Shown: positions 1 through 64,000 of the stretch, piece after piece
How the letters are laid out: each line of letters starts with the position of its first letter
How positions within the stretch are numbered: the first letter of the stretch is position 1
From: Candidatus Multivoradales bacterium
Lineage (GTDB): Bacteria; Acidobacteriota; Thermoanaerobaculia; Multivoradales; JAHEKO01
Length of the DNA: 64,000 bases
Direction of reading: 5' to 3'
Assembly: GCA_965248055.1 (NCBI GenBank)
Contig: CBDFIJ010000004.1
Coordinates: 640,001-704,000, forward strand
The notes under the pieces: generated by a model
What the model was told of the DNA's origin: nothing
What the model saw: only the letters and a program-made list of their open reading frames with translations
Databases searched by the model: none
Position numbers and translations under genes: made by a program

Positions 1-553
1 AACAGGCTGCGGGTCGTCCCGTCAACTTGCCGTAGGCGGATGCCGCAAACGCCGCCGCCCCCTCATGCCGAATCCCATAGAAAGCCAGATCTCCCGCTTG
101 CTCCTGACGGCGTAGCGCGTCGGATAGACCCAAATTTGAATGCCCAACCATTCCCCAGACATGGCGAATACCCCAGGCGACCATGGTTTCCACCATCAGA
201 TCACTCACCGTGCGCGCGTGCTGTGCTTCCGCGGGCAACCCGACGTAGACCCCATCCTCGCGTTCTTCCACCGCAAAGGTCTCAACGCCATCGTCAAATC
301 CAGGCGCCTTGCCGGTAATCGGGTGGTAATCCCAGCCGTGCCAGGGACAACGCAACAAACCGTTTTCGATCGACCCCTCACCCAAAGGACCCCCTTGGTG
401 AGGACAGCGGTTGTCCAATGCGCCATATGCATCCCCAACTCGCGTCATGCATAGGGTTCGATGACCGCAAGTCACCGCCTTGACGCGACCTTCGGCCAAC
501 TCGCTGGAGTCGAGAACGCGGTGCCATTGAGTGCTCGATTGATTATTGCTCAT
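1..553 (-). CDS. Rieske [2Fe-2S] domain fused to a thiamine-pyrophosphate-binding (pyruvate oxidase/acetolactate synthase-like) protein; runs off the left edge
   Basis: Not in the ORF track because there is no stop in the window. Manual translation from ATG 553 gives MSNNQSSTQWHRV...NRCPHQGGPLGEG...RCPWHGWDY (Rieske CxH...CxxH), then GIRHVWGMVGHSNLGL...GIRHEGAAAFAASAYGKLTGRPAAC (TPP N-terminal domain). Confidence 0.85.
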   Translation of the reverse strand, partial: MSNNQSSTQWHRVLDSSELAEGRVKAVTCGHRTLCMTRVGDAYGALDNRCPHQGGPLGEGSIENGLLRCPWHGWDYHPITGKAPGFDDGVETFAVEEREDGVYVGLPAEAQHARTVSDLMVETMVAWGIRHVWGMVGHSNLGLSDALRRQEQAGDLAFYGIRHEGAAAFAASAYGKLTGRPAAC

Positions 554-564
554 GGAATCTCCGT

Positions 565-1482
565 TTAATTGCCGTTCTCTACTGTCTGTCGATAGTCGCT
601 CGGAGAAGCCCCGTAGCGCGCGCTGAATGCCTTGGAAAAATGGCTGCGACTGGAAAATCCCAACCGTGTCGCCAACTGCTGCACCCCCAGATCGCCGTGT
701 TGCAAGATCCGCTGCGCTTGATGCATCCGGACGCTATTGACGAAGCGCTTGGGCGACTCACCGAAGCTCTCTACGAATGCCTTGGCAAATGCCGATCGGC
801 TCATCGCCGCAACTTCAGCCAGCGATTCCACCGTGTGCGGTCTACCGGGATCATCGAGAATGTGATCGAGGACTCGTGCAAGCCGAGTGTCCTCAAGCGC
901 TGCTAACCACGGAAAAGGACACTCTTCACCCTCGCACAGACGGCGAAAAAAGAGTACCAGACCTTGAAACATCAGCGCATCGACCAAAGCGTGATGCCCC
1001 GGACCGCGATCCGCTTGCTGGCGCAAGATCTCTTCAAAAATCGTCGCCGCCTGGGCTGAATCGGACAGATCAACCATTAACGGAGTACGCAGCCCGCGAA
1101 ACAGATCCAAAGAGTCGCCGTAACCAGCTAGCATCTGACCACATGCCACCACCACCACGGTATCCTTTTCGTCGCCAGCAACCAAGCTGACCACTTCCGA
1201 AGTCGTCGCTCCGGCGCCAATCCGCAGCTCTTGGTTTGGTGCGTTGTCGGCCTGCAAAGCGTGAGAGACCCCAGTGGGCACCACCACCATGGTGCGTCGA
1301 ACAAACGACTCGACCGTCGATTCGCCCAGTGTCACCATTTGCCCGTCACCCTCGAGCACGAAATGAACCAGGGCGCCATCTTCCGGACCCGGCAAACTCA
1401 GACGCCATCCAGGGCTTAGTTTGCACAGCGCGAAGTTCTTGATTCGCACATCTAAGCCGTTGAGCAGTTTCTCCAAGAGCAT
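565..1482 (-). CDS. AraC family transcriptional regulator (cupin + HTH, RclR-like)
   Basis: C-terminal HTVESLAEVAAMSRSAFAKAF...LGFSSRSHFSKAF; N-terminal cupin VHFVLEG. Confidence 0.9.
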   Translation of the reverse strand: MLLEKLLNGLDVRIKNFALCKLSPGWRLSLPGPEDGALVHFVLEGDGQMVTLGESTVESFVRRTMVVVPTGVSHALQADNAPNQELRIGAGATTSEVVSLVAGDEKDTVVVVACGQMLAGYGDSLDLFRGLRTPLMVDLSDSAQAATIFEEILRQQADRGPGHHALVDALMFQGLVLFFRRLCEGEECPFPWLAALEDTRLARVLDHILDDPGRPHTVESLAEVAAMSRSAFAKAFVESFGESPKRFVNSVRMHQAQRILQHGDLGVQQLATRLGFSSRSHFSKAFSARYGASPSDYRQTVENGN

Positions 1483-1624
1483 GTCGGTTGACTATATCCT
1501 GCGGGCTGGACGAAATCGCACCGATGCCGGACCAACCCAACTTCCAAAGTGGCAACAATCAACCTGTTAACTAGGAAGTCACTCGGGAAACCCTCGAGTG
1601 GCTCCACAACAAGGAGTCTTGATC

Positions 1625-2413
1625 ATGAAACTCTCTCGCCTTGCATTGTTCACCTTGGCTTTAGTCGCCCTGGCTGGGGTCGCCTTTCCTGGCGTAGTCT
1701 TGGCCCAACTGCCCAATCCCGGCCTAATCATTGAACCAGGGCGCACCGCCCTAGTGATCACCGATCCCCAGAACGACTTTCTAAGTCCCGAGGGAGTCAC
1801 TTGGGGCGTGGTCGGCGCAAGCGTCGAGGCCAACAATACCGTCGCCAATATCCAGGCTCTGCTGGATACCGCCCAAGCGACCGACACACCGATCTTCGTC
1901 TCACCGCACTACTACTACCCCACCGATCACGGGTGGAAATTTGGCGGCGCGGTCGAAACCATGATGCACGCGATCAACATGTTTGATCGAGAAGGAGCTC
2001 TAACCACGGCCGGATTTGAAGGCTCCGGCGCCGATTGGCTGCAACAATACAAGCCAATCCTTAACCACCCCTCCACCGTGATCGCCAGCCCGCACAAGGT
2101 TTACGGACCGGAGACCAACGACTTAGTGCTGCAACTGCGCAAACGCGGCATCGAGAAGATTGTCCTGGCTGGTATGTCGGCCAACCTCTGTACTGAGTCA
2201 CACATGCGTGAACTGATGGAACAAGGATTTCAAGTGGCAGTCGTGACTGACGCCACAGCCGCGGCACAAGTCCCAGGCCTCGATGGCTACGCTGCCGCCC
2301 TGGCCAACTTTCGCTTCATCGCCAACACCGTCTGGACCACCGAAGAAGCGGTCGCCAAGTTGAAGGGAGAGGAACTTCCTGCCGTAGAGGTCGTGGAGAG
2401 CACCGAATCCTAA
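1625..2413 (+). CDS. Secreted cysteine hydrolase (isochorismatase family)
   Basis: TALVITDPQNDF...HKVYGP...LAGMSANLCTESH (D-K-C triad); signal peptide; AGGAG upstream of ATG 1625. Confidence 0.88.
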   Translation: MKLSRLALFTLALVALAGVAFPGVVLAQLPNPGLIIEPGRTALVITDPQNDFLSPEGVTWGVVGASVEANNTVANIQALLDTAQATDTPIFVSPHYYYPTDHGWKFGGAVETMMHAINMFDREGALTTAGFEGSGADWLQQYKPILNHPSTVIASPHKVYGPETNDLVLQLRKRGIEKIVLAGMSANLCTESHMRELMEQGFQVAVVTDATAAAQVPGLDGYAAALANFRFIANTVWTTEEAVAKLKGEELPAVEVVESTES

Positions 2414-2688
2414 GAATCCACTGTTTCAGCCGAACGCGATGAAGGTCCACCAACGGCGGTGGGCCTTCATTCGCTTGAACCTGTACTGAAGCCGAGCCCG
2501 CATACGGGTCACTTCCTGACACGCCCGCACCAATCCGAGGTCGCACGCATTCTGCATGACCTCACCAATGCTGTCCTGATACCGCCCGAGCAGCCATTCG
2601 GCGCCTGCTCGCTCAACGGGCGAGAGGCCGCTCAATGAACCCATCCCATATCTACAACCTCCGCGAACCGGTGCTCCGCATCTAGTTA

Positions 2689-3741
2689 TCATTCCGACCC
2701 CATCGGTGCATCAGAGTCTCGGTCATCGGGCGTGAGTTGTAGAGCAACCTTGAAAAACTCCCCGGCACGTTCATGCTCTCCCGATTTGCTCGCTTCCTGT
2801 CCTTGATACCGAAGCATGTCCGTGGTCCACTTGACCCGCTGGGCAATCCACGGGTCGATCGGATCGAGCTGGCGTGCCAGCTCGATATCCCTTCCGGCAT
2901 TGATGTAGTCCTCGGTCTGGGTCAGTGACCAGTGCCGCTCCTTAAGGCAATCTAGACCCTGCGGAGCCAGACTGAGAGCGCTATCGAGGAATAGGATTGC
3001 TTCATCGAAGCGCTCCTCGCGATTCAGTAGATTGGCCTTCTCGCAAAGGAAATAGGGGTGATTTCCGAGCTGCAAAGCCGAATCGTAGAGCTGGTGAGCT
3101 CGGTGATACTCCTCATCCTCTCGGTAGTACCAGCCAGCGTCCATGAACCCATAGCCTTCCAAAAGCGCTAGCTTAGGGTTTCGCAGGGACAACTCGTCTA
3201 GTCCCGCTGCATAAGACTCCATTTGTCCGAATGATCCGCCCCAGCGTGGTCGCAGTGACCGCATGTATGTCGTACGGATCCCGAAGCACAGCTCACAGTG
3301 TTGGAGTGCGCGTTCCAGCCGCTCTCGGGCGGAAGGGTCTCCGGCACCGTTGGTTACCATAAGGTGCAACATATTGGCGTGAACTGCGACTGCAGAGGAA
3401 CGGAGCGACAGAGCTCTTTCAAAATCTGCCGCTGCCTGGCGATGGTAGGCAACCATTCTGTCGATTCGGTTCTGCGAGGTATCTTTGCCGTACTGATTGC
3501 CTCGGTAGTACCAACCAAGTTCGTAGAAATATGAGCCACGTGCCGCAACAGCTGCAAACGAGTCCGGATATCTCTCCACCCATTCTTCCAATAGCGGACT
3601 CAGCGAAGGGTCAGCTACCGCGAAGGCGGCGAACGCGGTCGAGGGCCAGAATTCCTTGCGAAAGTCGGTATCCATCTCATCCTGGTAGTAGGTGACGAAG
3701 CTTTCCAGGCGGTCGAAGTGCTCCAGACGTAAGAGATCCAA
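2689..3741 (-). CDS. DUF4034/TPR-repeat protein, 5' end possibly cut by the IS481 element
   Basis: WVERYPDSF...GWYYRG...SLRPRWGGS motifs and TPR repeats; start abuts the IS end. Confidence 0.65.
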   Translation of the reverse strand: MDLLRLEHFDRLESFVTYYQDEMDTDFRKEFWPSTAFAAFAVADPSLSPLLEEWVERYPDSFAAVAARGSYFYELGWYYRGNQYGKDTSQNRIDRMVAYHRQAAADFERALSLRSSAVAVHANMLHLMVTNGAGDPSARERLERALQHCELCFGIRTTYMRSLRPRWGGSFGQMESYAAGLDELSLRNPKLALLEGYGFMDAGWYYREDEEYHRAHQLYDSALQLGNHPYFLCEKANLLNREERFDEAILFLDSALSLAPQGLDCLKERHWSLTQTEDYINAGRDIELARQLDPIDPWIAQRVKWTTDMLRYQGQEASKSGEHERAGEFFKVALQLTPDDRDSDAPMGSE

Positions 3742-3750
3742 GATTGTGTC

Positions 3751-4788
3751 CTAGATCAGTACCTTTGAGACAGTCGGCGGGAGCACGACCCCTGGGTCGA
3801 GCTTTAGAAGGTACCTTGCCGGGGGTTTTCTTTTCAAGCTCTTGTGCGGCCTGTAGGTGTTGTAGAGGTCCTGGAATCTCTGGATGTAAGGTCTCAAAGC
3901 CGAGACAGTATCGGGTAGCTCATACATTTCATAAAACTCTCCTCTCCAGGTTTCCTGCATTCGTTCGACGGTGCCGTTGAGCTTCGGACTCTTTGGCGGC
4001 AGCACATAGAGGGTGATGCCTCTATCTCGGCAGGCTTTCTCAAATTCATCCATAAATTCACTACCACCGTCCACTTGGATCGAGGTGATGTCAAACGGAC
4101 ACTCGGCAATGACTTTGTCTAGAAAGCGTGCTGCACAGCGAGAAGTGGCACGTTGATAGATCTCTCCCACTGTCCACCGGCTGACCGGACAGGAGGCTGA
4201 AAAGTGTTTGAGCCACTTGCCTGGAGCAGGGACCAGATGCAGCGTGTCGATCTGCAGTCGCTCGCCAGGGCGCGTTGGTCGGGGACACCATTTCGGCAGT
4301 CGCTGAGCGTGGAGCCGGCGCATACGCCGGGAGTTTTTGTACTTCTGGCGCCGGTAGCGTACCCGGTGGATTACCCCTCGATCCATCAATTTGCGCAAGA
4401 TACGCCCGACAGTGGCTTCTGATACCTCAAAGCCCTCGCCCTGGATCAGCGGCGCTAGGGTTTCCTTGCCCCAGGCAGGAAAGTCTCGACGGAGACTTTC
4501 GACTCTCTGTACCAATTCAGGTGACCAGTCAGCCTTACGCACCCGCTTGGGTCGGCTTGATATCGGTTCTAGATGTCGGGGGCCACGCTCAAGGCGTTTG
4601 CGCCAGCGGTAAAGGGTAGCTCGACTCTTGCCCAAGATCTGAGCTGCTTCTTCACCCGAGATCCCCTTGTCGCGTAGTTGCTCGAAGCTCGCAACCAAGC
4701 GCAGCCGATCACGAGCCTGAGAGCTTAAGACAACGATGTCTTCACGGTAGTACTTGTAGAAACTTGGATCGAGTGCGACGATTTGCAT
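3751..4788 (-). CDS. IS481-family DDE transposase
   Basis: N-terminal HTH (SRATLYRW); LQIDT...IQVDGGSEF...PKLNGTVER; YNTYRPH. Confidence 0.92.
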   Translation of the reverse strand: MQIVALDPSFYKYYREDIVVLSSQARDRLRLVASFEQLRDKGISGEEAAQILGKSRATLYRWRKRLERGPRHLEPISSRPKRVRKADWSPELVQRVESLRRDFPAWGKETLAPLIQGEGFEVSEATVGRILRKLMDRGVIHRVRYRRQKYKNSRRMRRLHAQRLPKWCPRPTRPGERLQIDTLHLVPAPGKWLKHFSASCPVSRWTVGEIYQRATSRCAARFLDKVIAECPFDITSIQVDGGSEFMDEFEKACRDRGITLYVLPPKSPKLNGTVERMQETWRGEFYEMYELPDTVSALRPYIQRFQDLYNTYRPHKSLKRKPPARYLLKLDPGVVLPPTVSKVLI

Positions 4789-4994
4789 CTGGGGGCCTCC
4801 CTTCGTTTTGGGTTATTCGATAGACCCGAAGGATCTTGGCCCCCTTTTTACTTGTCAAGGCTGTGGATGATGATGGGCTGGTGCAAAGCCAGCTACGCTT
4901 GCCTTCCCACAGCCCTTGGAAATCTCTCACGAGATTCCCACATCCCCCACAGCCTCGGCGACTAACGGCGCTGTCTCACAGGTGTTTGATCTAG
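3751..4994 (-). mobile_element. IS481-family insertion sequence
   Basis: Imperfect terminal inverted repeats CTAGATCAGTACCTTTGAGACAG (3751-3773) and CTGTCTCACAGGTGTTTGATCTAG (4971-4994); CTAG at both ends. Confidence 0.85.
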
Positions 4995-5183
4995 GTCAGG
5001 TCGTGGCGCTGTAACTAATCCTCTTCTAGGTAGCCGACATTCCTCCAGCATTGGTTGGCGCGCCAGCCCCAACACTGGATTGATTGGGACAGCGATTGAA
5101 CCCGAGCAATAGAGTCGAGATCGTTGAAGTCCGACTGACAGTTGCTAGCGGCTAGCCAGCGAATCTGCTTTGGATTGGAAGAC

Positions 5184-5267
5184 TGGTGCCGGAGGCGGGA
5201 CTCGAACCCGCAAGCCTTGCGGCGGAGGATTTTAAGTCCTCTGCGTATGCCATTCCGCCACTCCGGC
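5184..5267 (-). tRNA. tRNA-Leu (anticodon TAA)
   Basis: GCCGGAGTGGCGGAATGGCATACGCAGAGGACTTAAAATCCTC...GGTTCGAGTCCCGCCTCCGGCACCA; long variable arm; encoded CCA. Confidence 0.97.
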
Positions 5268-5340
5268 AGCAGCACAATCTTAACCCTGGCGATGGTATTG
5301 ACAAGACCGGATCAGCGAGTGTTTTTGTTAAAGTCTTGGT

Positions 5341-5600
5341 ATGCGCGTTCGACTTTTTGGGCGATGGCCTTGATTGCCATCGCGACGAGTAGTGTTTTCG
5401 TTCCTTTGGCCGCCCAAGACGTGACCTTCGAACGGGTCCTAACCGACATCCACCAGCCGCTGGGGATCACCCGCGCCGGCGACGAATCACAGCGCTTGTT
5501 CATCATCGAGCATCGGAGGACAATACGCGTGGTGCAAAACCAGCAGCTCGTGGCCGGGCTCTTCTTGGATATCCGCGATCGAGTACTGTCGGCCGGCGGG
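5341..5600 (+). pseudogene. N-terminal fragment of a secreted PQQ-dependent sugar (glucose/sorbosone) dehydrogenase
   Basis: Signal-like stretch then HQPLGITRAGDESQRLFIIEHRRTIRVV...FLDIRDRVLSAGG; similarity stops before the expected E-x-GLLG motif; boundaries approximate. Confidence 0.6.
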
Positions 5601-5681
5601 GCAGGGCCTGTTGGGTGCAGACCTGAAACCGTCATCAAAAACGTCGAGACGGACCCGAGTCTCCAGCGCTGGTTCCCAGTG

Positions 5682-6396
5682 ATGGCGACTCGTCGCGACT
5701 CGGACCACGAAGTGGTCGGCGCCGATGGGACCCAAGGTAGCTGGGTTGCGGTTTGCGCAAAGAATGGCCATTTTTCGAGCCTCTCCGAATACCCCGACAT
5801 TGCGACCCTGGCCGCTGCATTTCCGGCAGCATCGGTGATCGCCATCGATATTCCTCTGTCGTTTGCGGTAGGGGGTCAGCCTCGCGAGGCTGACATCGCT
5901 GCGCGACGTAGGCTCAAGAAGAGGTCCTCTTCCGTCTTTCCAATCCCGGCACGCGAGGTCATGGAAGCCCCCGAATATGCACAAGCCAACCTTCTTGTCG
6001 CGAGAAATCACCGGCAAAGGGATTTCCAAACAGTCCTACTCCCTCAGGAAGAAGATGATGGAAGTCACCGCGTTCATGAAACAGACTCAAGACGCGCGTA
6101 TTCGCGAGGTCCATCCCGAGCTTTCTTTTCAGGAGCTGGCCAGGCAACAGAATCGAACGATCACTGCGTCAAAGAAGACCTGGAACGGTATTGTCGAACG
6201 CTGGAGGCTTCTTCAAACTGTTGGCCTAGCCGCCACTCTCAAGCCCTCGACCGCGCTTCGCACGGCTGCGTTCGATGACGTGTTGGACGCCGCCGTGGGA
6301 TCTTGGACTGCTCACCGCATTGCCTCCGGGCAGGCACTCTCGATTCCAGAGAGCGGGGTAGCAGATCGGCCACCTGCAGAAGTGCTTTGGATCTAG
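5682..6396 (+). pseudogene. DUF429 family (predicted RNase H-like nuclease), split by a frameshift near 5990-6000
   Basis: GADGTQGSWV...IAIDIPL...ARRRLKKRSSSVF in one frame, continuing as ISKQS...IREVHPELSF...DDVLDA in another. Confidence 0.75.
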
Positions 6397-6474
6397 ACGC
6401 CGCGGAGCTCCTCATTTCCGGCCTGCTGCTTTATTTTCCCACTGACTCGACTGGCTCAGTGAAATCGCTACGCT

Positions 6475-6559
6475 GCCGGAGTGGCGGAATTGGTATACGC
6501 AGAGGACTTAAAATCCTCCGCCTTCGGGATTGCGGGTTCGAGTCCCGCCTCCGGCACCA
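6475..6559 (+). tRNA. tRNA-Leu (anticodon TAA), second copy
   Basis: GCCGGAGTGGCGGAATTGGTATACGCAGAGGACTTAAAATCCTC...GGTTCGAGTCCCGCCTCCGGCACCA. Confidence 0.97.
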
Positions 6560-6719
6560 CAAATGGCTACCAGGGATTTTGACTTCTAGCCAAGTTCAAG
6601 CACTCGGTCAGAATTCGCGATCTTTCTTTTTTCTTTCCCTTTTTGGTTAGCGCGTGCGCCAAGCCCTGCTGCCATATTATCGGCACCTTTCTTAAGCTCG
6701 ACAACATACAATCCAGAAT

Positions 6720-7409
6720 ATGGATTTGATTTCTCAGGAGATACTTCGGTCCGCGACGCCGTTCAGCGCTTTGCCTGATGCTGATCGTCAACATCTTGCG
6801 GCGGTTGCCGAGGTTAAGACATTCCGGGCAGGCGACCTCGTTCTTCGCGAAGGCGAACCGTCGCACTATTTCTACACCATCGTCTCAGGGCGGGTGAAGG
6901 TGTTCAAAACAACTCCATCGGGAAAGGACATCATCTGGGGGATCTTCGGCTCGGGAGATCCCGTGGGCAGCGTGGCGGCGTTTAAGGAAACTCCCTATCC
7001 AGCAACCGCGGCAGCGCTCGAAGAGACTGTTTGCATCCAAATCTCCCGATCCGATCTCTACTCTTTGATGGATGATCACCCTTCGATTGCCAGGGGGCTT
7101 CTCCTTGGTCTGACCCAGCGCCTAGTTGAACTGGTCAACCGCGTGGGAGAACTGACTGGTGCCCGCGTTGAGCCTCGATTGGCGAGGCTCTTTCTTCGGC
7201 TCGCCCACGAAATGGGGCACCACGACCGTGCCGGTATCTTCATCCCGATGGCGCTCAGTCGGCAGGAACTCTCCGACATGACCGGCACTACGATCGAGAC
7301 CTGTATTCGTGTGATGAGTAAATGGCAGAAGGACGACACCGTGCATACCGAAAAAGATGGCTTTGTCGTTTTGGACCGGGCGGTCCTGACAGCCCTCGCC
7401 AACCACTGA
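6720..7409 (+). CDS. Crp/Fnr family regulator (DNR/NnrR-like, no FNR cysteine cluster)
   Basis: cNMP-binding fold (LREGEP...SGRVKV) and HTH LSRQELSDMTGTTIETCIR; directly upstream of the nos operon. Confidence 0.9.
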   Translation: MDLISQEILRSATPFSALPDADRQHLAAVAEVKTFRAGDLVLREGEPSHYFYTIVSGRVKVFKTTPSGKDIIWGIFGSGDPVGSVAAFKETPYPATAAALEETVCIQISRSDLYSLMDDHPSIARGLLLGLTQRLVELVNRVGELTGARVEPRLARLFLRLAHEMGHHDRAGIFIPMALSRQELSDMTGTTIETCIRVMSKWQKDDTVHTEKDGFVVLDRAVLTALANH

Positions 7410-7436
7410 TCAACGTCTGGCATGGGCAGACCGCAG

Positions 7437-7478
7437 ATGATGTCCGTCATACACATTCAGGTTTGACTTTGTAAGCAT
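7437..7478 (+). promoter_or_regulatory. Putative Crp/Fnr box with an extended -10 element for the nos operon
   Basis: ATGAT-GTCC-GTCAT at 7437-7450 (7/10 match to TTGAT-N4-ATCAA), centred 41.5 bp upstream of GTG 7485; TGnAAGCAT at 7470-7478. Confidence 0.55.
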
Positions 7479-7484
7479 AGGTTG

Positions 7485-7886
7485 GTGGAGTCCTCCAGTC
7501 TGAACGTTAGGATTGCCGAATTGGCCAACGCCAATCGGTTGCTGATTTCCCAAGCGCAACAGACCGACTGCCAATGCCCTTCTGCGGTATTGAATCTGGG
7601 CGCCTCGATTACCTCCCTCTCAACTCTGGCTTCTTGTCTTTACGAACACAATCGCTTTCTCGACGAAGCGGTCCTCGATGAGCTATTACTTGAGCGTCGG
7701 AGTTTGGCCGATGCCCTCGACCTGCTGAAAACGTTGAGTGAGGCCAACTCAGAATCGCACGACATTGAGCCTCTCGCCAGCGCGCTGGTGGGGCGCATCG
7801 AAGAGTTCCTCGAGCGCGAAGATCGCGCTTTCTACCAACCGCTACTCCGTTCCGCGAGTAGCGATAGCAGGAAGGCGCATAGGTAG
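7485..7886 (+). CDS. Small helical protein, degenerate hemerythrin/HHE-like
   Basis: ELLLERRSLADALDLL...RIEEFLEREDRAFYQP resembles HHE helices without the His ligands. Confidence 0.45.
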   Translation: MESSSLNVRIAELANANRLLISQAQQTDCQCPSAVLNLGASITSLSTLASCLYEHNRFLDEAVLDELLLERRSLADALDLLKTLSEANSESHDIEPLASALVGRIEEFLEREDRAFYQPLLRSASSDSRKAHR

Positions 7887-7947
7887 TGCCTTTTCCCGTC
7901 AATTCAGCAAGGCCGTGTCCCCAAATTTCTGCCATAGGAGGTCCCCA

Positions 7948-9174
7948 ATGAATCTGAAACGGCGAAGCCAACCAGCCCGCAAATTGATCTGGTTCCTCAG
8001 CATCAGCCCTGTTGCTGCCTTGCTCTTTCTTGGGTCGTGCTCCGACGGGGGGGGCAACAGCAGCTCGAACCTGGCAGCAGCGAAAGCGGATAAGCCAGTT
8101 CTTTCGTGGACCCACCTAAACGTTCCTGAACCACCCAACTTTACGCCAGAGCTAGCAAGTAGGGGGGAGCAGGTGTTCAAAGACAACTGTGCGAGCTGTC
8201 ATGGAGAGAGCGGCGCAGCTGACGGCACCTGTGCTGCCTTTTTATCCCCCCAACCAAGGAATTTCACCACCGGTATCTACCGCTTTAAGACCACACCTGG
8301 GGCGGAAATGCCAACCGACCAAGATCTCTTCCGTACCGTCTCGCTGGGAGTCCACAGTACCGGTATGCCCCCTTGGCAGTACTTGCTTTCTGAGGAGGAC
8401 CGCTGGGCGGTGGTGGCTCACTTGAAGACTTTCTCGGACAAGTTCGAGAGCCGAGGGGCAGGGACCCCAGTGGATCTAGGAGACGAGCCGGCAACCATAA
8501 GCGAAGAGATGGTTACCCGTGGCCGAGAGGCGTACGTTAAGGGCCAATGCGGGAAATGCCACGGCGAAGGAGGCTATGGAGACGGTCCGTCTTCGCTCAC
8601 CCTTGAAGATGCCTTCGGCAACGCAATTCCACCGAGGAATTATCATAAAGCGGCAGATTTCAAGCGTGGGCACACCCTGCGCGACATCGCGCTGACGATT
8701 AACACCGGAAATAACGGCACACCAATGCCAGCCTTCAACGAGGCCTTCAGCGAACAAGAGGTCTGGGATCTGGCTGCGTACATTCACAGCCTTGCAGAGT
8801 TACGCTTTGCCGGCGGCGGCACTCCCGCCGCTGCGGTTATGGGAACGGAGCTTGGTGAGCCCGACGTAGTCATTGAGCTGACCGAGCGGCATTGGCAGTT
8901 CATCCCCAACGAAATTCGTGTCCGTCAGGGACAGGTTGTGCGAGTCGACTTTCAGCCTACCGACAACGGCTTGGGCGTCGGCCACGGTTTTGCCATCGAC
9001 GGCTACGATAAAGCCGTTTTCATGAATGGTGTGTTGGTTCAGCGACCGAAGTCGGTTTCTTTCCTGGCGGCGAAAGCGGGAACCTTCACCTTCTACTGCG
9101 CCACCCAGTGCAGCACCGGTCCGCTTCACCCAAAGATGAATGGCAAACTCATCGTCGAGCCGGCCGAGAGCTAA
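7948..9174 (+). CDS. Lipoprotein diheme cytochrome c with a C-terminal cupredoxin (CuA-like) domain
   Basis: Lipobox LLFLGSC; CASCH...TGMPPW; CGKCH...TPMPAF; HGFAI...YCATQCSTGPLHPKM; AGGAGG before ATG 7948. Confidence 0.85.
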   Translation: MNLKRRSQPARKLIWFLSISPVAALLFLGSCSDGGGNSSSNLAAAKADKPVLSWTHLNVPEPPNFTPELASRGEQVFKDNCASCHGESGAADGTCAAFLSPQPRNFTTGIYRFKTTPGAEMPTDQDLFRTVSLGVHSTGMPPWQYLLSEEDRWAVVAHLKTFSDKFESRGAGTPVDLGDEPATISEEMVTRGREAYVKGQCGKCHGEGGYGDGPSSLTLEDAFGNAIPPRNYHKAADFKRGHTLRDIALTINTGNNGTPMPAFNEAFSEQEVWDLAAYIHSLAELRFAGGGTPAAAVMGTELGEPDVVIELTERHWQFIPNEIRVRQGQVVRVDFQPTDNGLGVGHGFAIDGYDKAVFMNGVLVQRPKSVSFLAAKAGTFTFYCATQCSTGPLHPKMNGKLIVEPAES

Positions 9175-9184
9175 GGAGATCTAC

Positions 9185-10975
9185 ATGAGCAAGCGAAGAA
9201 ACCAGTTTTGGATCCCGACCATAGTCCTTGTCGCGAGTCTGGTGTTGGTTGCCACCTGCCGTGCACCCAGCAGGACAGCACAAGGAGAAAGCAGCACAGC
9301 CAATCTCAGCAGCCGGACCTATGTTCCGGTCGGTCAATGGGATAAATACTACGCTTTCCTGTCTGGAGGCCAAAGTGGAGCCGTCTACGTCTACGGTTTG
9401 CCTTCGGGCAGGTACATTCGCAGTATTCCGGTCTACGAGCCTCGCGCTGGCTACGGTTACGCCAACGTCCCGGGAACGGAAAGTTACGAGAGACTGGCTG
9501 CGTCAGGGCCAATGTGGGGCGATACCCACCATCCAATCCTCTCCGAAAAGGGCGGGGACTACGACGGAAAGTCTCTGTGGATCAATGACAAAGCCAATAG
9601 CCGCATCGCCAGAGTCGATCTGTCGACCTTCGAGACCAAGGCGATAGCCAAAATCCCAAACCTGCAGGCGACCCACGGAATTGCGGTCATCTCCCCCGAC
9701 ACCAGCTATATCGTTGCCAACGGCGAGTTCCGTGCAGAGGTCCCGCCTGGACGCATTGACGTCGATAACTACGGCTCCATCATGGCCTTTCTTGACCCGA
9801 CGACTCTGGAGCCCCAGTTTGAGGTTCTTATGCCCGGCAATTGCGATATCAACGACTCGAGCAAGGATGGGCGCTGGGCCTTCACGACAATCTACAATCT
9901 TGAGGGGGCCGTGACCGTTGAGGGGATGATTCAGCGCGAAGAGGATGCCATCGGTGCGGTCGACATCCACGCCGCTGAGGCTGCGATTGAACGAGGTGAG
10001 TTCAAAGTTGTCAACGGCGTCAAGGTGATTGACCCCGAGGCAACCACCGAGAAGGTTGTCTATGTGATCCCGGTGCCAAAGAACCCTCACGGGTGCGACG
10101 TAACGCCGGATGGCAAGTACGTCATGGGTACCGGGAAGCTGTCACCGACGGTCACAGTAATCGATATCAGCAAGATCGACCAGGTCGAGAATCCCCGCGA
10201 TGCGATTGCTGGTCAACCCGACGTCGGCCTCGGGCCGCTGCACACGACTTTTGATGGTCGCGGCAACGCCTACACTTCGCTCTTTGTCGACTCACAGATC
10301 GTCAAATGGAACATCGAAAAGGCTATCGCCGGAGACCCTACCTACATTGTCGATCGGGTGGACGTACACTATAACGTTGGCCATACCCAGGCCACGCTTG
10401 CCGAGACAATGCACCCTACCGGGGAATACCTGGTGTCGCTCAACAAACTCTCAAAGGATCAGTACCTGCCTGTTGGCCCAACGATGCCGGAGGCGCAGGA
10501 ACTGATCGATATTTCGGGCGAGAAGATGACACTGCTGTCGTCATTCCCAGCCGAGCCCGAGCCGCACGACGCAGTATTCATGTTGGCTGAAGACCTGATC
10601 CCCAACGTTATCCAGACAGAAGAGCTCACCGCAGATGCAGTGCCAGAAGGGGGCAGTCGTGTAGAAAGGGTTGGACCCAACGAAGTCCACGTTTACATGA
10701 CTGCGATCCGCTCCAAGTACGGTCTTAACGATTTCACCGTTAAGCAAGGAGACAAGGTTACGATCACTCTCACCAACATCGAGACGATTCGCGACATGAG
10801 CCACGGTTTCGCAATCGAAGACTATGGCGTCAATCTGGCTTTGGACCCGGGACAGACGCGTGAAGTGACCTTCGTCGCCGAACATCCGGGTACCCACTGG
10901 TACTACTGCACCTGGTTCTGTTCGGCGCTTCATCTTGAAATGAGAGGGAGGATGCTGGTCGAAGAGAATGGGTAG
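9185..10975 (+). CDS. nosZ: Nitrous-oxide reductase
   Basis: CuZ histidines GDTHH, ATHG, PKNPHG, LGPLH, VGH, EPHD; CuA HGF...YCTWFCSALHLEM; AAGGAG before ATG 9185. Confidence 0.97.
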   Translation: MSKRRNQFWIPTIVLVASLVLVATCRAPSRTAQGESSTANLSSRTYVPVGQWDKYYAFLSGGQSGAVYVYGLPSGRYIRSIPVYEPRAGYGYANVPGTESYERLAASGPMWGDTHHPILSEKGGDYDGKSLWINDKANSRIARVDLSTFETKAIAKIPNLQATHGIAVISPDTSYIVANGEFRAEVPPGRIDVDNYGSIMAFLDPTTLEPQFEVLMPGNCDINDSSKDGRWAFTTIYNLEGAVTVEGMIQREEDAIGAVDIHAAEAAIERGEFKVVNGVKVIDPEATTEKVVYVIPVPKNPHGCDVTPDGKYVMGTGKLSPTVTVIDISKIDQVENPRDAIAGQPDVGLGPLHTTFDGRGNAYTSLFVDSQIVKWNIEKAIAGDPTYIVDRVDVHYNVGHTQATLAETMHPTGEYLVSLNKLSKDQYLPVGPTMPEAQELIDISGEKMTLLSSFPAEPEPHDAVFMLAEDLIPNVIQTEELTADAVPEGGSRVERVGPNEVHVYMTAIRSKYGLNDFTVKQGDKVTITLTNIETIRDMSHGFAIEDYGVNLALDPGQTREVTFVAEHPGTHWYYCTWFCSALHLEMRGRMLVEENG

Positions 10976-11624
10976 ACCTGTGTTCGTCACGGTGGCGATG
11001 CTACTCGTCGCCACCTTGGCGCTGCCCCTGTGGTCGACTCGGATGGAGGCGCCACAGTACAAAGGTGACGAAGCGCTAGAGGTCGAGGTTTACGCTGGCC
11101 GCGTTCAGGGAGACATCGACGAGATCGAACTGCTAAACCAATACGTCGGAGTCCACCTGCCTCTTGGCACTCCAGAACTTGTCGCTGCGCCCTGGGTCTT
11201 GGGCTCCTTCTTGTTGATCGCCCTGATTGCTGTGGCGCTCCCCCTCACGCAACGCCGACGTGTTGCGGTTGTTCTTAGCATCGTGATGCTCGGAGTGATA
11301 CTGGGCGGCGCTACTGTATTGCAGTACCGTCTATATCAAATGGGGCACCAACGCAGTCCAACAATCATGAATGGTGTTGATGACTTTACTCCTCCCATTT
11401 TGGGCTCGAAAAAGATCGCCAACTTCACCGTCTACATGAATCTCGGAATCGGTGCCTGGGCCTATCTAGCTGCGCTACTCCTGCTCGCTTGGTCTCTATG
11501 GCGGTGGTCGCCCAAAGGCGACCCCGAACTCTGGCGGAGAAATCGGTCAGCGAACAGCAATCGAATTCAAAGGTGTCTCAACCGATTTCCTCGAAACTTC
11601 CCGTCACCCGATAATCAGGCATGA
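10968..11624 (+). CDS. nosB: NosB-like polytopic membrane protein
   Basis: LPLW...APQY...EIELLNQYVG...FTPPILGSKKIANF, typical of the membrane protein found after clade II nosZ. Confidence 0.75.
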   Translation: MGRPVFVTVAMLLVATLALPLWSTRMEAPQYKGDEALEVEVYAGRVQGDIDEIELLNQYVGVHLPLGTPELVAAPWVLGSFLLIALIAVALPLTQRRRVAVVLSIVMLGVILGGATVLQYRLYQMGHQRSPTIMNGVDDFTPPILGSKKIANFTVYMNLGIGAWAYLAALLLLAWSLWRWSPKGDPELWRRNRSANSNRIQRCLNRFPRNFPSPDNQA

Positions 11625-13072
11625 TCACCAAAACGAGTCCAGGTCAGATCCATCCACCGGCTGGCCACCCGGGATGGGGCATTGCGGCAGCTCTAGCGAG
11701 TGCGGTAATGCTCCTGGCCCTGCTGGTCGGTGGAATGGTGCTGATTCCCCGTTACCGCGCAGCTAACCCAGCGAGTGACCTTCAACTGAGCGATGCTGAT
11801 CGGGTGTCAATCGACGATCTCTACCTAGACCTGACGATCGTCACTCCAAAGTTCCTCGCCAGCCGGAACCTTGAACGCTTCTTGGGTGGACACGAGGCGG
11901 ATACCGTTCTGCCTTTGATTGTTGGGGTAAACGCTCACAAAGGCTCCATCGAACACATGCATCACCTAGACGGCGATGTGCATCTCCTTGACACCGATGG
12001 AGCGCGCTACCCGGCCCTCACCGAACCGATCGTGCTGACCGAACATCACAACGCCTACATGCTGCTATTCCCGCCACGGGATAACCACGGGAGTCCCTTC
12101 TTGCACGCCGAGGAGGGGAGTATCGTCGTTGAAGTTACTGGGATGGGGGCGGTTCCTGTTCGTAGATTCGAGTGGCAACTACCGCTCGACGAAAGTACCG
12201 AATCTGGGGTGCTAGGCGTTCTGATGCTGTTGGTAGCGCTCACCGGAGCTCTGCTGGTTGTGCTTTCGCCGTGTGCTCTCGAGCTAACTCTTTACTACAC
12301 AGCGATTATCTCGGCGACGATTGATGAAAGTGAAAAAGAAGTCGTGGCGAAGGGAGGCCTCGCTGCCGCTGACGGAGTTCGCCGACGAGTCCTGATCAAC
12401 CTTGGGAGTTTCGTCGCTGGCTTTACCCTCCTCTACTCCGCTGCCGGAGCGACAGTAGGCCTGATTGGGCAGGGAGTGCGCCAACCGCTTGGCGAGTACG
12501 GCGTTCTGATCCAAATTGCGGGAGGTGGCCTGATTCTCTTCTTTGCTCTTAAAGTCCTTGGACTCAATCAGTGGATTGGTCGCCGATTGGGATCCTCAGA
12601 TCTCCGAATCCCCGTACTCGGTCGGTGGTACCCCGCTCTAACGGGCGGGCTAAGACGCGCTTTGACTCGGCTCCGCTTTCGCGGTGAGAGCCGCGCAACA
12701 GAGCACGGGACGATGCGAGCCACTGACTCGTTTCTGGTTGGCATGGGGCTGTCATCAGCTTGCCTTGGCTGTATGGGGGGCGCGGTCCTCTACCCTCTTC
12801 TGGTTTACGCTGGAATCACCTCATGGTACTCAGGGCTCATTACCTTGGCCCTTTTCTCGCTGGCTATTGCTTTGCCAATGGTCACAATTGCCCTCGGGTT
12901 CTCGCGAATTCGACTCACGCTTGGCACTAGACCTGGAGTTACTCACACGCTGAAGTACGCCAGCGGTGTTCTGCTTGCCGGAATAGGCCTTCTGATCATT
13001 ACCGGCCGCGAACGGCTGATCACCGACGTGGCGTTCAAGTTCCTCGCCAATGTCACCCAGTGGTTCGCCTGA
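11621..13072 (+). CDS. CcdA/DsbD-beta-like transmembrane thiol reductant carrier with an N-terminal His-rich extracytoplasmic domain
   Basis: LSPCALEL and SSACLGCMGG motifs in a multi-TM domain; soluble domain with HKGSIEHMHH and EHH. Confidence 0.7.
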   Translation: MITKTSPGQIHPPAGHPGWGIAAALASAVMLLALLVGGMVLIPRYRAANPASDLQLSDADRVSIDDLYLDLTIVTPKFLASRNLERFLGGHEADTVLPLIVGVNAHKGSIEHMHHLDGDVHLLDTDGARYPALTEPIVLTEHHNAYMLLFPPRDNHGSPFLHAEEGSIVVEVTGMGAVPVRRFEWQLPLDESTESGVLGVLMLLVALTGALLVVLSPCALELTLYYTAIISATIDESEKEVVAKGGLAAADGVRRRVLINLGSFVAGFTLLYSAAGATVGLIGQGVRQPLGEYGVLIQIAGGGLILFFALKVLGLNQWIGRRLGSSDLRIPVLGRWYPALTGGLRRALTRLRFRGESRATEHGTMRATDSFLVGMGLSSACLGCMGGAVLYPLLVYAGITSWYSGLITLALFSLAIALPMVTIALGFSRIRLTLGTRPGVTHTLKYASGVLLAGIGLLIITGRERLITDVAFKFLANVTQWFA

Positions 13073-14298
13073 TCCCTGTTCTCAGCTGTCTTGCGACCTT
13101 CGCTATTCCTGCGCAGGCCGCTCAGATTGTTGTCGATCCCGGTGAACTGAAAGCCGCCCTTCTAGATGCGGCTCCAGGCGACACCCTCAGGCTGCTGCCG
13201 GGGGTTCATTCCGGCCCAATCACCATCGACCTTCCGCTCCGACTGGAAGGCGCACCAGGGGCGGTTCTCGAAGGACCAGGAGTCGGTACCGTACTGACTC
13301 TGACAGCCGATGGGATCACTATCACGGGCCTCACGGTGCGCGGCTCCGGTAGCGATCTCTCACGGGACGAAGCGGTGATTCTGATAAAGCAAGCACAGGG
13401 CATAACGATTGAAAACTGCCTTGTGGAGGCGAAAGCTTTCGGTATCTATCTGGAGTCCGGAAGGGGGCACCGCATTCGGCGCAATCAGGTACTAGGGGAC
13501 ACGTCATTGCAGGTGGCTCGAAGAGGCAACGGCATTCACCTGTGGCAGACCGAAGACAACGAGATTCTAGATAATCGCCTAGTCGACGTGCGAGACGGAA
13601 TCTACTTGTCGTTCGCCCACGACAATGTGATCCGCGGAAACCGGGGACAAGGACTGCGCTACGGTATTCACTACATGTATTCGGAACGAAATACCCTGTC
13701 TGAGAACCATTTCAGCAACGGTATCGGTGGAATCGCTCTGATGTTTTCGATGCGCAATCGAATTGAGAACAACGACACTTTCAACAACCGTGACTTCGGC
13801 ATCTTGTGCCAGCAGATAGAGAACTCGCAGATTGAGGGTAACCGCGCGTTCGGAAACGGCCGTGGTTTCTACCTTGAGAACTCCGCCATCAATCGGTTCG
13901 TGGGCAACCGGTTGAAAGCCAATGGCGTAGGTGTCTATCTCACCGCCGGCTCAGAGCAGAACGTGTTTACCCACAATCACTTTGTCGGTAACTTGGTTCA
14001 GGTGTTCGAAGACCATCCAGGTATCAACACCTTTTTCGATCAACAGCAGGGTAACTTCTGGGGCGACTACGCTGGTTTTGACTGGAACGGCGACGGAATC
14101 GGTGAAACCCCATACCGCTTGAACACCGCGGCTTCCGCGTTGATGGCGCGAAAGCCGATAGCTCGTTGGTTTTGGATGAGCCCGGCACTGGCCCTTCTGG
14201 AATGGTGGGATACCCGCATAGCAAAAGCCAAAGTCCAGAGCTTTGATCCATTCCCGCTGATTGGCTCTAACGTCGAAGCACAGCAGGTGTTGCAGTGA
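13060..14298 (+). CDS. nosD: Nitrous oxide reductase maturation protein NosD
   Basis: RRGNGIHLW...RDGIY...LRYGIHYMYS...GNFWGDYAGFDWNGDGIGETPY; beta-helix. Confidence 0.95.
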   Translation: MVRLIPVLSCLATFAIPAQAAQIVVDPGELKAALLDAAPGDTLRLLPGVHSGPITIDLPLRLEGAPGAVLEGPGVGTVLTLTADGITITGLTVRGSGSDLSRDEAVILIKQAQGITIENCLVEAKAFGIYLESGRGHRIRRNQVLGDTSLQVARRGNGIHLWQTEDNEILDNRLVDVRDGIYLSFAHDNVIRGNRGQGLRYGIHYMYSERNTLSENHFSNGIGGIALMFSMRNRIENNDTFNNRDFGILCQQIENSQIEGNRAFGNGRGFYLENSAINRFVGNRLKANGVGVYLTAGSEQNVFTHNHFVGNLVQVFEDHPGINTFFDQQQGNFWGDYAGFDWNGDGIGETPYRLNTAASALMARKPIARWFWMSPALALLEWWDTRIAKAKVQSFDPFPLIGSNVEAQQVLQ

Positions 14299-15029
14299 TG
14301 ACAGGTGTCCAATTCGTCAAAGCCGGACGTCGCTTTGGTCGCCACCTGGCACTTCACAACCTGGATCTCGACTGCCCACGAGGGGTCTTGACTTGCCTTG
14401 TGGGTCCCAATGGCGCTGGCAAATCAACCGCGTTAGCACTGGCAGCAGGCCTTCTGGCACCAACGACGGGGGCAGTTGTCAACGGTGGCCGCCCGGTGCG
14501 CCTATCCGGGCCACTAGAGGACACAGGCTATCTCCCTCAGCGAAGTGCTTTTCACCCTTCGTTCACCGTCAGCGAAGTCCTAGATTTCACAGTCGCAGCT
14601 CGCGGCAACAGCAACCTTGTGAGGTGCCAAGCACTGACCGTCACCGGACTGGATTCAGTACTTGATCGTTCTGTCGGCGAGCTCTCGGGCGGTTGGATCC
14701 GACGCCTCGGCCTGCTTTCGGCATTGCTGGGGTCACCCGCCGTGCTACTCCTCGACGAACCCTTCGTCGGGCTCGACCCTGAAACCCACGATCGCTTGCT
14801 GGCACACCTCGCGTCGCGTCTACAGTCCGGTGCAACCATCCTCATGGCCAGCCACGAATTCGAAGCTGCAGACCCATTGCATCCTAAAGTGGCAGTCCTC
14901 GAAGAGGGTCGTCTGCTCCTCACCGCTCAAGTGTCGGGCGACACGCCGAATGGCAACTCCTCCAGCCGCTCTTTCTACCGTCGAGCTCTACAGAAGGGTT
15001 CGATTCCCACCCAACAAGAGAAGGAATGA
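14295..15029 (+). CDS. nosF: ABC transporter ATPase NosF
   Basis: GPNGAGKS, LSGG, LLLDEP; located between nosD and the permease. Confidence 0.88.
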   Translation: MMTGVQFVKAGRRFGRHLALHNLDLDCPRGVLTCLVGPNGAGKSTALALAAGLLAPTTGAVVNGGRPVRLSGPLEDTGYLPQRSAFHPSFTVSEVLDFTVAARGNSNLVRCQALTVTGLDSVLDRSVGELSGGWIRRLGLLSALLGSPAVLLLDEPFVGLDPETHDRLLAHLASRLQSGATILMASHEFEAADPLHPKVAVLEEGRLLLTAQVSGDTPNGNSSSRSFYRRALQKGSIPTQQEKE

Positions 15030-15964
15030 TGATCCCTCTGCGCGCGCTGATGCTGGTAGCCCTGAGAGAGGTGCGGCTATTGCGCCGCAGCCGGGCAACA
15101 CTCGGCGCCGTCGCCTTGCTCGCTTCCGTGGCTTGGATGGCGGCAGTCCTGCAACCACTGCGCCGCGGTTCTTTGGGAGTCGCTTCGTTTACTGAGATGC
15201 AGCCTCTCCAGATTGCCCTGGGTGCAGTGATCTTGCCATTGCTTGCTCTGTTGGCAGGAGCTGAACTGTTTGCTGGCGAACTGGCGGAAGGGTCCCTGGT
15301 ACCGCTCTTGACTCTGCCGATTTCACGCCGAGCTTGCTTTGTCGGCAAGTGCCTCGGCCGTGGCATGACTCTTGGCATTCTCTATATCGTCGCGTTTGCG
15401 AGCGTCGGCGTCACCGTAGCAGTGGCACGGGGTGGGGCTGGTTGGAGGGACTGGATCGTGGTCACCGGCGCCGGCCTGCTGCTAGCGTTTTCGACCGGCT
15501 GCGTCGGTACGGCTCTCGGCGCCACAGGCAAAGGTCGTGTGCGGGCGTTTGGCGCGGCACTATTTACCTGGGTCATTCTTGTCTTCGCTCTCGACGCCTT
15601 ACTACTCACCTTAGTGATTGCGCTCGCTCCGCCTCCGCCAGATGGCATTGGTACGCATGGACATGGAGAAATCGCCGCTCCCCAAGGAACAATGCCAAGC
15701 CACGACCCACACGCCCGCGAGTCAGAGCCAGAGTCACCGAGAGCTGGAGGGCTATCCAAGCGACTTATGGCCCTGAGCCCTGTCAGTCTCTTTCGTTTGA
15801 CCTGCCTGGCGGCAAGCAAGAGCTTGAAGCCTCGGCTCACCTTGGCACTGCCAGGCGACAGCCCGGCCGAACTCTGGACAACGCTATCCATCGGGTGGTT
15901 GATTTGGATAATGGCTCCGCTTGCTTTCGGGTTACGTCGATTCCTTCGCGCCAGCCTGAGTTAA
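15026..15964 (+). CDS. nosY: ABC permease NosY
   Basis: AGELAEGSLVPLLTLPISR...GK motif; multi-TM; context. Confidence 0.85.
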   Translation: MMIPLRALMLVALREVRLLRRSRATLGAVALLASVAWMAAVLQPLRRGSLGVASFTEMQPLQIALGAVILPLLALLAGAELFAGELAEGSLVPLLTLPISRRACFVGKCLGRGMTLGILYIVAFASVGVTVAVARGGAGWRDWIVVTGAGLLLAFSTGCVGTALGATGKGRVRAFGAALFTWVILVFALDALLLTLVIALAPPPPDGIGTHGHGEIAAPQGTMPSHDPHARESEPESPRAGGLSKRLMALSPVSLFRLTCLAASKSLKPRLTLALPGDSPAELWTTLSIGWLIWIMAPLAFGLRRFLRASLS

Positions 15965-16345
15965 GCCTAAGAATTTTCTCTCGCGACTGGACGCAACAGC
16001 GTCCCCTGTTGCTCGCCGAACAACGAAATCATAGGTGGCAAAATTGTTGGGATGCCGAGCTTGAAAACATATTCCAGCTTCGTCGGTCAACCTGTCGTTG
16101 TAATTGTGGAATCCGCAGTTAGCATCTGGGGTGACGTCACCCTTGACTGGAAAGACCTCTGCTGAGCAGCGATTGTTGTCAACCCGCAGCACCATCTTGA
16201 ACCCCGATGCGTTCAGTGCGGCTGAAATCAACTCGTGGCTCAAGCTATGTTGTTTCCCAATACGCTGCATCGGAAATCGCATAGCGGCAACGTTGCCGCA
16301 GCGATCAACCGACGACAAGCTAAACAAAGAGCTGTTCAGAGGCAT
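15965..16345 (-). pseudogene. Possible C-terminal remnant of a large hypothetical protein
   Basis: Protein-like stretch LRVDNNRCSAEV...CGFHNY...ARHPNNFATYDF with no convincing start. Confidence 0.25.
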
Positions 16346-16420
16346 CTCTAACCCAATGAGAACCACCGCATCTCGGCGACGTCGCTTTGAGCACTGGGTC
16401 GAGAGGCGATAAAAGGAGAA

Positions 16421-16939
16421 ATGACTATGTGGGTTGGAGCGATTCGCCTGACCGTGGAAACTGCCGATCAACCCTACGCTGGAACCGATAGCCTGATCCG
16501 AGCATCGTTTCGACGTAACGGCTCTGAAATGCGGCTACTCAACTTGGACTACCCCACTCTGGACGACCACGAGCGCGGAGCTATTCGCAACTACGATTAC
16601 ATCGGGGCTACCAAGTTGCCGCGCAGAAACGACAAAACCCCAGAGTTGCCTCCAGGCATCGGCCAGATTCCCATGCCCTACCCTGGATACGGCATCGAGT
16701 TCTCAGATGGCATGAACGGCCACCTCTCCATCCGGCTAAAGATCCATGGTGATGACATGTGGATCAAAGACAAGGTGGATTTATACGTTCAGCAGATCCG
16801 CCAAGTTGCCACGAGCTTCGACACCCTTGCCTGGATTCGCGATAGCCACTGGACCTACGTCGCGAGTTGGACCCAGGACGTTGCGCTAAGCACTGACTCT
16901 GGTGAAGGGGTTACTGTCTGGACTCTGGTGTTGAATTAG
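16421..16939 (+). CDS. PLAT/LH2-like domain protein
   Basis: LTVETADQPYAGTDS...ERG...IHGDDMW; AAGGAG RBS. Confidence 0.6.
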   Translation: MTMWVGAIRLTVETADQPYAGTDSLIRASFRRNGSEMRLLNLDYPTLDDHERGAIRNYDYIGATKLPRRNDKTPELPPGIGQIPMPYPGYGIEFSDGMNGHLSIRLKIHGDDMWIKDKVDLYVQQIRQVATSFDTLAWIRDSHWTYVASWTQDVALSTDSGEGVTVWTLVLN

Positions 16940-17034
16940 CGCCTTCGCCCCGCGTTCTCATAGCTGACCGGGTCCTACCGTGAGCCCGTCTGAACGACTT
17001 CGCCAGGGAGCAGGCCACTCGCTAGAATCAAGCA

Positions 17035-17223
17035 GTGGATCCATTTTCCAATAATTCTGGTCACAAACAGCGGTCTCTGAAGAAGAAAATCCTCGAAAAG
17101 TTTGATTCGTTGTTTGGCTCGGCAGTCGACATCACTTTGATCGCAATCGCAGTGATCGTTCTCGCTTTCTGGATTTGGTTGATCTTTCGATTGGACCTTC
17201 TCGCTCTAGGTCGCCCGTCGTAG
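17035..17223 (+). CDS. Small single-pass membrane protein
   Basis: One hydrophobic helix; TAGAAT 6 nt upstream of GTG. Confidence 0.5.
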   Translation: MDPFSNNSGHKQRSLKKKILEKFDSLFGSAVDITLIAIAVIVLAFWIWLIFRLDLLALGRPS

Positions 17224-17432
17224 TACTGCGGTGTCCCGCGACCGGGCAGGCGTAGAGGTCAGCCAAAGCGTCCTTTCGGTCGGTCATCCCGGCGTCGCCC
17301 ACACCACAGCCTAGCCCCAAATAGAGCAAGAGCGCCGATCGGGATGGAACCGACCGACTCTCTGCAAGCCCCCGGTACGACCCTGACTAGAAGCCAGAGT
17401 CGTTGACGATTGGTTTGCGTTAGCTGTACCAG

Positions 17433-20400
17433 CTATCCGGCATTCACGATACCGATCCACTCCCGCATCTCGCCGAGGCTGCAACCGAACTTAGTGTGCC
17501 CGGCCCCCAGCTCTTGGGCTTCGATGATCTGCTCGCAAGAACAGCCACCGGTATCCTCGATGGTGAAACTAGCGTTAGGACCCTTGGGTGAGTGGCCACC
17601 GTTGTCGAACTGGTTGCCACCCGGAGAGACCGTGTCGAAGATTCCATCCCCGTCCACTAGAGCAAAGCGATTGGTGCCCAGATGGTCGGTCGGAACGCCT
17701 TCTGGAATGACGGTATCGGGACACAAATCAAATGCGTCCAACACCCCATCACCGTCGGAGTCGACCGACTCAATCACCGTTAGCGTAGCGCTTGCCGGAT
17801 CGGCCGCTACCGCCGGCCCCTGGCGCAGCGCACTGGTGGTGTTGGGGTAATCGCCCGACGTAGCCCCAGCGGGAACTTGTACCTCCACGCTGAAGGTACA
17901 CGAACCGCCAGGCAGCAGGTTACCGTCGGCAAGACTGATCAACGACGTCCCGGAGAGCGCCGAGCCCAGTCCGCAAACATCCGCAGTCGGCAGGCCGAGA
18001 GCAGACGCCCCAGACAGCATCGCGTCAAGGTCGTCGGTGAAAGCGAGACCGGTCGAACTGGTGGTGGTGCTCAGGTTCTCGATGGTAAACGTCAGAACCA
18101 CTATGTCGCCCGGTTCGGCGGTGCCGTCGAACGACTTACTGAACGAAACCAGGGAAATCTGCAACTCATCAGAAGCTGGGTCACCACTGACAGAACCACT
18201 GTCGGTTGAACCACTCACGCCGCTGGTTGTATTGATGAAGCCAGTCCCCACGCCGACCTCGTTCGGCACCTGCAAGCTGACATCGAAAACGCACGAACTA
18301 CTGGGTGCCAAGTTGCCACCGATGAAGCTCAAGACGCCAGCACCGGAGATTTGCGAGCCGAGACCACAGATGTCGTTTAGCGTGCCGCTAGTCGAAACCA
18401 AACCACTCAGTACGGCATCGAGGTCATCAGTAAACGCAATGCTATTGACGGTGTCGGTGGTGCTGGAGTTGTTGATGCTAAACCGCAGTGTAGCCGTACC
18501 ACCCGGAGGTACCGGATCGTCGATGAACTCCTTGCTAAGAGTCAAGAAGTTAGAAGATACAACCAGTTGGTCGATCGCGCCGTCGAACACCACGTTGGGC
18601 GTGCCGTCCATGGTGGCGGTAACTACATTGACCGAATTGACGTAAATGTCAGAAGCGGCCCCTGCTGGAACCTGCAAAGTGACGTCAAAAGTACAACTAG
18701 CACCAGACACTAGGTTGCCAGCTTGAAACGTCAAGTTATTGGTACCACTGATCTGCGACCCGGTGCCACAGATGTCGTTGGCGGGTAGCCCAACCGCAAC
18801 CAGACCACTTATGACTGCGTTCAGATTGTCGCTGAACACGATGGCGGTAGCATCTTCACCGACACTGTCGTTGGTCAGAGTGAACCGCAGGTTCACGGTG
18901 TCACCGGCAACCACTGGGTCGTCGGTGAACTCCTTAGTAAGCATCAAACCAGCAACCCGAAGGTCGTCACTGGCGCTGTTACCACTGGTGGCAACACCTC
19001 CGACGGTGGCAACCACGTTCGAAGTAGTGTTCGGGTAGTTGCCAGACGGTGTACCCGCGGGAACAACCAAGTCGACCGAGAATTGACAGCTAAAGATGGG
19101 GTTGCCCGCACCTGGATCCAGGAACCCATCCATTAACGTCAAGACACCGGAACTAAAGTCGAGCGAAGAACCGGCGCCACAAGGATCGGTTGGCAATACG
19201 CCAGCCGGTGCTAGCCCAGCCGCTACTGCCTCGAGATTGTCGGTGAAGGTGATCCCGTCAGCCGCATGGCTGACATCGAGATCGATCACGCCGTCGCCAT
19301 CAAGGTCATAGGTGACCGTGAACTGCAACGTTACCGTTCCGCCCGCTGCGACCGGGTCGTCGATGAACTCTTTGATCACCACCGGAGGAGCGACTACGTC
19401 TAACTCATCTGAGGCTGGATCGCCCGCCACCGCTTCGCCATTGATCACTCCGGAAATGTCGCTAGTGGTATTTAGGTAGGTCCCTGCGGGAGCCAACCCG
19501 TCGAGATCGAGGGTCAGGCTGAAGGTACAGCTAGCTCCCGCGGCCAACTCAGCTCCAGTTACCACCAGCTTCGCTGGGGTGGTGCTGGTGGACACGATCA
19601 AAGGCGTGTAGCTAGCGACCGAACCGGCACCGCAAAATCCGTTGGCCGGAACCACCGAAGCGGTGGGCAGCACATCGTCAAAGACATCCTCAAAGGTGAT
19701 GTCGGTCGCGGTCTCCGTGGAATGTGGGTTGGTAATCGTGAATTCGAGCTCAACGGTTTCACCACTGCCCACAGGGTTGTCGAGGAAAGTCTTGGTCAAA
19801 GTCAGAGTTGGCGCGATAAACAACAAGTCGGTTGCGGCCGCACCCACAGTTGGGTTGCCGTCCACGGTCGCTGAGATTGCGCTGGTGGTATTGGTGTAAG
19901 TTCCTGGAGCTGCACCTGCTGGAACCGCAAGCGTGGCGCTGAATACACAGGTGCCGCCGGCGGGCAATTCTCCAGCAGTGAGACTCACAACCCCAGTGCC
20001 ACTGAATTGAGAGCCAGCACCGCAAATACCGTTGACGGGCAAGCCGGTGGCTTCAAGGCCAAATAATGCGGCCCCGAGGTCGTCGGTAAAAGCAATGTCG
20101 GTAGCAGTCGAGCCACGACTCAGGTTACGCACTTCGAACTCGAGCGTCACCGTTCCACCAGGAGCAGTGGGATCGTCGGTAAAGGTTTTGGTCAAAGCAA
20201 TCAGGTTTGAGGCCACTTGGACCTGATCCGTAGCGAATCCGCTATTTAGGATGGGTTGGGATCCTGGGGCAAGCAGTGAAGTTAGATCACCGCTGACGTT
20301 GTTGAGAACGCCAGATGCGTTGGCGGTCACGTCGACGACGACGGTACAGCTCGCCCCGGCAGCCACAGTAGCGTCCCCTTGAAATGCGGGACTGTAAGTG

Positions 20401-21062
20401 ATGACCGAAGTCCCGGCGGCCGCCGTGAGCACCCCACCACCACAAGTCGACGACGCGTTAGCCGGGTTGGCAACCGTCATGTTGGGTGGCAAGTTGTCGG
20501 TGAAACTTAAGCTGACCGCACCGCCCGCATTGGCAGCGTTATCGATCAGAAAGGTGAGGGTACTGCGGGCACCAAAAGCAACAACATTGGGCGAAAAAGA
20601 TTTACTAAAACCCGGCAGGTCTGAGGCGACAGTCAGATCAGCACTCGCTGTCCCGCTGTTACCTGCATCCGAGGTCAAATCCCCGGAAACGTTGCTGTGG
20701 GTTCCTGGCGTCGCAGAGGTTACGTTGAGCGAAACGCTACACGATCCGCCAGCGCCAACCTCGCCTCCGGTTAAAGAAATCGTCCCGCCCCCCGCTGGGG
20801 TAGAAACCGTTCCGCCACAAGAAGACAAAACGCTAGACGGATCGGCAATCGTCATCCCGGCTGGGAAAGTGTCGGAAAAAGCCAAAGACCTCACCCCAAC
20901 TCCTGAACCGTTGGCAATCGAGAACTCCAACGAAGAAGTGCTTCCAATCCCGATGGTTGACGGAGTAAACGCCTTGGAAAACGTGGGTGGTTGAGCGAAA
21001 GCAATCGACGCAGTCGCGACGATCAGTAACGCAGTGATTAGGAAAAACTTTTTGTTCGCCAT
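17433..21062 (-). CDS. Large secreted repeat protein (8 DUF11/CnaB-like Ig repeats, C-terminal TSP3-like and Cys-rich tail), adhesin-like
   Basis: Signal peptide; repeats start with (F/L)(S/T)K(S/E/T/A)F and contain F(T/S)DxL and YxNTTS; DSDGDGVLDAFDLCPDT. Confidence 0.85.
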   Translation of the reverse strand: MANKKFFLITALLIVATASIAFAQPPTFSKAFTPSTIGIGSTSSLEFSIANGSGVGVRSLAFSDTFPAGMTIADPSSVLSSCGGTVSTPAGGGTISLTGGEVGAGGSCSVSLNVTSATPGTHSNVSGDLTSDAGNSGTASADLTVASDLPGFSKSFSPNVVAFGARSTLTFLIDNAANAGGAVSLSFTDNLPPNMTVANPANASSTCGGGVLTAAAGTSVITYSPAFQGDATVAAGASCTVVVDVTANASGVLNNVSGDLTSLLAPGSQPILNSGFATDQVQVASNLIALTKTFTDDPTAPGGTVTLEFEVRNLSRGSTATDIAFTDDLGAALFGLEATGLPVNGICGAGSQFSGTGVVSLTAGELPAGGTCVFSATLAVPAGAAPGTYTNTTSAISATVDGNPTVGAAATDLLFIAPTLTLTKTFLDNPVGSGETVELEFTITNPHSTETATDITFEDVFDDVLPTASVVPANGFCGAGSVASYTPLIVSTSTTPAKLVVTGAELAAGASCTFSLTLDLDGLAPAGTYLNTTSDISGVINGEAVAGDPASDELDVVAPPVVIKEFIDDPVAAGGTVTLQFTVTYDLDGDGVIDLDVSHAADGITFTDNLEAVAAGLAPAGVLPTDPCGAGSSLDFSSGVLTLMDGFLDPGAGNPIFSCQFSVDLVVPAGTPSGNYPNTTSNVVATVGGVATSGNSASDDLRVAGLMLTKEFTDDPVVAGDTVNLRFTLTNDSVGEDATAIVFSDNLNAVISGLVAVGLPANDICGTGSQISGTNNLTFQAGNLVSGASCTFDVTLQVPAGAASDIYVNSVNVVTATMDGTPNVVFDGAIDQLVVSSNFLTLSKEFIDDPVPPGGTATLRFSINNSSTTDTVNSIAFTDDLDAVLSGLVSTSGTLNDICGLGSQISGAGVLSFIGGNLAPSSSCVFDVSLQVPNEVGVGTGFINTTSGVSGSTDSGSVSGDPASDELQISLVSFSKSFDGTAEPGDIVVLTFTIENLSTTTSSTGLAFTDDLDAMLSGASALGLPTADVCGLGSALSGTSLISLADGNLLPGGSCTFSVEVQVPAGATSGDYPNTTSALRQGPAVAADPASATLTVIESVDSDGDGVLDAFDLCPDTVIPEGVPTDHLGTNRFALVDGDGIFDTVSPGGNQFDNGGHSPKGPNASFTIEDTGGCSCEQIIEAQELGAGHTKFGCSLGEMREWIGIVNAG

Positions 21063-21593
21063 GAATTAGTTACTCCTGTTGCGGGTCCAATAGACCCGTG
21101 TTGGAACCGCCTTCACCAACAAACCCCCATAAAAAAAACACCGACGATTTTCTGTACCTTACATCACACCCTCGCGCCTCGTAAAGTTGTCGCGGTACTT
21201 GAAACCTGAGACTCCATTTAAGCCTGCAAATAAGAGAATCTGAACGATCTCTCTTGGTAATATTTGTCGCAACTTAGTAGCTCATGCATCAGCATTTCTG
21301 AAGGCAGACTGGATGGTTCCCGTGAATCGTATATCCAAATTTCCAATGGGATTTAAGTCTTGGCCACGCTCAATAGAGGCGACTTTCCGAGATCCACTAC
21401 GGAGCACGTAGCAATATGCCAGTCCGAATAGTGGTGAATTCTGAGCACTGGGACCACCTATTTGGCAGGGCTCGAGCCGCAGAGCGGCCCCAACCGATGC
21501 ATACTCAGGGTCGAGTTCCAAGGCTGTTGTCTTTGTCGGGGTCAAATCTGCTGATGAAAGAAAATCATTTCACTACCCAGGGCGAATATTCGA

Positions 21594-22163
21594 GTGAGTG
21601 GCACCTTTCTCGAATTCTTACCCGATCAAACTAATCCTATCCACTGCGGTAACCTCTCCGCTGTGCAACGTTCGAGGTTGACCCTGGCAACTGCGGCCGT
21701 CCTCCTTGGATTGGCCGCTGGCGTTGTGTGGCTAGTAAGGCCAAGGCACGGCCCGATCCAAGACCTGACCTCGTGGACTTGGAAAGGCGCCCCCACAACG
21801 ACGGAGCCACTCCAGGGTGGATCAAGTGAAGATTGCTCCTTGGCACAGAGCTTCGTCCTTCGAAAGCTAGGCCGAGTATCCGTCCATCAGGCCGCGGGAA
21901 TCCCAGGGAGTTGCATGTACCTGTTGCAGCTCAACGGTTGGCCGGAGGGAGAAGATGAGTGCATCTTGGAGTTTCCTGTTGAGATGATCCGTGGACTTGA
22001 GATCACAACAGCGACTGCTTGGCTCGCAACACGCTATTACCAACACAGGCAAGGCGGAATTATGGTTTTTTCAGGCCCTGAGCCTGGCCGAAGATACATT
22101 TCACTGGACTCTCGTTGGTGCAAGTTCGAGGGCGTTGTAAACGGAATTCGCGCTATTTCGTAG
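21594..22163 (+). CDS. Hypothetical membrane-anchored protein (start uncertain)
   Basis: 189-aa ORF with one hydrophobic segment, flanked by repeat copies. Confidence 0.5.
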   Translation: MSGTFLEFLPDQTNPIHCGNLSAVQRSRLTLATAAVLLGLAAGVVWLVRPRHGPIQDLTSWTWKGAPTTTEPLQGGSSEDCSLAQSFVLRKLGRVSVHQAAGIPGSCMYLLQLNGWPEGEDECILEFPVEMIRGLEITTATAWLATRYYQHRQGGIMVFSGPEPGRRYISLDSRWCKFEGVVNGIRAIS

Positions 22164-22229
22164 CCCCAGGGCTGTCTGGTTGGATCAAATATTTCGAATA
22201 GTCGGCTGGCATCTACTAACTCAGATCCA

Positions 22230-23242
22230 CTGAGGAGTTTCAAAGCCATCTTGTTGAGCGCTACCAGCGGCGCACCCGAGAGGTGGATGAAGCGATTCTC
22301 GGCTGCTACCTAGCAGGGGCCAACAGCCGTCGGATCAAGAAGGCCTTGACTCCACTGCTGGGCAGGGAGCATCTATCCAAGAGCGCTGTGTCTCGGGTGG
22401 TATCTCGTTTGAAAGAGCACTTTGCCCGTTGGAGTGAACGAGGCCTGTCTGAGGAAAGCTACCCGATCTTGTTTCTTGATGGCTTTCACTTGAAAGTGCG
22501 GCTTGCTCGGCGCGTAGTGTCAGCTCCGGTGCTGGCTGCTCTGGGGGTAAGAGAAGATGGCACCAAAGTCCTGGTAGCTCTACGGTTAGCAGCCAGTGAG
22601 GCAGGCAGTCACTGGAAGTGGTTGATTGAAGATCTTAAACGCAGGGGCTTGAAAGCACCGCATCTCCTGGTCTCAGACGGCCACAAGGGCTTGGCGGTGG
22701 GAGTCAGAGCTTGGCCAGAGGCCAAAGTCCAGCGTTGTATCCAGCACAAGTGGGAAAACCTGAAGAAGCACTGCCCTAAGCATGCTCATGGTGAGCTCAA
22801 GCGAGACTGGGATCAAGTGGTGCGAGCCCAAGATGCCCTGGCGGCCCGAGAGAGTTATTCAATCTTTGTTACCAAGTGGTCCAAGCTGGTGCCCGCAGTA
22901 GCCAGGAGCTTCCAAGAGGCTGGGATGGAACTGATCACTTTCGACGATTTACCGAGATCATTGTGGCGATCCACAAGGACCACCAACGCGCTGGAGAATC
23001 TCAACCGTGAGTTTCGGCGCCGTACCAAGACCCAAGGCTCATTCTCGACTGAGGCAGCGGGTGTCACTTTGCTCTGGGGGCTCGTTGCTTTTGGACAGAT
23101 CAGGATGCACCGCATCAACGGCTACCAAGATTTGCACCGGATGCTTGACCGTCAAGCAGCCGCGTAGCACTAGAATCAACCAAACCTGACCGCGGGAGAC
23201 GTTACGCCAAATACCAATTTCCACAAGATTCGGGACACATCC
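22230..23242 (+). mobile_element. IS256-family element, 5'-truncated (transposase ORF 22283-23167)
   Basis: LFLDG...LVSDGHKGL...QRCIQHK...RTTNALENLNREFRRR; right end TTCCACAAGATTCGGGACACATCC; reading frame open only from ~22220. Confidence 0.88.
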
Positions 23243-23353
23243 AAAGGATTCCGCCGGATATTCTCTCGCTTCGACAAATTGGACGTCATCTTCACTTTCT
23301 TCATATACTTCGCGCTCATCGTAGATGCCATTCGTTAGTGTTAACACGCCCTA
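23243..23353 (+). mobile_element. IS5-family 3' remnant
   Basis: Encodes KGFRRIFSRFDKLDVIFTFFIYFALIVDAIR*, followed by terminal GTGTTAACACGCCCTA. Confidence 0.7.
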
Positions 23354-23591
23354 ATTCAGTTCGCGGACAAGAGGTTCTTTTGTGTGAGTTCAGAAGTGCT
23401 GGACAGGTTCAAAGAGCCAATTGACACGAACGCTTTCCAAGCCTATGCCGAGATCTTCTCTCGAACGATCAACGAGCATCGCAGCTTACGAGGACGGCCC
23501 GAGTATGGTGAGGCCCCCAACGGGCCGAAATATTCGGCTGGCACTTTTCTCGGCTTCATCTCATCCTGACTTTGTCTAACCACACCGACAA

Positions 23592-24611
23592 CTAGTCAAC
23601 ACGATAGATTTCGTCGCCTGAAATCTTAAGGACATAGGCATAGGTTTCTGGAAGGTTGTTCATTTGACGTGTGCCAATCGAGTAATCGGCGCTGTATGCT
23701 TTTGGCTGCGTATAGTAAACGCTACCACCGGTCAGACGAGCGTAAAGCAACATACTGAGAGAGATTGGCTTGGGACCATACGGGGCGTAGATGGAGCCAT
23801 TCTTTGACCCAGAGGCAAACGCGTGTATATGTGAGAATATCTCTGAAACATCCTTCCAATCCACCCACTGCATGTTAGGCGTTCGCTCCCCAAGGTCTCT
23901 GTCGAAAGCTTGGAGAAACTCCCACACGCGGTGATGTTCTGGCGTAAGTCCCGGAACGGGAACGAGCAAATGAAACTCCGCATGTTCGTATTGCTGATCT
24001 CCAAGAGGTGGAAGATTCAACGCTTGGAAACCAACGGAAATGACTACATTTTCGATCCGTTCCGGTGGGTAGTTTGGGCCAAACATAGGAAGATGAGCCC
24101 ATGGCTCAGGATCTTCGGCTAGTGCTCCGCTCCCATACCTCTCTGCTAGCGTATAGGTGACAATTAGGTTCTTGACGTTATCTGCGTCGAGAAGCATTTT
24201 GACCGTTGGAAAAAAGAAGCGCTTCGGCATAGTCGAAATGTCCACGATCACGTCTCCTTGCGGTGCACAATCGGTAACAAATCGATTCACCCGATCAGCG
24301 ATCTCTTGGGTACTCGCGAACAGTTGAATGTCCTCAACTGCGCTGGCTAGACCCCCTAGGGCACACAGCCGTTGTACCGTTTCGCTTGTCCTCTGCTGCA
24401 CCTCATCAGTGAACCGTGACGGCGGATCCTTGATAGAGAAGAATAAGCAAGGAGTGCATGATTCTGTCTTAGTCAGCACTTCCCAACAAGCGAGACACCT
24501 AGACTCTGGTCCCACGCTCCCAACAAAGCCCCACCGGCTCACATCCATTCGCTCAGCAATCCAAGAGAGTGGGCCCCACGGGCGCCATTTACCCTTCTCA
24601 AGTTCTTTCAT
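23592..24611 (-). CDS. Hypothetical protein with two Rossmann/CARF-like modules; last gene of the candidate defence operon
   Basis: VIVDISTMPK...VTYT and IYAPYGPKP...VYYTQP motifs; ATG directly follows the ATPase stop. Confidence 0.7.
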   Translation of the reverse strand: MKELEKGKWRPWGPLSWIAERMDVSRWGFVGSVGPESRCLACWEVLTKTESCTPCLFFSIKDPPSRFTDEVQQRTSETVQRLCALGGLASAVEDIQLFASTQEIADRVNRFVTDCAPQGDVIVDISTMPKRFFFPTVKMLLDADNVKNLIVTYTLAERYGSGALAEDPEPWAHLPMFGPNYPPERIENVVISVGFQALNLPPLGDQQYEHAEFHLLVPVPGLTPEHHRVWEFLQAFDRDLGERTPNMQWVDWKDVSEIFSHIHAFASGSKNGSIYAPYGPKPISLSMLLYARLTGGSVYYTQPKAYSADYSIGTRQMNNLPETYAYVLKISGDEIYRVD

Positions 24612-26639
24612 TTAGAAGAGTTCGAGCTGGTCGGAGCGGCCGTCTTGCGGCTTCGTCCTCCGCACCTCCTGAGCCTCGCGATTCCCCTTGGCAGCCTCCA
24701 TCCACGAGAGCGCCTCCGAAACCTTGACGTAGAGAGGTTCCTTGGCATGCTTTGCTGGTATTTGAAACCGCGGGGAAAGGATGGGTGCCAAATACCACTT
24801 ATTTCGGGGGCGTTTGTCCTCCCTATTGGTGGTGTGACGTGCATCGAACAAATGCCCGTAGTCGACTGCTTGTTTTAAGAACTTGTCGAGCTCCACGTAT
24901 TCTCCTAGTTCGTCTTCATCCAGTGAGAATCCGTTGTGTCCCGGGTATGCCATCCCTTTGTCTGCAAGCAACCTCTTGCGAAATGACCTGCCAAGGAACG
25001 AAACAAAACGTCGATACGTATGACCATTTGGCTGCTCCATAATTTTTTGATACCAGTACTCGCTTGCCTGAAATATACCAACCGTCTGTTCCTTGGTATC
25101 AATCGGGAACCGTACGCGTTTGTTGTTCACAATTGGATGTTTGCTCTCATATCGTGACCAGGTGGAAAAGATTTCTCTAGCTAGACTGATAAACACCAGT
25201 ATGTTTCCACCACTTAAGACACGTAGGTCGTCCTCACCAGACCACCTTAATCGCTGCTGACGCCTTGCAGCCATCTGCAGCAGTGCTTGGTGGACTCGCT
25301 CCTTTCTCCACCAACTCTTTGATTTCCATGAGAGTCCGTTCGCGGGTGGCTCTTGCTCAAGCATACGTGAACCCTTCTGCTGGCGGAGCATAGCTGCCCC
25401 CAAATTGGCGGATAGTGGGCTAGTCTCGCTCAGTTCGCGCAAATATACCTTCCAACCTTCGGGCCATTGCTCTACCAAGTCCAGGGAACGCTCAGCGTCG
25501 CTCCCCGCATAGACCTTGGCCTCATTCTCTGGCGAAGGTGTTTTGCCAAATACCTGTCGGGACAACGTTTCGCCACCTCCCTCAAGCTCGTAACCAGCGA
25601 ATTCCAGGCGTCGTTTCAGTACATCATCAGAGAAATCTGGGAAGATCCAAGTGCGGCGGTTTTCCTTCCTCCGCAATAGGTCATCCAGGTCAATCACGCG
25701 GTAGTTTCTCTCGTGTTCGAGGTTCGCTTCTGAACCGAAAATCCTCAAGTCCTCTCGCCAGGCGTATCGGCGAGCGCCAATTCGATAGGACACCTTAGGA
25801 TCCCGCGTCGCGAGGGCCTTGTTAATTAGTCGACGAAACTTGGGCTCTACCCGGTGAGCGTGAACATCACTAGCGAACCTCCCAACTTCCTCGTATTGGT
25901 CAACTCGAACAAACACTGGCATTTCCTTCGGAATTATTCCTATCTCTCTAAGCCCCTTGGCCGTTTGAGAAATCGGTTCACCGACCGGCGTCTTGGTGGT
26001 TGCGATCTCCGTAGGAAGGCGTTCCATATTGAAGTTCAGGAACGAGCGATACAGAGTCAGTCTTTTTCTCAGCCGTTTCCGTAGCTCTTCACAGTTCCGT
26101 ATTCCATCCAAGAATCCTAACCAACAGTCTTGCGCTGCTAACCATTGAGCGAATTCATCAAGACGACCACCGTGGGTATTGATGTTCCAAGATCTTGCCA
26201 ACTTACCTTCGCATGCGTCGTCGAGCTTCGAAACTGACTCAAGAATATCTTCAACTACCCAGTAGTTAAGGAAATCACCAAAATAGACAGCCGAAACGGC
26301 GCCCAGGTCCGGCCCATTTTCCTCCTGGAGTCGGCGTTGGCCGAAATCTGTGGCCGCACTCCTCGCGAGGTTAATCCCCGCTCCAATGAATCTGGCGTCA
26401 TCTTGGGGGAGCGGAAACTGCACACCAGCCGTGAAATAAGCAATCTGAATCTCTGGCTTAAGTAGGCTGAGAAGCATACTCTTACCGCTACCCTGAACTC
26501 CCTTCACTACGACATTGCCCACTTGGAACAATTCCTGAGCATGCTCTACAAGAAAAGGGCTAAACAGGGTCACAAAATCCTCTGGGGCAATGGTTTCGGA
26601 AACATAGAGCTCGTGAAATGGATTGCTGATCCGCGGCAT
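24612..26639 (-). CDS. ORC/CDC6-STAND-like P-loop ATPase
   Basis: N-terminal NPF; Walker A GVQGSGKS; Walker B VFVRVDQYE; GAGGTGG before ATG 26639. Confidence 0.8.
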   Translation of the reverse strand: MPRISNPFHELYVSETIAPEDFVTLFSPFLVEHAQELFQVGNVVVKGVQGSGKSMLLSLLKPEIQIAYFTAGVQFPLPQDDARFIGAGINLARSAATDFGQRRLQEENGPDLGAVSAVYFGDFLNYWVVEDILESVSKLDDACEGKLARSWNINTHGGRLDEFAQWLAAQDCWLGFLDGIRNCEELRKRLRKRLTLYRSFLNFNMERLPTEIATTKTPVGEPISQTAKGLREIGIIPKEMPVFVRVDQYEEVGRFASDVHAHRVEPKFRRLINKALATRDPKVSYRIGARRYAWREDLRIFGSEANLEHERNYRVIDLDDLLRRKENRRTWIFPDFSDDVLKRRLEFAGYELEGGGETLSRQVFGKTPSPENEAKVYAGSDAERSLDLVEQWPEGWKVYLRELSETSPLSANLGAAMLRQQKGSRMLEQEPPANGLSWKSKSWWRKERVHQALLQMAARRQQRLRWSGEDDLRVLSGGNILVFISLAREIFSTWSRYESKHPIVNNKRVRFPIDTKEQTVGIFQASEYWYQKIMEQPNGHTYRRFVSFLGRSFRKRLLADKGMAYPGHNGFSLDEDELGEYVELDKFLKQAVDYGHLFDARHTTNREDKRPRNKWYLAPILSPRFQIPAKHAKEPLYVKVSEALSWMEAAKGNREAQEVRRTKPQDGRSDQLELF

Positions 26640-26641
26640 GA

Positions 26642-27679
26642 CTACCACCTCGCCGATCGTGGAAACAGTGGACTCCAATCGCTTGACGAGTGGTGCACAA
26701 TTGGGACGGTGTTATCTGGAGTATTCGTGAATAAAACTACTGTTCCGCCGGTCCTACGATATCCAAATGGTGTGTAGGGTTTGTCTTTCTCCGACAAGGG
26801 CGGATTGGCACCGCAGACTTGAGCAAAGCTGACCTCCAAGAGAGCACGCAACTCGCCGAAGACTGCAGGCTCCGATTCCGAGGGCTGCGGTGATACAAAC
26901 ATATGTTTTTCCAGAGCTAGAACCGGTTCGAACTCTAGATTGGCATGTCTATTCGCAAGAGCCCTGCCTTTTGCAATGCCCGCCGGGCAAATAATAAGAG
27001 GGGTCAGCAGGACTCGTACGTTCTCCGAAAGTGAAGCAACAAAATCAACAGGATCTGCCATCTGACTCCCGCTGCCCACGAAATCCTCAAGCAGTACTAT
27101 GTGCTGTATGTCTCTCTTTTTAAGATACTCAAGGATCTTAGTTTTTGACCCGAGCTTGTGCAGGGTCATCCAAACAGGCCTGTACCACCGGCCTTCAATT
27201 TGGTTTACATGATAAAAATTCGCAATATCCATACTGTCAGTGATCGAGCAGAACCAAGTCTTGTCTATGACATTTGCCAGTGTTTGGTCTACGGCTTCGC
27301 GGTCAAAACTCGCACCTCGGTCAAGATCACGCAGTGCATGACGCGCGAACGGACCGTTAAATGCAGCGCGACACAAACCGTTGAGGTGTTCTTTAGTTAT
27401 GTAAAGCAGGAACGGAACGAGCTTAAACAACACCCTTTGCTGCTCCTCAGATTCAACGTTACTCAACCAGTCGCGGAGTCTCACCGGAAACTCCGGGAAC
27501 GGCCCAGCAGTCGGAACGTAGTCTCCAAATGCATGTTTCGAGACATATTCGATCACGTCGAACATCGTCAGGTAGTTTGCTCCCGAAGCAACGTTTCCAA
27601 CATCCAGGGAATCAAAACTCTCCTCTAGAGTCCACTTCTCCAATTGCTCTACGAAACTACGTGTGTTCGGCCAACTCAC
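26642..27679 (-). CDS. Type I phosphoribosyltransferase-like protein
   Basis: PRPP-binding loop HIVLLEDFVGSGSQ; C-terminal PFGY...NTPDNT...WSPLFPR. Confidence 0.8.
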   Translation of the reverse strand: MSWPNTRSFVEQLEKWTLEESFDSLDVGNVASGANYLTMFDVIEYVSKHAFGDYVPTAGPFPEFPVRLRDWLSNVESEEQQRVLFKLVPFLLYITKEHLNGLCRAAFNGPFARHALRDLDRGASFDREAVDQTLANVIDKTWFCSITDSMDIANFYHVNQIEGRWYRPVWMTLHKLGSKTKILEYLKKRDIQHIVLLEDFVGSGSQMADPVDFVASLSENVRVLLTPLIICPAGIAKGRALANRHANLEFEPVLALEKHMFVSPQPSESEPAVFGELRALLEVSFAQVCGANPPLSEKDKPYTPFGYRRTGGTVVLFTNTPDNTVPIVHHSSSDWSPLFPRSARW

Positions 27680-28878
27680 TGGAGAAGGCTCCGACGCACA
27701 CTTCGGGCTATCCAGGCAGCGGCCGGTGGAGGTACCGCGTTTCCGATCTGCCGATACTGATCCTGCCGCCTTCCGGAGAACTCATAGTCATCTGGAAACC
27801 CCTGCAGACGAGCGGCCTCACGAACGGAAAAACCGCGTGTTTCAGCCGGGTGGAGAAAATAGCGAGGATCTCCAAATCTGGTGTGCACGGTAGGAGCAGG
27901 CTCGTTCCACTGCAGTCGTTTGTATTTTCCGTTAAACGTCCGCGTCAGATCCCAATTGTCACCTACTTTCCGGATATACCCTTTTCCTAGGAGAGAGCGT
28001 GCTATATCAAGATACGCACTCCCCCATTTGCTCTGCAGCCGGTCAGGCGGTACTGGATCAGCATCGCCCCAGTTACGCCTTCGATTACGTCTCCTCTCTC
28101 GAAGTAAGAACGTAAGCAAAGCTCTTTCCTCGGCCGTTGTCCTTCCAAAGACCGAAGGGATTTCCCAGGTGTGAACAGCGTTCGGGCCAGCTCTTACATT
28201 GGAGAGTTTCTGGCCCGGACCTATGTGAGCTGCGATGGCCGTAACAACGCTATCAGCAGGTGGCCGGACTGGATAGTGGTCTGGTAGCGATTCAACATCT
28301 TTGAGCGCGTCGGCCAAAGACGACGCCTTTTCACCAAGGTGCTCCATGTAGAACTCCGCGTCCGTCCGCCATGCAATCAGCAACAGCCGCTTGCGGACTT
28401 GCGGAAGTCCAGATCTATCTGCATGACATACAAACTCTCGCGTACGAAATCCGCCTGATGAAAGACATTCATGAGCAGCCTGCCAGTACTTTCCATGTCC
28501 CCCGGTACGTGCTGCGGGGACGTTCTCAAGGACAAACACTTTTGGTCTGAGAAGGGTGGCCAGTTCTGCGGCGAGAGGCACGAAGTGATTTCGTGGATCA
28601 TCCACTCTTCTTTTTCCAGCCGTGGAAAACCCTTGACAAGGTGGCCCGGCGAGTAACACATCCACGTTGTAAGCTCTCGACGGAAACTCTGCAGGAGTCG
28701 AAAGGTCGCGGACCTCGCTTACTTTAGCGATGTTGTGTTCGTAGCTCGACAACGCGGCGGCATCAACGTCGAAAGCAGCAACCGGGCGAAAGCCGCTGTG
28801 AAGAAACCCTAAGTCAAACCCGCCGCAACCCGAAAAGAGACTTGCGAACCGAGGGGTGTCTTGAATCGCCGATAGCAC
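27676..28878 (-). CDS. dcm: DNA (cytosine-5)-methyltransferase
   Basis: FSGCGG, GPPCQGFS, ENV, PQVRKR, REAARLQGFP, QIGNAVPP; start moved to GTG 28878 because the longer ORF overlaps tRNA-Cys. Confidence 0.93.
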   Translation of the reverse strand: MLSAIQDTPRFASLFSGCGGFDLGFLHSGFRPVAAFDVDAAALSSYEHNIAKVSEVRDLSTPAEFPSRAYNVDVLLAGPPCQGFSTAGKRRVDDPRNHFVPLAAELATLLRPKVFVLENVPAARTGGHGKYWQAAHECLSSGGFRTREFVCHADRSGLPQVRKRLLLIAWRTDAEFYMEHLGEKASSLADALKDVESLPDHYPVRPPADSVVTAIAAHIGPGQKLSNVRAGPNAVHTWEIPSVFGRTTAEERALLTFLLRERRRNRRRNWGDADPVPPDRLQSKWGSAYLDIARSLLGKGYIRKVGDNWDLTRTFNGKYKRLQWNEPAPTVHTRFGDPRYFLHPAETRGFSVREAARLQGFPDDYEFSGRRQDQYRQIGNAVPPPAAAWIARSVRRSLLQ

Positions 28879-28884
28879 TTGCCC

Positions 28885-28890
28885 ATTATA
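28885..28890 (-). promoter_or_regulatory. Perfect -10 box (TATAAT) 6 nt before the methyltransferase GTG; likely leaderless promoter
   Basis: Minus strand reads TATAAT-GGGCAA-GTG; no Shine-Dalgarno. Confidence 0.6.
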
Positions 28891-28928
28891 GAAGCACGTG
28901 AGGAACGCCAAACTAATTGCGTGATTGA

Positions 28929-29003
28929 TGGAGGCGACGGTCGGAATCGAACCGACGAATGAGGGTTTTGCAGACCCTTGCCTTACCACTTGGCTACGTC
29001 GCC
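28929..29003 (-). tRNA. tRNA-Cys (GCA)
   Basis: GGCGACGTAGCCAAGTGGTAAGGCAAGGGTCTGCAAAACCCT...GGTTCGATTCCGACCGTCGCCTCCA. Confidence 0.97.
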
Positions 29004-29059
29004 TTGAGAGAACGGGGCGCCGGAGAATCGGAACCTCGAAAAGGCACAAGGATAAGAAA

Positions 29060-29134
29060 TGGAGCGGGAAACGGGATTTGAACCCGCGACCCCAACCTTG
29101 GCAAGGTTGTGCTCTACCACTGAGCTATTCCCGC
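29060..29134 (-). tRNA. tRNA-Gly (GCC)
   Basis: GCGGGAATAGCTCAGTGGTAGAGCACAACCTTGCCAAGGTTG...GGTTCAAATCCCGTTTCCCGCTCCA. Confidence 0.97.
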
Positions 29135-29145
29135 CCGGGCATCGA

Positions 29146-29174
29146 AGGATAGAAAGCGGGGGGCGGGGTGTCAA
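29146..29174 (-). promoter_or_regulatory. Sigma70 promoter of the tRNA-Gly/Cys operon
   Basis: TTGACA (29174-29169), 17-bp spacer, TATCCT (29151-29146). Confidence 0.75.
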
Positions 29175-29235
29175 GGAAAAGGGAGATTTTGGTGGCTTTT
29201 GCGCCGATAAGTTGGGTTGAGGAGGTTGTGGCGTC

Positions 29236-29580
29236 GAGATCCTTCGACTCCGGCCTACGGCCTGCGCTCAGGATGACAAGAAGTGGAAAAAGGGGGGCAA
29301 CTCGTCGAAGAAAAGGGGAGGGGATAAACCCTTTCCTCAGGATGACAAGAAGTGTGGCGTGGGGTGCAACTCATAGAAGACAAACGCGAGGGGGGTTATC
29401 CCTCTCCTATACAGAGTTCATCAGCTGAGGGTGCGCAGGCAGGCAATCGACAGATCCCGGCCCCGCGCCCACTCCCCCGCCGGGATGACGGGGTGACGGG
29501 GTGACGGGATGATGGTGTGAGTGAGCCGTTTGACCTGGCAGTGGATTGTAGGGTCGCAATAGCCAAAGGGACGCCTACCT
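29236..29580. repeat. REP-like palindrome cluster
   Basis: GAGATCCTTCG...CTCAGGATGAC; ~70-bp imperfect tandem duplication at 29267-29408; CAGATCCCGG...CCGGGATGACG at 29449-29490. Confidence 0.75.
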
Positions 29581-29596
29581 AGTCGAGCTTGTGCTA

Positions 29597-29968
29597 TTAG
29601 CGATTCTCGAAAGCGTCGGTGATGTGTTGGATCTTCCACTTGCCGCCAACGCGATCCATGGCCAGGACATCGAAGCGGCAAGGGCCGGTGTGTGGATTGG
29701 TGATCAGGTAGATGTGGGCGGCGCGGAGGATGCGCTGAATCTGTGCCGGGCTGACCGATTCAAGGGAGCCGAAATAGGCGTTGCCTGCGCGGGCTTTGAC
29801 TTCGATGAAACATAGGGTGTTGCCCGTGCGAGCGATGAGGTCGATTTCCCCACCACGAATGCGGTAGTTGCGTTGCAGGATGCGGTAGCCGCGTAGCCGG
29901 AGCCACCAGGTGGCGCGTTGTTCGGCGTTGCGTCCACGCAGAACAGGGAGAAGGCCCCCGGTGGTCAT
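29597..29968 (-). CDS. yraN: YraN/UPF0102 family endonuclease-like protein
   Basis: GYRILQRNYR...GEIDLIA...FIEVKAR...CRFDV. Confidence 0.92.
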   Translation of the reverse strand: MTTGGLLPVLRGRNAEQRATWWLRLRGYRILQRNYRIRGGEIDLIARTGNTLCFIEVKARAGNAYFGSLESVSPAQIQRILRAAHIYLITNPHTGPCRFDVLAMDRVGGKWKIQHITDAFENR

Positions 29969-29976
29969 GACGGAGA

Positions 29977-30349
29977 CGGGAGGGGGTAAACCCCTCCCCT
30001 ACGAAGAAGAGAACGCGGATGGATGGACAGATCCCGGCCCCACGCCTGCTCCCCCGCCGGGATGACGGGTCCAGGTGATGGTGTTACGGCGCCGAGTAGC
30101 GGGAGGTGAGGCCATCGCCTACCAAAGGTTATGGCGAGGCGACGAGAGGTGAGGCAGGAAATCTCTTGGTAGGGGAGCCGTTTCCGGGCTCCCGCGATTC
30201 GACGCAAGCGAAACGTTCTTCCTAGTCCTGGTAACGCAGGTGAGATGGGACCAAAGAACGGGAGCGGATAAACCCCTTCCCTACGAAGATGGAAACGCGC
30301 ATAGGCGGACAGATCCCGGCCCCCCTGCCTCCCGCCCGCCGGGATGACG
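29977..30349. repeat. GTAG-type REP and GTCATCCCGG-type palindromes
   Basis: Composite units at 29977-30067 and 30259-30349; inverted GTAG...CTAC doublet at 30169-30284. Confidence 0.75.
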
Positions 30350-30370
30350 GCAGGCAGAACGGAGCTTGCC

Positions 30371-31792
30371 CTATGAAGTCCTTTTCCAGCGAGGGCCAGT
30401 GGGGGTGTCTTCGATGACGATCCCGGCTTCGGCGAGTTGGTCGCGGATACGGTCTGATTCAGCGAAGTCTTTGGCGGCGCGGGCTTGTTGACGAGATTGG
30501 AGTAAGGCGTCGATCGCAGCGTCGTCGAGGGCTCCCTGGTCGGCGACGTTGTCATTCCAAGCGGAGGGATCGAGGGTGCCAAAGACCGCATCTATCTCGG
30601 CCAGCCAGTCGAGCACAGCGGCTCGCTCTCCGGGAGCCAAGGGGCCGACTTCGATGCGCGAGTTGATCGCTTTGACCAAGCCGAATACCGCTGCCAGGGC
30701 GCCGGAGGCGTTGAGGTCTGAGGCCAATGCTTGATCGAACGCGGTGCGCGCTTTTTCGACCTCTGACGGGAGGCTAGAGTCAGCGCAATCCTCCTCTTCA
30801 GCATGGTTCAAGCGAAAACGCATTTCGTCGATGCGCTGCAGGGCGGCTTCGGCCTGGGTTACCGCGGCGTCGGTGAAGTTGAGTTTTTGCCGATAGTTCA
30901 CCGAGAGCAAAAGATGTCGCAGAATCCGGGGCTGGTTGCCACGCTCGATGAGGTCGCTCAAGGTGAACTGGTTGCCCAGCGACTTGGACATCTTGGTCTC
31001 GTCGAGAACCAGATGTTCGCTGTGCAGCCAAGTGTGGACGAAGGGCTTGCCGGTGGCTGACTCGGACTGGGCGATCTCGTTTTCGTGATGCGGAAAGATG
31101 TTGTCGACACCGCCACAATGGATGTCGAAGCTCTCCCCCAGATACTGCATGCTCATTACCGAACATTCCAAATGCCACCCTGGCCGACCGGAGCCCCAGG
31201 GAGAATCCCAAGAGGGTTCGCCGGCCTTGGCCTCTTTCCATAAGACGAAATCGCGCGCGTCTTCCTTGCTGTAATCGTCAGAAGCGACCCTTTCGCCTTG
31301 ACGTTGGGCGTCACTGGGGATGCGCGAGAGCTTGCCGTAATCTTCATCCGCCTCGATGCGAAAGAACACTGAGCCCTGCCTTTGGTAGGCAAAGCCCTTC
31401 TCCACCAGGGTCTCGACCAGTTCGATCATTCCGGCGATGTGATCTGTAGCCTTGGGATAGGCCTCTGCTGGTTCGACCTGCAACAGGCTCAGGTCGCGAT
31501 GAAAGGCGTCGATATAAGGCTGGGTATATTCCGCCAGTCCAACCCCCGCCTCGACCGCACCGCGAATCGTCTTGTCATCAATGTCGGTCAGGTTCATCAC
31601 CTGGACCACGTCGAAGCCAAAGTGCTTGAGGCTACGGCGCAACAAGTCCTCAAACAAAAAGGTCCGCAGATTGCCGATATGAGCGTGGTTGTAGACCGTC
31701 GGGCCACAGGTGTACATGCGCACCTTGTTGCCGTCCAAAGGAGCAAAGGGTTCAACCCCGCGCGTCAGAGTGTTGTAGAAGGCAAGAGCCAC
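30371..31792 (-). CDS. cysS: Cysteine--tRNA ligase
   Basis: YTCGPTVY, HIGN, GRPGWHLEC, FPHHENE, KMSKS. Confidence 0.98.
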   Translation of the reverse strand: MALAFYNTLTRGVEPFAPLDGNKVRMYTCGPTVYNHAHIGNLRTFLFEDLLRRSLKHFGFDVVQVMNLTDIDDKTIRGAVEAGVGLAEYTQPYIDAFHRDLSLLQVEPAEAYPKATDHIAGMIELVETLVEKGFAYQRQGSVFFRIEADEDYGKLSRIPSDAQRQGERVASDDYSKEDARDFVLWKEAKAGEPSWDSPWGSGRPGWHLECSVMSMQYLGESFDIHCGGVDNIFPHHENEIAQSESATGKPFVHTWLHSEHLVLDETKMSKSLGNQFTLSDLIERGNQPRILRHLLLSVNYRQKLNFTDAAVTQAEAALQRIDEMRFRLNHAEEEDCADSSLPSEVEKARTAFDQALASDLNASGALAAVFGLVKAINSRIEVGPLAPGERAAVLDWLAEIDAVFGTLDPSAWNDNVADQGALDDAAIDALLQSRQQARAAKDFAESDRIRDQLAEAGIVIEDTPTGPRWKRTS

Positions 31793-31813
31793 GGTTCTCG
31801 ATTCGATTCCGGG

Positions 31814-32356
31814 CTAGAGAGTGACTGTGACACTGCCGCCCAACCAGGTGACAGCGGTGGGCGTATTGAATTCGCGAAAGGCCTCTTCATTGTCGAACTC
31901 GATTTCCCCGGAACCCGCCGCCACCGAAGTAAAGCGGAAGGTAATCACCAATCCCGAACCGGAAACGATGGCCCGATTACTGCCCAGCTTATTGACCCCG
32001 ACGATGATCGTTCCAGTCTGCCTTTCGCTAACTAGCAACTCAACGTTGCCGCCGAGGAACCCACCCAGGGTTGCCTCTTGGAAGGTCAGCAAGTTGGTGG
32101 GGTATTCCAGGTCGAAAGCGAATCCACGCACGTGATCCATTTCGTTGGCGCGAAACTCCAACTGCAACGTTGTCGGACTGCCGGAGGCGGCGTCGGTCAG
32201 AAACGCGGTGTTGGCACCGGCCGAACTACTCTCAGAGAAGGTAATGCCTGCCGATGGAACAACCGGACCACCGCCCCCCCCACCCCCGCCTCCGCCACCA
32301 CCACTGCAGGCAGAAACCAAGACGATCAGCAGCAAGCCACAGAGAGTTCTATTCAT
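31814..32356 (-). CDS. Lipoprotein with a cohesin-like domain
   Basis: Lipobox LVSAC; poly-Gly linker; GFAFDLEYP...SGSGLVITFRF. Confidence 0.65.
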   Translation of the reverse strand: MNRTLCGLLLIVLVSACSGGGGGGGGGGGGPVVPSAGITFSESSSAGANTAFLTDAASGSPTTLQLEFRANEMDHVRGFAFDLEYPTNLLTFQEATLGGFLGGNVELLVSERQTGTIIVGVNKLGSNRAIVSGSGLVITFRFTSVAAGSGEIEFDNEEAFREFNTPTAVTWLGGSVTVTL

Positions 32357-32381
32357 AGCAACAGCGGTATCGGAAGCGGAA

Positions 32382-32894
32382 CTAAGATTCAGTACTTTCG
32401 AGTAGTCGTTTCAGTTTGCGTCGAACTCTCTCGCGCCTGAGGCCGCGGAGCCGATCGATGAAAAGTATACCGTCGAGATGGTCAATTTCATGCTGAATTG
32501 CCCGTGCCGCCAAACCCTCGGCTTCAACCTCAAACGTCGCACCGGTTCGATCTTGCGAGCGCACCCGGATCGCTGTCGCCCGATCCACCTTGTCGGTAAT
32601 CTCAGGAATCGACAAACAGCCCTCGACGTCAGCTTCGTTGCCCTCTGAATGTTCAATCACCGGATTGACTAAAACTAGCAGAGCCTCCGGGTCCTCCCCC
32701 ACCGTGATGTCGACGACCGCCACCCGTTTGGAGACCCCAATCTGCGGTGCGGCGAGACCAATCCCGGGCGCTGCATGCATGGTCTCGATCATGTCCTCGA
32801 CCAGCGTTTCGAGCTCGGTATCAAAGGTTTCCACTCCAGTCGCTTCTTGCTGCAAAACCGGGTCCGGGACCAGGCGAATATCGAGAACTGTCAT
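32382..32894 (-). CDS. def: Peptide deformylase
   Basis: GIGLAAPQIG, EGCLS, QHEIDHLDG. Confidence 0.97.
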   Translation of the reverse strand: MTVLDIRLVPDPVLQQEATGVETFDTELETLVEDMIETMHAAPGIGLAAPQIGVSKRVAVVDITVGEDPEALLVLVNPVIEHSEGNEADVEGCLSIPEITDKVDRATAIRVRSQDRTGATFEVEAEGLAARAIQHEIDHLDGILFIDRLRGLRRERVRRKLKRLLESTES

Positions 32895-32899
32895 GGCAA

Positions 32900-33754
32900 T
32901 CAGACGCTCAGATGACGGGCCGCGCGGGCAATTTCAAGATCGTGGTGTTGGCCGCCGATTCGATCGGTCAGAGAACGAGTAATCGGCGCGTCGTTGTGTG
33001 GCACTTTCAGCGCCTGCTGATCAAGCACCAAGAGAGTCGCGCCACCGGGAGAGACGTAGTCCGCAGGCCATTCCTTGTTCTCAAACAAAGCCCATTCTCC
33101 GATCACATCTCCCACGCGAAAGCTGCGCAGCGTGGCGTCGGTCTTGCCACCCGTGCGTGCCTCCAAGCTTCCCAAGACCAAAACGTAGACCTGGGGATCT
33201 GAGTCCCCCCGATGCACCAGCGTCTCGCCCCGCTTGAGGGTACCGGTGCTGCTAGCTTCAAACCACCAAACCACTTCCGGGGCGGAAAATCGATCGGCAA
33301 AACTGGAGCGGACCACGCTGTCCCAAATCTTGACGAACTCGATCGCCTCGCTGCCCTTGCCGCCAGAATGACGGGTGCGCAAATAGGCCTCTCGGCCCTT
33401 GCCGCGCACCACCTCCAAACGCTGGGCACGCTCCAATTGTGCCAGCAAATCGGTGATCTTGTCGTCATCGGGAAAGTATCGACCAACCTTAGCGAGTACT
33501 GCCACCGCACGATCATAGAAGCCGTCCCGACCATAGGCTTGGCAAACATGCAGGTACTGCTCTCGGGCTTGGTTCAAGTTCTTCAATCGCAGGTAGACGT
33601 CAGCCAAGCGCAGTTGCGAATGCAGATCTCCCGGCCGCTTGCTGAGGATTGCCAGCAAACGATCTCGAGCCTGATCGTAGTGTTCGAGGGTGATTAAGTC
33701 CTCGACCGTCAGCCCAGCCGTCTCGTCCTTTTTCTTAAAAGACTTAAAAACCAT
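32900..33754 (-). CDS. TPR + cyclic-nucleotide-binding domain protein
   Basis: N-terminal TPR helices; LKRGETLVHRGD...GDVIGEWALF. Confidence 0.75.
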   Translation of the reverse strand: MVFKSFKKKDETAGLTVEDLITLEHYDQARDRLLAILSKRPGDLHSQLRLADVYLRLKNLNQAREQYLHVCQAYGRDGFYDRAVAVLAKVGRYFPDDDKITDLLAQLERAQRLEVVRGKGREAYLRTRHSGGKGSEAIEFVKIWDSVVRSSFADRFSAPEVVWWFEASSTGTLKRGETLVHRGDSDPQVYVLVLGSLEARTGGKTDATLRSFRVGDVIGEWALFENKEWPADYVSPGGATLLVLDQQALKVPHNDAPITRSLTDRIGGQHHDLEIARAARHLSV

Positions 33755-33922
33755 GTGTGCTCAATTGAGGACAGATCTAGGTGGCATTCAATAGATGTGC
33801 GTGACGCGTGCCTGCTCCGATGACACATTGTAGCTGCAAATTCACGGTTTCTATGGTGCAATGATGACCTGGCCTAGTCCTTGCTTTTATCCATTAGTCA
33901 TGCGAGCCATGAGGAGGCCGTC

Positions 33923-36235
33923 ATGAGACAACAACCCCAAACATCCATTGACCGAACCGTACGCCCTGTCATTGCACGGCAGAAGCAATCGTCGACCCTA
34001 GCAACGCTGCCCTCCCTGGTGGCTATTGCAGTGCTCGCGGTTGGTTCTCTCGCCGGAGCCACAGCGGCTCAAGCCAGCGACGACAATTACGGTTTCTATC
34101 GCATCCTGGACGGCGAGGCGGTTCGCTACGGCGGCGCTGAAGATCAACGTGAGGTGACCGAGAACGAACCCTTGTTGGAAGGAGATCGGGTCTCTGTGGA
34201 GCGCGGCAGCCGTCTGGAGGTAGTCCTCCCGGATTTCTCTCGTGTTCGTCTAGATGAACTGACCCAGGTCGACTTTGAGCGTTTGCGAGTCAAAGATGAG
34301 CGAGCGGATACCTTTCGCCTACGATTGTTTGAGGGCGAGTTGCAGATTTCGGTCGACCAATCACCCGAAGAGTTTCTCTTAGAACTGGATACCGCCAGTG
34401 TCTACTTACTCGACGCCGGTAACTATCGGATCTCCGGTGGCCTTGACTACGCACGTATTTTGGTACGCGAGGGCTTTGCGGAGATTCTTACCGAGCGTGG
34501 ATCGACAATCGCTCGTACCGGCGAAGAAGTGATCATCGAAGGGAGCAGTGACCCGCAGGTGTGGGTGCAAGACGCGGGGGTCGCAGACTCCCTAGAACGT
34601 TGGGCGGACGACAACGAACGAGACTCACGTCGAGATGACCGCTACGTCGACGACCGGCTGAGCTATGCAGCTACGGACCTAGATCAAGATGGCGAATGGA
34701 TCGACGCTGGCGGTAGCTACGCTTGGCGGCCCTACCAGCGCAACGGCTGGGAGCGTCCCTACCATTCTGGCTACTGGTATGACACGCCCTACGGCGTCAA
34801 CTGGGTCTCTCAATATCGCTGGGGCTGGTTGACCAGCCACTATGGATACTGGGATTTCGATCGCCTGCACGGCTGGATGTGGTACCCCGGCGTGGCGTAC
34901 TCACCCGCCTGGGTACACTGGTACTGGGGTCCTAGCTATGTCGGATGGGTGCCCTCGGGCTACTACTATCGCCACTATGGGCGCTACGGATATGACTACT
35001 TTGGCTACGCCGGACGCGGCTGGCGCGGCTATGACAACTGGACCTTTTGCCAACGCGACCGCTTCGGCAATCGCCGACAACGGGTGTACTACGACGGTGT
35101 ACAAGTGGTTCAGCGACACGGTGGCGCGCTCAATGGTGGCATCGTCACCACCAGCACACGCGGCCTGCGACGCGAGGCCTGGGGCGACTTTGAGGACGGC
35201 AACCGGATCTTGCTGGGCAACGCCTCGCGGACCCGGGGTGGGCTGACCTATCGTCATCCTGAGGATCTGCCCGATGCGGTGGGTTACGTAACCTTGAATG
35301 CTGAAGCCCTACCCACCGCGGTGATGGATCGCAATCCGGCATTGGGTCGGCCCAACAGCAACGGCAGACCCAGCAGCAGTACGGTGACCAATCGCGGAGA
35401 TCAAGACGCTCGAGTGGCCGATGGTTTGGTAATACCAAGAGCAGGCGTGGTCGGTGATCGATCCGAGATACGACAAGGCAGACCAACCTCGGTGGCAGAT
35501 GGCGTCGGCACGACGCGCACCGGAGTCGATCAACGCACGCGCTCCCAATCAGCGCGCGAACGAGCGGCTGTTGAGCGAGATCGCCAGCGAGTGCTTCTTC
35601 CCGGTGCCCCGGTGGCGCAGCCTCGTGGCAAGTCTCTGCCCTCTGGGGATAGCCAGCCAACTGGTGACCGGCCCGTGCGTCGCGATCCAGCGCCAACGCG
35701 GACCGAAGGCAGTCGCCCTGCTGCCCCCAACGCTGGCCCCAGCGCTGGCACTAGAACTGGCGCTGGTACTAAGACTGGCACCGGTACCTGGAGCATCGAC
35801 CGCAGAGAGATTCCTCGAAGTGACACCACGCGGCCTGAGGCCCGCCCTGCGCCCAGCCGCGAGGCCAGCCGTGAAGCTAGACCTTCGGCAGATCGACCCA
35901 CTCGTTCAGAGCGTCCTTCGGCGACCTACGGCCGCGGCCAGAGCCGCCCCAGAAGCTCGACCAGCCCTTCGTCAACCCCGAGACCTCGATCAACCCCTCA
36001 GGCAAAGCCCAGGTCTACCCCTCAGCGGCGCTATGACCGACCGTCCTCAAAGGCGAAGTCTTCGAAAGCCAAAGCTAAGTCTTCAGGTCGTAGAAAACCG
36101 CGTTCCACTTCTAGCGGCGGCTCAGGCAGCTCTTCCAGTGGCGGGTCTTCCAGTGGCTCGGGGAGCAGCTCTGGGAGTTCCTCGCGGAGTGGATCGGGCT
36201 CAGCGTCGAGCAGTCGATCGGGCGGCGGCAGCTAG
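33923..36235 (+). CDS. Secreted FecR-like + aromatic-rich (DUF6600-like) protein with a low-complexity R/P/S/G tail
   Basis: PLLEGDRV...RLEV; GEW...WRPY...PYHSGYW...WGWLTSHYGYW...PAWV. Confidence 0.75.
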   Translation: MRQQPQTSIDRTVRPVIARQKQSSTLATLPSLVAIAVLAVGSLAGATAAQASDDNYGFYRILDGEAVRYGGAEDQREVTENEPLLEGDRVSVERGSRLEVVLPDFSRVRLDELTQVDFERLRVKDERADTFRLRLFEGELQISVDQSPEEFLLELDTASVYLLDAGNYRISGGLDYARILVREGFAEILTERGSTIARTGEEVIIEGSSDPQVWVQDAGVADSLERWADDNERDSRRDDRYVDDRLSYAATDLDQDGEWIDAGGSYAWRPYQRNGWERPYHSGYWYDTPYGVNWVSQYRWGWLTSHYGYWDFDRLHGWMWYPGVAYSPAWVHWYWGPSYVGWVPSGYYYRHYGRYGYDYFGYAGRGWRGYDNWTFCQRDRFGNRRQRVYYDGVQVVQRHGGALNGGIVTTSTRGLRREAWGDFEDGNRILLGNASRTRGGLTYRHPEDLPDAVGYVTLNAEALPTAVMDRNPALGRPNSNGRPSSSTVTNRGDQDARVADGLVIPRAGVVGDRSEIRQGRPTSVADGVGTTRTGVDQRTRSQSARERAAVERDRQRVLLPGAPVAQPRGKSLPSGDSQPTGDRPVRRDPAPTRTEGSRPAAPNAGPSAGTRTGAGTKTGTGTWSIDRREIPRSDTTRPEARPAPSREASREARPSADRPTRSERPSATYGRGQSRPRSSTSPSSTPRPRSTPQAKPRSTPQRRYDRPSSKAKSSKAKAKSSGRRKPRSTSSGGSGSSSSGGSSSGSGSSSGSSSRSGSGSASSSRSGGGS

Positions 36236-36372
36236 CCATCATTTTTCGAGATCACTGGCGACTTGCGGCTCTAACACCTCAGCCCGGAGTCTGCGCCTCA
36301 GAATCTTCTGAGCAGCGGAGGTCTCGGGGAGAAAGTCCAGCAGCCAGATTCAACACTGCGTAGAATCCGCGG

Positions 36373-36606
36373 GTGAGTGATTCTGCGTTTCGCTTTCTCT
36401 ACATTCTCTACTGCCTAGAAGGCGGGTTGGTGTTACTCCTAGCCCCGTGGCGACCTATCTGGGATCGAGTCCTGGTTCCTTCTGGTGTCTTGTGGATTTT
36501 TTGGACCTCCCATTGGACCCGTGCTTTAGCTTCGGGGATCGGCGCTCTGCTGTTGTTGAGCGCGATTTATGAAATCGTCGAATGGAGGCGCTCTCGTGCC
36601 GCATGA
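36373..36606 (+). CDS. Small membrane protein
   Basis: Two hydrophobic helices; TAGAAT 6 nt upstream; overlaps the next gene. Confidence 0.65.
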   Translation: MSDSAFRFLYILYCLEGGLVLLLAPWRPIWDRVLVPSGVLWIFWTSHWTRALASGIGALLLLSAIYEIVEWRRSRAA

Positions 36607-37369
36607 TCTGCCTCGCGCCATGGCGATCTCTTCCCCATCGCTGGAATCTGGGGTCGATGGCGACAACTTTCTCGACCACTGGCAGGATTGGCTGCAAGCG
36701 TTGGAGAGCCAGGCTCTAGAGATCCAGTCTCGAACCATCGTTCAGATCCGCGCCAAGACTCTTTCGCCCAAAGTCTTGAACCAGGTGGTGGGTGTCGCCA
36801 AAGGCATCGTGCGCCGCAACCTACTGGTACTCAATGCCCGGGTCGACCTCGCTCTGGCTCTAGAAGTCGATGGAGTTCAGCTTCCAGAAGACGGACTTCC
36901 GGTTCGAGCGGTGCGCGCACTCGCCGGTCCTGATTTTTGGATTGGCCGCTCGGTGCATGATCTGGCGGGTGTTCGGGCCGCGGCTTCCCAGGGCGCCGAT
37001 TGGGTGACTTTGGCGCCGATCTTTGATCCCATCAGTAAACGTTCCTCCAGCGCTCCATTGGGGGTTGAGATCTTGGCCGAGGCTGCCGAGTATGGAATCC
37101 CCGTTTTTGCTCTGGGCGGGGTGACCGTTGACAATGCCAGCGTCTGCCGCGAGTCCGGTGCCTACGGAGTGGCAGGAATCTCTCTGTATAGCGCGGTCAC
37201 CAGAGCCCTGGACATCGAACCGCCGAAGTCTGACATCATCGACGCGGTGTCTAACGCGCAAGACAGTGCCAATCAACAAGACAGTGCCAATCAACAAGAC
37301 AGTGCCAATCAACAAGACAGTGCCGATGAACAAGCCAGGGCTCATGAACAAGACAGATCGATCGCTTGA
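36596..37369 (+). CDS. Thiamine-phosphate synthase/TenI family protein
   Basis: VQIRAK...NARVDLA...GRSVH...APIF...SK...ALGGVT. Confidence 0.8.
   Translation: MPHDLPRAMAISSPSLESGVDGDNFLDHWQDWLQALESQALEIQSRTIVQIRAKTLSPKVLNQVVGVAKGIVRRNLLVLNARVDLALALEVDGVQLPEDGLPVRAVRALAGPDFWIGRSVHDLAGVRAAASQGADWVTLAPIFDPISKRSSSAPLGVEILAEAAEYGIPVFALGGVTVDNASVCRESGAYGVAGISLYSAVTRALDIEPPKSDIIDAVSNAQDSANQQDSANQQDSANQQDSADEQARAHEQDRSIA
37259..37348 (+). repeat. 18-bp coding tandem repeat (QDSANQ)
   Basis: CAAGACAGTGCCAATCAA x3 plus CAAGACAGTGCCGATGAA plus one degenerate unit. Confidence 0.9.
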
Positions 37370-37440
37370 AGACGTCATCGCCGGATCGACTGGGCAAACA
37401 ACAGCAAGTGAACACAGCATCACAGGATAGATAGGGCGGA

Positions 37441-37842
37441 ATGATTTTGGGAGTTGGTACCGACATCGTCGCGATCGAACGCATTGAAAAGCTGGTCGAG
37501 GAGTATGGCGAGCGCTTCACCGCTAAGGTCTATACCGAACGTGAGCTGGTCAACGCGGAAGGCAAGGGGCCTCGCAGGGTGCAGCATCTCGCGGGCTTGT
37601 TTGCCGCCAAGGAAGCGGTTCTCAAAGCGCTGGGCACGGGTCAGTCACAGGGCGCGCGGCTGCAGGATGTTGAGTTGACCCCTCAGGACTCCGGAGCGCC
37701 CGAAGTCACCCTGCACGGAGCGGTTCGCGATCGATTCGAAAGTGACAAAGGGTCGGCGGTGCATGTATCGATCAGCCATGACGGCGGAATGGCGGTGGCA
37801 TTGGCAATTATTGAGACGGACGAGCCAAAGGGAGACGGATGA
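37441..37842 (+). CDS. acpS: Holo-ACP synthase
   Basis: GVGTDIV, FAAKEAVLKALGTG, VSISHD. Confidence 0.96.
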   Translation: MILGVGTDIVAIERIEKLVEEYGERFTAKVYTERELVNAEGKGPRRVQHLAGLFAAKEAVLKALGTGQSQGARLQDVELTPQDSGAPEVTLHGAVRDRFESDKGSAVHVSISHDGGMAVALAIIETDEPKGDG

Positions 37843-38339
37843 GCGCTTGGCGAGGAATCCGCGGAACCGCCTTGTTGCTAGCGCTCGGCATCCTAGCGAT
37901 CGATCAATGGTCGAAAGCCTGGATCGAGAAAGTGATCCCGATCGGTGGTCGGCGCGAGATCATTGCTGGATTCTTCAACCTCACCCACACCCGCAATGAC
38001 GGAGTCGCCTTCGGACTGTTTGCTGGCAGTGACGGCAGGTGGAAAGTGTGGCTGCTGGCTGGGTTGGCCCTGCTGGCAATTGGCGTCGTCCTGTCCCTGC
38101 TGCGCAGCACTCCAACAGAAAACCGGGTGTCGATCATTGCCTTGGGGTTGGTACTGGGCGGCGCGCTCGGCAATTTGATGGACCGGGTCGCCAGCGGCGC
38201 AGTCACCGATTTCTTGGACTTCTACCGGGGCGGGTATCACTGGCACACGTTCAATGTCGCAGACTCAGCAATCAGTGTTGGCGTCACCTTACTGCTACTG
38301 GATTCCTTGCTGCTCTCACGACGCAAGAAACTAACTTAG
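37839..38339 (+). CDS. lspA: Lipoprotein signal peptidase II
   Basis: DQWSK, NDGVAFG, GGALGNLMDR, VTDF, FNVAD. Confidence 0.96.
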   Translation: MSAWRGIRGTALLLALGILAIDQWSKAWIEKVIPIGGRREIIAGFFNLTHTRNDGVAFGLFAGSDGRWKVWLLAGLALLAIGVVLSLLRSTPTENRVSIIALGLVLGGALGNLMDRVASGAVTDFLDFYRGGYHWHTFNVADSAISVGVTLLLLDSLLLSRRKKLT

Positions 38340-38350
38340 GATCAAACGCG

Positions 38351-39340
38351 ATGGAGAGTACGCATCGTTGGCTGGTGCCCGAAGCGGTACACGGCCAGCG
38401 GCTTGACGTTCACGTTGCCGAGCACCTGGCGGAGCCGCGCAACCAAGTGCAACAGTGGATTCGTTCCGGCGCACTGCAAATTGACGGCGACTCGGGAAAA
38501 CCTTCGACCACTTTGCTTGGCGGCGAGGAAATTGCCGTCACCCCTCCCCAACGCACCGACACCCGGGTCACCGCGGAGTCCGGCGAACTGGACATCGTCT
38601 ACCAAGATAATGTCTTGATTGTGATCAATAAACCTTCCGGCTTAGCAGTACATCCGGGCGCAGGACGAACCACTGGCACCTTGGTTCATCGGCTTCTGCA
38701 CCACTTCCCCGAGATAGAAGGCGTCGGTGGCGAGGGTCGTCCCGGAATCGTCCACCGACTCGATCTGGGCACCACCGGAGTGATGCTGGTGGCCCGCACC
38801 CAGTCTGCCTACCAAGTCCTCAGCAGCGCGTTTCAAGAGCGAAAGGTGCGCAAGATCTACCTCGGAGTCTGCGAAGGCCGCCCGAAGTCCGAAGCTGGGA
38901 CCATGGAGTGGTCGATTGGCCGCCACCCACACAAGAGAAAGCAAATGTGGGCTACTGATCGCGGCAAATCCGCGCGCACCGACTACAAGGTACTGGGAAT
39001 CGCCAGGAGGTCGGCATTACTGGAGTTGGACATCCACACCGGGCGCACGCACCAGATCCGAGTTCATCTCAAGACTCTGGGCCATCCGCTGCTGGGCGAC
39101 GCGCTCTACGGTCGTGAGCTACCGCGCAACTGGGGCCAAGACTTACAAGCGGCGATCCGGGTATTTGACCGACCCGCGTTGCACGCCTGGAAGCTACAAC
39201 TCGCCCACCCGGTCTCGGGCGAAGAGATACTGTTCATGGCGCCAATCCCAGAGGACTTTCAGAGGCTATGGCAAGGACTCGGTGGGCCAACGCTCAGTGC
39301 AGTGCCTGATCTGTCGGTCAGCGCCCCGCATACTTCCTAG
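38351..39340 (+). CDS. rluD: RluA/RluD family 23S rRNA pseudouridine synthase
   Basis: S4 domain; NKPSGLAVHPG, GIVHRLD, TGRTHQIRVH, ALHA. Confidence 0.9.
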   Translation: MESTHRWLVPEAVHGQRLDVHVAEHLAEPRNQVQQWIRSGALQIDGDSGKPSTTLLGGEEIAVTPPQRTDTRVTAESGELDIVYQDNVLIVINKPSGLAVHPGAGRTTGTLVHRLLHHFPEIEGVGGEGRPGIVHRLDLGTTGVMLVARTQSAYQVLSSAFQERKVRKIYLGVCEGRPKSEAGTMEWSIGRHPHKRKQMWATDRGKSARTDYKVLGIARRSALLELDIHTGRTHQIRVHLKTLGHPLLGDALYGRELPRNWGQDLQAAIRVFDRPALHAWKLQLAHPVSGEEILFMAPIPEDFQRLWQGLGGPTLSAVPDLSVSAPHTS

Positions 39341-39415
39341 AAGAACCTGAACTGCCTTTCTAGGAGTGGCCTCAATTGCGGAGTTCGCCACCACCGCTCG
39401 CCTCGACCCACACCG

Positions 39416-39885
39416 CTACTCGACGGGTTCTAGATCCTCTTCCAGTTGGATCGTCTCCAGGTAGAGCACCAGCTCCTGGATTTTGCGCGCGGCCCGTTTC
39501 TCGCCATCGACCGGCTCCGCCCCTGGAACAGGACGCAACTCAGTCTGCAGCACTTCGCCCACACCGGCATCTCTCTTGCCCCATGCGCCTGGACAAATCT
39601 GCGACCATCGATGAACTCAGCAACCCGCTTGGCAGGAAACTCTCCTTCATTTTCTGGGCTTAGAAAACGCAAATCCGACGGTTCGACCTTGAGCATCGTC
39701 GCCAACATTCCGTTGCCGTCCGCGGCTTTGCCGTGGCAACTCGCGCAATAACGTTTGAACGTCACCCTACCACTGGCTGCGTACAGAGTCGGTTCCTCCT
39801 TTTGCTCCTGGCTTATCGCCGGAGTGAGCCCCAAAACCACAGCAAAGGCAAGCGTTAAAGCGACCCCAACAAACGATTTATTCAT
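39416..39885 (-). CDS. Monoheme cytochrome c with an apparent 1-bp frameshift near 39560
   Basis: Signal peptide; CASCH; HGAREMPVW. Adding one G gives WGEVLQ...KIQELVLYLETIQ ending at TAG 39416. Confidence 0.8.
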
Positions 39886-39994
39886 GATGTACCCTCCGAT
39901 GTTGTACACCGCAATTCCAGCAGTTTGGTCAGAGGGTTTGAGGTGTCTAAGCACCCTAGAACTGAGTCACAACTGGAGAAAAATCAGCAAGCAC

Positions 39995-41110
39995 TCAAGC
40001 CAACAGATCGGCGAGATCCCGGTGCTCGCGATCCTGTGATTCCGCCACCGGACCACAGGTGATCTCTCCGGCGTAGGTGTTGACCCCAGCAGCCAGATGG
40101 GGATCTCTGCGGGTGGCTTCTTCAGCTCCCAAGTCGGCCAAAGACAGCAAATGGGGCATGGTGGCGTTGTTCAGCGCGTAGGTCGACGTGCGAGGTACTG
40201 CACCCGGCATGTTGGTCACCCCGTAATGCACCACGCCGTCCACTTCATAGGTTGGCTCGGAATGGGTGGTCGCCTTGGTGGTCTCAAAACAGCCCCCTTG
40301 ATCGACCGCGACGTCGACGATCACCGAACCCGGTTTCATCTCCGCCAATAGATCTCGATTCACCAATTTGGGAGCCGAATAGCCAGGAACCAGAACCGCT
40401 CCGATCACCAGATCTGCGCGACTCAGGCCAGCAACGATGTTGTGCCGGTTGCTGGCCAAGGTGGTGAGCTGCCCGTGGAAGATCTCATCCAGATAGCGAG
40501 CCCGATCCAAATTGTTTTCCACAATCGTAACCCGTGCGCCCAGACCCAGAGCAATCCGCGCCGCGTTCAAGCCCACCACTCCCCCACCAATAATCACCAC
40601 GTCACCCGGGGGAACCCCAGGCACACCACCCAACAAGGTGCCGCGTCCGCCGAGACGACGCTGCATGAAGTAGGCCCCAACCAAGGTCGACATCCGCCCG
40701 GCAACCTCCGACATCGGCGTCAACAGCGGCAAGCGTCCGTTGCGGTCGGTAATGGTTTCGTAGGCAACGCCAGTGATCTTCTTCGCCAACAGGACGTTGG
40801 TCAGTTCCGGCAAGGGCGCCAAGTGCAAATATGTGTAGAGGGTCTGCCCCTCGCGCAGAAGGTCGTACTCACAAGCAACTGGCTCCTTAACCTTGACCAC
40901 CATCTCCGATTCGCCATACACCGCCGCCGCATCCGGCACAATCTTGGCCCCAGCGTCGACAAACTCTTGGTTGGTAATGCCACTGCCCTCACCGGCCCCA
41001 TCCTGGACTAGGACCTCATGGCCCCGTTCAGACAACTCGTGAGCCGCCGCCGGGATCATGCCGATGCGGTATTCGTGGTCTTTTACTTCGCTTGGAACGC
41101 CAACTCTCAT
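39995..41110 (-). CDS. ald: Alanine dehydrogenase
   Basis: [47 protein letters not shown]. Confidence 0.97.
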
Positions 41111-41227
41111 ATCGCTACCGGTCCTTTCGCACGCGGCTGAATGCCGAACGTTCGCTGTGGATCATTTGTCTCACTGCTGGCAACACCCCATTCGGTTCTT
41201 CGAGTCGCTCATCAATCAAGAGCGAAA

Positions 41228-41303
41228 TGGAGCGGGCAACGGGACTCGAACCCGCGACATCAAGCTTGGGAAGCTTGCACTCTACCAGCTGAGTTATGCC
41301 CGC
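41228..41303 (-). tRNA. tRNA-Gly (CCC)
   Basis: GCGGGCATAACTCAGCTGGTAGAGTGCAAGCTTCCCAAGCTTG...GGTTCGAGTCCCGTTGCCCGCTCCA. Confidence 0.97.
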
Positions 41304-41557
41304 TAAATGCCTTAACAGCTATGATTTAAGGTTCGCTACTGAATCTCTTTGATAGTCGAAGTTACCTGCGAGTTACCGCGCAGTGACTTTGACCCCTCAA
41401 GCCAGGGGGCAGCATAGCACCGCAAAACGCGACCTCATAGATCCGGTCTCTTGCTGGAGCGGGACGCGACAAATCCGCGAAACTCGCTCATAGTGGGTAC
41501 GCTTGGGATGTAGTCAGGCAGATTGGGGAAGCAAGACACCAACAGATTCACGTCTCA

Positions 41558-43306
41558 TTAGCTATGCGGTTCATCAAATAGCGGCGCAACCGAAGCCCCA
41601 GGGAGAGTTAACTGGCCAAATCTCTCTTTCGCGATCTTGGGTGCTATCTTGAATGTTGTGTCATAAGACTGCGAAGGCCTATCTAAACTTGCCCCATGCA
41701 GCATTTCTTCAACTGTGACGAGCTGTATTCGCGAATGCGAACTGCCTAGAGGCGATTCGTAAAACCCTGCAGATGCCGCCTCCGTCCGCATAGGTTTAGT
41801 TGGATTTCGGAGCGATAGCAACACCCCTATGGCAGCGCCTTCACGCTCGATCACACCGCGTAAGTCTCTGACGTGCGCCACGCTCGTCTTACCACCCTTA
41901 ACTGAGAAGATGATCTGTTTCGTATCTCCGCTGGTGTCGTCGTGGAAATAGAGTCGCCCGTCGATTCCCTTGTCAGCGCCCTTCGCGCCAGAATCTGCCT
42001 TTCGAGCGTCAGCTAGACCAAGCGCCCAAGCCTGAAATTGGAACGGATCGTCCTTGGCCAGCTGTCTGGCACCGTCAACTGCGGTTGGCTCACCCACCAC
42101 TGGCCTGTGCCAGTCAACCTCCTCGCCAAAATGGCCTCGCAAACGACTCTTGATTTGGTTGATTGCCAGGTGGGTTACATCGATCCCGATCCAAGTACGG
42201 CCCAACGCCTGGGAAGATGCCAATGCTGTTCCACATCCACAAAACGGGTCAAGAACCACATCGCCTTTGTTGCTACTTGCTGCGATTATGCGTTCCAGCA
42301 ACTTCAGCGGTTTCTGCGTCGGGTAGCCCAGCCGTTCAGCTTTTCCCGGAGGCCCAATGTCAGTCCAAACGTCCTGAAGCGGAACACCTGACATCTCGTC
42401 CAGATATCGTTTGTAGCGAGGCATGCCGCTCTTTGCGTGATACAGGCGGCGATCATGGACAAACGACTCCATATTGGATTTTGAATACGCCCAGTATCGC
42501 CCTTTGTACGGTGGTACACCATTGTATTCCCACCCAGGCTTCGGGTTCTTCCAGTCCCCATCCAGATCAGGGGCCCATCCCCCCCCCTCACGCTTCTTCA
42601 CGCGCCACAAATACTCTGTGTCGCCTCCAGGCTTTGCGGCAGTCAAATTATCGAGTTGATATCTCCTACCGGTGCCAAGTTCCTTGTGTGCGTACGAAGA
42701 CTTGATGTACTCCTCATTATAGGGAGTAAAAACCGGGTTCCAGGTCCATACTTGAGATTTCGTGTAGAAGAGAATGATGTCGTGGATATGGCCATGTCGT
42801 TTCCGTCCCTGTTTTGTATCGCTGTGTGCAGACGTACGCTTCCACACAAGTTCAGATTTGAATCTTTTTGCCCCAAAAACAGCATCGAGCAAGATCTTCA
42901 AGTAGTGGCTCGCCGTTGGATCGCAATGCAGATACATGGAACCTATTGGTTTGAGAACCCGGTGAAGCTCAACCAGCCTGGGGGCCATCATTGCTAGATA
43001 GGCAAGCATGTCAGACTCCCCTACGAGGCCGCGAAATGCTTGCAGCGCTCGGGAAACAGGACCACCGCTCTCTACAGTCTCGTGGTACGCACGTGCGGCG
43101 CCTTCGTCCCAGCGCCAAGTATCGTCAAACGCTTCAATTTGGGCTTCAGAACGTGTTCCATCCTGCTGCTTAAACAGTACGTTGTAGCTCTTGTTGGAGT
43201 TAAAAGGCGGGTCAAGGTACACCAGATCGACCGACTCGTCTTGGACATAACGACGCAGGATGTCTAGATTGTCACCGTAGAACAATTGGTTTCCGTTTTC
43301 AGCCAT
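41558..43306 (-). CDS. Beta-class N6-A/N4-C DNA methyltransferase with a C-terminal Mrr-like domain
   Basis: YLDPPFNS; YPTQKP; DPFCGCGT; GADKGIDG...SVKGG...VRDLRG. Confidence 0.88.
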   Translation of the reverse strand: MAENGNQLFYGDNLDILRRYVQDESVDLVYLDPPFNSNKSYNVLFKQQDGTRSEAQIEAFDDTWRWDEGAARAYHETVESGGPVSRALQAFRGLVGESDMLAYLAMMAPRLVELHRVLKPIGSMYLHCDPTASHYLKILLDAVFGAKRFKSELVWKRTSAHSDTKQGRKRHGHIHDIILFYTKSQVWTWNPVFTPYNEEYIKSSYAHKELGTGRRYQLDNLTAAKPGGDTEYLWRVKKREGGGWAPDLDGDWKNPKPGWEYNGVPPYKGRYWAYSKSNMESFVHDRRLYHAKSGMPRYKRYLDEMSGVPLQDVWTDIGPPGKAERLGYPTQKPLKLLERIIAASSNKGDVVLDPFCGCGTALASSQALGRTWIGIDVTHLAINQIKSRLRGHFGEEVDWHRPVVGEPTAVDGARQLAKDDPFQFQAWALGLADARKADSGAKGADKGIDGRLYFHDDTSGDTKQIIFSVKGGKTSVAHVRDLRGVIEREGAAIGVLLSLRNPTKPMRTEAASAGFYESPLGSSHSRIQLVTVEEMLHGASLDRPSQSYDTTFKIAPKIAKERFGQLTLPGASVAPLFDEPHS

Positions 43307-43558
43307 GCCACGAAGGCTATCAGTTCGCTTCACGTGCCAATATATCCAACTGGCTTATGCGATTTCAATGTTGGAATCTTGAATCGACACCCTCAGAAAC
43401 ATGAGAGTGAACCATGCACCGGTCCAAAGACGGACCCAAGAGAGTGCGAATAGAAGCTCGTCCTGAGGTTAGATCCGAATCTAAAGAACGCATGACCGAT
43501 GGAAAGAAAACCCTTGACTGGACCGCCCGACTCATAGAAGCCGAATATTCGTAAGTGC

Positions 43559-43897
43559 TTGACCGCTACGCCACGATGGTGGGATGTTCCTTTGATGCGT
43601 TTACGGCAACTTCGGCTGCGGAAGAGCTCAACAGGATTACTAGCGGTGATCATTTACGTGGCGATCACAGCTCTTCCTCTGCTGACGGGATCATCGCTGC
43701 ACGGGTTGGCTTCCATCGTCTTTCTTCTGACGCCTTGGATCTGGTTGATCCCGAGCGGTGGGTACCTTGCTTTGGGGACACATAGCTTCTGGATTATCTG
43801 CATCGGCGCCGCCTCGTTAAACGCGACCATCGTTTACTTGATGTTCGGTGGGCTGAGGGAGCGCGAAACTGGAGTTGGCCCCTTCTACCTTAGATAG
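43559..43897 (+). CDS. Hypothetical membrane protein
   Basis: Three hydrophobic segments. Confidence 0.5.
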   Translation: MTATPRWWDVPLMRLRQLRLRKSSTGLLAVIIYVAITALPLLTGSSLHGLASIVFLLTPWIWLIPSGGYLALGTHSFWIICIGAASLNATIVYLMFGGLRERETGVGPFYLR

Positions 43898-43969
43898 GTA
43901 GATTAAGAACAGGCGGCGACCCTGGGTCTGGCCGGATCCCCGAGATGGGAAACCTTGGACCAAGCTAGC

Positions 43970-44469
43970 TCAGCGATCTCCCATCAACACATCACCCAGG
44001 CCACCAAGAATCGACCCCTCTCCTTTGTGTTTGCCTCCACCCTGTGGGGCTGCAGCGAAGATGCGGCTTGCCAGGCGGCTGAACGGTAGCGACTGGACCC
44101 AGATCTTGCCGGGGCCGGTGAGGGCGGCAAAGAACAGCCCTTCTCCGCCGAATAACGCGGTCTTGATTCCCGGCACCATTTGGATGTCGTAGGCGACGGT
44201 GGACTCCAGTGCCACCAAGCACCCGGTATCTAGCCGCAAGGTCTCTCCGACGGCCAAGTCGCGTTCCAAGATGGTGCCACCGGCGTGGACGAAGGCCATT
44301 CCGTCCCCTTCCAGCTTCTGCAGGATGAAGCCTTCACCGCCAAAGAAACCGGCGCCCAGTCTGCGGTTGAAAGCGATGCCCACCGAAACACCCTTGGCGG
44401 CACACAGGAATGCGTCCTTCTGGCAGATCAATTGGCCGTTGTGCGAGGGCAGATCGATGGGAATGATGC
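43970..44469 (-). pseudogene. Duplicate of the 3' 500 bp of the TIGR00266 gene
   Basis: Colinear with 46753-47252; protein differs at only two positions seen (A/V and V/I). Confidence 0.92.
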
Positions 44470-44499
44470 TACAGGTGCCAGCCGAATATCCGGTTCGCT

Positions 44500-44710
44500 G
44501 GCAGTACAGCTTCGTCAATGTAGTCGAGACCCACAGCCGATGCTGAGGGTCGATTGAGATCTCCTGGATTCTCCCCTCGACCACAATCTCTGGGCGAAGA
44601 TCCGCCTGACTTTCCTGAGCCTCGACTTTCAAGCAACCGAACAGTGGAATTAGCAATGAAAGGGCCCATCTTCCTGCCAGGTTGCCTGATCGTCTTCCTA
44701 GGTTTCCCAT
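44500..44710 (-). pseudogene. N-terminal fragment of a secreted/lipoprotein (beta-propeller-like), fused in frame to the TIGR00266 duplicate
   Basis: GGAGGGGAG RBS; signal-like [10 protein letters not shown]; [16 protein letters not shown]; ends at the repeat. Confidence 0.5.
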
Positions 44711-44895
44711 ACTCCCCTCCTGTGACCTGATCTGGGCGGATTAGTTCCGAATCTTCCTAATAGCCGCTCTTGCATGATCATCAATCTGTCATGAGTACCA
44801 GCTGAATATCCGGATCGGTTTGCGCTGGAGATTCCGGCCCAAGCGGTGGCAGAAACTAAGGAAATATTCCTAGAAAAACTAATTAGGCACTTCCT

Positions 44896-45075
44896 CTACT
44901 CAAACAGGCTCACAGCGGCGAACCAAGCAGCAGCAGCTCCAATCGCGACGATCATTCCATACGACAAAAAGGAAACCAATGCAGCGAGCGTCACCACAAC
45001 GGCGGCCATGATCACAATCCCTCGCCTGCCATATCGATGGCCAACAAGGGCCACGGCAAGAACTCCAACTGTTAC
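44896..45075 (-). pseudogene. C-terminal fragment of a membrane protein
   Basis: Manual translation VTVGVLAVALVGHRYGRRGIVIMAAVVVTLAALVSFLSYGMIVAIGAAAAWFAAVSLFE*, starting at a repeat copy. Confidence 0.5.
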
Positions 45076-45294
45076 AGGTGCCAGATCAACCGTGTTACAG
45101 GTGCCAGCCGAATATCCGTGGATCTATCCTAGTGCGGAAGACGAGGAATCTTTCCACGGCCATGGCTGATACCGTTGGACTTATGAGGAAGCTCCATAGT
45201 CCTAATAGGTGCTAGCCGAATGTTCGGCTGGGACTAGTAATTCGGACTGCCAATTTGTGGGATGGGGTGTGTTGAGATTTTTGGAGGCCGGACA

Positions 45295-45690
45295 ATGCGC
45301 GATGAACAAGAGATACGAGATCTATTCAACAATTGGATAACATCAACAACCGAAGGAAATTTGGAATTAGCTCGTCAATGCATTGCCGATGACGCCGTGT
45401 TTCTTGTTCCCGGTGTTGGCGAGATGAATAAGGAAACGTTTGCTCAGGCTGCTGCGGGAGAATCACCTGAAGAATCCTCGATTGATTTTGCTCTCGATAG
45501 CAAGCTTCGTGAACTAAAGGTGTTTGGTGATCAAGCCTATCTTTGGATTGAATCGACCCTTGTATGTACTCCTAAGAATGGGGATCCGGCCACACGAATG
45601 GCGGGGCACTCCCTTTCGATATTAGAAAAGCGTGATGGCCGCTGGCAAATAATTCGAGACGCAAATACGATGACGGCGGTCCCGGAATAG
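45295..45690 (+). CDS. SnoaL/NTF2-like (DUF4440, SgcJ/EcaC-like) protein
   Basis: DEQEIRDLF...ADDAVFLVPG...LSILEKRDGRWQIIRDAN; GGAGG RBS. Confidence 0.85.
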   Translation: MRDEQEIRDLFNNWITSTTEGNLELARQCIADDAVFLVPGVGEMNKETFAQAAAGESPEESSIDFALDSKLRELKVFGDQAYLWIESTLVCTPKNGDPATRMAGHSLSILEKRDGRWQIIRDANTMTAVPE

Positions 45691-45914
45691 GTATTTCTGA
45701 ATGTGCAACGTAACAAATCGCTCTGTTTATAGTTGCTGCCGCTGCTCAGGTACCAGGCGAATACTCGGCCTGCACACAAAACTCCGCTCGCTTTCTCCAC
45801 CCGCGAGTGACACCCGGTAGGAAGAAAACCTCAGTGCGAGTAATCCCTTATCCCATAGAGCGAGACCCGACCAAGAACTGGGCTCTTGGACCGGTGGCGA
45901 GCTGCGTTTCATTC

Positions 45915-46637
45915 ATGGCTACCGAGATCGCGATGGCTGGTGTGATTATTCGGAGCCTGGAGCTGATGCCGTTGATGCCTCCCTTGATGACCCTTGCTGC
46001 TCAGGTGGTTGCGCTAAAGAAAGGACCTGAAGATCTAGAGCCGTTTGAGCGTTTTCTTTCCGAAGATATGGGGTTTTCGGGTATGTCGGAAGAGCTGGTT
46101 CGTGACGATTTCGCTCTGCCAAACTCTCACACCTTAGTAGCGCTGTGGAGTGCCATTGAGACCTGCCTTGAGGACACGATCGTCCTTACTTTGATGAACG
46201 ATGAGCGCGCTGCGACTTCCATCAGCGCAGAGGTTTCTATACCCAGCTATGACGAGGGACTACTTGACGAGCGTCAGGCGAGAGCTACGTTTCGTCGCCT
46301 TGAGAGCAAGGCCCGGCAAAGTCATGGGGTCATGGAGTCCGCCGACTGGATGCTAGGACTTATTGAAATGGCCCGAGAGCCAAGTTCAGACGCCTCGGAG
46401 GTGATGAGTGAGGTGAACGCACTACGAAACTCAATCATGCACAACGGTGGAGTATTGGACCAACGATCACTGAAGGCGGCACCAAGTCTGCGTTTCGTCG
46501 TTGGTGAGGAGATCAAAATCAAACGAGACGAGTTACGCTCCTACAACGACTCACTCAGTACTTTTGTTCAGGAACTGCTTTCTGGAGTGCTCGCGAGCCG
46601 CTATATGAGATCGAAGGAAGAACTTCAGCAATCTTGA
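45915..46637 (+). CDS. Hypothetical protein with a HEPN-type RxxxxH motif (start uncertain)
   Basis: Helical; WSAIETCLED...NALRNSIMHNGG. Confidence 0.6.
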   Translation: MATEIAMAGVIIRSLELMPLMPPLMTLAAQVVALKKGPEDLEPFERFLSEDMGFSGMSEELVRDDFALPNSHTLVALWSAIETCLEDTIVLTLMNDERAATSISAEVSIPSYDEGLLDERQARATFRRLESKARQSHGVMESADWMLGLIEMAREPSSDASEVMSEVNALRNSIMHNGGVLDQRSLKAAPSLRFVVGEEIKIKRDELRSYNDSLSTFVQELLSGVLASRYMRSKEELQQS

Positions 46638-46752
46638 AGCTCAGAGAACGCCCTTTTGTAGGTGCCAGTCGAGTATGCGGCCCTAGGTGCTGCCGCTGCT
46701 CAGGCCAGGCGAATATTCGCACAATAGTTCGAACGACACCTCCAAAGACTGC

Positions 46753-47769
46753 TCAGCGATCCCCCATCAAGACATCCCCCAGGCCACCAAGAATCGACCC
46801 TTCTCCTTTGTGTTTACCTCCACCCTGTGGGGCTGCGGCGAAGATGCGGCTTGCCAGGCGGCTGAACGGTAGCGACTGGACCCAGACCTTGCCGGGTCCG
46901 GTAAGCGCGGCAAAGAACAGTCCTTCTCCGCCAAACAGCGCGGTCTTGATCCCGGGCACCATTTGGATGTCGTAGGCGACGGTGGACTCTAATGCCACCA
47001 AGCAACCGGTATCTAGCCGCAGGGTTTCCCCAGCAGCCAGGTCGCGTTCCAAGATGGTGCCGCCAGCGTGGACGAAGGCCATTCCATCTCCTTCCAGTTT
47101 CTGCAGGATGAAGCCTTCTCCACCAAAGAAACCGGCGCCCAAGCGTCGATTGAAGGCGATGCCCACCGAAACTCCCTTGGCGGCGCACAGAAAGGCATCC
47201 TTCTGGCAGATCAGTTGGCCGTTGTGCGAGGGCAAATCGATGGGAATGATGCGCCCTGGATAGGGTGCGGCAAAAGCGACCTTCTGCTGCGTTTGATGGG
47301 TGTTGCCGAAAACCGTCATGAACAAGCTCTCCCCGGTGATCACGCGTTTCCCGGCGCTGAGGACCTTGTCCAGGAATCCGCCTTCTTGATCCTTGTGCGA
47401 ACCGTCGCCGAAGATGGTCTCCATCTCTATCCCAGGGTCCATGTACATGAACGACCCGGCCTCAGCAATGCAGGACTCCCGGTGATCGAGGGTCACTTCC
47501 ACGAACTGCATCTCCTCGCCAAAGATTTGGTAGTCGATCTCGTCTGCGGAGCGATTCACAGGCACCGGGGGTGGCGCCTGCTCGGAAAATGCTTGGGCAA
47601 AGTCCTCGTGGTCGCCAGCCACCACCCAGTTGTCCATCCCCTTGCGAAAGATGTAGGCGTTGCGGGGCAGGGCGCCACTATGAATCCTCTCCTCGACCTG
47701 GGCGATCTCCATCGGCCCTTCTTGTTTGCCATTGACTGCGGTAAACCAAACTGCTTGTGAATCACTCAT
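46753..47769 (-). CDS. TIGR00266/AIM24 family protein with an N-terminal GYF_2-like domain
   Basis: WF...QEGP...RKGMDNW; GEEMQFVE...GESLF...CQKDAFL...GGEGF...WVQSLP. Confidence 0.92.
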
Positions 47770-47802
47770 CTAGCTGTCCTTTTGTTGTTGAAATTGATGC
47801 TG

Positions 47803-48852
47803 CTAATACGCGTTGTTGTGAGACTCGCCGTTTCCGGAACCGTTGCTTTCGGAGCCACCGCTTTGAGAGGCACTGCTTTCGGAACCACTGAAGCGCACTT
47901 CAAACATCTTCGGCCAGTACTTACCGGTGAGAAAAAACGTGCCTCTCTGCGGATGATATGCGATGCCATTGAGGACCTCGGCTCGCCCAGGATTGGGCTG
48001 CAGCCGAGGGCGCAAGGCCGAAGAGTCAATGTGTGCCACCACCTTGCCGACACTGGGATCGATCACCAGGATTTCATCCACGGTGTAGAGGTTGGCATAG
48101 ATCAGTCCGTCGACGCATTCCAACTCGTTGAGCAGACGCACCGGAAAGCCTGGGTCAGGCACCGACATCGACCCTTGGTAGCTGAACTCCTCGACGCTGA
48201 AGGTCTGCAAGATTCGGGTGCCGTTGCTCATCCAAAGGCGCTGCCCGTCGCTGCACAGTCCCCACCCTTCACCGCGGTAACTCATGGTTGCCGTATTCTC
48301 CAACTCTAGATTCCAGTGCAACGCCCGTCCCGCTAGATAGGTGAGCTGCCAAAAGCCTCCCGGAACGGCTGCCAGCCCCTCGCCAAATAAACTCGACGAA
48401 AGCTCGTTCTGCTCCAGTACTTCGCCGGTTTGAAAATTGGTGCGACGCAGGGTCGAGGCTCCGCGTAGGCCGGTGCTTTCCCACAGATCGTCGCCGACAA
48501 ACACCAGTCCCTGGGTATACGCCAAGGGGTCATGGGGATACTCGGCAAGGATTTCGAGGCTCCACTCTTCGACCGGCGTTGGATCTACTGCCGCCTGATC
48601 TATGAGACCTGCATTTACTGCCTCTGGATTATCCTCAGCGAGCTGCTCAACCGGCTCCACTGCAGTCGCAGCAGATCCCATTGATTGTTCAACAGACGGC
48701 GATTGTTGTGGGGTGCTTTGCGCTCGGCAAGCGCCGATAGTCAAGACCGCTAGAGCCAGGATTGCCAGCGCCAGTAGCGAGCAGATCAAGACCAATCTCG
48801 AATGGACACCAGCCCACGGTGCGCAGCGTGAGGTCTTTGACAACGGAGGCAT
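47803..48852 (-). CDS. Glutaminyl-peptide cyclotransferase
   Basis: YPHDPLAYTQGL, ESTG, FGEG, EGWGL, LNELE, VLNGIA, TGKYW. Confidence 0.93.
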   Translation of the reverse strand: MPPLSKTSRCAPWAGVHSRLVLICSLLALAILALAVLTIGACRAQSTPQQSPSVEQSMGSAATAVEPVEQLAEDNPEAVNAGLIDQAAVDPTPVEEWSLEILAEYPHDPLAYTQGLVFVGDDLWESTGLRGASTLRRTNFQTGEVLEQNELSSSLFGEGLAAVPGGFWQLTYLAGRALHWNLELENTATMSYRGEGWGLCSDGQRLWMSNGTRILQTFSVEEFSYQGSMSVPDPGFPVRLLNELECVDGLIYANLYTVDEILVIDPSVGKVVAHIDSSALRPRLQPNPGRAEVLNGIAYHPQRGTFFLTGKYWPKMFEVRFSGSESSASQSGGSESNGSGNGESHNNAY

Positions 48853-48861
48853 CGCTGCGAT

Positions 48862-50847
48862 CTAGGCGCGGCGTTTACGCACGCGGTAGGCGAACCAACC
48901 AATCAAGGCGGCAAACACAAACGCACTCAACCACGGTCCTGCGGCTCCAGCCCACTCTTCGCCGATGCTCCAGGGGGTGGCCCCCCGAGCGGCAGCAATA
49001 CCGGCTGCCGCGGCGATGCCGACGCCAAGCAATCCTTCCCCGCCGACAAATCCCGAGGCCAGTAAGATGCCGCGCTCGCGACGATCATCGGCCTCCGTTT
49101 CATTGGCCGCACTACGCGTCATCCACCAGCGCAACAGGCCACCCAGAAATACCGGAACCATGGTGGCAACCGGCAGGTAGACGCCGACCGCGAAGGCCAA
49201 GCTGGGCAGTCGGAACAGCTCGGTGATCAGGGCGATCCCGGCGCCGATGGCGACCAAGCCCCAAGGCAATTCACTCTGCAGCACCCCGTCAATCACCAGT
49301 TTCATCAGCGTAGCTTGGGGCGCCGGCAGCTCGGCACTACCGAAGCCGTAGGCATTGTTGAGAATCAACACCGTGGCGCAAACAAACACCGCCGAGGTCA
49401 TGACACCGACCAGTTCTCCAATCTGTTGCCGGCGAGGCGTGGCGCCCAGCAGAAAGCCGGTCTTCAAGTCCTGCGAGGTATCGCCAGCAATCGACGCCGC
49501 GATTGCAACCACACAACCGACGGTGAGCGCTGCGATCTTTCCTTGCAGGTCAGTCCACCCGAGAAACAGGAACACTCCAGAGGTCGCCAGCAACGTGGCG
49601 ATGGTCATGCCGCTGGTTGGGTTGGAGGTCACGCCGACTAAGCCGACGATCCTGGAAGACACGGTGACGAAGAAAAACGCTGCGATCACTACCAGCACCG
49701 CCGCGAGGATCCTTCCGCCGATTCCTGGCAATGACGAAAAGGCGATCGGAAACAAACCGAGAACGGCTGCGATCACCGCCACACCGATCAGTGTCACTCT
49801 AAGATTCAGGTCCGATTCGGTGCGTTTGACCTCGGCCGCGACATGCCCGGCACGCGCCTGGAGCTGTTTGGCGCCGACTCGAAAACTCTCAATCATGGTT
49901 GGGATCGACCGAATCAGGGTGACGATACCAGCGGTCGCCACCGCCCCCGCGCCGATGTAACGCACGTAGCGGGTCCAGATCAGTCCCGGAGACATCTCGG
50001 CAATCGTCTTGACGGTCTCGGGATAGAGCGGCTCGACACGACCGGTACCCCAATAGGCGATCGCCGGAATGATCACCAGGGACGACAACAGCCCACCTCC
50101 CACCATCACCGACGCCACTCGGGGGCCGAGGATGTAGCCAACGCCAAACAGCGCTGCGGAGACCTCGCTAGCCAGTTCGCCCTTCTTCAAGAAGGGAATC
50201 TTGATGTGGAGTGCGTCGGGCAGCATCCTCGCCCAACCGACGATCAACTTAACCAGGGCTCCCACACCCAGGCCCCAGAAGACGCTGGTGGCCCCGCTGC
50301 CGCCGACCTCGCTCGCCACCAGGACTCCGGCGCAGGCGGTCCCTTCAGGATAGGGCAGCTTTCCGTGCTCACCGGCAATCAAGTAACTGCGCAGCGGGAT
50401 CATGAACAGCACCCCGATGAGGCCCCCACTCATCGCCAACAAGGTCATCTGCACTAGCGACGGCGGAGCCCCCCAGAGGAACAAAGCCGGCAAAGTGAAG
50501 ATCACCCCACTGGCCACCGAACTGGAAGCAGAGCCTACGGTTTGCGACAAGTTCGCCTCGAGAATAGTGCCGTCAGAGCCGAATCGCTTGAGCAGCCGAA
50601 AGGCCGCCACGGTAATCACCGCAACCGGGATCGAGGTCGAAATGGTTAGCCCAGCGCGCAGCCCCAAGTAGGCGTTGGCGGCGCCGAACAAGATGCCAAA
50701 GACAATGCCCGCCAACACCGCGCGCAGCGTGAATTCCGCCGGACTGGTGTTAGATGCTACATAGGGCTCATAGGTCTGCCCCTCGGGCAAGGGTTCAAAG
50801 GCTTGCTTGGGCAAACCGCGCGGTTGTGTGGGTTCAGGTGTCGTCAT
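48862..50847 (-). CDS. OPT family oligopeptide transporter
   Basis: AANAYLGLRAG, LPYPEGTAC, SNPTSG, QDLKTG, APQATLM. Confidence 0.94.
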   Translation of the reverse strand: MTTPEPTQPRGLPKQAFEPLPEGQTYEPYVASNTSPAEFTLRAVLAGIVFGILFGAANAYLGLRAGLTISTSIPVAVITVAAFRLLKRFGSDGTILEANLSQTVGSASSSVASGVIFTLPALFLWGAPPSLVQMTLLAMSGGLIGVLFMIPLRSYLIAGEHGKLPYPEGTACAGVLVASEVGGSGATSVFWGLGVGALVKLIVGWARMLPDALHIKIPFLKKGELASEVSAALFGVGYILGPRVASVMVGGGLLSSLVIIPAIAYWGTGRVEPLYPETVKTIAEMSPGLIWTRYVRYIGAGAVATAGIVTLIRSIPTMIESFRVGAKQLQARAGHVAAEVKRTESDLNLRVTLIGVAVIAAVLGLFPIAFSSLPGIGGRILAAVLVVIAAFFFVTVSSRIVGLVGVTSNPTSGMTIATLLATSGVFLFLGWTDLQGKIAALTVGCVVAIAASIAGDTSQDLKTGFLLGATPRRQQIGELVGVMTSAVFVCATVLILNNAYGFGSAELPAPQATLMKLVIDGVLQSELPWGLVAIGAGIALITELFRLPSLAFAVGVYLPVATMVPVFLGGLLRWWMTRSAANETEADDRRERGILLASGFVGGEGLLGVGIAAAAGIAAARGATPWSIGEEWAGAAGPWLSAFVFAALIGWFAYRVRKRRA

Positions 50848-50911
50848 CCAGCTCTCCTTTGCTGCCGCGGCATGCTACTGGACCGATGGACAACGTGTCG
50901 ATTGGGCCCAT

Positions 50912-53900
50912 TCAGATCGCACGCTGGCGAGGAATCTGGACCCTCACTCGCAGCCCACCGCCCTGGCGTCGGTGCGCCTCAATCGAACCACCATGCGCCT
51001 GGACGATCCTTCGGCTAATCGGCAGGCCCAAGCCAGTACCCGTGGCATGGGTCGAGAAATAGGGCTCAAAAATCCGGTCCAGGTCACCTTCCGGTACGCC
51101 AGGCCCCCGGTCAGCCACTTCCATCACCAGAAAATTGTCGACACTTTCGTTGAGACGAATCTCCACCGGCTGTCCCTGAGCCACCCGCAGCGCGTTCTCA
51201 ATCAGGTTGCGCAGCATGCGGGTCAATTGGCGTTGATCGGCGTGCAGTTGGGAGTCCAGATCCGAGCCAAACTGGATAGTGATCGGCTCAAAGTCAGCCT
51301 CAACAGAATCAACCGGCTGATAGCTGGCTGCGATCTCCTGCACCCAGTCCTTGGCGTTGAACCACGCCGCCTCGACTTCTGGAACGCGACTGTAATCCGA
51401 GAACTCATCGGCGATCACCCGCAGATCTTCAACCTGTTCCAAGATGTTGCTGGTGCAACGATCCACCAGAGGAAAGGCGCGCGGGTCTTCCTTTTCGCGA
51501 AATACCTCGCGAAGATGCTCTGCCGACAGGCGTATTGGGGTTAGCGGATTCTTGATTTCATGCGCCACGATACGCGCCATCTCGGCCCACGCCGCCAGGC
51601 GCTCCCCGCGCACCACCTCGGTGACATCTTCGACCACCCACAACTGAGCGCCGCCCTGGTGGCGCTCAACCGGGAAACGAGCCAGATTCCAGACCCGGGA
51701 TTCGCCATCTCGATTGATGGTGATGGTCTCGGCCCAAGCAACGGAGCTGTCACCCAGTTGCACGGTAAACACCGACAGATCGCGCAGATCCTCAGCCAGG
51801 TCTTCTGGAAACCGACCTTCAGCGCGCAGCGACAGCAACGATTCGGCACTTGGGTTGGTGCGGCTGATGGTTCCGTCGTCGCGCACCAAGGTGATCGCCG
51901 TGGTGACATTGGCCAGAATTTGTTCCACCAATTCTCGTTCAACGCGCTCCCGCTTTTGGGAGGCAGAAACGTCACCGGCCATGCGATCAATCGCTGCGGC
52001 AAGCCGACCCAGATCCTGTTCCTGTGGAATCTCGATGCCCAGAGATTCGGCGCCGGCGGCAATCCTTTCCGTGCCCTCGATCATCTGCAAGATCGGTCGA
52101 CTGAAACCGCGCGCTGCGCGGGCGGTAGCCCACAAGCCAAACAGCAAGATGCCAAAGCCGATCAACAGGGTGCGCGAGCGCAGTACCCTGGCGGTGTCCG
52201 ACAACGCGGCCACCTGCGAAGTCACCGGCACCGCCAGCGTCAGCCGCGGCCCACTGTCGCCAGTCAGTCGTTTCCATGGCGCGTAGACTGCGGCCTCCCC
52301 TCCTTCGCTACTGGCGTCAAAACTGAACTCGGAAGCGCCGCGCAGAGCCAAGGCTCGGTAGACCGGCGCCGGCAGCCGAGAACTGAGCTCGCCGGAAGCG
52401 AAACGATTGCGTCGACTGGTTGCATAGACGCCACTATCCCAAAATAGATCCACATCCCGCCCGACTAGGCTGGCGACGCCGCTGAACAGCTCGTCGTCAA
52501 ACTGGGTGATACCAGCGAAGTTGGAAGGCAACGAAGCCACGTAACTGTCCAACGCGCGCCGAGCCGAACTCAAAGCAGCCTCTTCCAGGCGCTCTCGTTC
52601 TCGGCCCAGACCCCGTTCATGAAGCGTCAACAGAGACAGATTGACCAACAGCAAAGGAAGCAAGATCAGAGCGCCCAGCGTCAACGCCAACCGGCGCGGG
52701 TAAGAATGCTGCCAAGTCCGCAACTGCTGGCCAAGCCGAGAGGGCGCCAGACCTCTAGATCCGATCCACAGCAGCAGACCGGCGCAGATCAAACAAAAGG
52801 CAACTCTGCCGGCCACCCGCTCGAGCGCCAACAGCGGCCCCAAAGCGGCCAACGAGAGCTGGTAGGTACCGTCAGCCGACAGCACCGAGAACCTGTTATT
52901 CCACCAAGTTGGTCCTTTGGCTTCGAACGGCCCGACGGCAACAGCGATCATCCCCGGAGCGATCCGGTCCATGGCCCGTGCTGAAACAGTCGTGGTGTTG
53001 CCAAGCCATCCGCCCGGGCCGTGCATAGGACCGTCTTCAAAGCCACCTTCAACGCCCAAGCTACGGTGCAAGTGATAGCTGACGGTCGGCTGCCAAGCGA
53101 ACTCAAGATCGGCGAAGTATTCGCCAGCAAAGAGCAAGGTTCCGCGACCGCTGTGAATCGCCGCAACAGCAGGGTCAGCACTGATCATCTCACTGGTCGT
53201 ATCACTGGTCCTTCCACCGGTTGACCCCAGGGATCCGTCTTGAGCGGGTGCTTGGATGTCGGAAAACCGCAGACCGGACTCATAGAGCGAAAGGGTTTGC
53301 CCCTCGCTGGTCACCGCCAAGACCGACCGCAGTCCCGCCTGATTGATTTCCGAACTGCGCCACAGCCCGAACGCCAAATCCTCCACCGATCCCAGAGCTG
53401 TCTGCCCTAGAGTCAGGGACAGGACCTCGCGATCATGCAGCGAATCGGTGATGACCGCGCCCAGGGTCTCTCCCTCAGCACCGGACAGAGCATGGAGCTG
53501 GGTGCGATAACCGTGGATTCTGTGGGTCTGCGCAACCCTCTCAGCGGCGCTCCACACCAAAACTAACCACCCCGCGAGAATCAACAAACCGGCAAGCCGT
53601 GGAACTCGGAGTACCGTGCGCCGCGACCAAAGCATCATTATCAGCGCAATCACTGCGACCACCAGTGGCCGATCTAAAGACACTGCACCCACGACCAAGG
53701 CCACCGGGAACAGCAACAGTTCTAAGCCCCCAGGGCGTTGCTTTTGGGTGCGCTTATTTCGGGGGCGCCGCTGGGAAGAGGCATTTTTCGCCTCGCGCAG
53801 CAAGATCCAGCCAGCCAAACTGGTCAACCCGATCAGCACCCAAGTACCCGAAGCGACAGAGCCGAACCCAGGCACCTCGACCGTCTGTCGATCCACCAAA

Positions 53901-55012
53901 CCCCCAGATATCCATCCACCGGCGACCGCCAAAGCAGCCAAGAGAATCCATCTCCAGAGTCTGGACCCTTGATGACCGGCAAACACTCGCCGAGAAAGCA
54001 TGCCAAGAAGGGTCAACCCAGCCCAGGCGACAAGCACCCACCAAAAACTATTCACCACCGCCATCCCGACCAGAGCAAGGCTCATCGCGGCGCCCCACCG
54101 CGCATCCGATGTCGCATCGTTGGCTGCGAGTTCACTGAGCAGCGCGAGGCAAAGCATCACGGCTGCCAGCAATAGAGCCAGGGAGGAACCCGAAGAGGGC
54201 CCACCAACCGGACCGGTGTTGACCCATAGGTCGGGCCATTCTCCGCCAGGGATCACCAGTGCCCCTTCCGGAGGTGAGCCACTTTGAGCGACCGACCAAT
54301 TCGAATGAATTTCTGGGCCTGAGGTGACTGCGGCCCAGGGCAGTGCTGTCGAAGCAAACGAGCGGCCCGCAGTCACCATCCATCCCAGCCAGGGCCCATC
54401 CAGCGCCTTGCTCACAGTCAGCGTCACCGACGCTGGACGGACAAACGCCAGCGCTCCACCGTGACTAGGCAAGGTCGCTGCGAACGCACCGCCCTCCCTT
54501 CCAGGGTCGACCGGGAGTCCGGGGCCGGCCCAGGCGACCACTTGACCAGCACTGCGAATCAACGCCAAAGAACCTATCGAAGTGCGTTCCAAGCTGGCAA
54601 AAATTCGTTCCAGTTCGGCGTCATGCTGAGCTGAGGCGCCAGAAAATTCGTCGCTGGGAGGGCTCAAGTTGTCGACAACCTCAGCCGCCCGACGAGCATC
54701 GATATCCAGTTGATTCCAGAGTGCGGCGTACCCCTTTTGATTCGCCCGCGTCCATCGCGGGGAACCGACAGCTCCCGTTTGCCCGATCAGACTCATGAGG
54801 GCCGCAAGCGCGACCCCAACCGGAATAATCCAACGCCAAACACCGCCTCTGGCCGCTGACCAAACGACCAATGCCGCCGTTGTCAGCAATAGAAACAGCA
54901 CACTCCACGGCGTGACGTTACTGGCCGCGACTCCCATCGCAGCGACCAGTAGCGCCCAAGACCCTCTATCGGGCCATTCTGTTTCTTTCGACAAGGGCTG
55001 GGCAGAAGTCAT
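50912..55012 (-). CDS. Large membrane sensor histidine kinase (NtrY-like; HAMP-PAS-HisKA-HATPase)
   Basis: MARIVAHEIKNPLTPI, NLIENA, DRGPG, FEPYFST, GTGLGL. Confidence 0.9.
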   Translation of the reverse strand: MTSAQPLSKETEWPDRGSWALLVAAMGVAASNVTPWSVLFLLLTTAALVVWSAARGGVWRWIIPVGVALAALMSLIGQTGAVGSPRWTRANQKGYAALWNQLDIDARRAAEVVDNLSPPSDEFSGASAQHDAELERIFASLERTSIGSLALIRSAGQVVAWAGPGLPVDPGREGGAFAATLPSHGGALAFVRPASVTLTVSKALDGPWLGWMVTAGRSFASTALPWAAVTSGPEIHSNWSVAQSGSPPEGALVIPGGEWPDLWVNTGPVGGPSSGSSLALLLAAVMLCLALLSELAANDATSDARWGAAMSLALVGMAVVNSFWWVLVAWAGLTLLGMLSRRVFAGHQGSRLWRWILLAALAVAGGWISGGLVDRQTVEVPGFGSVASGTWVLIGLTSLAGWILLREAKNASSQRRPRNKRTQKQRPGGLELLLFPVALVVGAVSLDRPLVVAVIALIMMLWSRRTVLRVPRLAGLLILAGWLVLVWSAAERVAQTHRIHGYRTQLHALSGAEGETLGAVITDSLHDREVLSLTLGQTALGSVEDLAFGLWRSSEINQAGLRSVLAVTSEGQTLSLYESGLRFSDIQAPAQDGSLGSTGGRTSDTTSEMISADPAVAAIHSGRGTLLFAGEYFADLEFAWQPTVSYHLHRSLGVEGGFEDGPMHGPGGWLGNTTTVSARAMDRIAPGMIAVAVGPFEAKGPTWWNNRFSVLSADGTYQLSLAALGPLLALERVAGRVAFCLICAGLLLWIGSRGLAPSRLGQQLRTWQHSYPRRLALTLGALILLPLLLVNLSLLTLHERGLGRERERLEEAALSSARRALDSYVASLPSNFAGITQFDDELFSGVASLVGRDVDLFWDSGVYATSRRNRFASGELSSRLPAPVYRALALRGASEFSFDASSEGGEAAVYAPWKRLTGDSGPRLTLAVPVTSQVAALSDTARVLRSRTLLIGFGILLFGLWATARAARGFSRPILQMIEGTERIAAGAESLGIEIPQEQDLGRLAAAIDRMAGDVSASQKRERVERELVEQILANVTTAITLVRDDGTISRTNPSAESLLSLRAEGRFPEDLAEDLRDLSVFTVQLGDSSVAWAETITINRDGESRVWNLARFPVERHQGGAQLWVVEDVTEVVRGERLAAWAEMARIVAHEIKNPLTPIRLSAEHLREVFREKEDPRAFPLVDRCTSNILEQVEDLRVIADEFSDYSRVPEVEAAWFNAKDWVQEIAASYQPVDSVEADFEPITIQFGSDLDSQLHADQRQLTRMLRNLIENALRVAQGQPVEIRLNESVDNFLVMEVADRGPGVPEGDLDRIFEPYFSTHATGTGLGLPISRRIVQAHGGSIEAHRRQGGGLRVRVQIPRQRAI

Positions 55013-55075
55013 GGTTTCGCTTACCGCAGCCCTCCAATGCAAGGATGCAGCCGATCGGCAGGACCACGAGCCCGA

Positions 55076-56761
55076 TCAACCAAGGCCACTGTCGTCATCA
55101 CGCCGCGTTGGCGTCATCGGCAGATCGACCCCTCGTTCTGTGGCAACCTGGATGGCTTTGCCATAGCCGGCGTCAGCGTGGCGCACCACGCCCATTCCCG
55201 GGTCTCCGGTCAATACTCGCTCGATACGTTGTTCAGCTTCGCCTGAACCGTCGCAGACCACCACCATGCCGGCGTGCAGGCTGTAGCCGATGCCAACTCC
55301 TCCGCCGTGATGAATCGACACCCAAGTGGCACCGTTGACCGCGTTGAGCATGGCGTTGAGCAGAGGCCAGTCAGCGATCGCATCCGAGCCATCGATCATC
55401 CCTTCGGTCTCCCGGTTGGGCGAGGCCACCGAGCCGCAGTCCAAATGGTCCCGGCCGATGACGATCGGCGCCTTGACCCGACCGCTAGCGACTAACTGGT
55501 TGAATCGCTTGCCGGCTCGGGCGCGTTCTCCGTATCCCAGCCAACAGATCCGCGCTGGAAGTCCCTGGAAGGCGACCCGTTCACGCGCCAGATGAATCCA
55601 GCGAGCCAAAGCCTCGTCCTCTTGGAATTCGTCCAATATCGCCTCGTCGGTTGCCGCCAAATCCTCCGGATCTCCAGAAAGAACCACCCAGCGAAACGGA
55701 CCCTTTCCTTCGCAAAACAGAGGGCGAACAAACAGCGGCACGAATCCCTGGAAGTCAAAAGCGTTGCTCACTCCCTGTTCCAAGGCCTGGCCGCGTAAGT
55801 TGTTACCATAGTCAAAGGTTACCGATCCCCGTTGTTGCAGTTGCAACATCGCTCGAACGTGATCGGCGATGGTCGCCAGAGAGCGTTGCAAATAGGCCTC
55901 TGTGTCTCGCTCTCGCAACTCGCCTGCCTGCTCAAAGGACAACCCCTGCGGCACATAGCCGCGCAAAGGATCATGAGCCGAGGTTTGGTCGGTCAAGACG
56001 TCTGGAGTGATCCCTTGTTCCAAAAGCGCTTGCAGCAGGTCAACGGCATTGGCGACCACGGCGATCGACACTGCTTCCCGGTTCTTCTTGGCTTCCAGCG
56101 CACGCTCAATCGCGGTCGCAAGATCAGGGGCCTGTTGGTCCAAATAGCGGGTTTCCAAACGCCGCGCAATGCGGCTGGGGTCAACTTCCGCAATCAAAGC
56201 AGTGCCGCCGTTCATCGTCACCGCCAGCGGCTGGGCACCGCCCATCCCTCCCAGTCCAGCGGTCACGGTCAGCGTCCCGGCCAAGCTGCCATCAAAGTGC
56301 TGGCGAGCGCACTCGGCCAAGGTCTCGTAGGTGCCCTGCAGGATTCCCTGGGTGCCAATGTAGATCCACGAGCCTGCGGTCATCTGTCCGTACATCGTCA
56401 GACCCAACTCTTCCAGGCGTCGGAACTCATCGAGATGAGCCCAATGCGCCACCAGGTTCGAGTTCGCGATCAGAACCCTGGGGGCATTACTGTGGGTACG
56501 AAAGACGCCAACCGGCTTCCCAGACTGCACTATGAGGGTCTCGTCATTCTCTAGTCGCCTGAGGGTGGCGACAATCGCCTCGAAGGCTTCCCAATTACGA
56601 GCCGCCTTGCCGGAACCGCCGTAAACAATCAGCTCTTCTGGATGCTCGGCCACCGCCGGATCCAGATTGTTCATCAGCATTCTCAAAGCGGCTTCCTGCT
56701 GCCAACCTTTGCAGGAGATCTCGGTGCCCCGGGGAGCTCGGACAATACGGGATTTCGACAT
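55076..56761 (-). CDS. hutU: Urocanate hydratase
   Basis: [41 protein letters not shown]. Confidence 0.98.
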
Positions 56762-56892
56762 GGTCTCTACCTCTAGTTGGCTACACTCTGGCGACTAGGT
56801 TGAGCTTGGTGCTTACTTCGGAGTTTGTTGGCGGTATTGTTGGTGAGATCGGTTTCCAGTCACAAATCTACATTTCAGACGATGTTTCGACC

Positions 56893-58401
56893 TTACTCCA
56901 AGGATGCGGTGAGGTCTGTCAGATTGTGCAAGACAGTCTTCGCGATCTCTAGATCAGGGGACATCTGCCGATCCCGGTCCCAGCGGGGCACCTGCTCGCG
57001 CACGCGGGCGTAGCTCGCTTCGAGGGGCGGCGTCGACCGCAAGGGCCGCAGAAATTCAAATCCTTGGGCCGCAGCTAACAATTCAATCGCCACAATCTGT
57101 TCAACATTCTCCAACACCGTCAGGCACTTCAGGGCGGCGTGCATGCCCATGGAAACGTGGTCTTCCATGTCCGCCGAAGTGGGGATCGAATCGACACTGG
57201 CTGGATGAGCCAGCACCTTGTTTTCGCTCGCCAATGCGGCGCTGGTGACGTGGGCAATCATGAAGCCCGAGTCGACACCGGCGTTCTCGACCAAAAATGG
57301 AGGCAACATCGAGAAAGTCGCATTGGTCAGTTTTTCGATGCGCCGCTCAGAGATCGCACCCAACTCAGCGATTGCAATGGTCAGGCAGTCGGCAGCGATC
57401 GCCATCGGTTCCCCGTGAAAGTTGCCCCCGGACAATACTTGTTGGTCTTCAGCAAACACCAATGGATTGTCGGTGACCGAATTAAATTCTCGCTCGAGTT
57501 TGGCAATGGTATCGGTCAAGACATCACGCACGGCACCGTGTACCTGCGGCGCACAACGGATGCAGTAAGGATCCTGTACCCGGTCATCGTCTTCCAGATG
57601 CGACTGGCGAATTTCCGAGCCTTGGAGCAAGGAAAACAAATTCTTGGCCGACGCCACCTGACCCGGATGGGGACGTAAACGGTGAATTCGAGGATCAAAC
57701 GCGGTGTCGGTACCACGCACCGCCTCGGTGGTCATGGCAGCGACCAAATCCACCGCCTTGACCAATGCCGCGGCACGCAAACAGGCGTTGCCAAGAATTG
57801 AAGTCATTGCCTGGGTGCCGTTGATCAGCGCCAGACCCTCTTTGGGCTGCAAGGTCAGTGGCTTCAGGCCGCACTCCTGCAATGCTTGGGCAGCCTCGGC
57901 CGGTTCACCACACAGGGTCACCTGCCCTTCCCCGATCAAAGGCAACGCCAAATGCGCCAACGGAGCCAGGTCACCGCTGGCACCCACCGAGCCTCGGCTG
58001 GGTACCACCGGCAGCAGATCTTGGTTGAGCAGATCGAGCAACCGCTGCAGCAGCTCCACCCGCACCCCAGAATGTCCGGCTGCCATGGTGTTGGCGCGCA
58101 ACAGCAACATCCCTCGCACCACTTCCGGCGGCAAGGGATCTCCGATTCCTGCCGCGTGCGAACGGATCAAGGAGCGCTGCAGCTCCAACAGGTCGTCCTC
58201 AGCAATCCGCACCTTGGCCAACTTGCCAAAACCGGTATTAACTCCGTAGATCACCTGGCCATCAGCCAACAGCTGCTCCAACACTTGCCGGGCCAATCCG
58301 ACTTGATTCCGCGCAGAAGACTTCAGCTCCACCGGCTCAGAGCCTGAGATAACCGCGCCGAATGTTTCTAAAGTAATACTGCTGCCGTCGATGGTAATCA
58401 C
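56893..58401 (-). CDS. hutH: Histidine ammonia-lyase
   Basis: YGVNTGFG, GSVGASGDLAPL (MIO-forming ASG), NGTQ, SGGNFHG. Confidence 0.97.
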   Translation of the reverse strand: MITIDGSSITLETFGAVISGSEPVELKSSARNQVGLARQVLEQLLADGQVIYGVNTGFGKLAKVRIAEDDLLELQRSLIRSHAAGIGDPLPPEVVRGMLLLRANTMAAGHSGVRVELLQRLLDLLNQDLLPVVPSRGSVGASGDLAPLAHLALPLIGEGQVTLCGEPAEAAQALQECGLKPLTLQPKEGLALINGTQAMTSILGNACLRAAALVKAVDLVAAMTTEAVRGTDTAFDPRIHRLRPHPGQVASAKNLFSLLQGSEIRQSHLEDDDRVQDPYCIRCAPQVHGAVRDVLTDTIAKLEREFNSVTDNPLVFAEDQQVLSGGNFHGEPMAIAADCLTIAIAELGAISERRIEKLTNATFSMLPPFLVENAGVDSGFMIAHVTSAALASENKVLAHPASVDSIPTSADMEDHVSMGMHAALKCLTVLENVEQIVAIELLAAAQGFEFLRPLRSTPPLEASYARVREQVPRWDRDRQMSPDLEIAKTVLHNLTDLTASLE

Positions 58402-58682
58402 CGCCGAATCCTACCGCGGGATTGGGGCTCGACAGGCGCTCAATCCGCTGGCTCTAGATTCGCACTGAAATAGAATGGGGGTACCGCGAGGAGATCACCG
58501 ACTACCTTGAGAAGGGCGTCAGCAAGCGCACTGCGATGTAGCTACGTAGCTTCGTAGCTACAGAAGACGAGGGGATCCCGCTCGGAATACTGCCTAGACT
58601 TGGAATAAAGAATTACACCGTTGTGGCTTGTGTCCCTATTTGCTCGGTTGGTCCCAAAAACGGCGGCGGGCGATTGTAGCCC

Positions 58683-58994
58683 TCAGCGTGAATGGAAGAA
58701 TCCGTCAAGCCACGTGCCACAGACTCCAGGACGGTCAACACACGTCGCGTGAGACTCAGCAGGAAAAGTGTTCCCGCACCTATCCCGCTTGCCGGTCTTT
58801 CTTACATCCCCCAGGGATTCAATACCAAGTTCCTGAAAATCCAATAGTTCGTTGAGCTCAATCCTGCCATCGCCACTAAGATCAGTCCATACAAAAAGCG
58901 AAGAGCCGCACTCAGTGAAATCGACTTCCTGGTTGCCTTCGGCATCTTGGCCACAGTAAGCGGCTAGAGCCTCGAAGCCATGCGCAAAAGGCAA
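58683..58994 (-). pseudogene. C-terminal fragment of an EF-hand-like calcium-binding secreted protein
   Basis: HGFEALAAY...LFVWTDLSGDGRIELNELLDFQELGIESL; no convincing start. Confidence 0.5.
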
Positions 58995-59448
58995 ATCCCC
59001 GTCTGGACCCTTGGTGACATTCCCGAAGAAATGACGCCAGGGCTCGGCACGGACGAAAGCCCGATGCGGTTACACGCATCTTTCATTACAACCGTTAACA
59101 CACTGTGTTCCCCACCAAATTGGAAAGGCAGCCGACACACCAGTATGAGCGACCGCGGCTCCGGCTTCGCAGGCTTTCAATAAGTCCGTCGCGCGCGAAA
59201 AGTTCGCGTTTGGGAAGGTCAGGATGGTCGCCCCAGTAACACAGAGAGCTGTCAGATCGCCCAGAAATTTCAAATCACAGGTCCTTTTCCAAGAGCTTCC
59301 GAGATAAGGGCCGCCGCAAGAGTTGCGTTTCCGTCAACAGCTGTCGTGGCGGTCACAGGCCCCTTGTAGCAAGCTATCCAGAGCATTCTCGACATTGGAC
59401 ATCGGCACAAGGCAAACGGCGAAAGCTCTCATCGATCAGCCCTCCAAC

Positions 59449-60081
59449 CTAATTTGGAATGCACTGTAGCCATCTAGTTACCTGATCGTCAAGACCCCGA
59501 AGTGGATTTTTCTTTCCCTTCCCGGTGGCCGAGCAAACCATCTCCAGGGTGCCCATTACCGCCAAATCGAGATCCGGTGGAAGACTAAGCAAACCATCCC
59601 AAAAAATCTCTACGTGCTCCCCTGGCGCGCCGAACGAGAGTGAAAGAAGTGGCCTGTCTGCTTCCCAGTTGTCGTCGCCCAAATATGGATCCTTCATTAT
59701 CTGAATAAACCGGCGTGACCTTTGACTGGTCCGATCGAGAAAAGGTTGCCAATAGCGCGAGACCCTAGCAAGCTCTTCTTCGTCAACCGTTAGGCACCGC
59801 TCGGGCCAGAGATCCAAGGCCGATACGGTCATGCCACCATTCGCGTCGATTCGTATTATCTTCCCGTTTTCGAACCACCCTCCTGGCCAAGGCATCGCTT
59901 GGTCCTTTCTCCTCAAAAGTCGCCCTTCCACCGGCGCCGAACATACGGTGATCGTTACGAAGTGTTTGTTCCTTCGCGTCGAAGCGCCTCTTTTCCGATC
60001 AAGACACGGTATAGATGTCATGCAGGAAGCTGCGAAGAACACAGCTACGAACAAGAAAACCAATCTCGCGTTGAAAAACAT
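59449..60081 (-). CDS. Hypothetical lipoprotein
   Basis: Lipobox-like FAASC after a hydrophobic leader. Confidence 0.5.
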   Translation of the reverse strand: MFFNARLVFLFVAVFFAASCMTSIPCLDRKRGASTRRNKHFVTITVCSAPVEGRLLRRKDQAMPWPGGWFENGKIIRIDANGGMTVSALDLWPERCLTVDEEELARVSRYWQPFLDRTSQRSRRFIQIMKDPYLGDDNWEADRPLLSLSFGAPGEHVEIFWDGLLSLPPDLDLAVMGTLEMVCSATGKGKKNPLRGLDDQVTRWLQCIPN

Positions 60082-60411
60082 TACTTATGCACCCTACCGA
60101 CCAACCAAGCGCCAAGCCAACTATTCAATTCTCCGGAAGAAAGTCATTGACTGCTTTATGACGAAGAAATACTTCCTATGGAACCCTGGATAGACGACCT
60201 CGGCAATCGTCAACAGTGGAATGCTCCAGGCGGTGGCTGGTGCTGGCTGTGGTGGGATGCTGAAGCCAATGTGTACCACGCACAGTGGGTCGAAGGCGGC
60301 GAAACCGCGTCCGGATCTACGAAAGGCGAAGCCCCCCAGGTGCTCGCTGGCGCCTACAACTGCCAGAAGAACCACCGCAGGAATTGGGGAAGCACTCACG
60401 TCTCTATCTTT

Positions 60412-61920
60412 GTGTTGGCACGAGCGCTAGGCGCAACTCCCTGGGGAATCGATGCACGGCCGGTTGAGGTCGAGGCGGATGTGCGCACCGGGGTTCCGGC
60501 GTTTCGCATTGTCGGGTTGCCAGACGCGGCAGTACGCGAGAGTCAGGAGCGGGTGGCGTCGGCGGTTCGAAACTCGGGCTTCGAGGTTCCGCCGCGAGTG
60601 TTCACCATCAATTTGGCCCCGGCGGATATCCGTAAAGAGGGGAATTACCTAGATCTACCGATTGCTTTGGCTCTGCTGTCGGCGCTGGGATACCTGAGTC
60701 CGCAATCACTCGCCAGTCGTCTCTTCTGTGGCGAGCTTGGCCTCGACGGAGGTTTGCGCGCGATTCGCGGCGGCTTGGCGGTGGCCGATTTGGCCGCGCG
60801 AACCGGGATTTCGGAGGTGGTGTTGCCGCTTGCCTCTGCCCCAGAAGCTGCTGCCTTACAAGCGGTTCCAGTTATTGCCGCGTCGGGCTTGGCGCAACTG
60901 GTCCAGCATTTGCGTGGAGTCAGCCTGATCGAACCGACCGCCGATGGAGATTTCTCCTCGGCGCTGCGCCCTTCGGAGGATCTAGCGCAGGTTCGGGGGC
61001 AGGCGACCGCCAAGAGAGCGCTGGAGATCGCCGCAGCGGGTGGCCACAATTTGTTGTTCACTGGGCCGCCGGGATGCGGCAAGACGCTCCTGGCTGGCTG
61101 TCTGCCGGGCATTCTGCCGCCCTTGACGCGTCTGGAGTCGCTGACCGTGACCAAAATTCATTCCATGGTGAGCGACGCTCCGCTCTCAGGATTGGTCACG
61201 CGACGACCGCTGCGATCGCCTCATTCTTCGATTTCTACCGCCGGACTGCTTGGCGGTGGGACCGTGCCCCGTCCTGGTGAAGTCTCCTTGGCTCATCACG
61301 GCGTACTGTTTTTGGATGAGTTGCCGGAGTTCAAACGGCAAGCCTTGGAGGGACTGAGGCAACCCCTGGAGGCTGGTCGGGTCACCATCTCCCGAGTTCA
61401 AGGCCGGTACACCTTCCCGGCACGAGTACAACTGTTGGCGGCGCGAAACCCTTGTCCCTGCGGCCATCTGGGACATCCGAGCCAGGAATGCACTTGCAGC
61501 CAATCGATGATCGAGCGCTACCGGTCGCGGATCTCCGGTCCGTTACTCGATCGGATCGATCTGCAGGTCGAAGTTGGCGCGGTGACGTGGAGCGAGGTGC
61601 GGGACACCACTGCGGAAAATTCCAAGTCGGTGGCAGCGCGGATCTCGGTGGCGCGGCAGCAGCAAAGGGACCGCAACGGAGAGCAGATCCTCAATCGCCA
61701 ACTCAACACGCGGCAGATAGAACGTTGGTGCGCGGTGGACGCCACGACCAGTGCTCTTCTCAACACCGCCTATGAACGTCTTAGCTTGTCGGTGCGGGCG
61801 CTGCACAAGGTGCAAAAGGTCGCTCGTACCATTGCCGACCTGGCCAAGGAGGCAGAGATCGGCACGGCACACATCGCCGAAGCTCTGCAGTATCGAGGGA
61901 GCTCCAAGGTCGTTCGCTAG
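60412..61920 (+). CDS. comM: ComM/YifB Mg-chelatase-like AAA ATPase
   Basis: IVGLPDAAVRES, NLAPAD, GELGLDG, GPPGCGKT, LFLDE, NPCPCG, SGPLLDRID. Confidence 0.95.
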   Translation: MLARALGATPWGIDARPVEVEADVRTGVPAFRIVGLPDAAVRESQERVASAVRNSGFEVPPRVFTINLAPADIRKEGNYLDLPIALALLSALGYLSPQSLASRLFCGELGLDGGLRAIRGGLAVADLAARTGISEVVLPLASAPEAAALQAVPVIAASGLAQLVQHLRGVSLIEPTADGDFSSALRPSEDLAQVRGQATAKRALEIAAAGGHNLLFTGPPGCGKTLLAGCLPGILPPLTRLESLTVTKIHSMVSDAPLSGLVTRRPLRSPHSSISTAGLLGGGTVPRPGEVSLAHHGVLFLDELPEFKRQALEGLRQPLEAGRVTISRVQGRYTFPARVQLLAARNPCPCGHLGHPSQECTCSQSMIERYRSRISGPLLDRIDLQVEVGAVTWSEVRDTTAENSKSVAARISVARQQQRDRNGEQILNRQLNTRQIERWCAVDATTSALLNTAYERLSLSVRALHKVQKVARTIADLAKEAEIGTAHIAEALQYRGSSKVVR

Positions 61921-61961
61921 CCTAGGCCGACAATTTCACCGTCTGCAGCGACATCCCGTTC

Positions 61962-63146
61962 CTAATCAGGAAACGGAGTCGGGTCGATGCCGGGGATCAC
62001 CGCCAAGGCGTTCTTGTAGTACAGCTTCTTCAGCACCTCGTCGGGAAGATCGAGTCCGTAGAGTCTCCAGAAAGCGTGGCGCCGCCGGTAGTACTTGATG
62101 TAGTCGTCGTCAGTCTCCAGAACTCGGAAGTAGGCGTAGTACTCCTCTACGTTCCAACTGTCTTTGCCGAACATCACCCGGTCCTGGTAGTCGACCAAGA
62201 ACTGCCGAGCAAAACGTGGTTGACGCCCGAGTTCGGCCAAGACCGCGCCAATCTCGGTATAGACGTTGGGCATTTCGTCCAGCAGCCGTGCCATCCGCCC
62301 CAAGTCATTGCCAAACCACCCCAAGTGGGCGTTGATGAACTTGGTGTCTGGGTGGCGTCGGAAGACATCGTGTTGTTGTTCGACTAACTGCTCAAAGCTG
62401 GGCTCAAAATCTGGTCCCCGGTAACGACCTGGGCGTTCGATCAGTTCATACAACCGTTCATTGTGGACATCTTTGGATTGCCAAAACGGGGCCGGATCGG
62501 CGACGTGGATCAGTACCGGAATCCCCAGTTCGCCGCACGCCGCCCATACCGGATCGAGTTTGGGATGATTGGCCGGAATCAGATTGCCTTCAGCGTCTTG
62601 ATTCATCATCCCCAAACTCTTGTAGATCTTGAGCCCCTGTGCTCCGGCGGCAACATCGCGCTCCAGATCGGCGACGGTCTTTTCTACCCAATCGGGTGCA
62701 TCCCAATTCGTGAAACTGATGTTGGTGAAGTTCACCACTCGACCTGGAGCCTGCTCGTGGACCCGGCGAATCGCATTCTCCAGGTACTCACTGCTATCAA
62801 TATCAAACGAGAACGTGCCGTCTTCGTTCTCAGTCCGCTGAAATCCCCGGCCACTCAGATTCACCATCACTTGCAGGTTGATCGAGTCCATACCGGCGAT
62901 TAACTCGGCGATATCTTGATCCGCGCCGAGCTGAAATTGGTGGTTGTGGACGTCGATAAACGGATACTTAGCCTGGCTGACAAGGGTCTCTGGAACCACC
63001 AGCGTCGAGGGTGGGTCGTAGGACATAAAGGAAGTCGAAGCCATCGGATCATCGAATTGTGGTTCTTCCTGCCCGTGGATCGGCCCAAATAGCGCCAACA
63101 TGCCGACGAGGCTGAGGATTACTGCGGTGTGCTTGGTTCGATTCAT
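61962..63146 (-). CDS. Secreted amidohydrolase family protein
   Basis: IDVHNH, GLKIYK, PVLIHVAD, AHLG, FGKD, YYKNA. Confidence 0.88.
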   Translation of the reverse strand: MNRTKHTAVILSLVGMLALFGPIHGQEEPQFDDPMASTSFMSYDPPSTLVVPETLVSQAKYPFIDVHNHQFQLGADQDIAELIAGMDSINLQVMVNLSGRGFQRTENEDGTFSFDIDSSEYLENAIRRVHEQAPGRVVNFTNISFTNWDAPDWVEKTVADLERDVAAGAQGLKIYKSLGMMNQDAEGNLIPANHPKLDPVWAACGELGIPVLIHVADPAPFWQSKDVHNERLYELIERPGRYRGPDFEPSFEQLVEQQHDVFRRHPDTKFINAHLGWFGNDLGRMARLLDEMPNVYTEIGAVLAELGRQPRFARQFLVDYQDRVMFGKDSWNVEEYYAYFRVLETDDDYIKYYRRRHAFWRLYGLDLPDEVLKKLYYKNALAVIPGIDPTPFPD

Positions 63147-63255
63147 GGTGTCCTTTCGATTACTGTTTCTTCTGTCGGTCGCTTCTCTAGCAAACAATCC
63201 AGGTGAAACTTCTGTTATCTCGGTTCCGTACCCCAATAGTGAGGAGCGTCAACGA

Positions 63256-63462
63256 ATGAAAATGCTAATTCTGTGGTTGATTCTTTTGGCGGTCTCAGCG
63301 CCCTTGGCTTTACTAGTCCTGGTGTTGTTTCCCTTTTTGTGGCTGCTTCTGTTGCCGTTTCGCTTGCTCGGTTACGCGGTAGAGGGCGTCTTAGGTTTTC
63401 TCCGAGGGATACTGACTTTACCGGCACGCCTGCTGGGCGCAACGAAAAGAGCAACCTGCTAA
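63256..63462 (+). CDS. Small membrane protein
   Basis: GAGGAG RBS; WLLLLPFRLLG...LPARLLG. Confidence 0.65.
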   Translation: MKMLILWLILLAVSAPLALLVLVLFPFLWLLLLPFRLLGYAVEGVLGFLRGILTLPARLLGATKRATC

Positions 63463-63512
63463 CAAACTTCCTTAGCCCCACTCTGCCTTTTTGCTAGCCT
63501 GCTCTTCTCCAA

Positions 63513-64000
63513 CTAATGGTCGTGGCCGGCAAATTGCGGTCGCAAGATAAATAAACCTTCGCCGATCGAGCTGACCAAAATATTGCCGCTGGGCAAGAAC
63601 GGATAGACGCTCCAAGCTCCTTCAAAGCCCGGTGCGTCGTTCGCCGGATAGGTGTCAAAAAAAGCGACTTCTTCCAGGTGCCCCTGGTCTATGTCGTGCA
63701 AAGACAGGACCCGAAGACCGCTGGTGTAGTTGGCCTCATAGACGTACTCGCCTTTGACATAAAGGTTGTGGTCAGTGGAGCTGGTGTGTGAGGTGTAGGA
63801 GCCAGTCAACCTGGGAGCGGCTAAGTTTGAGACGTCGAAAATCCTGGTGCGGGTTCCATGACCGCTTCTCAGTTCATCGAGTTCGTCGTTGACCAGTAGA
63901 TACTGGTGGTTTTCGGTCAACCAGGCTTGATGGGTATAGGCGCTTCCAGAGTACGCGGTGCGAGAAATCATCCGCGGTTGTGCTTTGTCACTGACATTGA
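63513..64000 (-). CDS. Choice-of-anchor B / LVIVD-repeat protein, partial (runs off the right edge)
   Basis: YTHQAWLTE...DELDE...DHNLYV...ANYTSGLR...FDTYP...GAWSVYPF. Confidence 0.85.
   Translation of the reverse strand, partial: NVSDKAQPRMISRTAYSGSAYTHQAWLTENHQYLLVNDELDELRSGHGTRTRIFDVSNLAAPRLTGSYTSHTSSTDHNLYVKGEYVYEANYTSGLRVLSLHDIDQGHLEEVAFFDTYPANDAPGFEGAWSVYPFLPSGNILVSSIGEGLFILRPQFAGHDH

Follow-up and report, generated by a model that had tools for sequence, protein, structure and literature searches.

The short repeat found in two gene islands of a 64,000-nucleotide stretch of a Candidatus Multivoradales chromosome (the window) is very probably the terminal inverted repeat of Y1 (HUH) elements of about 1.2 kb, of which the window holds orphan ends only. 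The family encodes a Y1 single-strand-DNA transposase of about 300 amino acids, and its stray ends, as singles and head-to-head pairs, would lie in two islands that contain no transposase gene. We infer that these orphans were deposited by Y1 enzymes encoded elsewhere on the chromosome, which perhaps still cut and move them. A conspicuous repeat is thereby explained as the trace of a transposon family that has been little studied and is common in Acidobacteriota, where it is multi-copy. Since the window holds stray element ends only, it would represent ordinary selfish DNA and not a new gene-capture system.

Sequence and distribution of the motif

The motif has a single arm and is about 22-24 nt long (consensus ..AGGTGCCAsCCGAwTAT..); the bases preceding GGT vary (ACAG, ATAG, TCAG, AAAG, GTAG). 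It is real and far more frequent than by chance. A 24-nt scoring matrix, trained on 41 unique sequences that were all copies from outside the window, gave 93 matches genome-wide at a threshold of 14 bits, compared with 12 on the reversed-genome control. Eight matches of at least 14 bits fall within the window, and the 22-nt palindromic core is found there at two sites with at most three mismatches, against none in 100 shuffles.

The 93 matches group into 15 clusters and 18 singletons, a repeat family of singles, dimers and clusters. About a dozen of the clusters lie elsewhere on the chromosome, so the family is not restricted to two regions of the window, contrary to the earlier impression. 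One window match, at 32863 in a housekeeping block, falls in the first codons of a deformylase gene and, from reading the sequence, is probably a coding coincidence. Copies are often strung in one orientation (5 of 5 in the window, 21 of 22 at 1.37-1.40 Mb, and 4 of 4 in each of two strings in the sister genome G001). Orphan copies are not biased towards one replication strand (15 (+) and 18 (-) on one replichore, 9 (+) and 7 (-) on the second), which counts against a terminal-repeat origin. An Rfam scan found no family matching the motif or the IS110-like element described below; only tRNAs reached the gathering score, and one further sub-threshold match was judged to be chance. The window stretch is present in four sequencing runs, all from one study.

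Thirteen motif sites had been reported in the window. Seven of them (22195, 23524, 44473, 44794, 45099, 45207 and 45748) score at least 14 bits and five are weak, truncated or degenerate; the site at 21416, which mismatches at 4 of 16 positions and stays below 9 bits, finds no support. The copies are as follows.

21577-21606, minus strand: degenerate inverted copy in which a 4-nt insertion separates the GGTGCCA block from the CGAATAT block; seen by eye, under the matrix threshold and only probable
22193-22216, minus strand: motif copy, 15.8 bits, outer end separated by 8-11 nt from the beginning of an IS256-like copy that is truncated at its 5' end
23525-23548, minus strand: top-scoring copy of the window, 28.6 bits, 44 nt beyond the final gene of a defence-like operon
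43539-43551, plus strand: truncated copy, inner part only, severed by an IS110-like insertion, with the junction as at C4:1380445
44471-44505, plus strand: copy with a degenerate second arm and a hairpin fold, 18.1 bits, DNA fold z = -3.06
44791-44814, plus strand: motif copy, 19.5 bits, fold not significant
45076-45084, plus strand: 9-nt partial duplicate of the motif's outer part, 14 nt ahead of the next full copy, seen by eye
45097-45120, plus strand: motif copy, 19.3 bits, 23 nt identical with the copy at 44470-44492 (repeat family D6)
45205-45238, both strands: head-to-head motif pair, the sole true palindrome, 18.9 bits (+) and 13.2 bits (-), fold z = -3.33
45746-45769, plus strand: motif copy, 19.2 bits, sharing its outer flank with the copy at 46702
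46658-46681, plus strand: weak copy, 11.6 bits
46702-46719, plus strand: copy shortened by a 2-nt deletion; 46684-46719 matches 45730-45767 at 89.5% identity over 38 nt

The repeat comparison confirmed the 23 identical nucleotides at 44470-44492 and 45096-45118, and the flank TGCTGCCGCTGCTCAGG is indeed common to two copies. Similarity of the window orphans, both among themselves and to complete elements, is otherwise limited to about 22 nt. None is identical to the end of a complete element, with 3-7 differences in 24 nt; the nearest neighbours of the copy at 23525-23548 are the left ends of transposase elements at about 1.14 Mb. A partial tandem duplication like the one at 45076-45084 is also seen upstream of transposase genes in distant relatives.

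The family had been described as palindromic. This does not hold in general, the pair at 45205-45238 being the single true palindrome: a search for the 26-nt palindrome with at most three mismatches matched this site alone in the genome and none of 30 relatives. Only two of the eight window copies folded better than shuffled sequences. Known Y1 transposases recognise hairpins, and the six copies without a fold therefore count against a terminal-repeat origin.

The motif flanks Y1 transposase genes

The enzyme gene was correctly predicted to lie outside the window, where the nearest Y1 gene or fragment is at least 57 kb from the motif copies. The chromosome itself encodes Y1/HUH transposases, with 13 matches to PF01797 and 16 to a family profile, corresponding to about 15 genes or fragments (13 of 15 on one replication strand, a count that includes non-independent duplicates). 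The motif is located about 55 nt ahead of the start codon of every full-length Y1 gene in this genome, and an inverted motif follows about 200-300 nt downstream of the gene, for a total of roughly 1.2 kb. One such unit (1481363-1482527), bounded by (+) and (-) motifs, is repeated at 1486707-1487881 with 96.5% identity. A longer segment of 3,257 bp occurs with 100% identity at two loci separated by 0.96 Mb; its start lies 3 nt outside a left motif, its end coincides with the outer edge of an inverted motif, and no target duplication was found at its ends. Between these ends the segment includes about 900 nt of additional DNA and also a nested IS110 element.

Motif and gene are linked across the chromosome: 31 of the 93 matches lie within 500 nt of a Y1 gene (0.6% for random positions) and 55 of 93 within 5 kb (3.3% for random positions). 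Both Y1 genes of G001 are flanked by the motif in the same (+)...(-) arrangement. Of 30 relatives searched, 27 contain the family, in as many as 24 copies per genome. We also sampled 79 distant loci from Acidobacteriota genomes, whose proteins are 46-53% identical. The upstream motif is (+) in 48 of these loci and (-) in 4, the downstream motif is (-) in 48 and (+) in 7, and both ends are correctly oriented in 38. Around these loci there are 260 motif matches in 503 kb, against 29 on the reversed sequence. The end sequence is thus still recognisable while the enzyme has diverged to about 50% identity, which makes the two a concrete candidate enzyme-substrate pair for the biochemistry of Y1 transposases with inverted-repeat ends.

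Taken from sequence, these observations (Y1 genes elsewhere, the linkage of 31 of 93 matches within 500 nt, and the inverted flanks here, in G001 and in distant Acidobacteriota) argue for the HUH/RAYT-type enzyme acting in trans that the original prediction had put forward. The window copies, at least 57 kb from any Y1 gene and none identical to a complete end, are possibly old and inert.

The transposase protein

The Y1 protein is 295-303 amino acids long, with HYH and Tyr130 invariant in 19 sequences and a tyrosine motif KY(L/I)LSQ, that is, Y-x3-Q. In a profile search the best sequence match among solved structures was ISDra2 TnpA (E = 5e-4, tyrosines aligned). The predicted structure (pLDDT 78.7) best matched the E. 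coli REP-associated transposase 4ER8 (E = 8e-6, target TM 0.68). Pfam assigned Y1_Tnp alone, leaving the C-terminal 140 residues as a domain without assignment, and detected no C-terminal helix-turn-helix (DnaA_C, HTH_23, HTH_28). Homologues carry the JGI label RayT; the NCBIfam model REP_Tyr_transpos (NF047646) gave 46.5 bits, below its cutoff of 80.

Two strain-variable islands beside tRNA genes

The window copies lie in two islands bordered by tRNA genes, island 1 at about 21063-28928 and island 2 at 41304-46744.

28929-29134, minus strand: tRNA-Cys and tRNA-Gly(gcc), right border of island 1 (tRNA calls)
41228-41303, minus strand: tRNA-Gly(ccc), left border of island 2 (tRNA calls)

The expectation that these regions vary between strains was borne out by G001, from which island 1 is absent (about 400 nt in the interval, compared with 7.9 kb here). 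The counterpart of island 2 is much shorter and motif-free, the distance from the tRNA to the AIM24 gene being 1.35 kb in G001 and 5.4 kb here. Outside the window, the intergenic DNA around the solo copy C4:3004111 is too diverged from G001 for an empty-site comparison, and two other solo loci gave partial matches only.

Truncated genes end at the motif

Three truncated genes or elements adjoin motif copies in the islands.

22224-23245, plus strand: IS256/Mutator-family copy without its first 345 nt (Pfam Transposase_mut, profile positions 104-366 of 379)
43411-43538, plus strand: right-end remnant of an IS110-family element, 98-99% identical to full-copy ends
43962-44469, minus strand: duplicate of the 3' 508 nt of an AIM24-family gene (Pfam AIM24), stopping 1-3 nt away from the outer end of the adjacent motif copy

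The coincidence of three truncation points with the motif, noticed earlier, stands up to comparison with full-length copies. The AIM24 fragment is identical to 46745-47252 at 461 of 509 positions and its homology stops at 44469; the IS256-like copy, one of about eight in the genome, begins at 22224, 345 nt into a full copy of 1365 bp; and the IS110-like remnant (43411-43539) runs into the motif itself. The truncated AIM24 and IS256-like copies may have arisen when DNA was broken and rejoined at the outer edge of the motif beside them.

A second element, of the IS110 family, inserts in the motif and creates further breakpoints. At independent loci this IS of 1,394 bp interrupts the motif. It is intact at C4:1379050, where it divides the left end of a Y1 element that has an uninterrupted sister copy at 1397785, and further insertions in the motif are seen at 1145554/2104273, at 43539 in the window and at 1488028. 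The 43539 copy was recognised by its exact contact with the IS110-like end, the same as at three other loci; at C4:1380445 the remainder of the motif is found across the intact IS. The full copies compared with the window remnant (C4:1380312, 1144161 and 2105538) encode a transposase with the Pfam domains DEDD_Tnp_IS110 and Transposase_20. The motif is thus a hotspot at which two unrelated mobile elements come together and gene fragments end, which aids the annotation of island boundaries.

Alternative explanations

Inverted-repeat ends and a Y1 enzyme could also form a cargo system that moves any DNA between two inverted motifs without target duplication, local insertions building up co-oriented accessory genes beside tRNAs. 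If true, this would be a functional analogue of an integron run by a HUH enzyme. It is hinted at by the extra DNA in the 3,257-bp duplicate, by the co-oriented motif strings and by a three-gene segment, enclosed by inverted motif copies at 1136630 and 1139108, that was not found in G001 at the DNA level. The earlier suggestion that the sites build cassette arrays fares poorly, as no motif-bounded gene module of the window is repeated elsewhere in the genome. A 276-aa island gene had three distant matches only across 400 genomes of the class, too rare for a test of motif linkage. We regard a cargo system as unlikely.

The motif might instead be maintained chiefly as a landing site for the IS110-family element, with the window copies as used and unused targets. 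The independent insertions inside the motif agree with this, as does the report that IS110 relatives target REP repeats (PMC1525189). However, about four full or near-full copies and a few remnants of this IS stand against 93 motif matches, and the IS gives no reason for the motif to flank Y1 genes across the phylum. As the main explanation this is quite improbable, and it complements a terminal-repeat origin more than it competes with it.

We give only a slim chance to an operator or promoter, bound by a regulator or sigma factor and carried along with the transposase gene's left end, whose orphans would regulate the downstream island genes. The position of the motif ahead of every Y1 start codon would suit such a role, and three window copies likewise precede possible start codons (44846, 45262 and 45807) by 51-57 nt. 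However, a promoter would not be expected to have an inverted counterpart at a constant distance beyond the gene, as seen in 48 of 79 loci, and genome-wide an open reading frame, crudely called, starts downstream of the motif hardly more often than on its outer side (62 against 53 of 93). The spacing of the two conserved blocks is, in our reading, unlike that of sigma-70 or sigma-54 promoters, and both were rejected by eye on this ground.

An integron-like array, in which the motifs are attC-type sites of a cluster without integrase and the genome's integrase acts in trans, has almost no probability: the genome does encode a genuine integron integrase (TIGR02249, 344 bits against a cutoff of 265) and the island 2 copies are co-oriented with small genes in between, as in attC clusters, where short imperfect repeats separate small, unrelated, co-oriented genes in a variable region, but the integrase is about 790 kb from the window, the palindromes beside it have TAAC...GTT ends unlike the motif (by eye), six of eight copies lack a fold, and the motif accompanies a Y1 gene instead of an integron integrase in genomes across the phylum. 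The tyrosine-recombinase mechanism considered earlier is thus not supported, while the accompanying remark that the motif lacks RYYYAAC...GTTRRRY ends holds for the copies read, which have no R''/R' boxes. The attC-like sites that the genome does have are unlike the motif; a strict attC pattern scan of 130 kb around the integrase gave no matches, being insensitive enough to miss even the attC-like sites there.

Comparison with known Y1 systems

As terminal inverted repeats of a Y1 element, the motif copies share features with three described systems. As in the IS200/IS605 family (IS608, ISDra2), a HUH Y1 enzyme with a Y-x3-Q motif is encoded by multi-copy genes, and no target duplication flanks the duplicated element. 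However, IS200/IS605 ends carry subterminal hairpins in the same orientation and no inverted repeats, whereas the present ends are inverted repeats, and the IS200/IS605 enzyme has 130-150 aa compared with about 300 aa here.

The REP/REPIN-RAYT systems (E. coli TnpA-REP, PDB 4ER8; Nunvar 2010; Bertels & Rainey 2011) are described with short inverted repeats around the gene, orphans and head-to-head pairs, all of which are seen here, and the Y1 fold is predicted to be closest to 4ER8. In these accounts the RAYT gene is single-copy with hundreds of intergenic repeats, whereas we found about 15 genes or fragments, some identical, and fewer than 100 repeat copies clustered in islands. REP sequences are presented there as 20-40-nt hairpins with a GTAG-like tag; the present motif lacks a GTAG tag and, in most copies, a hairpin.

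[quoted passage not shown] The elements described there resemble ours in having a RAYT-like Y1 gene between inverted repeats, without REP hairpins, and moderately abundant repeats as singles, dimers and clusters. The TIRtron repeats given are mostly GGGGWSAS, two positions apart from the GGTGCCAS of the present motif. The TIRYTs described by Quentin (2018) have a DnaA-like or other helix-turn-helix tail, whereas Pfam finds only Y1_Tnp here, and the TnpA-Y1 subclass 2.1/class 2 is given as Y-x3-NP (PMC6006769), whereas the present protein has Y-x3-Q as in IS200. According to the 2013 account, the class of Y1 transposases with terminal inverted repeats was at that time without tests; the same paper defines an Acidobacteria group, possibly the present family (PMC3733652).

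Distribution of the motif

The motif of the original prediction is real, as its 22-nt palindromic core with up to three mismatches matches the window (G000:C4:640001-704000, in a source genome of 3.4 Mb) twice and 100 shuffled sequences not at all. A repeat finder recovered a 26-nt family with four copies in the window. To avoid circularity, we trained a 24-nt scoring matrix on 41 unique copies, all from outside the window. With a cutoff of 14 bits, this matrix detected 93 matches on the chromosome versus 12 on the reversed sequence. The window has eight of the 93; seven are proposed sites, and the eighth, at 32863 within the opening codons of a deformylase gene, was read as a coding coincidence. 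The proposed sites fared unequally:

Proposed copies of the motif in the window
22195, 23524, 44473, 44794, 45099, 45207 and 45748: pass the 14-bit threshold
46660: 11.6 bits, under the threshold
43539, 45076, 46702 and 21577: truncated, partial or degenerate copies, told by their flanks or by eye
21416: without support

The unit common to the copies is only about 22 nt long. To call it a palindromic repeat family overstates the case, because folding beat that of shuffled sequence for only two of eight copies and the full 26-nt palindrome occurs at one site in the source genome and in none of 30 relatives; the motif is one-armed, and its copies stand head to head only sometimes. Nor is it confined to two regions of the window, since half-motif searches and the matrix reveal about a dozen other clusters along the chromosome.

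The motif flanks Y1 transposase genes

Searching the genome with the Pfam model Y1_Tnp gave 13 matches, and with a profile of the family 16. The intact genes encode proteins of 295-303 amino acids, and each has a motif about 55 nt 5' of its start in the same orientation and an inverted copy 3'; one such intact gene is C4:1142356-1143243. A 1,165-bp unit (1481363-1482527), whose ends are one (+) and one (-) copy of the motif, is present again at 1486707-1487881 with 96.5% identity. A 3,257-bp segment is 100% identical between 1142300-1145556 and 2107530-2104274; the identity begins 3 nt outside the left motif and stops at the outer edge of the inverted motif, and no target duplication was found at this duplicate. 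Overall, 31 of the 93 matches have a Y1 gene or fragment no more than 500 nt away (0.6% for random positions) and 55 have one no more than 5 kb away (3.3% for random positions).

Cumulative GC skew places the origin at about 1.95 Mb and the terminus at about 0.1 Mb. The sense strand of 13 of 15 Y1 genes or fragments is on the lagging strand, a bias overstated by the binomial p of 0.007 because several of these genes are mutual duplicates.

The family profile has matches in 27 of 30 same-order genomes, a tally that takes in one unpublished genome (G002) used for no other result, with 1 to 24 matches per genome. None of the 30 is a strain with more than 95% identity to the source genome. Both Y1 genes of the sister genome (G001) have motif flanks in the (+)...(-) arrangement. 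With one genome sampled per species, a scan found 79 loci with proteins 46-53% identical, all from Acidobacteriota metagenome-assembled genomes, mostly Thermoanaerobaculia.

Motif orientation at the 79 loci
Up to 200 nt upstream of the gene: expected (+) at 48 of 79, opposite (-) at 4 of 79
Up to 400 nt downstream of the gene: expected (-) at 48 of 79, opposite (+) at 7 of 79

Both ends are correctly oriented at 38 of the 79 loci, and the distant loci have 260 motif matches in 503 kb versus 29 on the reversed sequence. The motif has thus accompanied the Y1 gene as its inverted terminal repeat over a divergence of half the protein sequence. As at window 45076/45099, the outer AGGTGCC part is also partially duplicated in tandem at distant loci.

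Between the window copies and the ends of the complete elements there are always 3-7 differences in 24 nt, and the nearest Y1 gene is at least 57 kb away; the window copies may therefore be old. No excision product, circle or empty site was seen, and around a solo copy the intergenic DNA is too diverged from G001 for an empty-site comparison.

The Y1 enzyme and related systems

All 19 aligned sequences share the HYH motif and Tyr130. Among solved structures, a profile search found ISDra2 TnpA (2XM3, E = 5e-4), with HYH aligned over the HuH motif and KY(L/I)LSQ over the catalytic tyrosine motif. The best structural match of an AlphaFold model (mean pLDDT 78.7) is the E. coli REP-associated transposase 4ER8 (E = 7.9e-6, target TM 0.68), ahead of ISDra2, IS200 and IS608. 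The NCBIfam model REP_Tyr_transpos gives 46.5 bits, short of its cutoff of 80, and the C-terminal ~140 residues, an extra domain, have no Pfam match. A protein search retrieved 1,470 homologues, and many of those listed carry the JGI label 'REP element-mobilizing transposase RayT'.

Among described kinds, the TIRtron/TIRYT class comes closest; PMC3733652 presents it as RAYT-like genes flanked by inverted repeats, including an Acidobacteria group, with repeats that can form moderately abundant families in dimers or clusters. Compared with the class as worded in PMC3733652 and PMC6006769, the repeat reads GGTGCCAS rather than GGGGWSAS, the tyrosine motif is Y-x3-Q, the IS200 form, rather than Y-x3-NP, and Pfam detects no helix-turn-helix tail, whereas one is described for TIRYT. 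The published Acidobacteria group may coincide with the family studied here.

An IS110-family element inserted in the motif

A 1,394-bp element whose transposase belongs to the IS110 family (Pfam DEDD_Tnp_IS110 and Transposase_20) is found inside the motif.

IS110-like elements and remnants (chromosome C4 unless stated)
1379050-1380443: splits the left end of a Y1 element; uninterrupted sister copy at 1397785
1144161-1145554 and 2104273-2105666: in the right end of the 3,257-bp element
1488028 and window 43539: remnants that stop at the cut motif

These junctions indicate that the motif is an insertion target of the IS110-like element. IS110 relatives are described as targeting REP repeats (in PMC1525189). 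The words GTGCCAG and AGCCGA occur within the first ~100 nt of the element, ahead of its transposase start, and recur as the two halves of the motif into which it inserts; they would fit the guide loops of a putative bridge/seek RNA.

Variable islands and breakpoints in the window

Both motif-bearing regions of the window are variable islands adjoining tRNA genes. About 400 nt stand in place of the first (~21063-28928) in G001. At the second, the interval from tRNA-Gly to the AIM24 gene is 5.4 kb in the source genome versus 1.35 kb in G001, where no motif was found across the locus. The DNA holding the motif cluster at 1.136-1.147 Mb is likewise absent from G001 at the DNA level.

Two truncations lie next to motif copies. 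The homology of an AIM24 fragment to the full gene stops at 44469, and the outer end of a motif is 1-3 nt away; an IS256-like copy is cut 345 nt in, with the outer end of another motif at a distance of 8-11 nt. The AIM24 fragment is a 508-nt duplicate of the 3' part of the gene (window 43962-44469 versus 46745-47252) with only 91% identity. It does not look like a duplication in place, but as if a 2.8-kb circle from a different lineage had entered by Campbell-type integration.

In G001, a 47-nt copy of part of tRNA-Gly(ccc) (G001:C1:604536-604582) is found beside the gene for alanine dehydrogenase; the full tRNA (G001:C1:609482-609560) is 4.9 kb away. This arrangement appears to be the signature of a different island integrated in the tRNA gene there.

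The first island, absent as a whole from G001, includes a defence-like four-gene operon.

Genes of the operon (window 23592-29049)
CARF-like protein (PADLOC PDLC01923, E = 1e-70)
ORC-CDC6-like ATPase (Pfam PF24389)
PRTase-CE (PF24390; PADLOC PRTase_III-A)
C5 cytosine methyltransferase

A separate repeat of ~110 nt (23243-23353), with at least eight other chromosomal copies that are 83-88% identical, follows the IS256-like copy and precedes the motif at 23525. The island is bordered by the gene for a 1,209-amino-acid protein with eight DUF7933 repeats and DUF11 (17433-21062), whose G001 orthologue has 65% DNA identity.

Possible cassette capture, and the integron

Cassette capture by motif-bounded units is a possible though unlikely reading. 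The 3,257-bp duplicate is a motif-bounded unit able to carry extra DNA, and strings of co-oriented copies recur (all 5 in the window, 21 of 22 at 1.37-1.40 Mb, and all 4 in each of two strings in G001). Segmental duplication accounts for part of this cassette-like evidence, a motif-then-gene test did not discriminate, and no window module was found again elsewhere.

The chromosome encodes a true integron integrase (C4:1492702-1493805, positions 16702-17805 of fetched region L017; TIGR02249, 344 bits versus a cutoff of 265). The first small genes are separated from it by two palindromes with the TAAC...GTT ends typical of attC sites. Read by eye, these palindromes are unlike the motif, which argues against the motif as an integron site. 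An SRPBCC/polyketide-cyclase cassette accompanies the integrase and attC-like palindromes (L017 ~15225-15950), and the ~11 kb from the integrase to the malate/lactate dehydrogenase gene hold two Y1 elements, a TIR-domain gene and a DDE insertion sequence.

Four motif copies at C4:1384355-1394976 are each directly followed by GGAGG, ATG and a frame with YD/RHS-like repeats, and in G001 a copy is immediately 5' of a 646-amino-acid RHS-repeat frame (fetched region L127:1957-3901). The motif may be a marker of orphan RHS modules.

Follow-up and report, generated by a model that had tools for sequence, protein, structure and literature searches.

The question raised by this locus is whether four adjoining genes next to a tRNA in the window (the whole stretch of 64,000 nucleotides that was analyzed) form a defense system, and how such a system could act with no obvious nuclease. 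The initial annotation had proposed a candidate defense operon in which methylation marks self, an ATPase senses invasion, and a phosphoribosyltransferase (PRTase) depletes or makes a nucleotide that the fourth protein senses or processes. The features concerned are the following.

29060-29134, minus strand: tRNA-Gly (ARAGORN and Rfam), upstream of the operon
28929-29003, minus strand: tRNA-Cys (ARAGORN and Rfam), insertion site, directly upstream of the operon
27676..28878, minus strand: C5 cytosine DNA methyltransferase (Dcm-like), 400 aa, GTG start
26642..27679, minus strand: PRTase-CE phosphoribosyltransferase-like protein, 345 aa, predicted effector
24612..26639, minus strand: ORC-CDC6-like AAA+ ATPase with a C-terminal winged-helix-like module, 675 aa
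23592..24611, minus strand: predicted tandem-CARF protein, two CARF domains, no fused effector, 339 aa
21100..23591, no strand assigned: remainder of the insert, with ORFs lacking a Pfam family apart from the transposase, an IS and a repeat
22225-23246: Mutator-family IS copy with a truncated transposase ORF at 22283-23167, plus strand (PF00872, 8.8e-64, from profile position 104)
23244-23365: repeat, further copies at 83-85% identity in the same genome

The four genes are co-oriented and tightly coupled, with junctions as first described. The methylase and PRTase genes overlap in a GTGA (27679-27676), the PRTase and ATPase genes are separated by a 2-nt gap (TAG-tc-ATG at 26644-26637), and the ATPase stop codon meets the next start at TAA/ATG (24614-24609). 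Between the methylase start and the 3' end of tRNA-Cys lie 50 nt. The GTG at 28878 was chosen as the first in-frame start that spares the tRNA and precedes the Pfam match; since the ATG at 28886 does not share the reading frame, the operon end originally given as 28890 lies 12 nt too far. The gene could alternatively begin at a TTG in frame at 28911. A mechanical ORF reaching 29049 was rejected, as it runs across the tRNA.

The operon is contained in a 7.9-kb insertion adjoining tRNA-Cys. In a congener, only about 380 bp separate tRNA-Cys from the surface-protein gene that ends here at 21062, and the operon DNA is missing from all 20 relatives compared, in agreement with the foreign origin suspected from the outset. 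The G+C content over 23000-28999 is 0.50-0.54, below the 0.57-0.61 of the flank toward cysS and the 0.55-0.59 of the opposite flank, which bears out the AT-richness noted earlier. The operon does end at a repeat copy and IS debris, and the IS piece has at least eight further copies at 97-99% identity in the same genome. A search for a direct repeat of the tRNA end, 14 nt or longer, found none.

All four initial domain calls hold, three through Pfam (PF00145, PF24390 and PF24389) and the fourth through the PADLOC model PDLC01923. The methylase (PF00145, 3.5e-56, 191 bits; TIGR00675, 1.7e-41) carries motifs I, IV (PPCQ), VI, VIII, IX and X, and the signatures FSGCGG, PPCQ, ENV, QVRKR, RLQGFP and GNAVP are intact. 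The PRTase matches PF24390 (1.6e-31, 110.6 bits) and the PADLOC PRTase_III-A model of retron type (6.1e-20). Its PRPP-loop-like motif, IVLLEDFVGSGSQ, is likewise intact and conserved, and across 13 sequences E198, D199, G202 and Q206 are fully or almost invariant. The nearest ESM Atlas clusters all belong to PF24390, and sequence search found no solved relative. The ATPase (PF24389, 5.5e-41, 141.4 bits, residues 28-643) retains Walker A (GVQGSGKS; G47, G50, G52 and K53) and a Walker B-like VDQYEE (D247, Q248 and E250), these residues being invariant in 12 sequences, and its C-terminus is strongly conserved. The AlphaFold model of the ATPase (pLDDT 80.9, pTM 0.83) gives weak Foldseek matches to Orc1/Cdc6 (1w5t, 2qby and 1fnn; probability 0.98-1.0, E 2e-3 to 5e-3) and to the BREX ATPase BrxC (9zll; probability 0.97, E 7.7e-4).

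The fourth protein has no Pfam match, and a sequence search turned up no solved CARF that matches it. Its assignment as a tandem CARF rests on the PADLOC CARF6 model PDLC01923 (E 1.2e-70) together with the predicted fold (pLDDT 91.3, pTM 0.92), which aligns with the tandem-CARF nuclease Can1 (6sce_A; VIA-align Z 14.3, rmsd 3.3, 227 residues spanning 26-306). The top 19 entries of the fold search are all CARF proteins. Two motifs are conserved, namely D124-x-S-x-x-P-K130-R131 and A276-P-Y-G-P-K281-x-x-S284. SMODS and Cas10/Cmr2 genes were not found in the 97.7%-complete genome, the sole trace being a sub-threshold 31-bit hit to a Csm1 model. The Can1 match over both CARF domains, together with the lack of above-threshold SMODS and Cas10 hits, suggests a sensor role for this protein.

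A comparison covering 72 unique related loci, drawn from over 10 phyla, shows that the four genes travel together. All four are full-length and in the same order in 48 of them. The initial annotation had made the co-occurrence of the methylase with the other three genes decisive; it occurs in 64 of the 65 loci whose upstream DNA reaches far enough to judge, co-diverges with its neighbors, and is a core part of the cassette. When pairwise distances are compared between the four proteins, the correlation r is 0.68-0.90, a level reached in none of 999 permutations. Methylase orthologs at the same position share 41-52% identity. The cassette is scattered over phyla at 30-50% identity without tracking host phylogeny, and it is flanked by recombinases, IS elements and other defense-type genes; ThyX, dUTPase and Vsr genes occasionally adjoin it. 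Of the 61 loci that no contig end truncates, 12 are frameshifted or IS-hit, with damage in any of the four genes. Pfam detects no nuclease in the four proteins, and none is common to the flanks of 12 related loci, consistent with the first impression of a nuclease-less system. The four genes are an intact copy of a mobile cassette that spreads horizontally as a self-contained unit, probably a conflict system directed against phages or mobile elements.

This cassette forms a deep clade within a broader family that is itself thinly spread. PF24389 was detected in 11/401, 15/401 and 9/401 genomes from three phyla (about 2-4% of those sampled), and sister cassettes were verified in three phyla. 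In these, the PRTase slot is occupied by HD-CE, calcineurin-like (Metallophos), kinase or TIR proteins, and the methylases belong to four unrelated classes and stand at either operon end. The clade of the present cassette combines PRTase-CE with a C5 methylase. In an unbiased sample, the other PRTase-CE cassettes (7 loci) carry N6/N4 methylases, and the C5 methylases of sister cassettes are paired with HD-CE in 6/6 cases. The clade has long stems (ATPase 1.73, CARF 2.15) and scores far lower against PF24389 (1e-28 to 1e-41) than the sister cassettes do (1e-63 to 1e-127). In the CARF tree, weak support (77/75) places it beside the proteins of N6-methylase/PRTase cassettes and away from those of the C5/HD-CE kind. 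A BLAST hint in the opposite direction was not upheld. Intact cassettes devoid of a methylase also occur (L085, L129 and L130, viewed within about 3.6-4 kb). No PF00145 was detected in the L085 genome, a metagenome bin in which absence may reflect incompleteness.

The components are already catalogued, and the system is not undescribed. Pfam curates both PF24389 and PF24390 as families, and PDLC01923 is a clade-specific CARF6 model. The catalogued parts further include the effectors HD-CE (PF24391) and calcineurin-like next to PRTase-CE, and the tandem CARF6 models PDLC01910-01925 of PADLOC. All four window components match the catalogued cassettes of methylase, conflict effector, PF24389 and CARF6 above threshold. 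The CE names reportedly go back to Nicastro et al. 2023 (NAR 51:11479). A literature search found no experimental work on the cassette.

The replacement of the PRTase by HD-CE, calcineurin-like, kinase or TIR proteins in the same slot marks it as an exchangeable output, a predicted effector, and not as a signal maker; that it makes a nucleotide for the fourth protein, as initially suggested, is therefore unlikely. A defense-type cassette with the PRTase as its nucleotide-metabolism effector is a reading that we hold with good confidence. As for the trigger of CARF and ATPase, we infer either 5-methyl-dCMP released when self DNA is degraded or, alternatively, invader DNA that lacks methylation. 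Under the first option, the cassette's own methylase would place 5-methylcytosine on the chromosome at one conserved target, and an invader degrading host DNA would free 5-methyl-dCMP or a related methylated nucleotide. The tandem CARF, having no cyclase partner, could bind this nucleotide; the ORC/Cdc6-like ATPase may serve as a STAND-like switch or oligomerizing hub; and PRTase-CE, once turned on, would consume PRPP and disturb nucleotide pools, an effect reported for its relative in Retron-Eco11. Loss of PRPP might then halt both host and phage replication (abortive infection).

The whole of this reading, methylated-nucleotide trigger included, is put forward tentatively. The target-recognition stretch of the methylase (180-355) aligns gap-free between 48 orthologs and the window protein, at a mean identity of 0.49. 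Such conservation across phyla, unlike the diversifying specificities of restriction-modification systems, indirectly favors a methylated-nucleotide trigger. The variation of methylase class and position in sister cassettes fits action through the product, not through a protein complex. The CARF tree, which does not track methylase chemistry, counts against this trigger, and so do the characterized CARF ligands, which are not known to include mononucleotides but are cyclic oligoadenylates or RNA ends. A precedent exists in PUA-Calcineurin-CE-HAD, reported to respond to m6-dAMP (PMC12871103).

The second option leads to a restriction- or BREX-like logic with the same PRTase output, in which the methylase marks self, the winged helix of the ATPase, possibly with the methylase, reads unmethylated invader DNA, and the CARF only tunes. 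We regard this as rather unlikely, though several features speak for it. The methylase is nearly always there (64/65), the ATPase belongs to the DNA-binding ORC/Cdc6 type and has a fold resembling BrxC, and the conserved methylase target region and ATPase C-terminus could form a matched pair. In BREX itself, the BrxC scaffold and methylase bind unmethylated sites, according to PMC12839542. Yet this logic leaves the CARF, the most distinctive component, without a clear role, and the free change of methylase class and position would hardly be expected if a matched DNA reader were needed or if methylase and ATPase met at a fixed interface. Moreover, L085, L129 and L130 would be self-toxic under it, so these intact cassettes favor the methylated-nucleotide trigger.

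The same cassettes weigh against a primarily selfish addiction module, in which cassette loss would dilute methylation and a long-lived ATPase/PRTase would kill segregants, stabilizing the island and not countering phages. Restriction-modification-like units act as addiction modules, and this cassette is mobile, tRNA-inserted, and IS- and recombinase-associated. However, roughly a fifth of the loci carry frameshifts or IS disruptions, a loss that strong addiction should hinder; we consider such a primary function improbable, and it would be compatible with a defense role. An accessory arm of type III CRISPR or CBASS, whose CARF answers to or degrades cyclic oligonucleotides from another system, appears more improbable still. 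The best CARF fold matches are type III CRISPR ancillary proteins, including ring nucleases, and the PADLOC CARF models derive from a census of CRISPR-linked proteins; but the genome has no detected SMODS or Cmr2, its Csm1 hit falls below threshold, and the cassette moves as a closed four-gene unit among variable neighbors. Housekeeping or regulatory genes for epigenetic regulation and nucleotide salvage, with no conflict role, are scarcely credible. PRTases and Dcm enzymes do have housekeeping relatives, and the occasional ThyX, dUTPase and Vsr neighbors would suit them. The rarity of the cassette, its absence from the congener, its low G+C, its scatter off the host phylogeny, and the swaps of effector to TIR, kinase or HD domains all point the other way.

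Among known systems, type III-A retrons share the effector family of the window PRTase by PRTase_III-A, and PF24390 is listed with type III-A1 retrons in PMC13712802. The Retron-Eco11 PRTase causes abortive infection with PRPP depletion, a modest effect (P = 0.04, three replicates) from a PRTase-CE subfamily that differs from the window's (PMC12746101). The ShosT PRTase is reported to perturb purine metabolism (PMC11961720). The retron sensor is RT-msDNA, whereas the sensor predicted here is methylase/ATPase/CARF; neither a reverse transcriptase (Pfam) nor msr/msd RNA (Rfam) was found at the cassette. With Can1, the CARF protein shares two CARF domains in one chain, a pseudo-dimer matched over both domains. 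In contrast to Can1 and the type III CRISPR ancillary CARFs, it has no fused nuclease or other effector domain, and no Cas10 was detected in the genome. BREX, as described in PMC12839542, is likewise a methylation-linked defense with an ORC/Cdc6-clade, wHTH-bearing ATPase and no classical restriction nuclease. However, the window cassette has no PglZ, BrxA, BrxB, BrxL or PglX-type N6 methylase, its ATPase is half the size of BrxC, and BREX has neither CARF nor PRTase.

PUA-Calcineurin-CE-HAD (PMC12871103, bioRxiv, January 2026) is reported as a nuclease-less, nucleotide-depleting conflict-effector system whose trigger depends on DNA methylation, namely m6-dAMP from the degraded Dam-methylated chromosome. 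Related loci are described there as methylase-linked and free of restriction enzymes. That system relies on a PUA-like m6-dAMP sensor and host Dam, whereas the window offers a candidate tandem-CARF sensor, its own C5 methylase and an interposed AAA+ ATPase. By analogy, the resemblance is one of working logic only, not of membership.

The operon comprises four minus-strand ORFs covering 23592-28878. Family models bear out the domain calls of the initial annotation, which had named a C5-methyltransferase, a PRTase, an ORC-CDC6-like ATPase and a CARF-like protein as a candidate defence system:

27676-28878, minus strand: C5 cytosine DNA methylase (Dcm), first gene; PF00145 191 bits, 3.5e-56; TIGR00675 1.7e-41
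26642-27679, minus strand: PRTase-CE, second gene; PF24390 110.6 bits (cut-off 27), 1.6e-31
24612-26639, minus strand: ORC-CDC6-like ATPase, third gene; PF24389 141.4 bits (cut-off 27), 5.5e-41, residues 28-643
23592-24611, minus strand: predicted tandem CARF protein, fourth gene; PADLOC CARF6 model PDLC01923, E 1.2e-70; no Pfam family

The plausible Dcm start is the GTG at 28878, which lies 50 nt from the tRNA-Cys 3' end as first described, with a TTG at 28911 as an alternative. A mechanical ORF reaching back to a TTG at 29049 was rejected because it crosses tRNA-Cys (28929-29003). The genes are as tightly coupled as originally noted. A GTGA overlap (27679-27676) joins Dcm to the PRTase gene, which lies directly upstream of the ATPase gene with a gap of 2 nt to its start (TAG-tc-ATG, 26644-26637), and the CARF gene follows directly downstream, the stop and start codons abutting (TAA/ATG, 24614-24609). 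The catalytic motifs are whole and conserved among orthologues, and the operon is indeed AT-richer than its surroundings (G+C 0.50-0.54 vs 0.55-0.61 on both flanks). The impression that no obvious nuclease is present also holds: family-level searches found none in the four proteins, and none is common to the flanks of the 12 loci recovered with the ATPase. A second C5 DNA methylase is encoded outside the window in the same genome (G000:C4:1341626-1342990; PF00145 194.8 bits, 525-aa frame).

The four genes recur together in distant phyla. Among the 12 loci returned by the ATPase search, Dcm, PRTase and ATPase stand in the same order in every case, and the CARF gene is present in 11, the contig of the twelfth ending before it. 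A search with the CARF alignment returned 67 loci; after seven on contigs already counted were dropped (related loci L036, L042, L047, L051, L065, L071 and L073), 72 unique loci were left. The four-gene order is conserved in this survey, with all four genes full-length (at least 80% coverage), colinear and closely packed in 48 of the 72. Contig ends cut a further 11, and another 12 carry frameshifts, truncations or IS insertions (L007, L011, L012, L025, L037, L038, L040, L052, L070, L079, L086, L088). One locus, L085, carries intact PRTase, ATPase and CARF genes and no Dcm. The initial annotation would have been refuted by a methylase that did not accompany the other three genes elsewhere; this is not the case, as Dcm is present in 64 of the 65 loci with upstream DNA. 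Pairwise distances of the four proteins across the 48 full loci and the window are correlated (r 0.68-0.90, a level not attained in any of 999 permutations), those of Dcm with the other three at r 0.68-0.78. These correlations indicate co-inheritance and nothing more, because kin share history.

Judged by record titles, the cassette occurs in Acidobacteriota, Bacteroidota, Pseudomonadota, Planctomycetota, Verrucomicrobiota, Chloroflexota, Actinomycetota and Nitrospirota, as well as Nitrospinaceae, Desulfobacula, Paceibacterota, Omnitrophota and the archaeon Nitrosocosmicus. Flanks vary by locus and range from recombinases, IS elements, an AbiE pair and a RepB-type primase to ordinary metabolism. 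A gene for ThyX, a flavin-dependent thymidylate synthase, is absent from the window and lies directly beside the Dcm-type cassette in five of the 72 loci (L009:4497-5447, L084:8092-8964, L080:1720-2559, L066:1873-2706, L067:1838-2710). It also adjoins three of ten sister cassettes of the window's phylum, which carry an ATPase of the same family and differ in other parts (L102:4033-4950, L107:8948-9925, L108:8699-9625). The ThyX copies seem to travel with the cassette, as they are 47-68% identical across loci that belong, by record title, to different phyla. A dUTPase occurs in one sister cassette, from the unpublished genome G069 (L101:551-1225). In at least six loci a Vsr gene (T/G mismatch endonuclease) flanks the Dcm-type cassette (L025:7989-8426, L043:8049-8450, L049:7623-8066, L023:8009-8422, L009:3712-4326, L040:9184-9615), as would be expected of a Dcm that does produce 5mC. 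No Vsr match was obtained in the genome of the window itself.

Comparison with relatives outlines an insertion. A DNA search of 20 relatives, the unpublished G002 included, returned nothing matching 23592-28878; the matches consisted of tRNAs, cysS, short repeats and IS only. At the protein level, PF24389 is absent from the congener (G001) and from two genomes of the same family. The congener carries a homologue of a 1209-aa surface protein about 380 bp from tRNA-Cys, whereas in the window the corresponding gene ends at 21062, 7.9 kb from tRNA-Cys; the insertion can therefore be placed at about 21100-28928. This stretch contains the operon, a multi-copy repeat, a truncated IS copy and ORFs without family assignment. 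The IS copy (22225-23246) is of the Mutator family, with a transposase ORF that begins at profile position 104, and has at least eight further copies in the same genome at 97-99% identity. It is adjoined by the repeat of about 120 nt (23244-23365), of which at least four further copies exist in this genome at 83-85% identity. The operon ends at a repeat copy and IS debris, as the first reading had it. Neither a direct repeat of the tRNA end marking the island border nor an integrase in the island was found.

The surface-type protein (17433-21062, minus strand), which borders the island, is repetitive and about 60-70% conserved with the congener. Short interspersed repeats of 40-50 nt lie between the tRNAs and cysS (29235-29286, 29454-29502, 30312-30350); they match many places in the congener at 88-92% and also yield recurring peptide strings in spurious ORFs. 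A predicted lipoprotein-like ORF at 31814-32356 (minus strand) has a 12-glycine run after a signal-like N-terminus.

In a consensus-match scan, the sole sigma-70-like site on the operon strand (29174-29146) lies upstream of tRNA-Gly. The 50-nt stretch that separates Dcm from tRNA-Cys holds no such match, nor did the scan show a terminator-like site downstream of tRNA-Cys. The operon may therefore be co-transcribed with the tRNAs by read-through from the tRNA promoter. At L002, likewise, a tRNA-Ser precedes Dcm by about 245 nt, both genes being on one strand.

The wider family is widespread but sparse, occurring in 2-4% of genomes in three phyla. In the window's phylum, 11 of 401 genomes carry PF24389 (a tally that includes the unpublished G069); the figures are 15 of 401 for the phylum of a Larkinella genome and 9 of 401 for that of Rhizobium sp. 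C1. Neighbours were annotated by Pfam for 30 of these matches. Across these 30 loci the layout of the sister cassettes is common and the parts are exchangeable.

Types of sister cassette among the annotated loci
N6/N4 or gamma-N6 methylase with PRTase-CE: L102, L111, L112, L125, L113, L126, L101 (unpublished G069)
C5 methylase with HD-CE: L104, L115, L117, L118, L119, L127 (six of six HD-CE loci)
D12 Dam with calcineurin-like phosphoesterase: L103, L128
Calcineurin-like phosphoesterase, no methylase in view: L114, L129, L130
Kinase-ATPase fusions: L106, L108, L122, L123
TIR-ATPase fusion: L105
DruA-led variant: L121

The methylase can stand at either operon end (L101, L104, L126). CARF6 members make up 12 of the 14 partner genes tested, and every clade has a PADLOC model to itself; the partners of about 400 aa at two kinase-type loci gave no CARF6 match in PADLOC. 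In the CARF and ATPase trees alike, the window's clade sits on a long stem and has full support. How it joins the deeper branches of the ATPase FastTree lacks resolution and could be affected by long-branch artefacts. Across cassette types, aligned ATPases share 18-19% identity, too little for the alignment to serve as a locus-search query. A BLAST hint that CARF clades follow methylase chemistry received no support from the ML tree. Further genes of defence or nucleotide-metabolism type occur at some sister loci. ParA-like and SIR2_2 genes lie between methylase and kinase-ATPase at L108:1695-8696, and a C5 methylase accompanies a kinase-ATPase and a NOV_C protein at L122:2938-9696. A dGTPase-like HD/HD_assoc gene (L126:2645-4021) and a class II ribonucleotide reductase (L130:8899-12861) each adjoin a sister cassette. 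A fused kinase-AAA+-CARF-wHTH relative is described by Makarova et al. 2014 (PMC4012209).

The fourth protein is, by its predicted fold, a tandem CARF protein with two CARF domains and no fused effector. With 36 homologues as input, AlphaFold predicts its structure with confidence (pLDDT 91.3, pTM 0.92). The CARF fold is visible in a wide VIA-align search and not by Foldseek, whose PDB matches were confined to tandem universal-stress-like domains with TM no higher than 0.31. The exhaustive VIA-align search placed Can1 first (6sce_A; Z 14.3, rmsd 3.3, 227 residues over 26-306). Can1 is a single-chain double-CARF nuclease, and the fold match of the window protein spans both CARF domains. CARF proteins fill all of the top 19 places (Z 14.3-8.7), among them Can2, Csm6, Card1, Cam1, Csx1, Csa3, VC1899, Cdn1, the ring nuclease Sso2081, Cad1 and Cami1. 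Both halves of the window protein contain a conserved motif, D124-x-S-x-x-P-K130-R131 in the first and A276-P-Y-G-P-K281-x-x-S284 in the second. The CARF profile matches 1011 cluster representatives at E 1e-3 or below, 294 of them at 1e-30 or below, among 1.84 billion; no relative of the CARF, ATPase or PRTase proteins emerged when PDB sequences were searched by profile. The window's genome (97.7% complete) gave no match to SMODS or to Cmr2 (TIGR02577), and the Csm1 model TIGR02578 scored 31 bits, well short of its cut-off of 170. The genome offers no known cyclic-oligonucleotide synthase.

In the ATPase model (AlphaFold; pLDDT 80.9, pTM 0.83), an AAA+ core is joined by a helical region and, at the C-terminus, by a helix/strand module resembling a winged helix (570-651). 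Foldseek relates it, at high probability but with weak E values, to archaeal Orc1/Cdc6 (1w5t, 2qby, 1fnn, 2v1u) and ORC subunits, and to the BREX ATPase BrxC (9zll). For the PRTase, the fold assignment rests on Pfam, PADLOC, Atlas and motifs. The initial annotation had suggested that this protein might make a nucleotide sensed by the fourth protein. This part is unlikely: the same slot is filled by hydrolases, kinases or TIR in sister cassettes, which argues that the PRTase is the output and does not produce a signal for CARF. Among characterised proteins it is closest, by PADLOC, to the effectors of type III-A retrons, and PMC13712802 lists PF24390 alongside type III-A1 retrons. For Retron-Eco11, abortive infection is reported to accompany about 50% PRPP depletion upon PRTase activation (PMC12746101). 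In ShosT, PRTase and pyrophosphatase activity are reported to be coupled, disrupting purine metabolism (PMC11961720), and a 2025 preprint (10.1101/2025.09.30.679545) treats defence PRTases as one clade with ShosT as its sole characterised member. Should the PRTase of the cassette deplete PRPP, it would provide a second, non-retron context for such an effector.

How the cassette is triggered can be read in two ways. In a scheme akin to restriction or BREX, Dcm would mark self and the ATPase would read unmethylated DNA. The other reading follows PUA-Calcineurin-CE-HAD, in which, according to a January 2026 preprint (PMC12871103), a conflict effector that depletes nucleotides is activated by m6-dAMP set free when phages degrade the Dam-methylated chromosome; the same source links related loci to methylases without restriction enzymes. 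We lean towards the latter, in which the methylase would make an alarm precursor, because it gives a cyclase-less CARF a job and because four unrelated methylase classes, at either operon end, serve the same ATPase/CARF core. The conservation of the Dcm target-recognition stretch across phyla points the same way: residues 180-355 are gap-free with 49% mean identity among 49 proteins of many phyla, as conserved as the catalytic core (44%). So does the existence of intact methylase-less cassettes; the genome of L085, a bin that may be incomplete, gave no PF00145 match at all. Against an alarm precursor, the CARF tree does not follow methylase chemistry, and we know of no CARF that binds a mononucleotide.

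Under the alarm-precursor reading, Dcm would charge the chromosome with 5-methylcytosine as a stored alarm, and an invader degrading host DNA would release free 5-methyl-dCMP. This nucleotide would be read by the cyclase-independent tandem CARF, which would drive the ORC/Cdc6-like ATPase and so switch on the PRPP-consuming PRTase. Taken as a complete chain, this proposal is tentative, and we consider it rather unlikely to hold in every step. If true, it would represent the first CARF with a methylated mononucleotide ligand and the first danger signal derived from a C5 methylome. Moreover, cassettes with a methylase and no nuclease would be explained as self-sufficient versions of the m6-dAMP logic of PUA-Calcineurin-CE-HAD.

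The cassette belongs to a known, uncharacterised kind. Its components and their association are already catalogued in Pfam (PF24389, PF24390, PF24391) and in the PADLOC CARF6 models; 'CE' stands for 'conflict effector', such effectors being credited to reference 8 in PMC12871103. Among the main texts of the papers listed by our literature search there was no experimental work on the cassette, no tested mechanism for this family of methylase-linked, nuclease-less gene sets and no description of the four-gene set, though supplements to other papers may list it. The window's clade is unusually rigid, with one gene order and one conserved methylase target-recognition region across more than ten phyla and one archaeon, and this rigidity makes it a clean experimental model. 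The question it poses is what the methylase is for, marking self or producing an alarm precursor; its deletion would be lethal in the first case and merely silencing in the second. An answer would also show what a CARF domain senses without a cyclase.

Several named systems were compared with the operon and set aside. Type II restriction-modification, which would place a cognate restriction endonuclease beside the methylase, does not fit at the level of sequence families, with no nuclease family in the four proteins by Pfam and no nuclease common to the flanks of the 12 loci. BREX is defined by the PglZ phosphatase, a PglX-type N6 methylase and BrxC, whereas the operon has only PF00145, PF24390 and PF24389 by Pfam; the likeness of the ATPase to BrxC lies at the fold level only (probability 0.97, E 7.7e-4). 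A type III-A retron was rejected, as no RT family occurs in the operon or island; for msr/msd RNA, Rfam finds only two tRNAs in 20900-29400. An ancillary CARF effector of type III CRISPR would call for a Cas10 cyclase, and none scores above threshold in the 97.7%-complete genome. The PADLOC DruM/DrmMII matches of Dcm reflect a generic C5 methylase (MTase_II models match at 1.9e-70), and the other three proteins match no Drm or Dru model, which argues against DISARM class 2, marked by a DrmA/DrmB helicase pair, and against Druantia type II, marked by DruE and others. The likeness is instead to the cassette of methyltransferase, CE effector, ORC-CDC6-like ATPase and CARF6 protein, of which the window operon shows all four component features.
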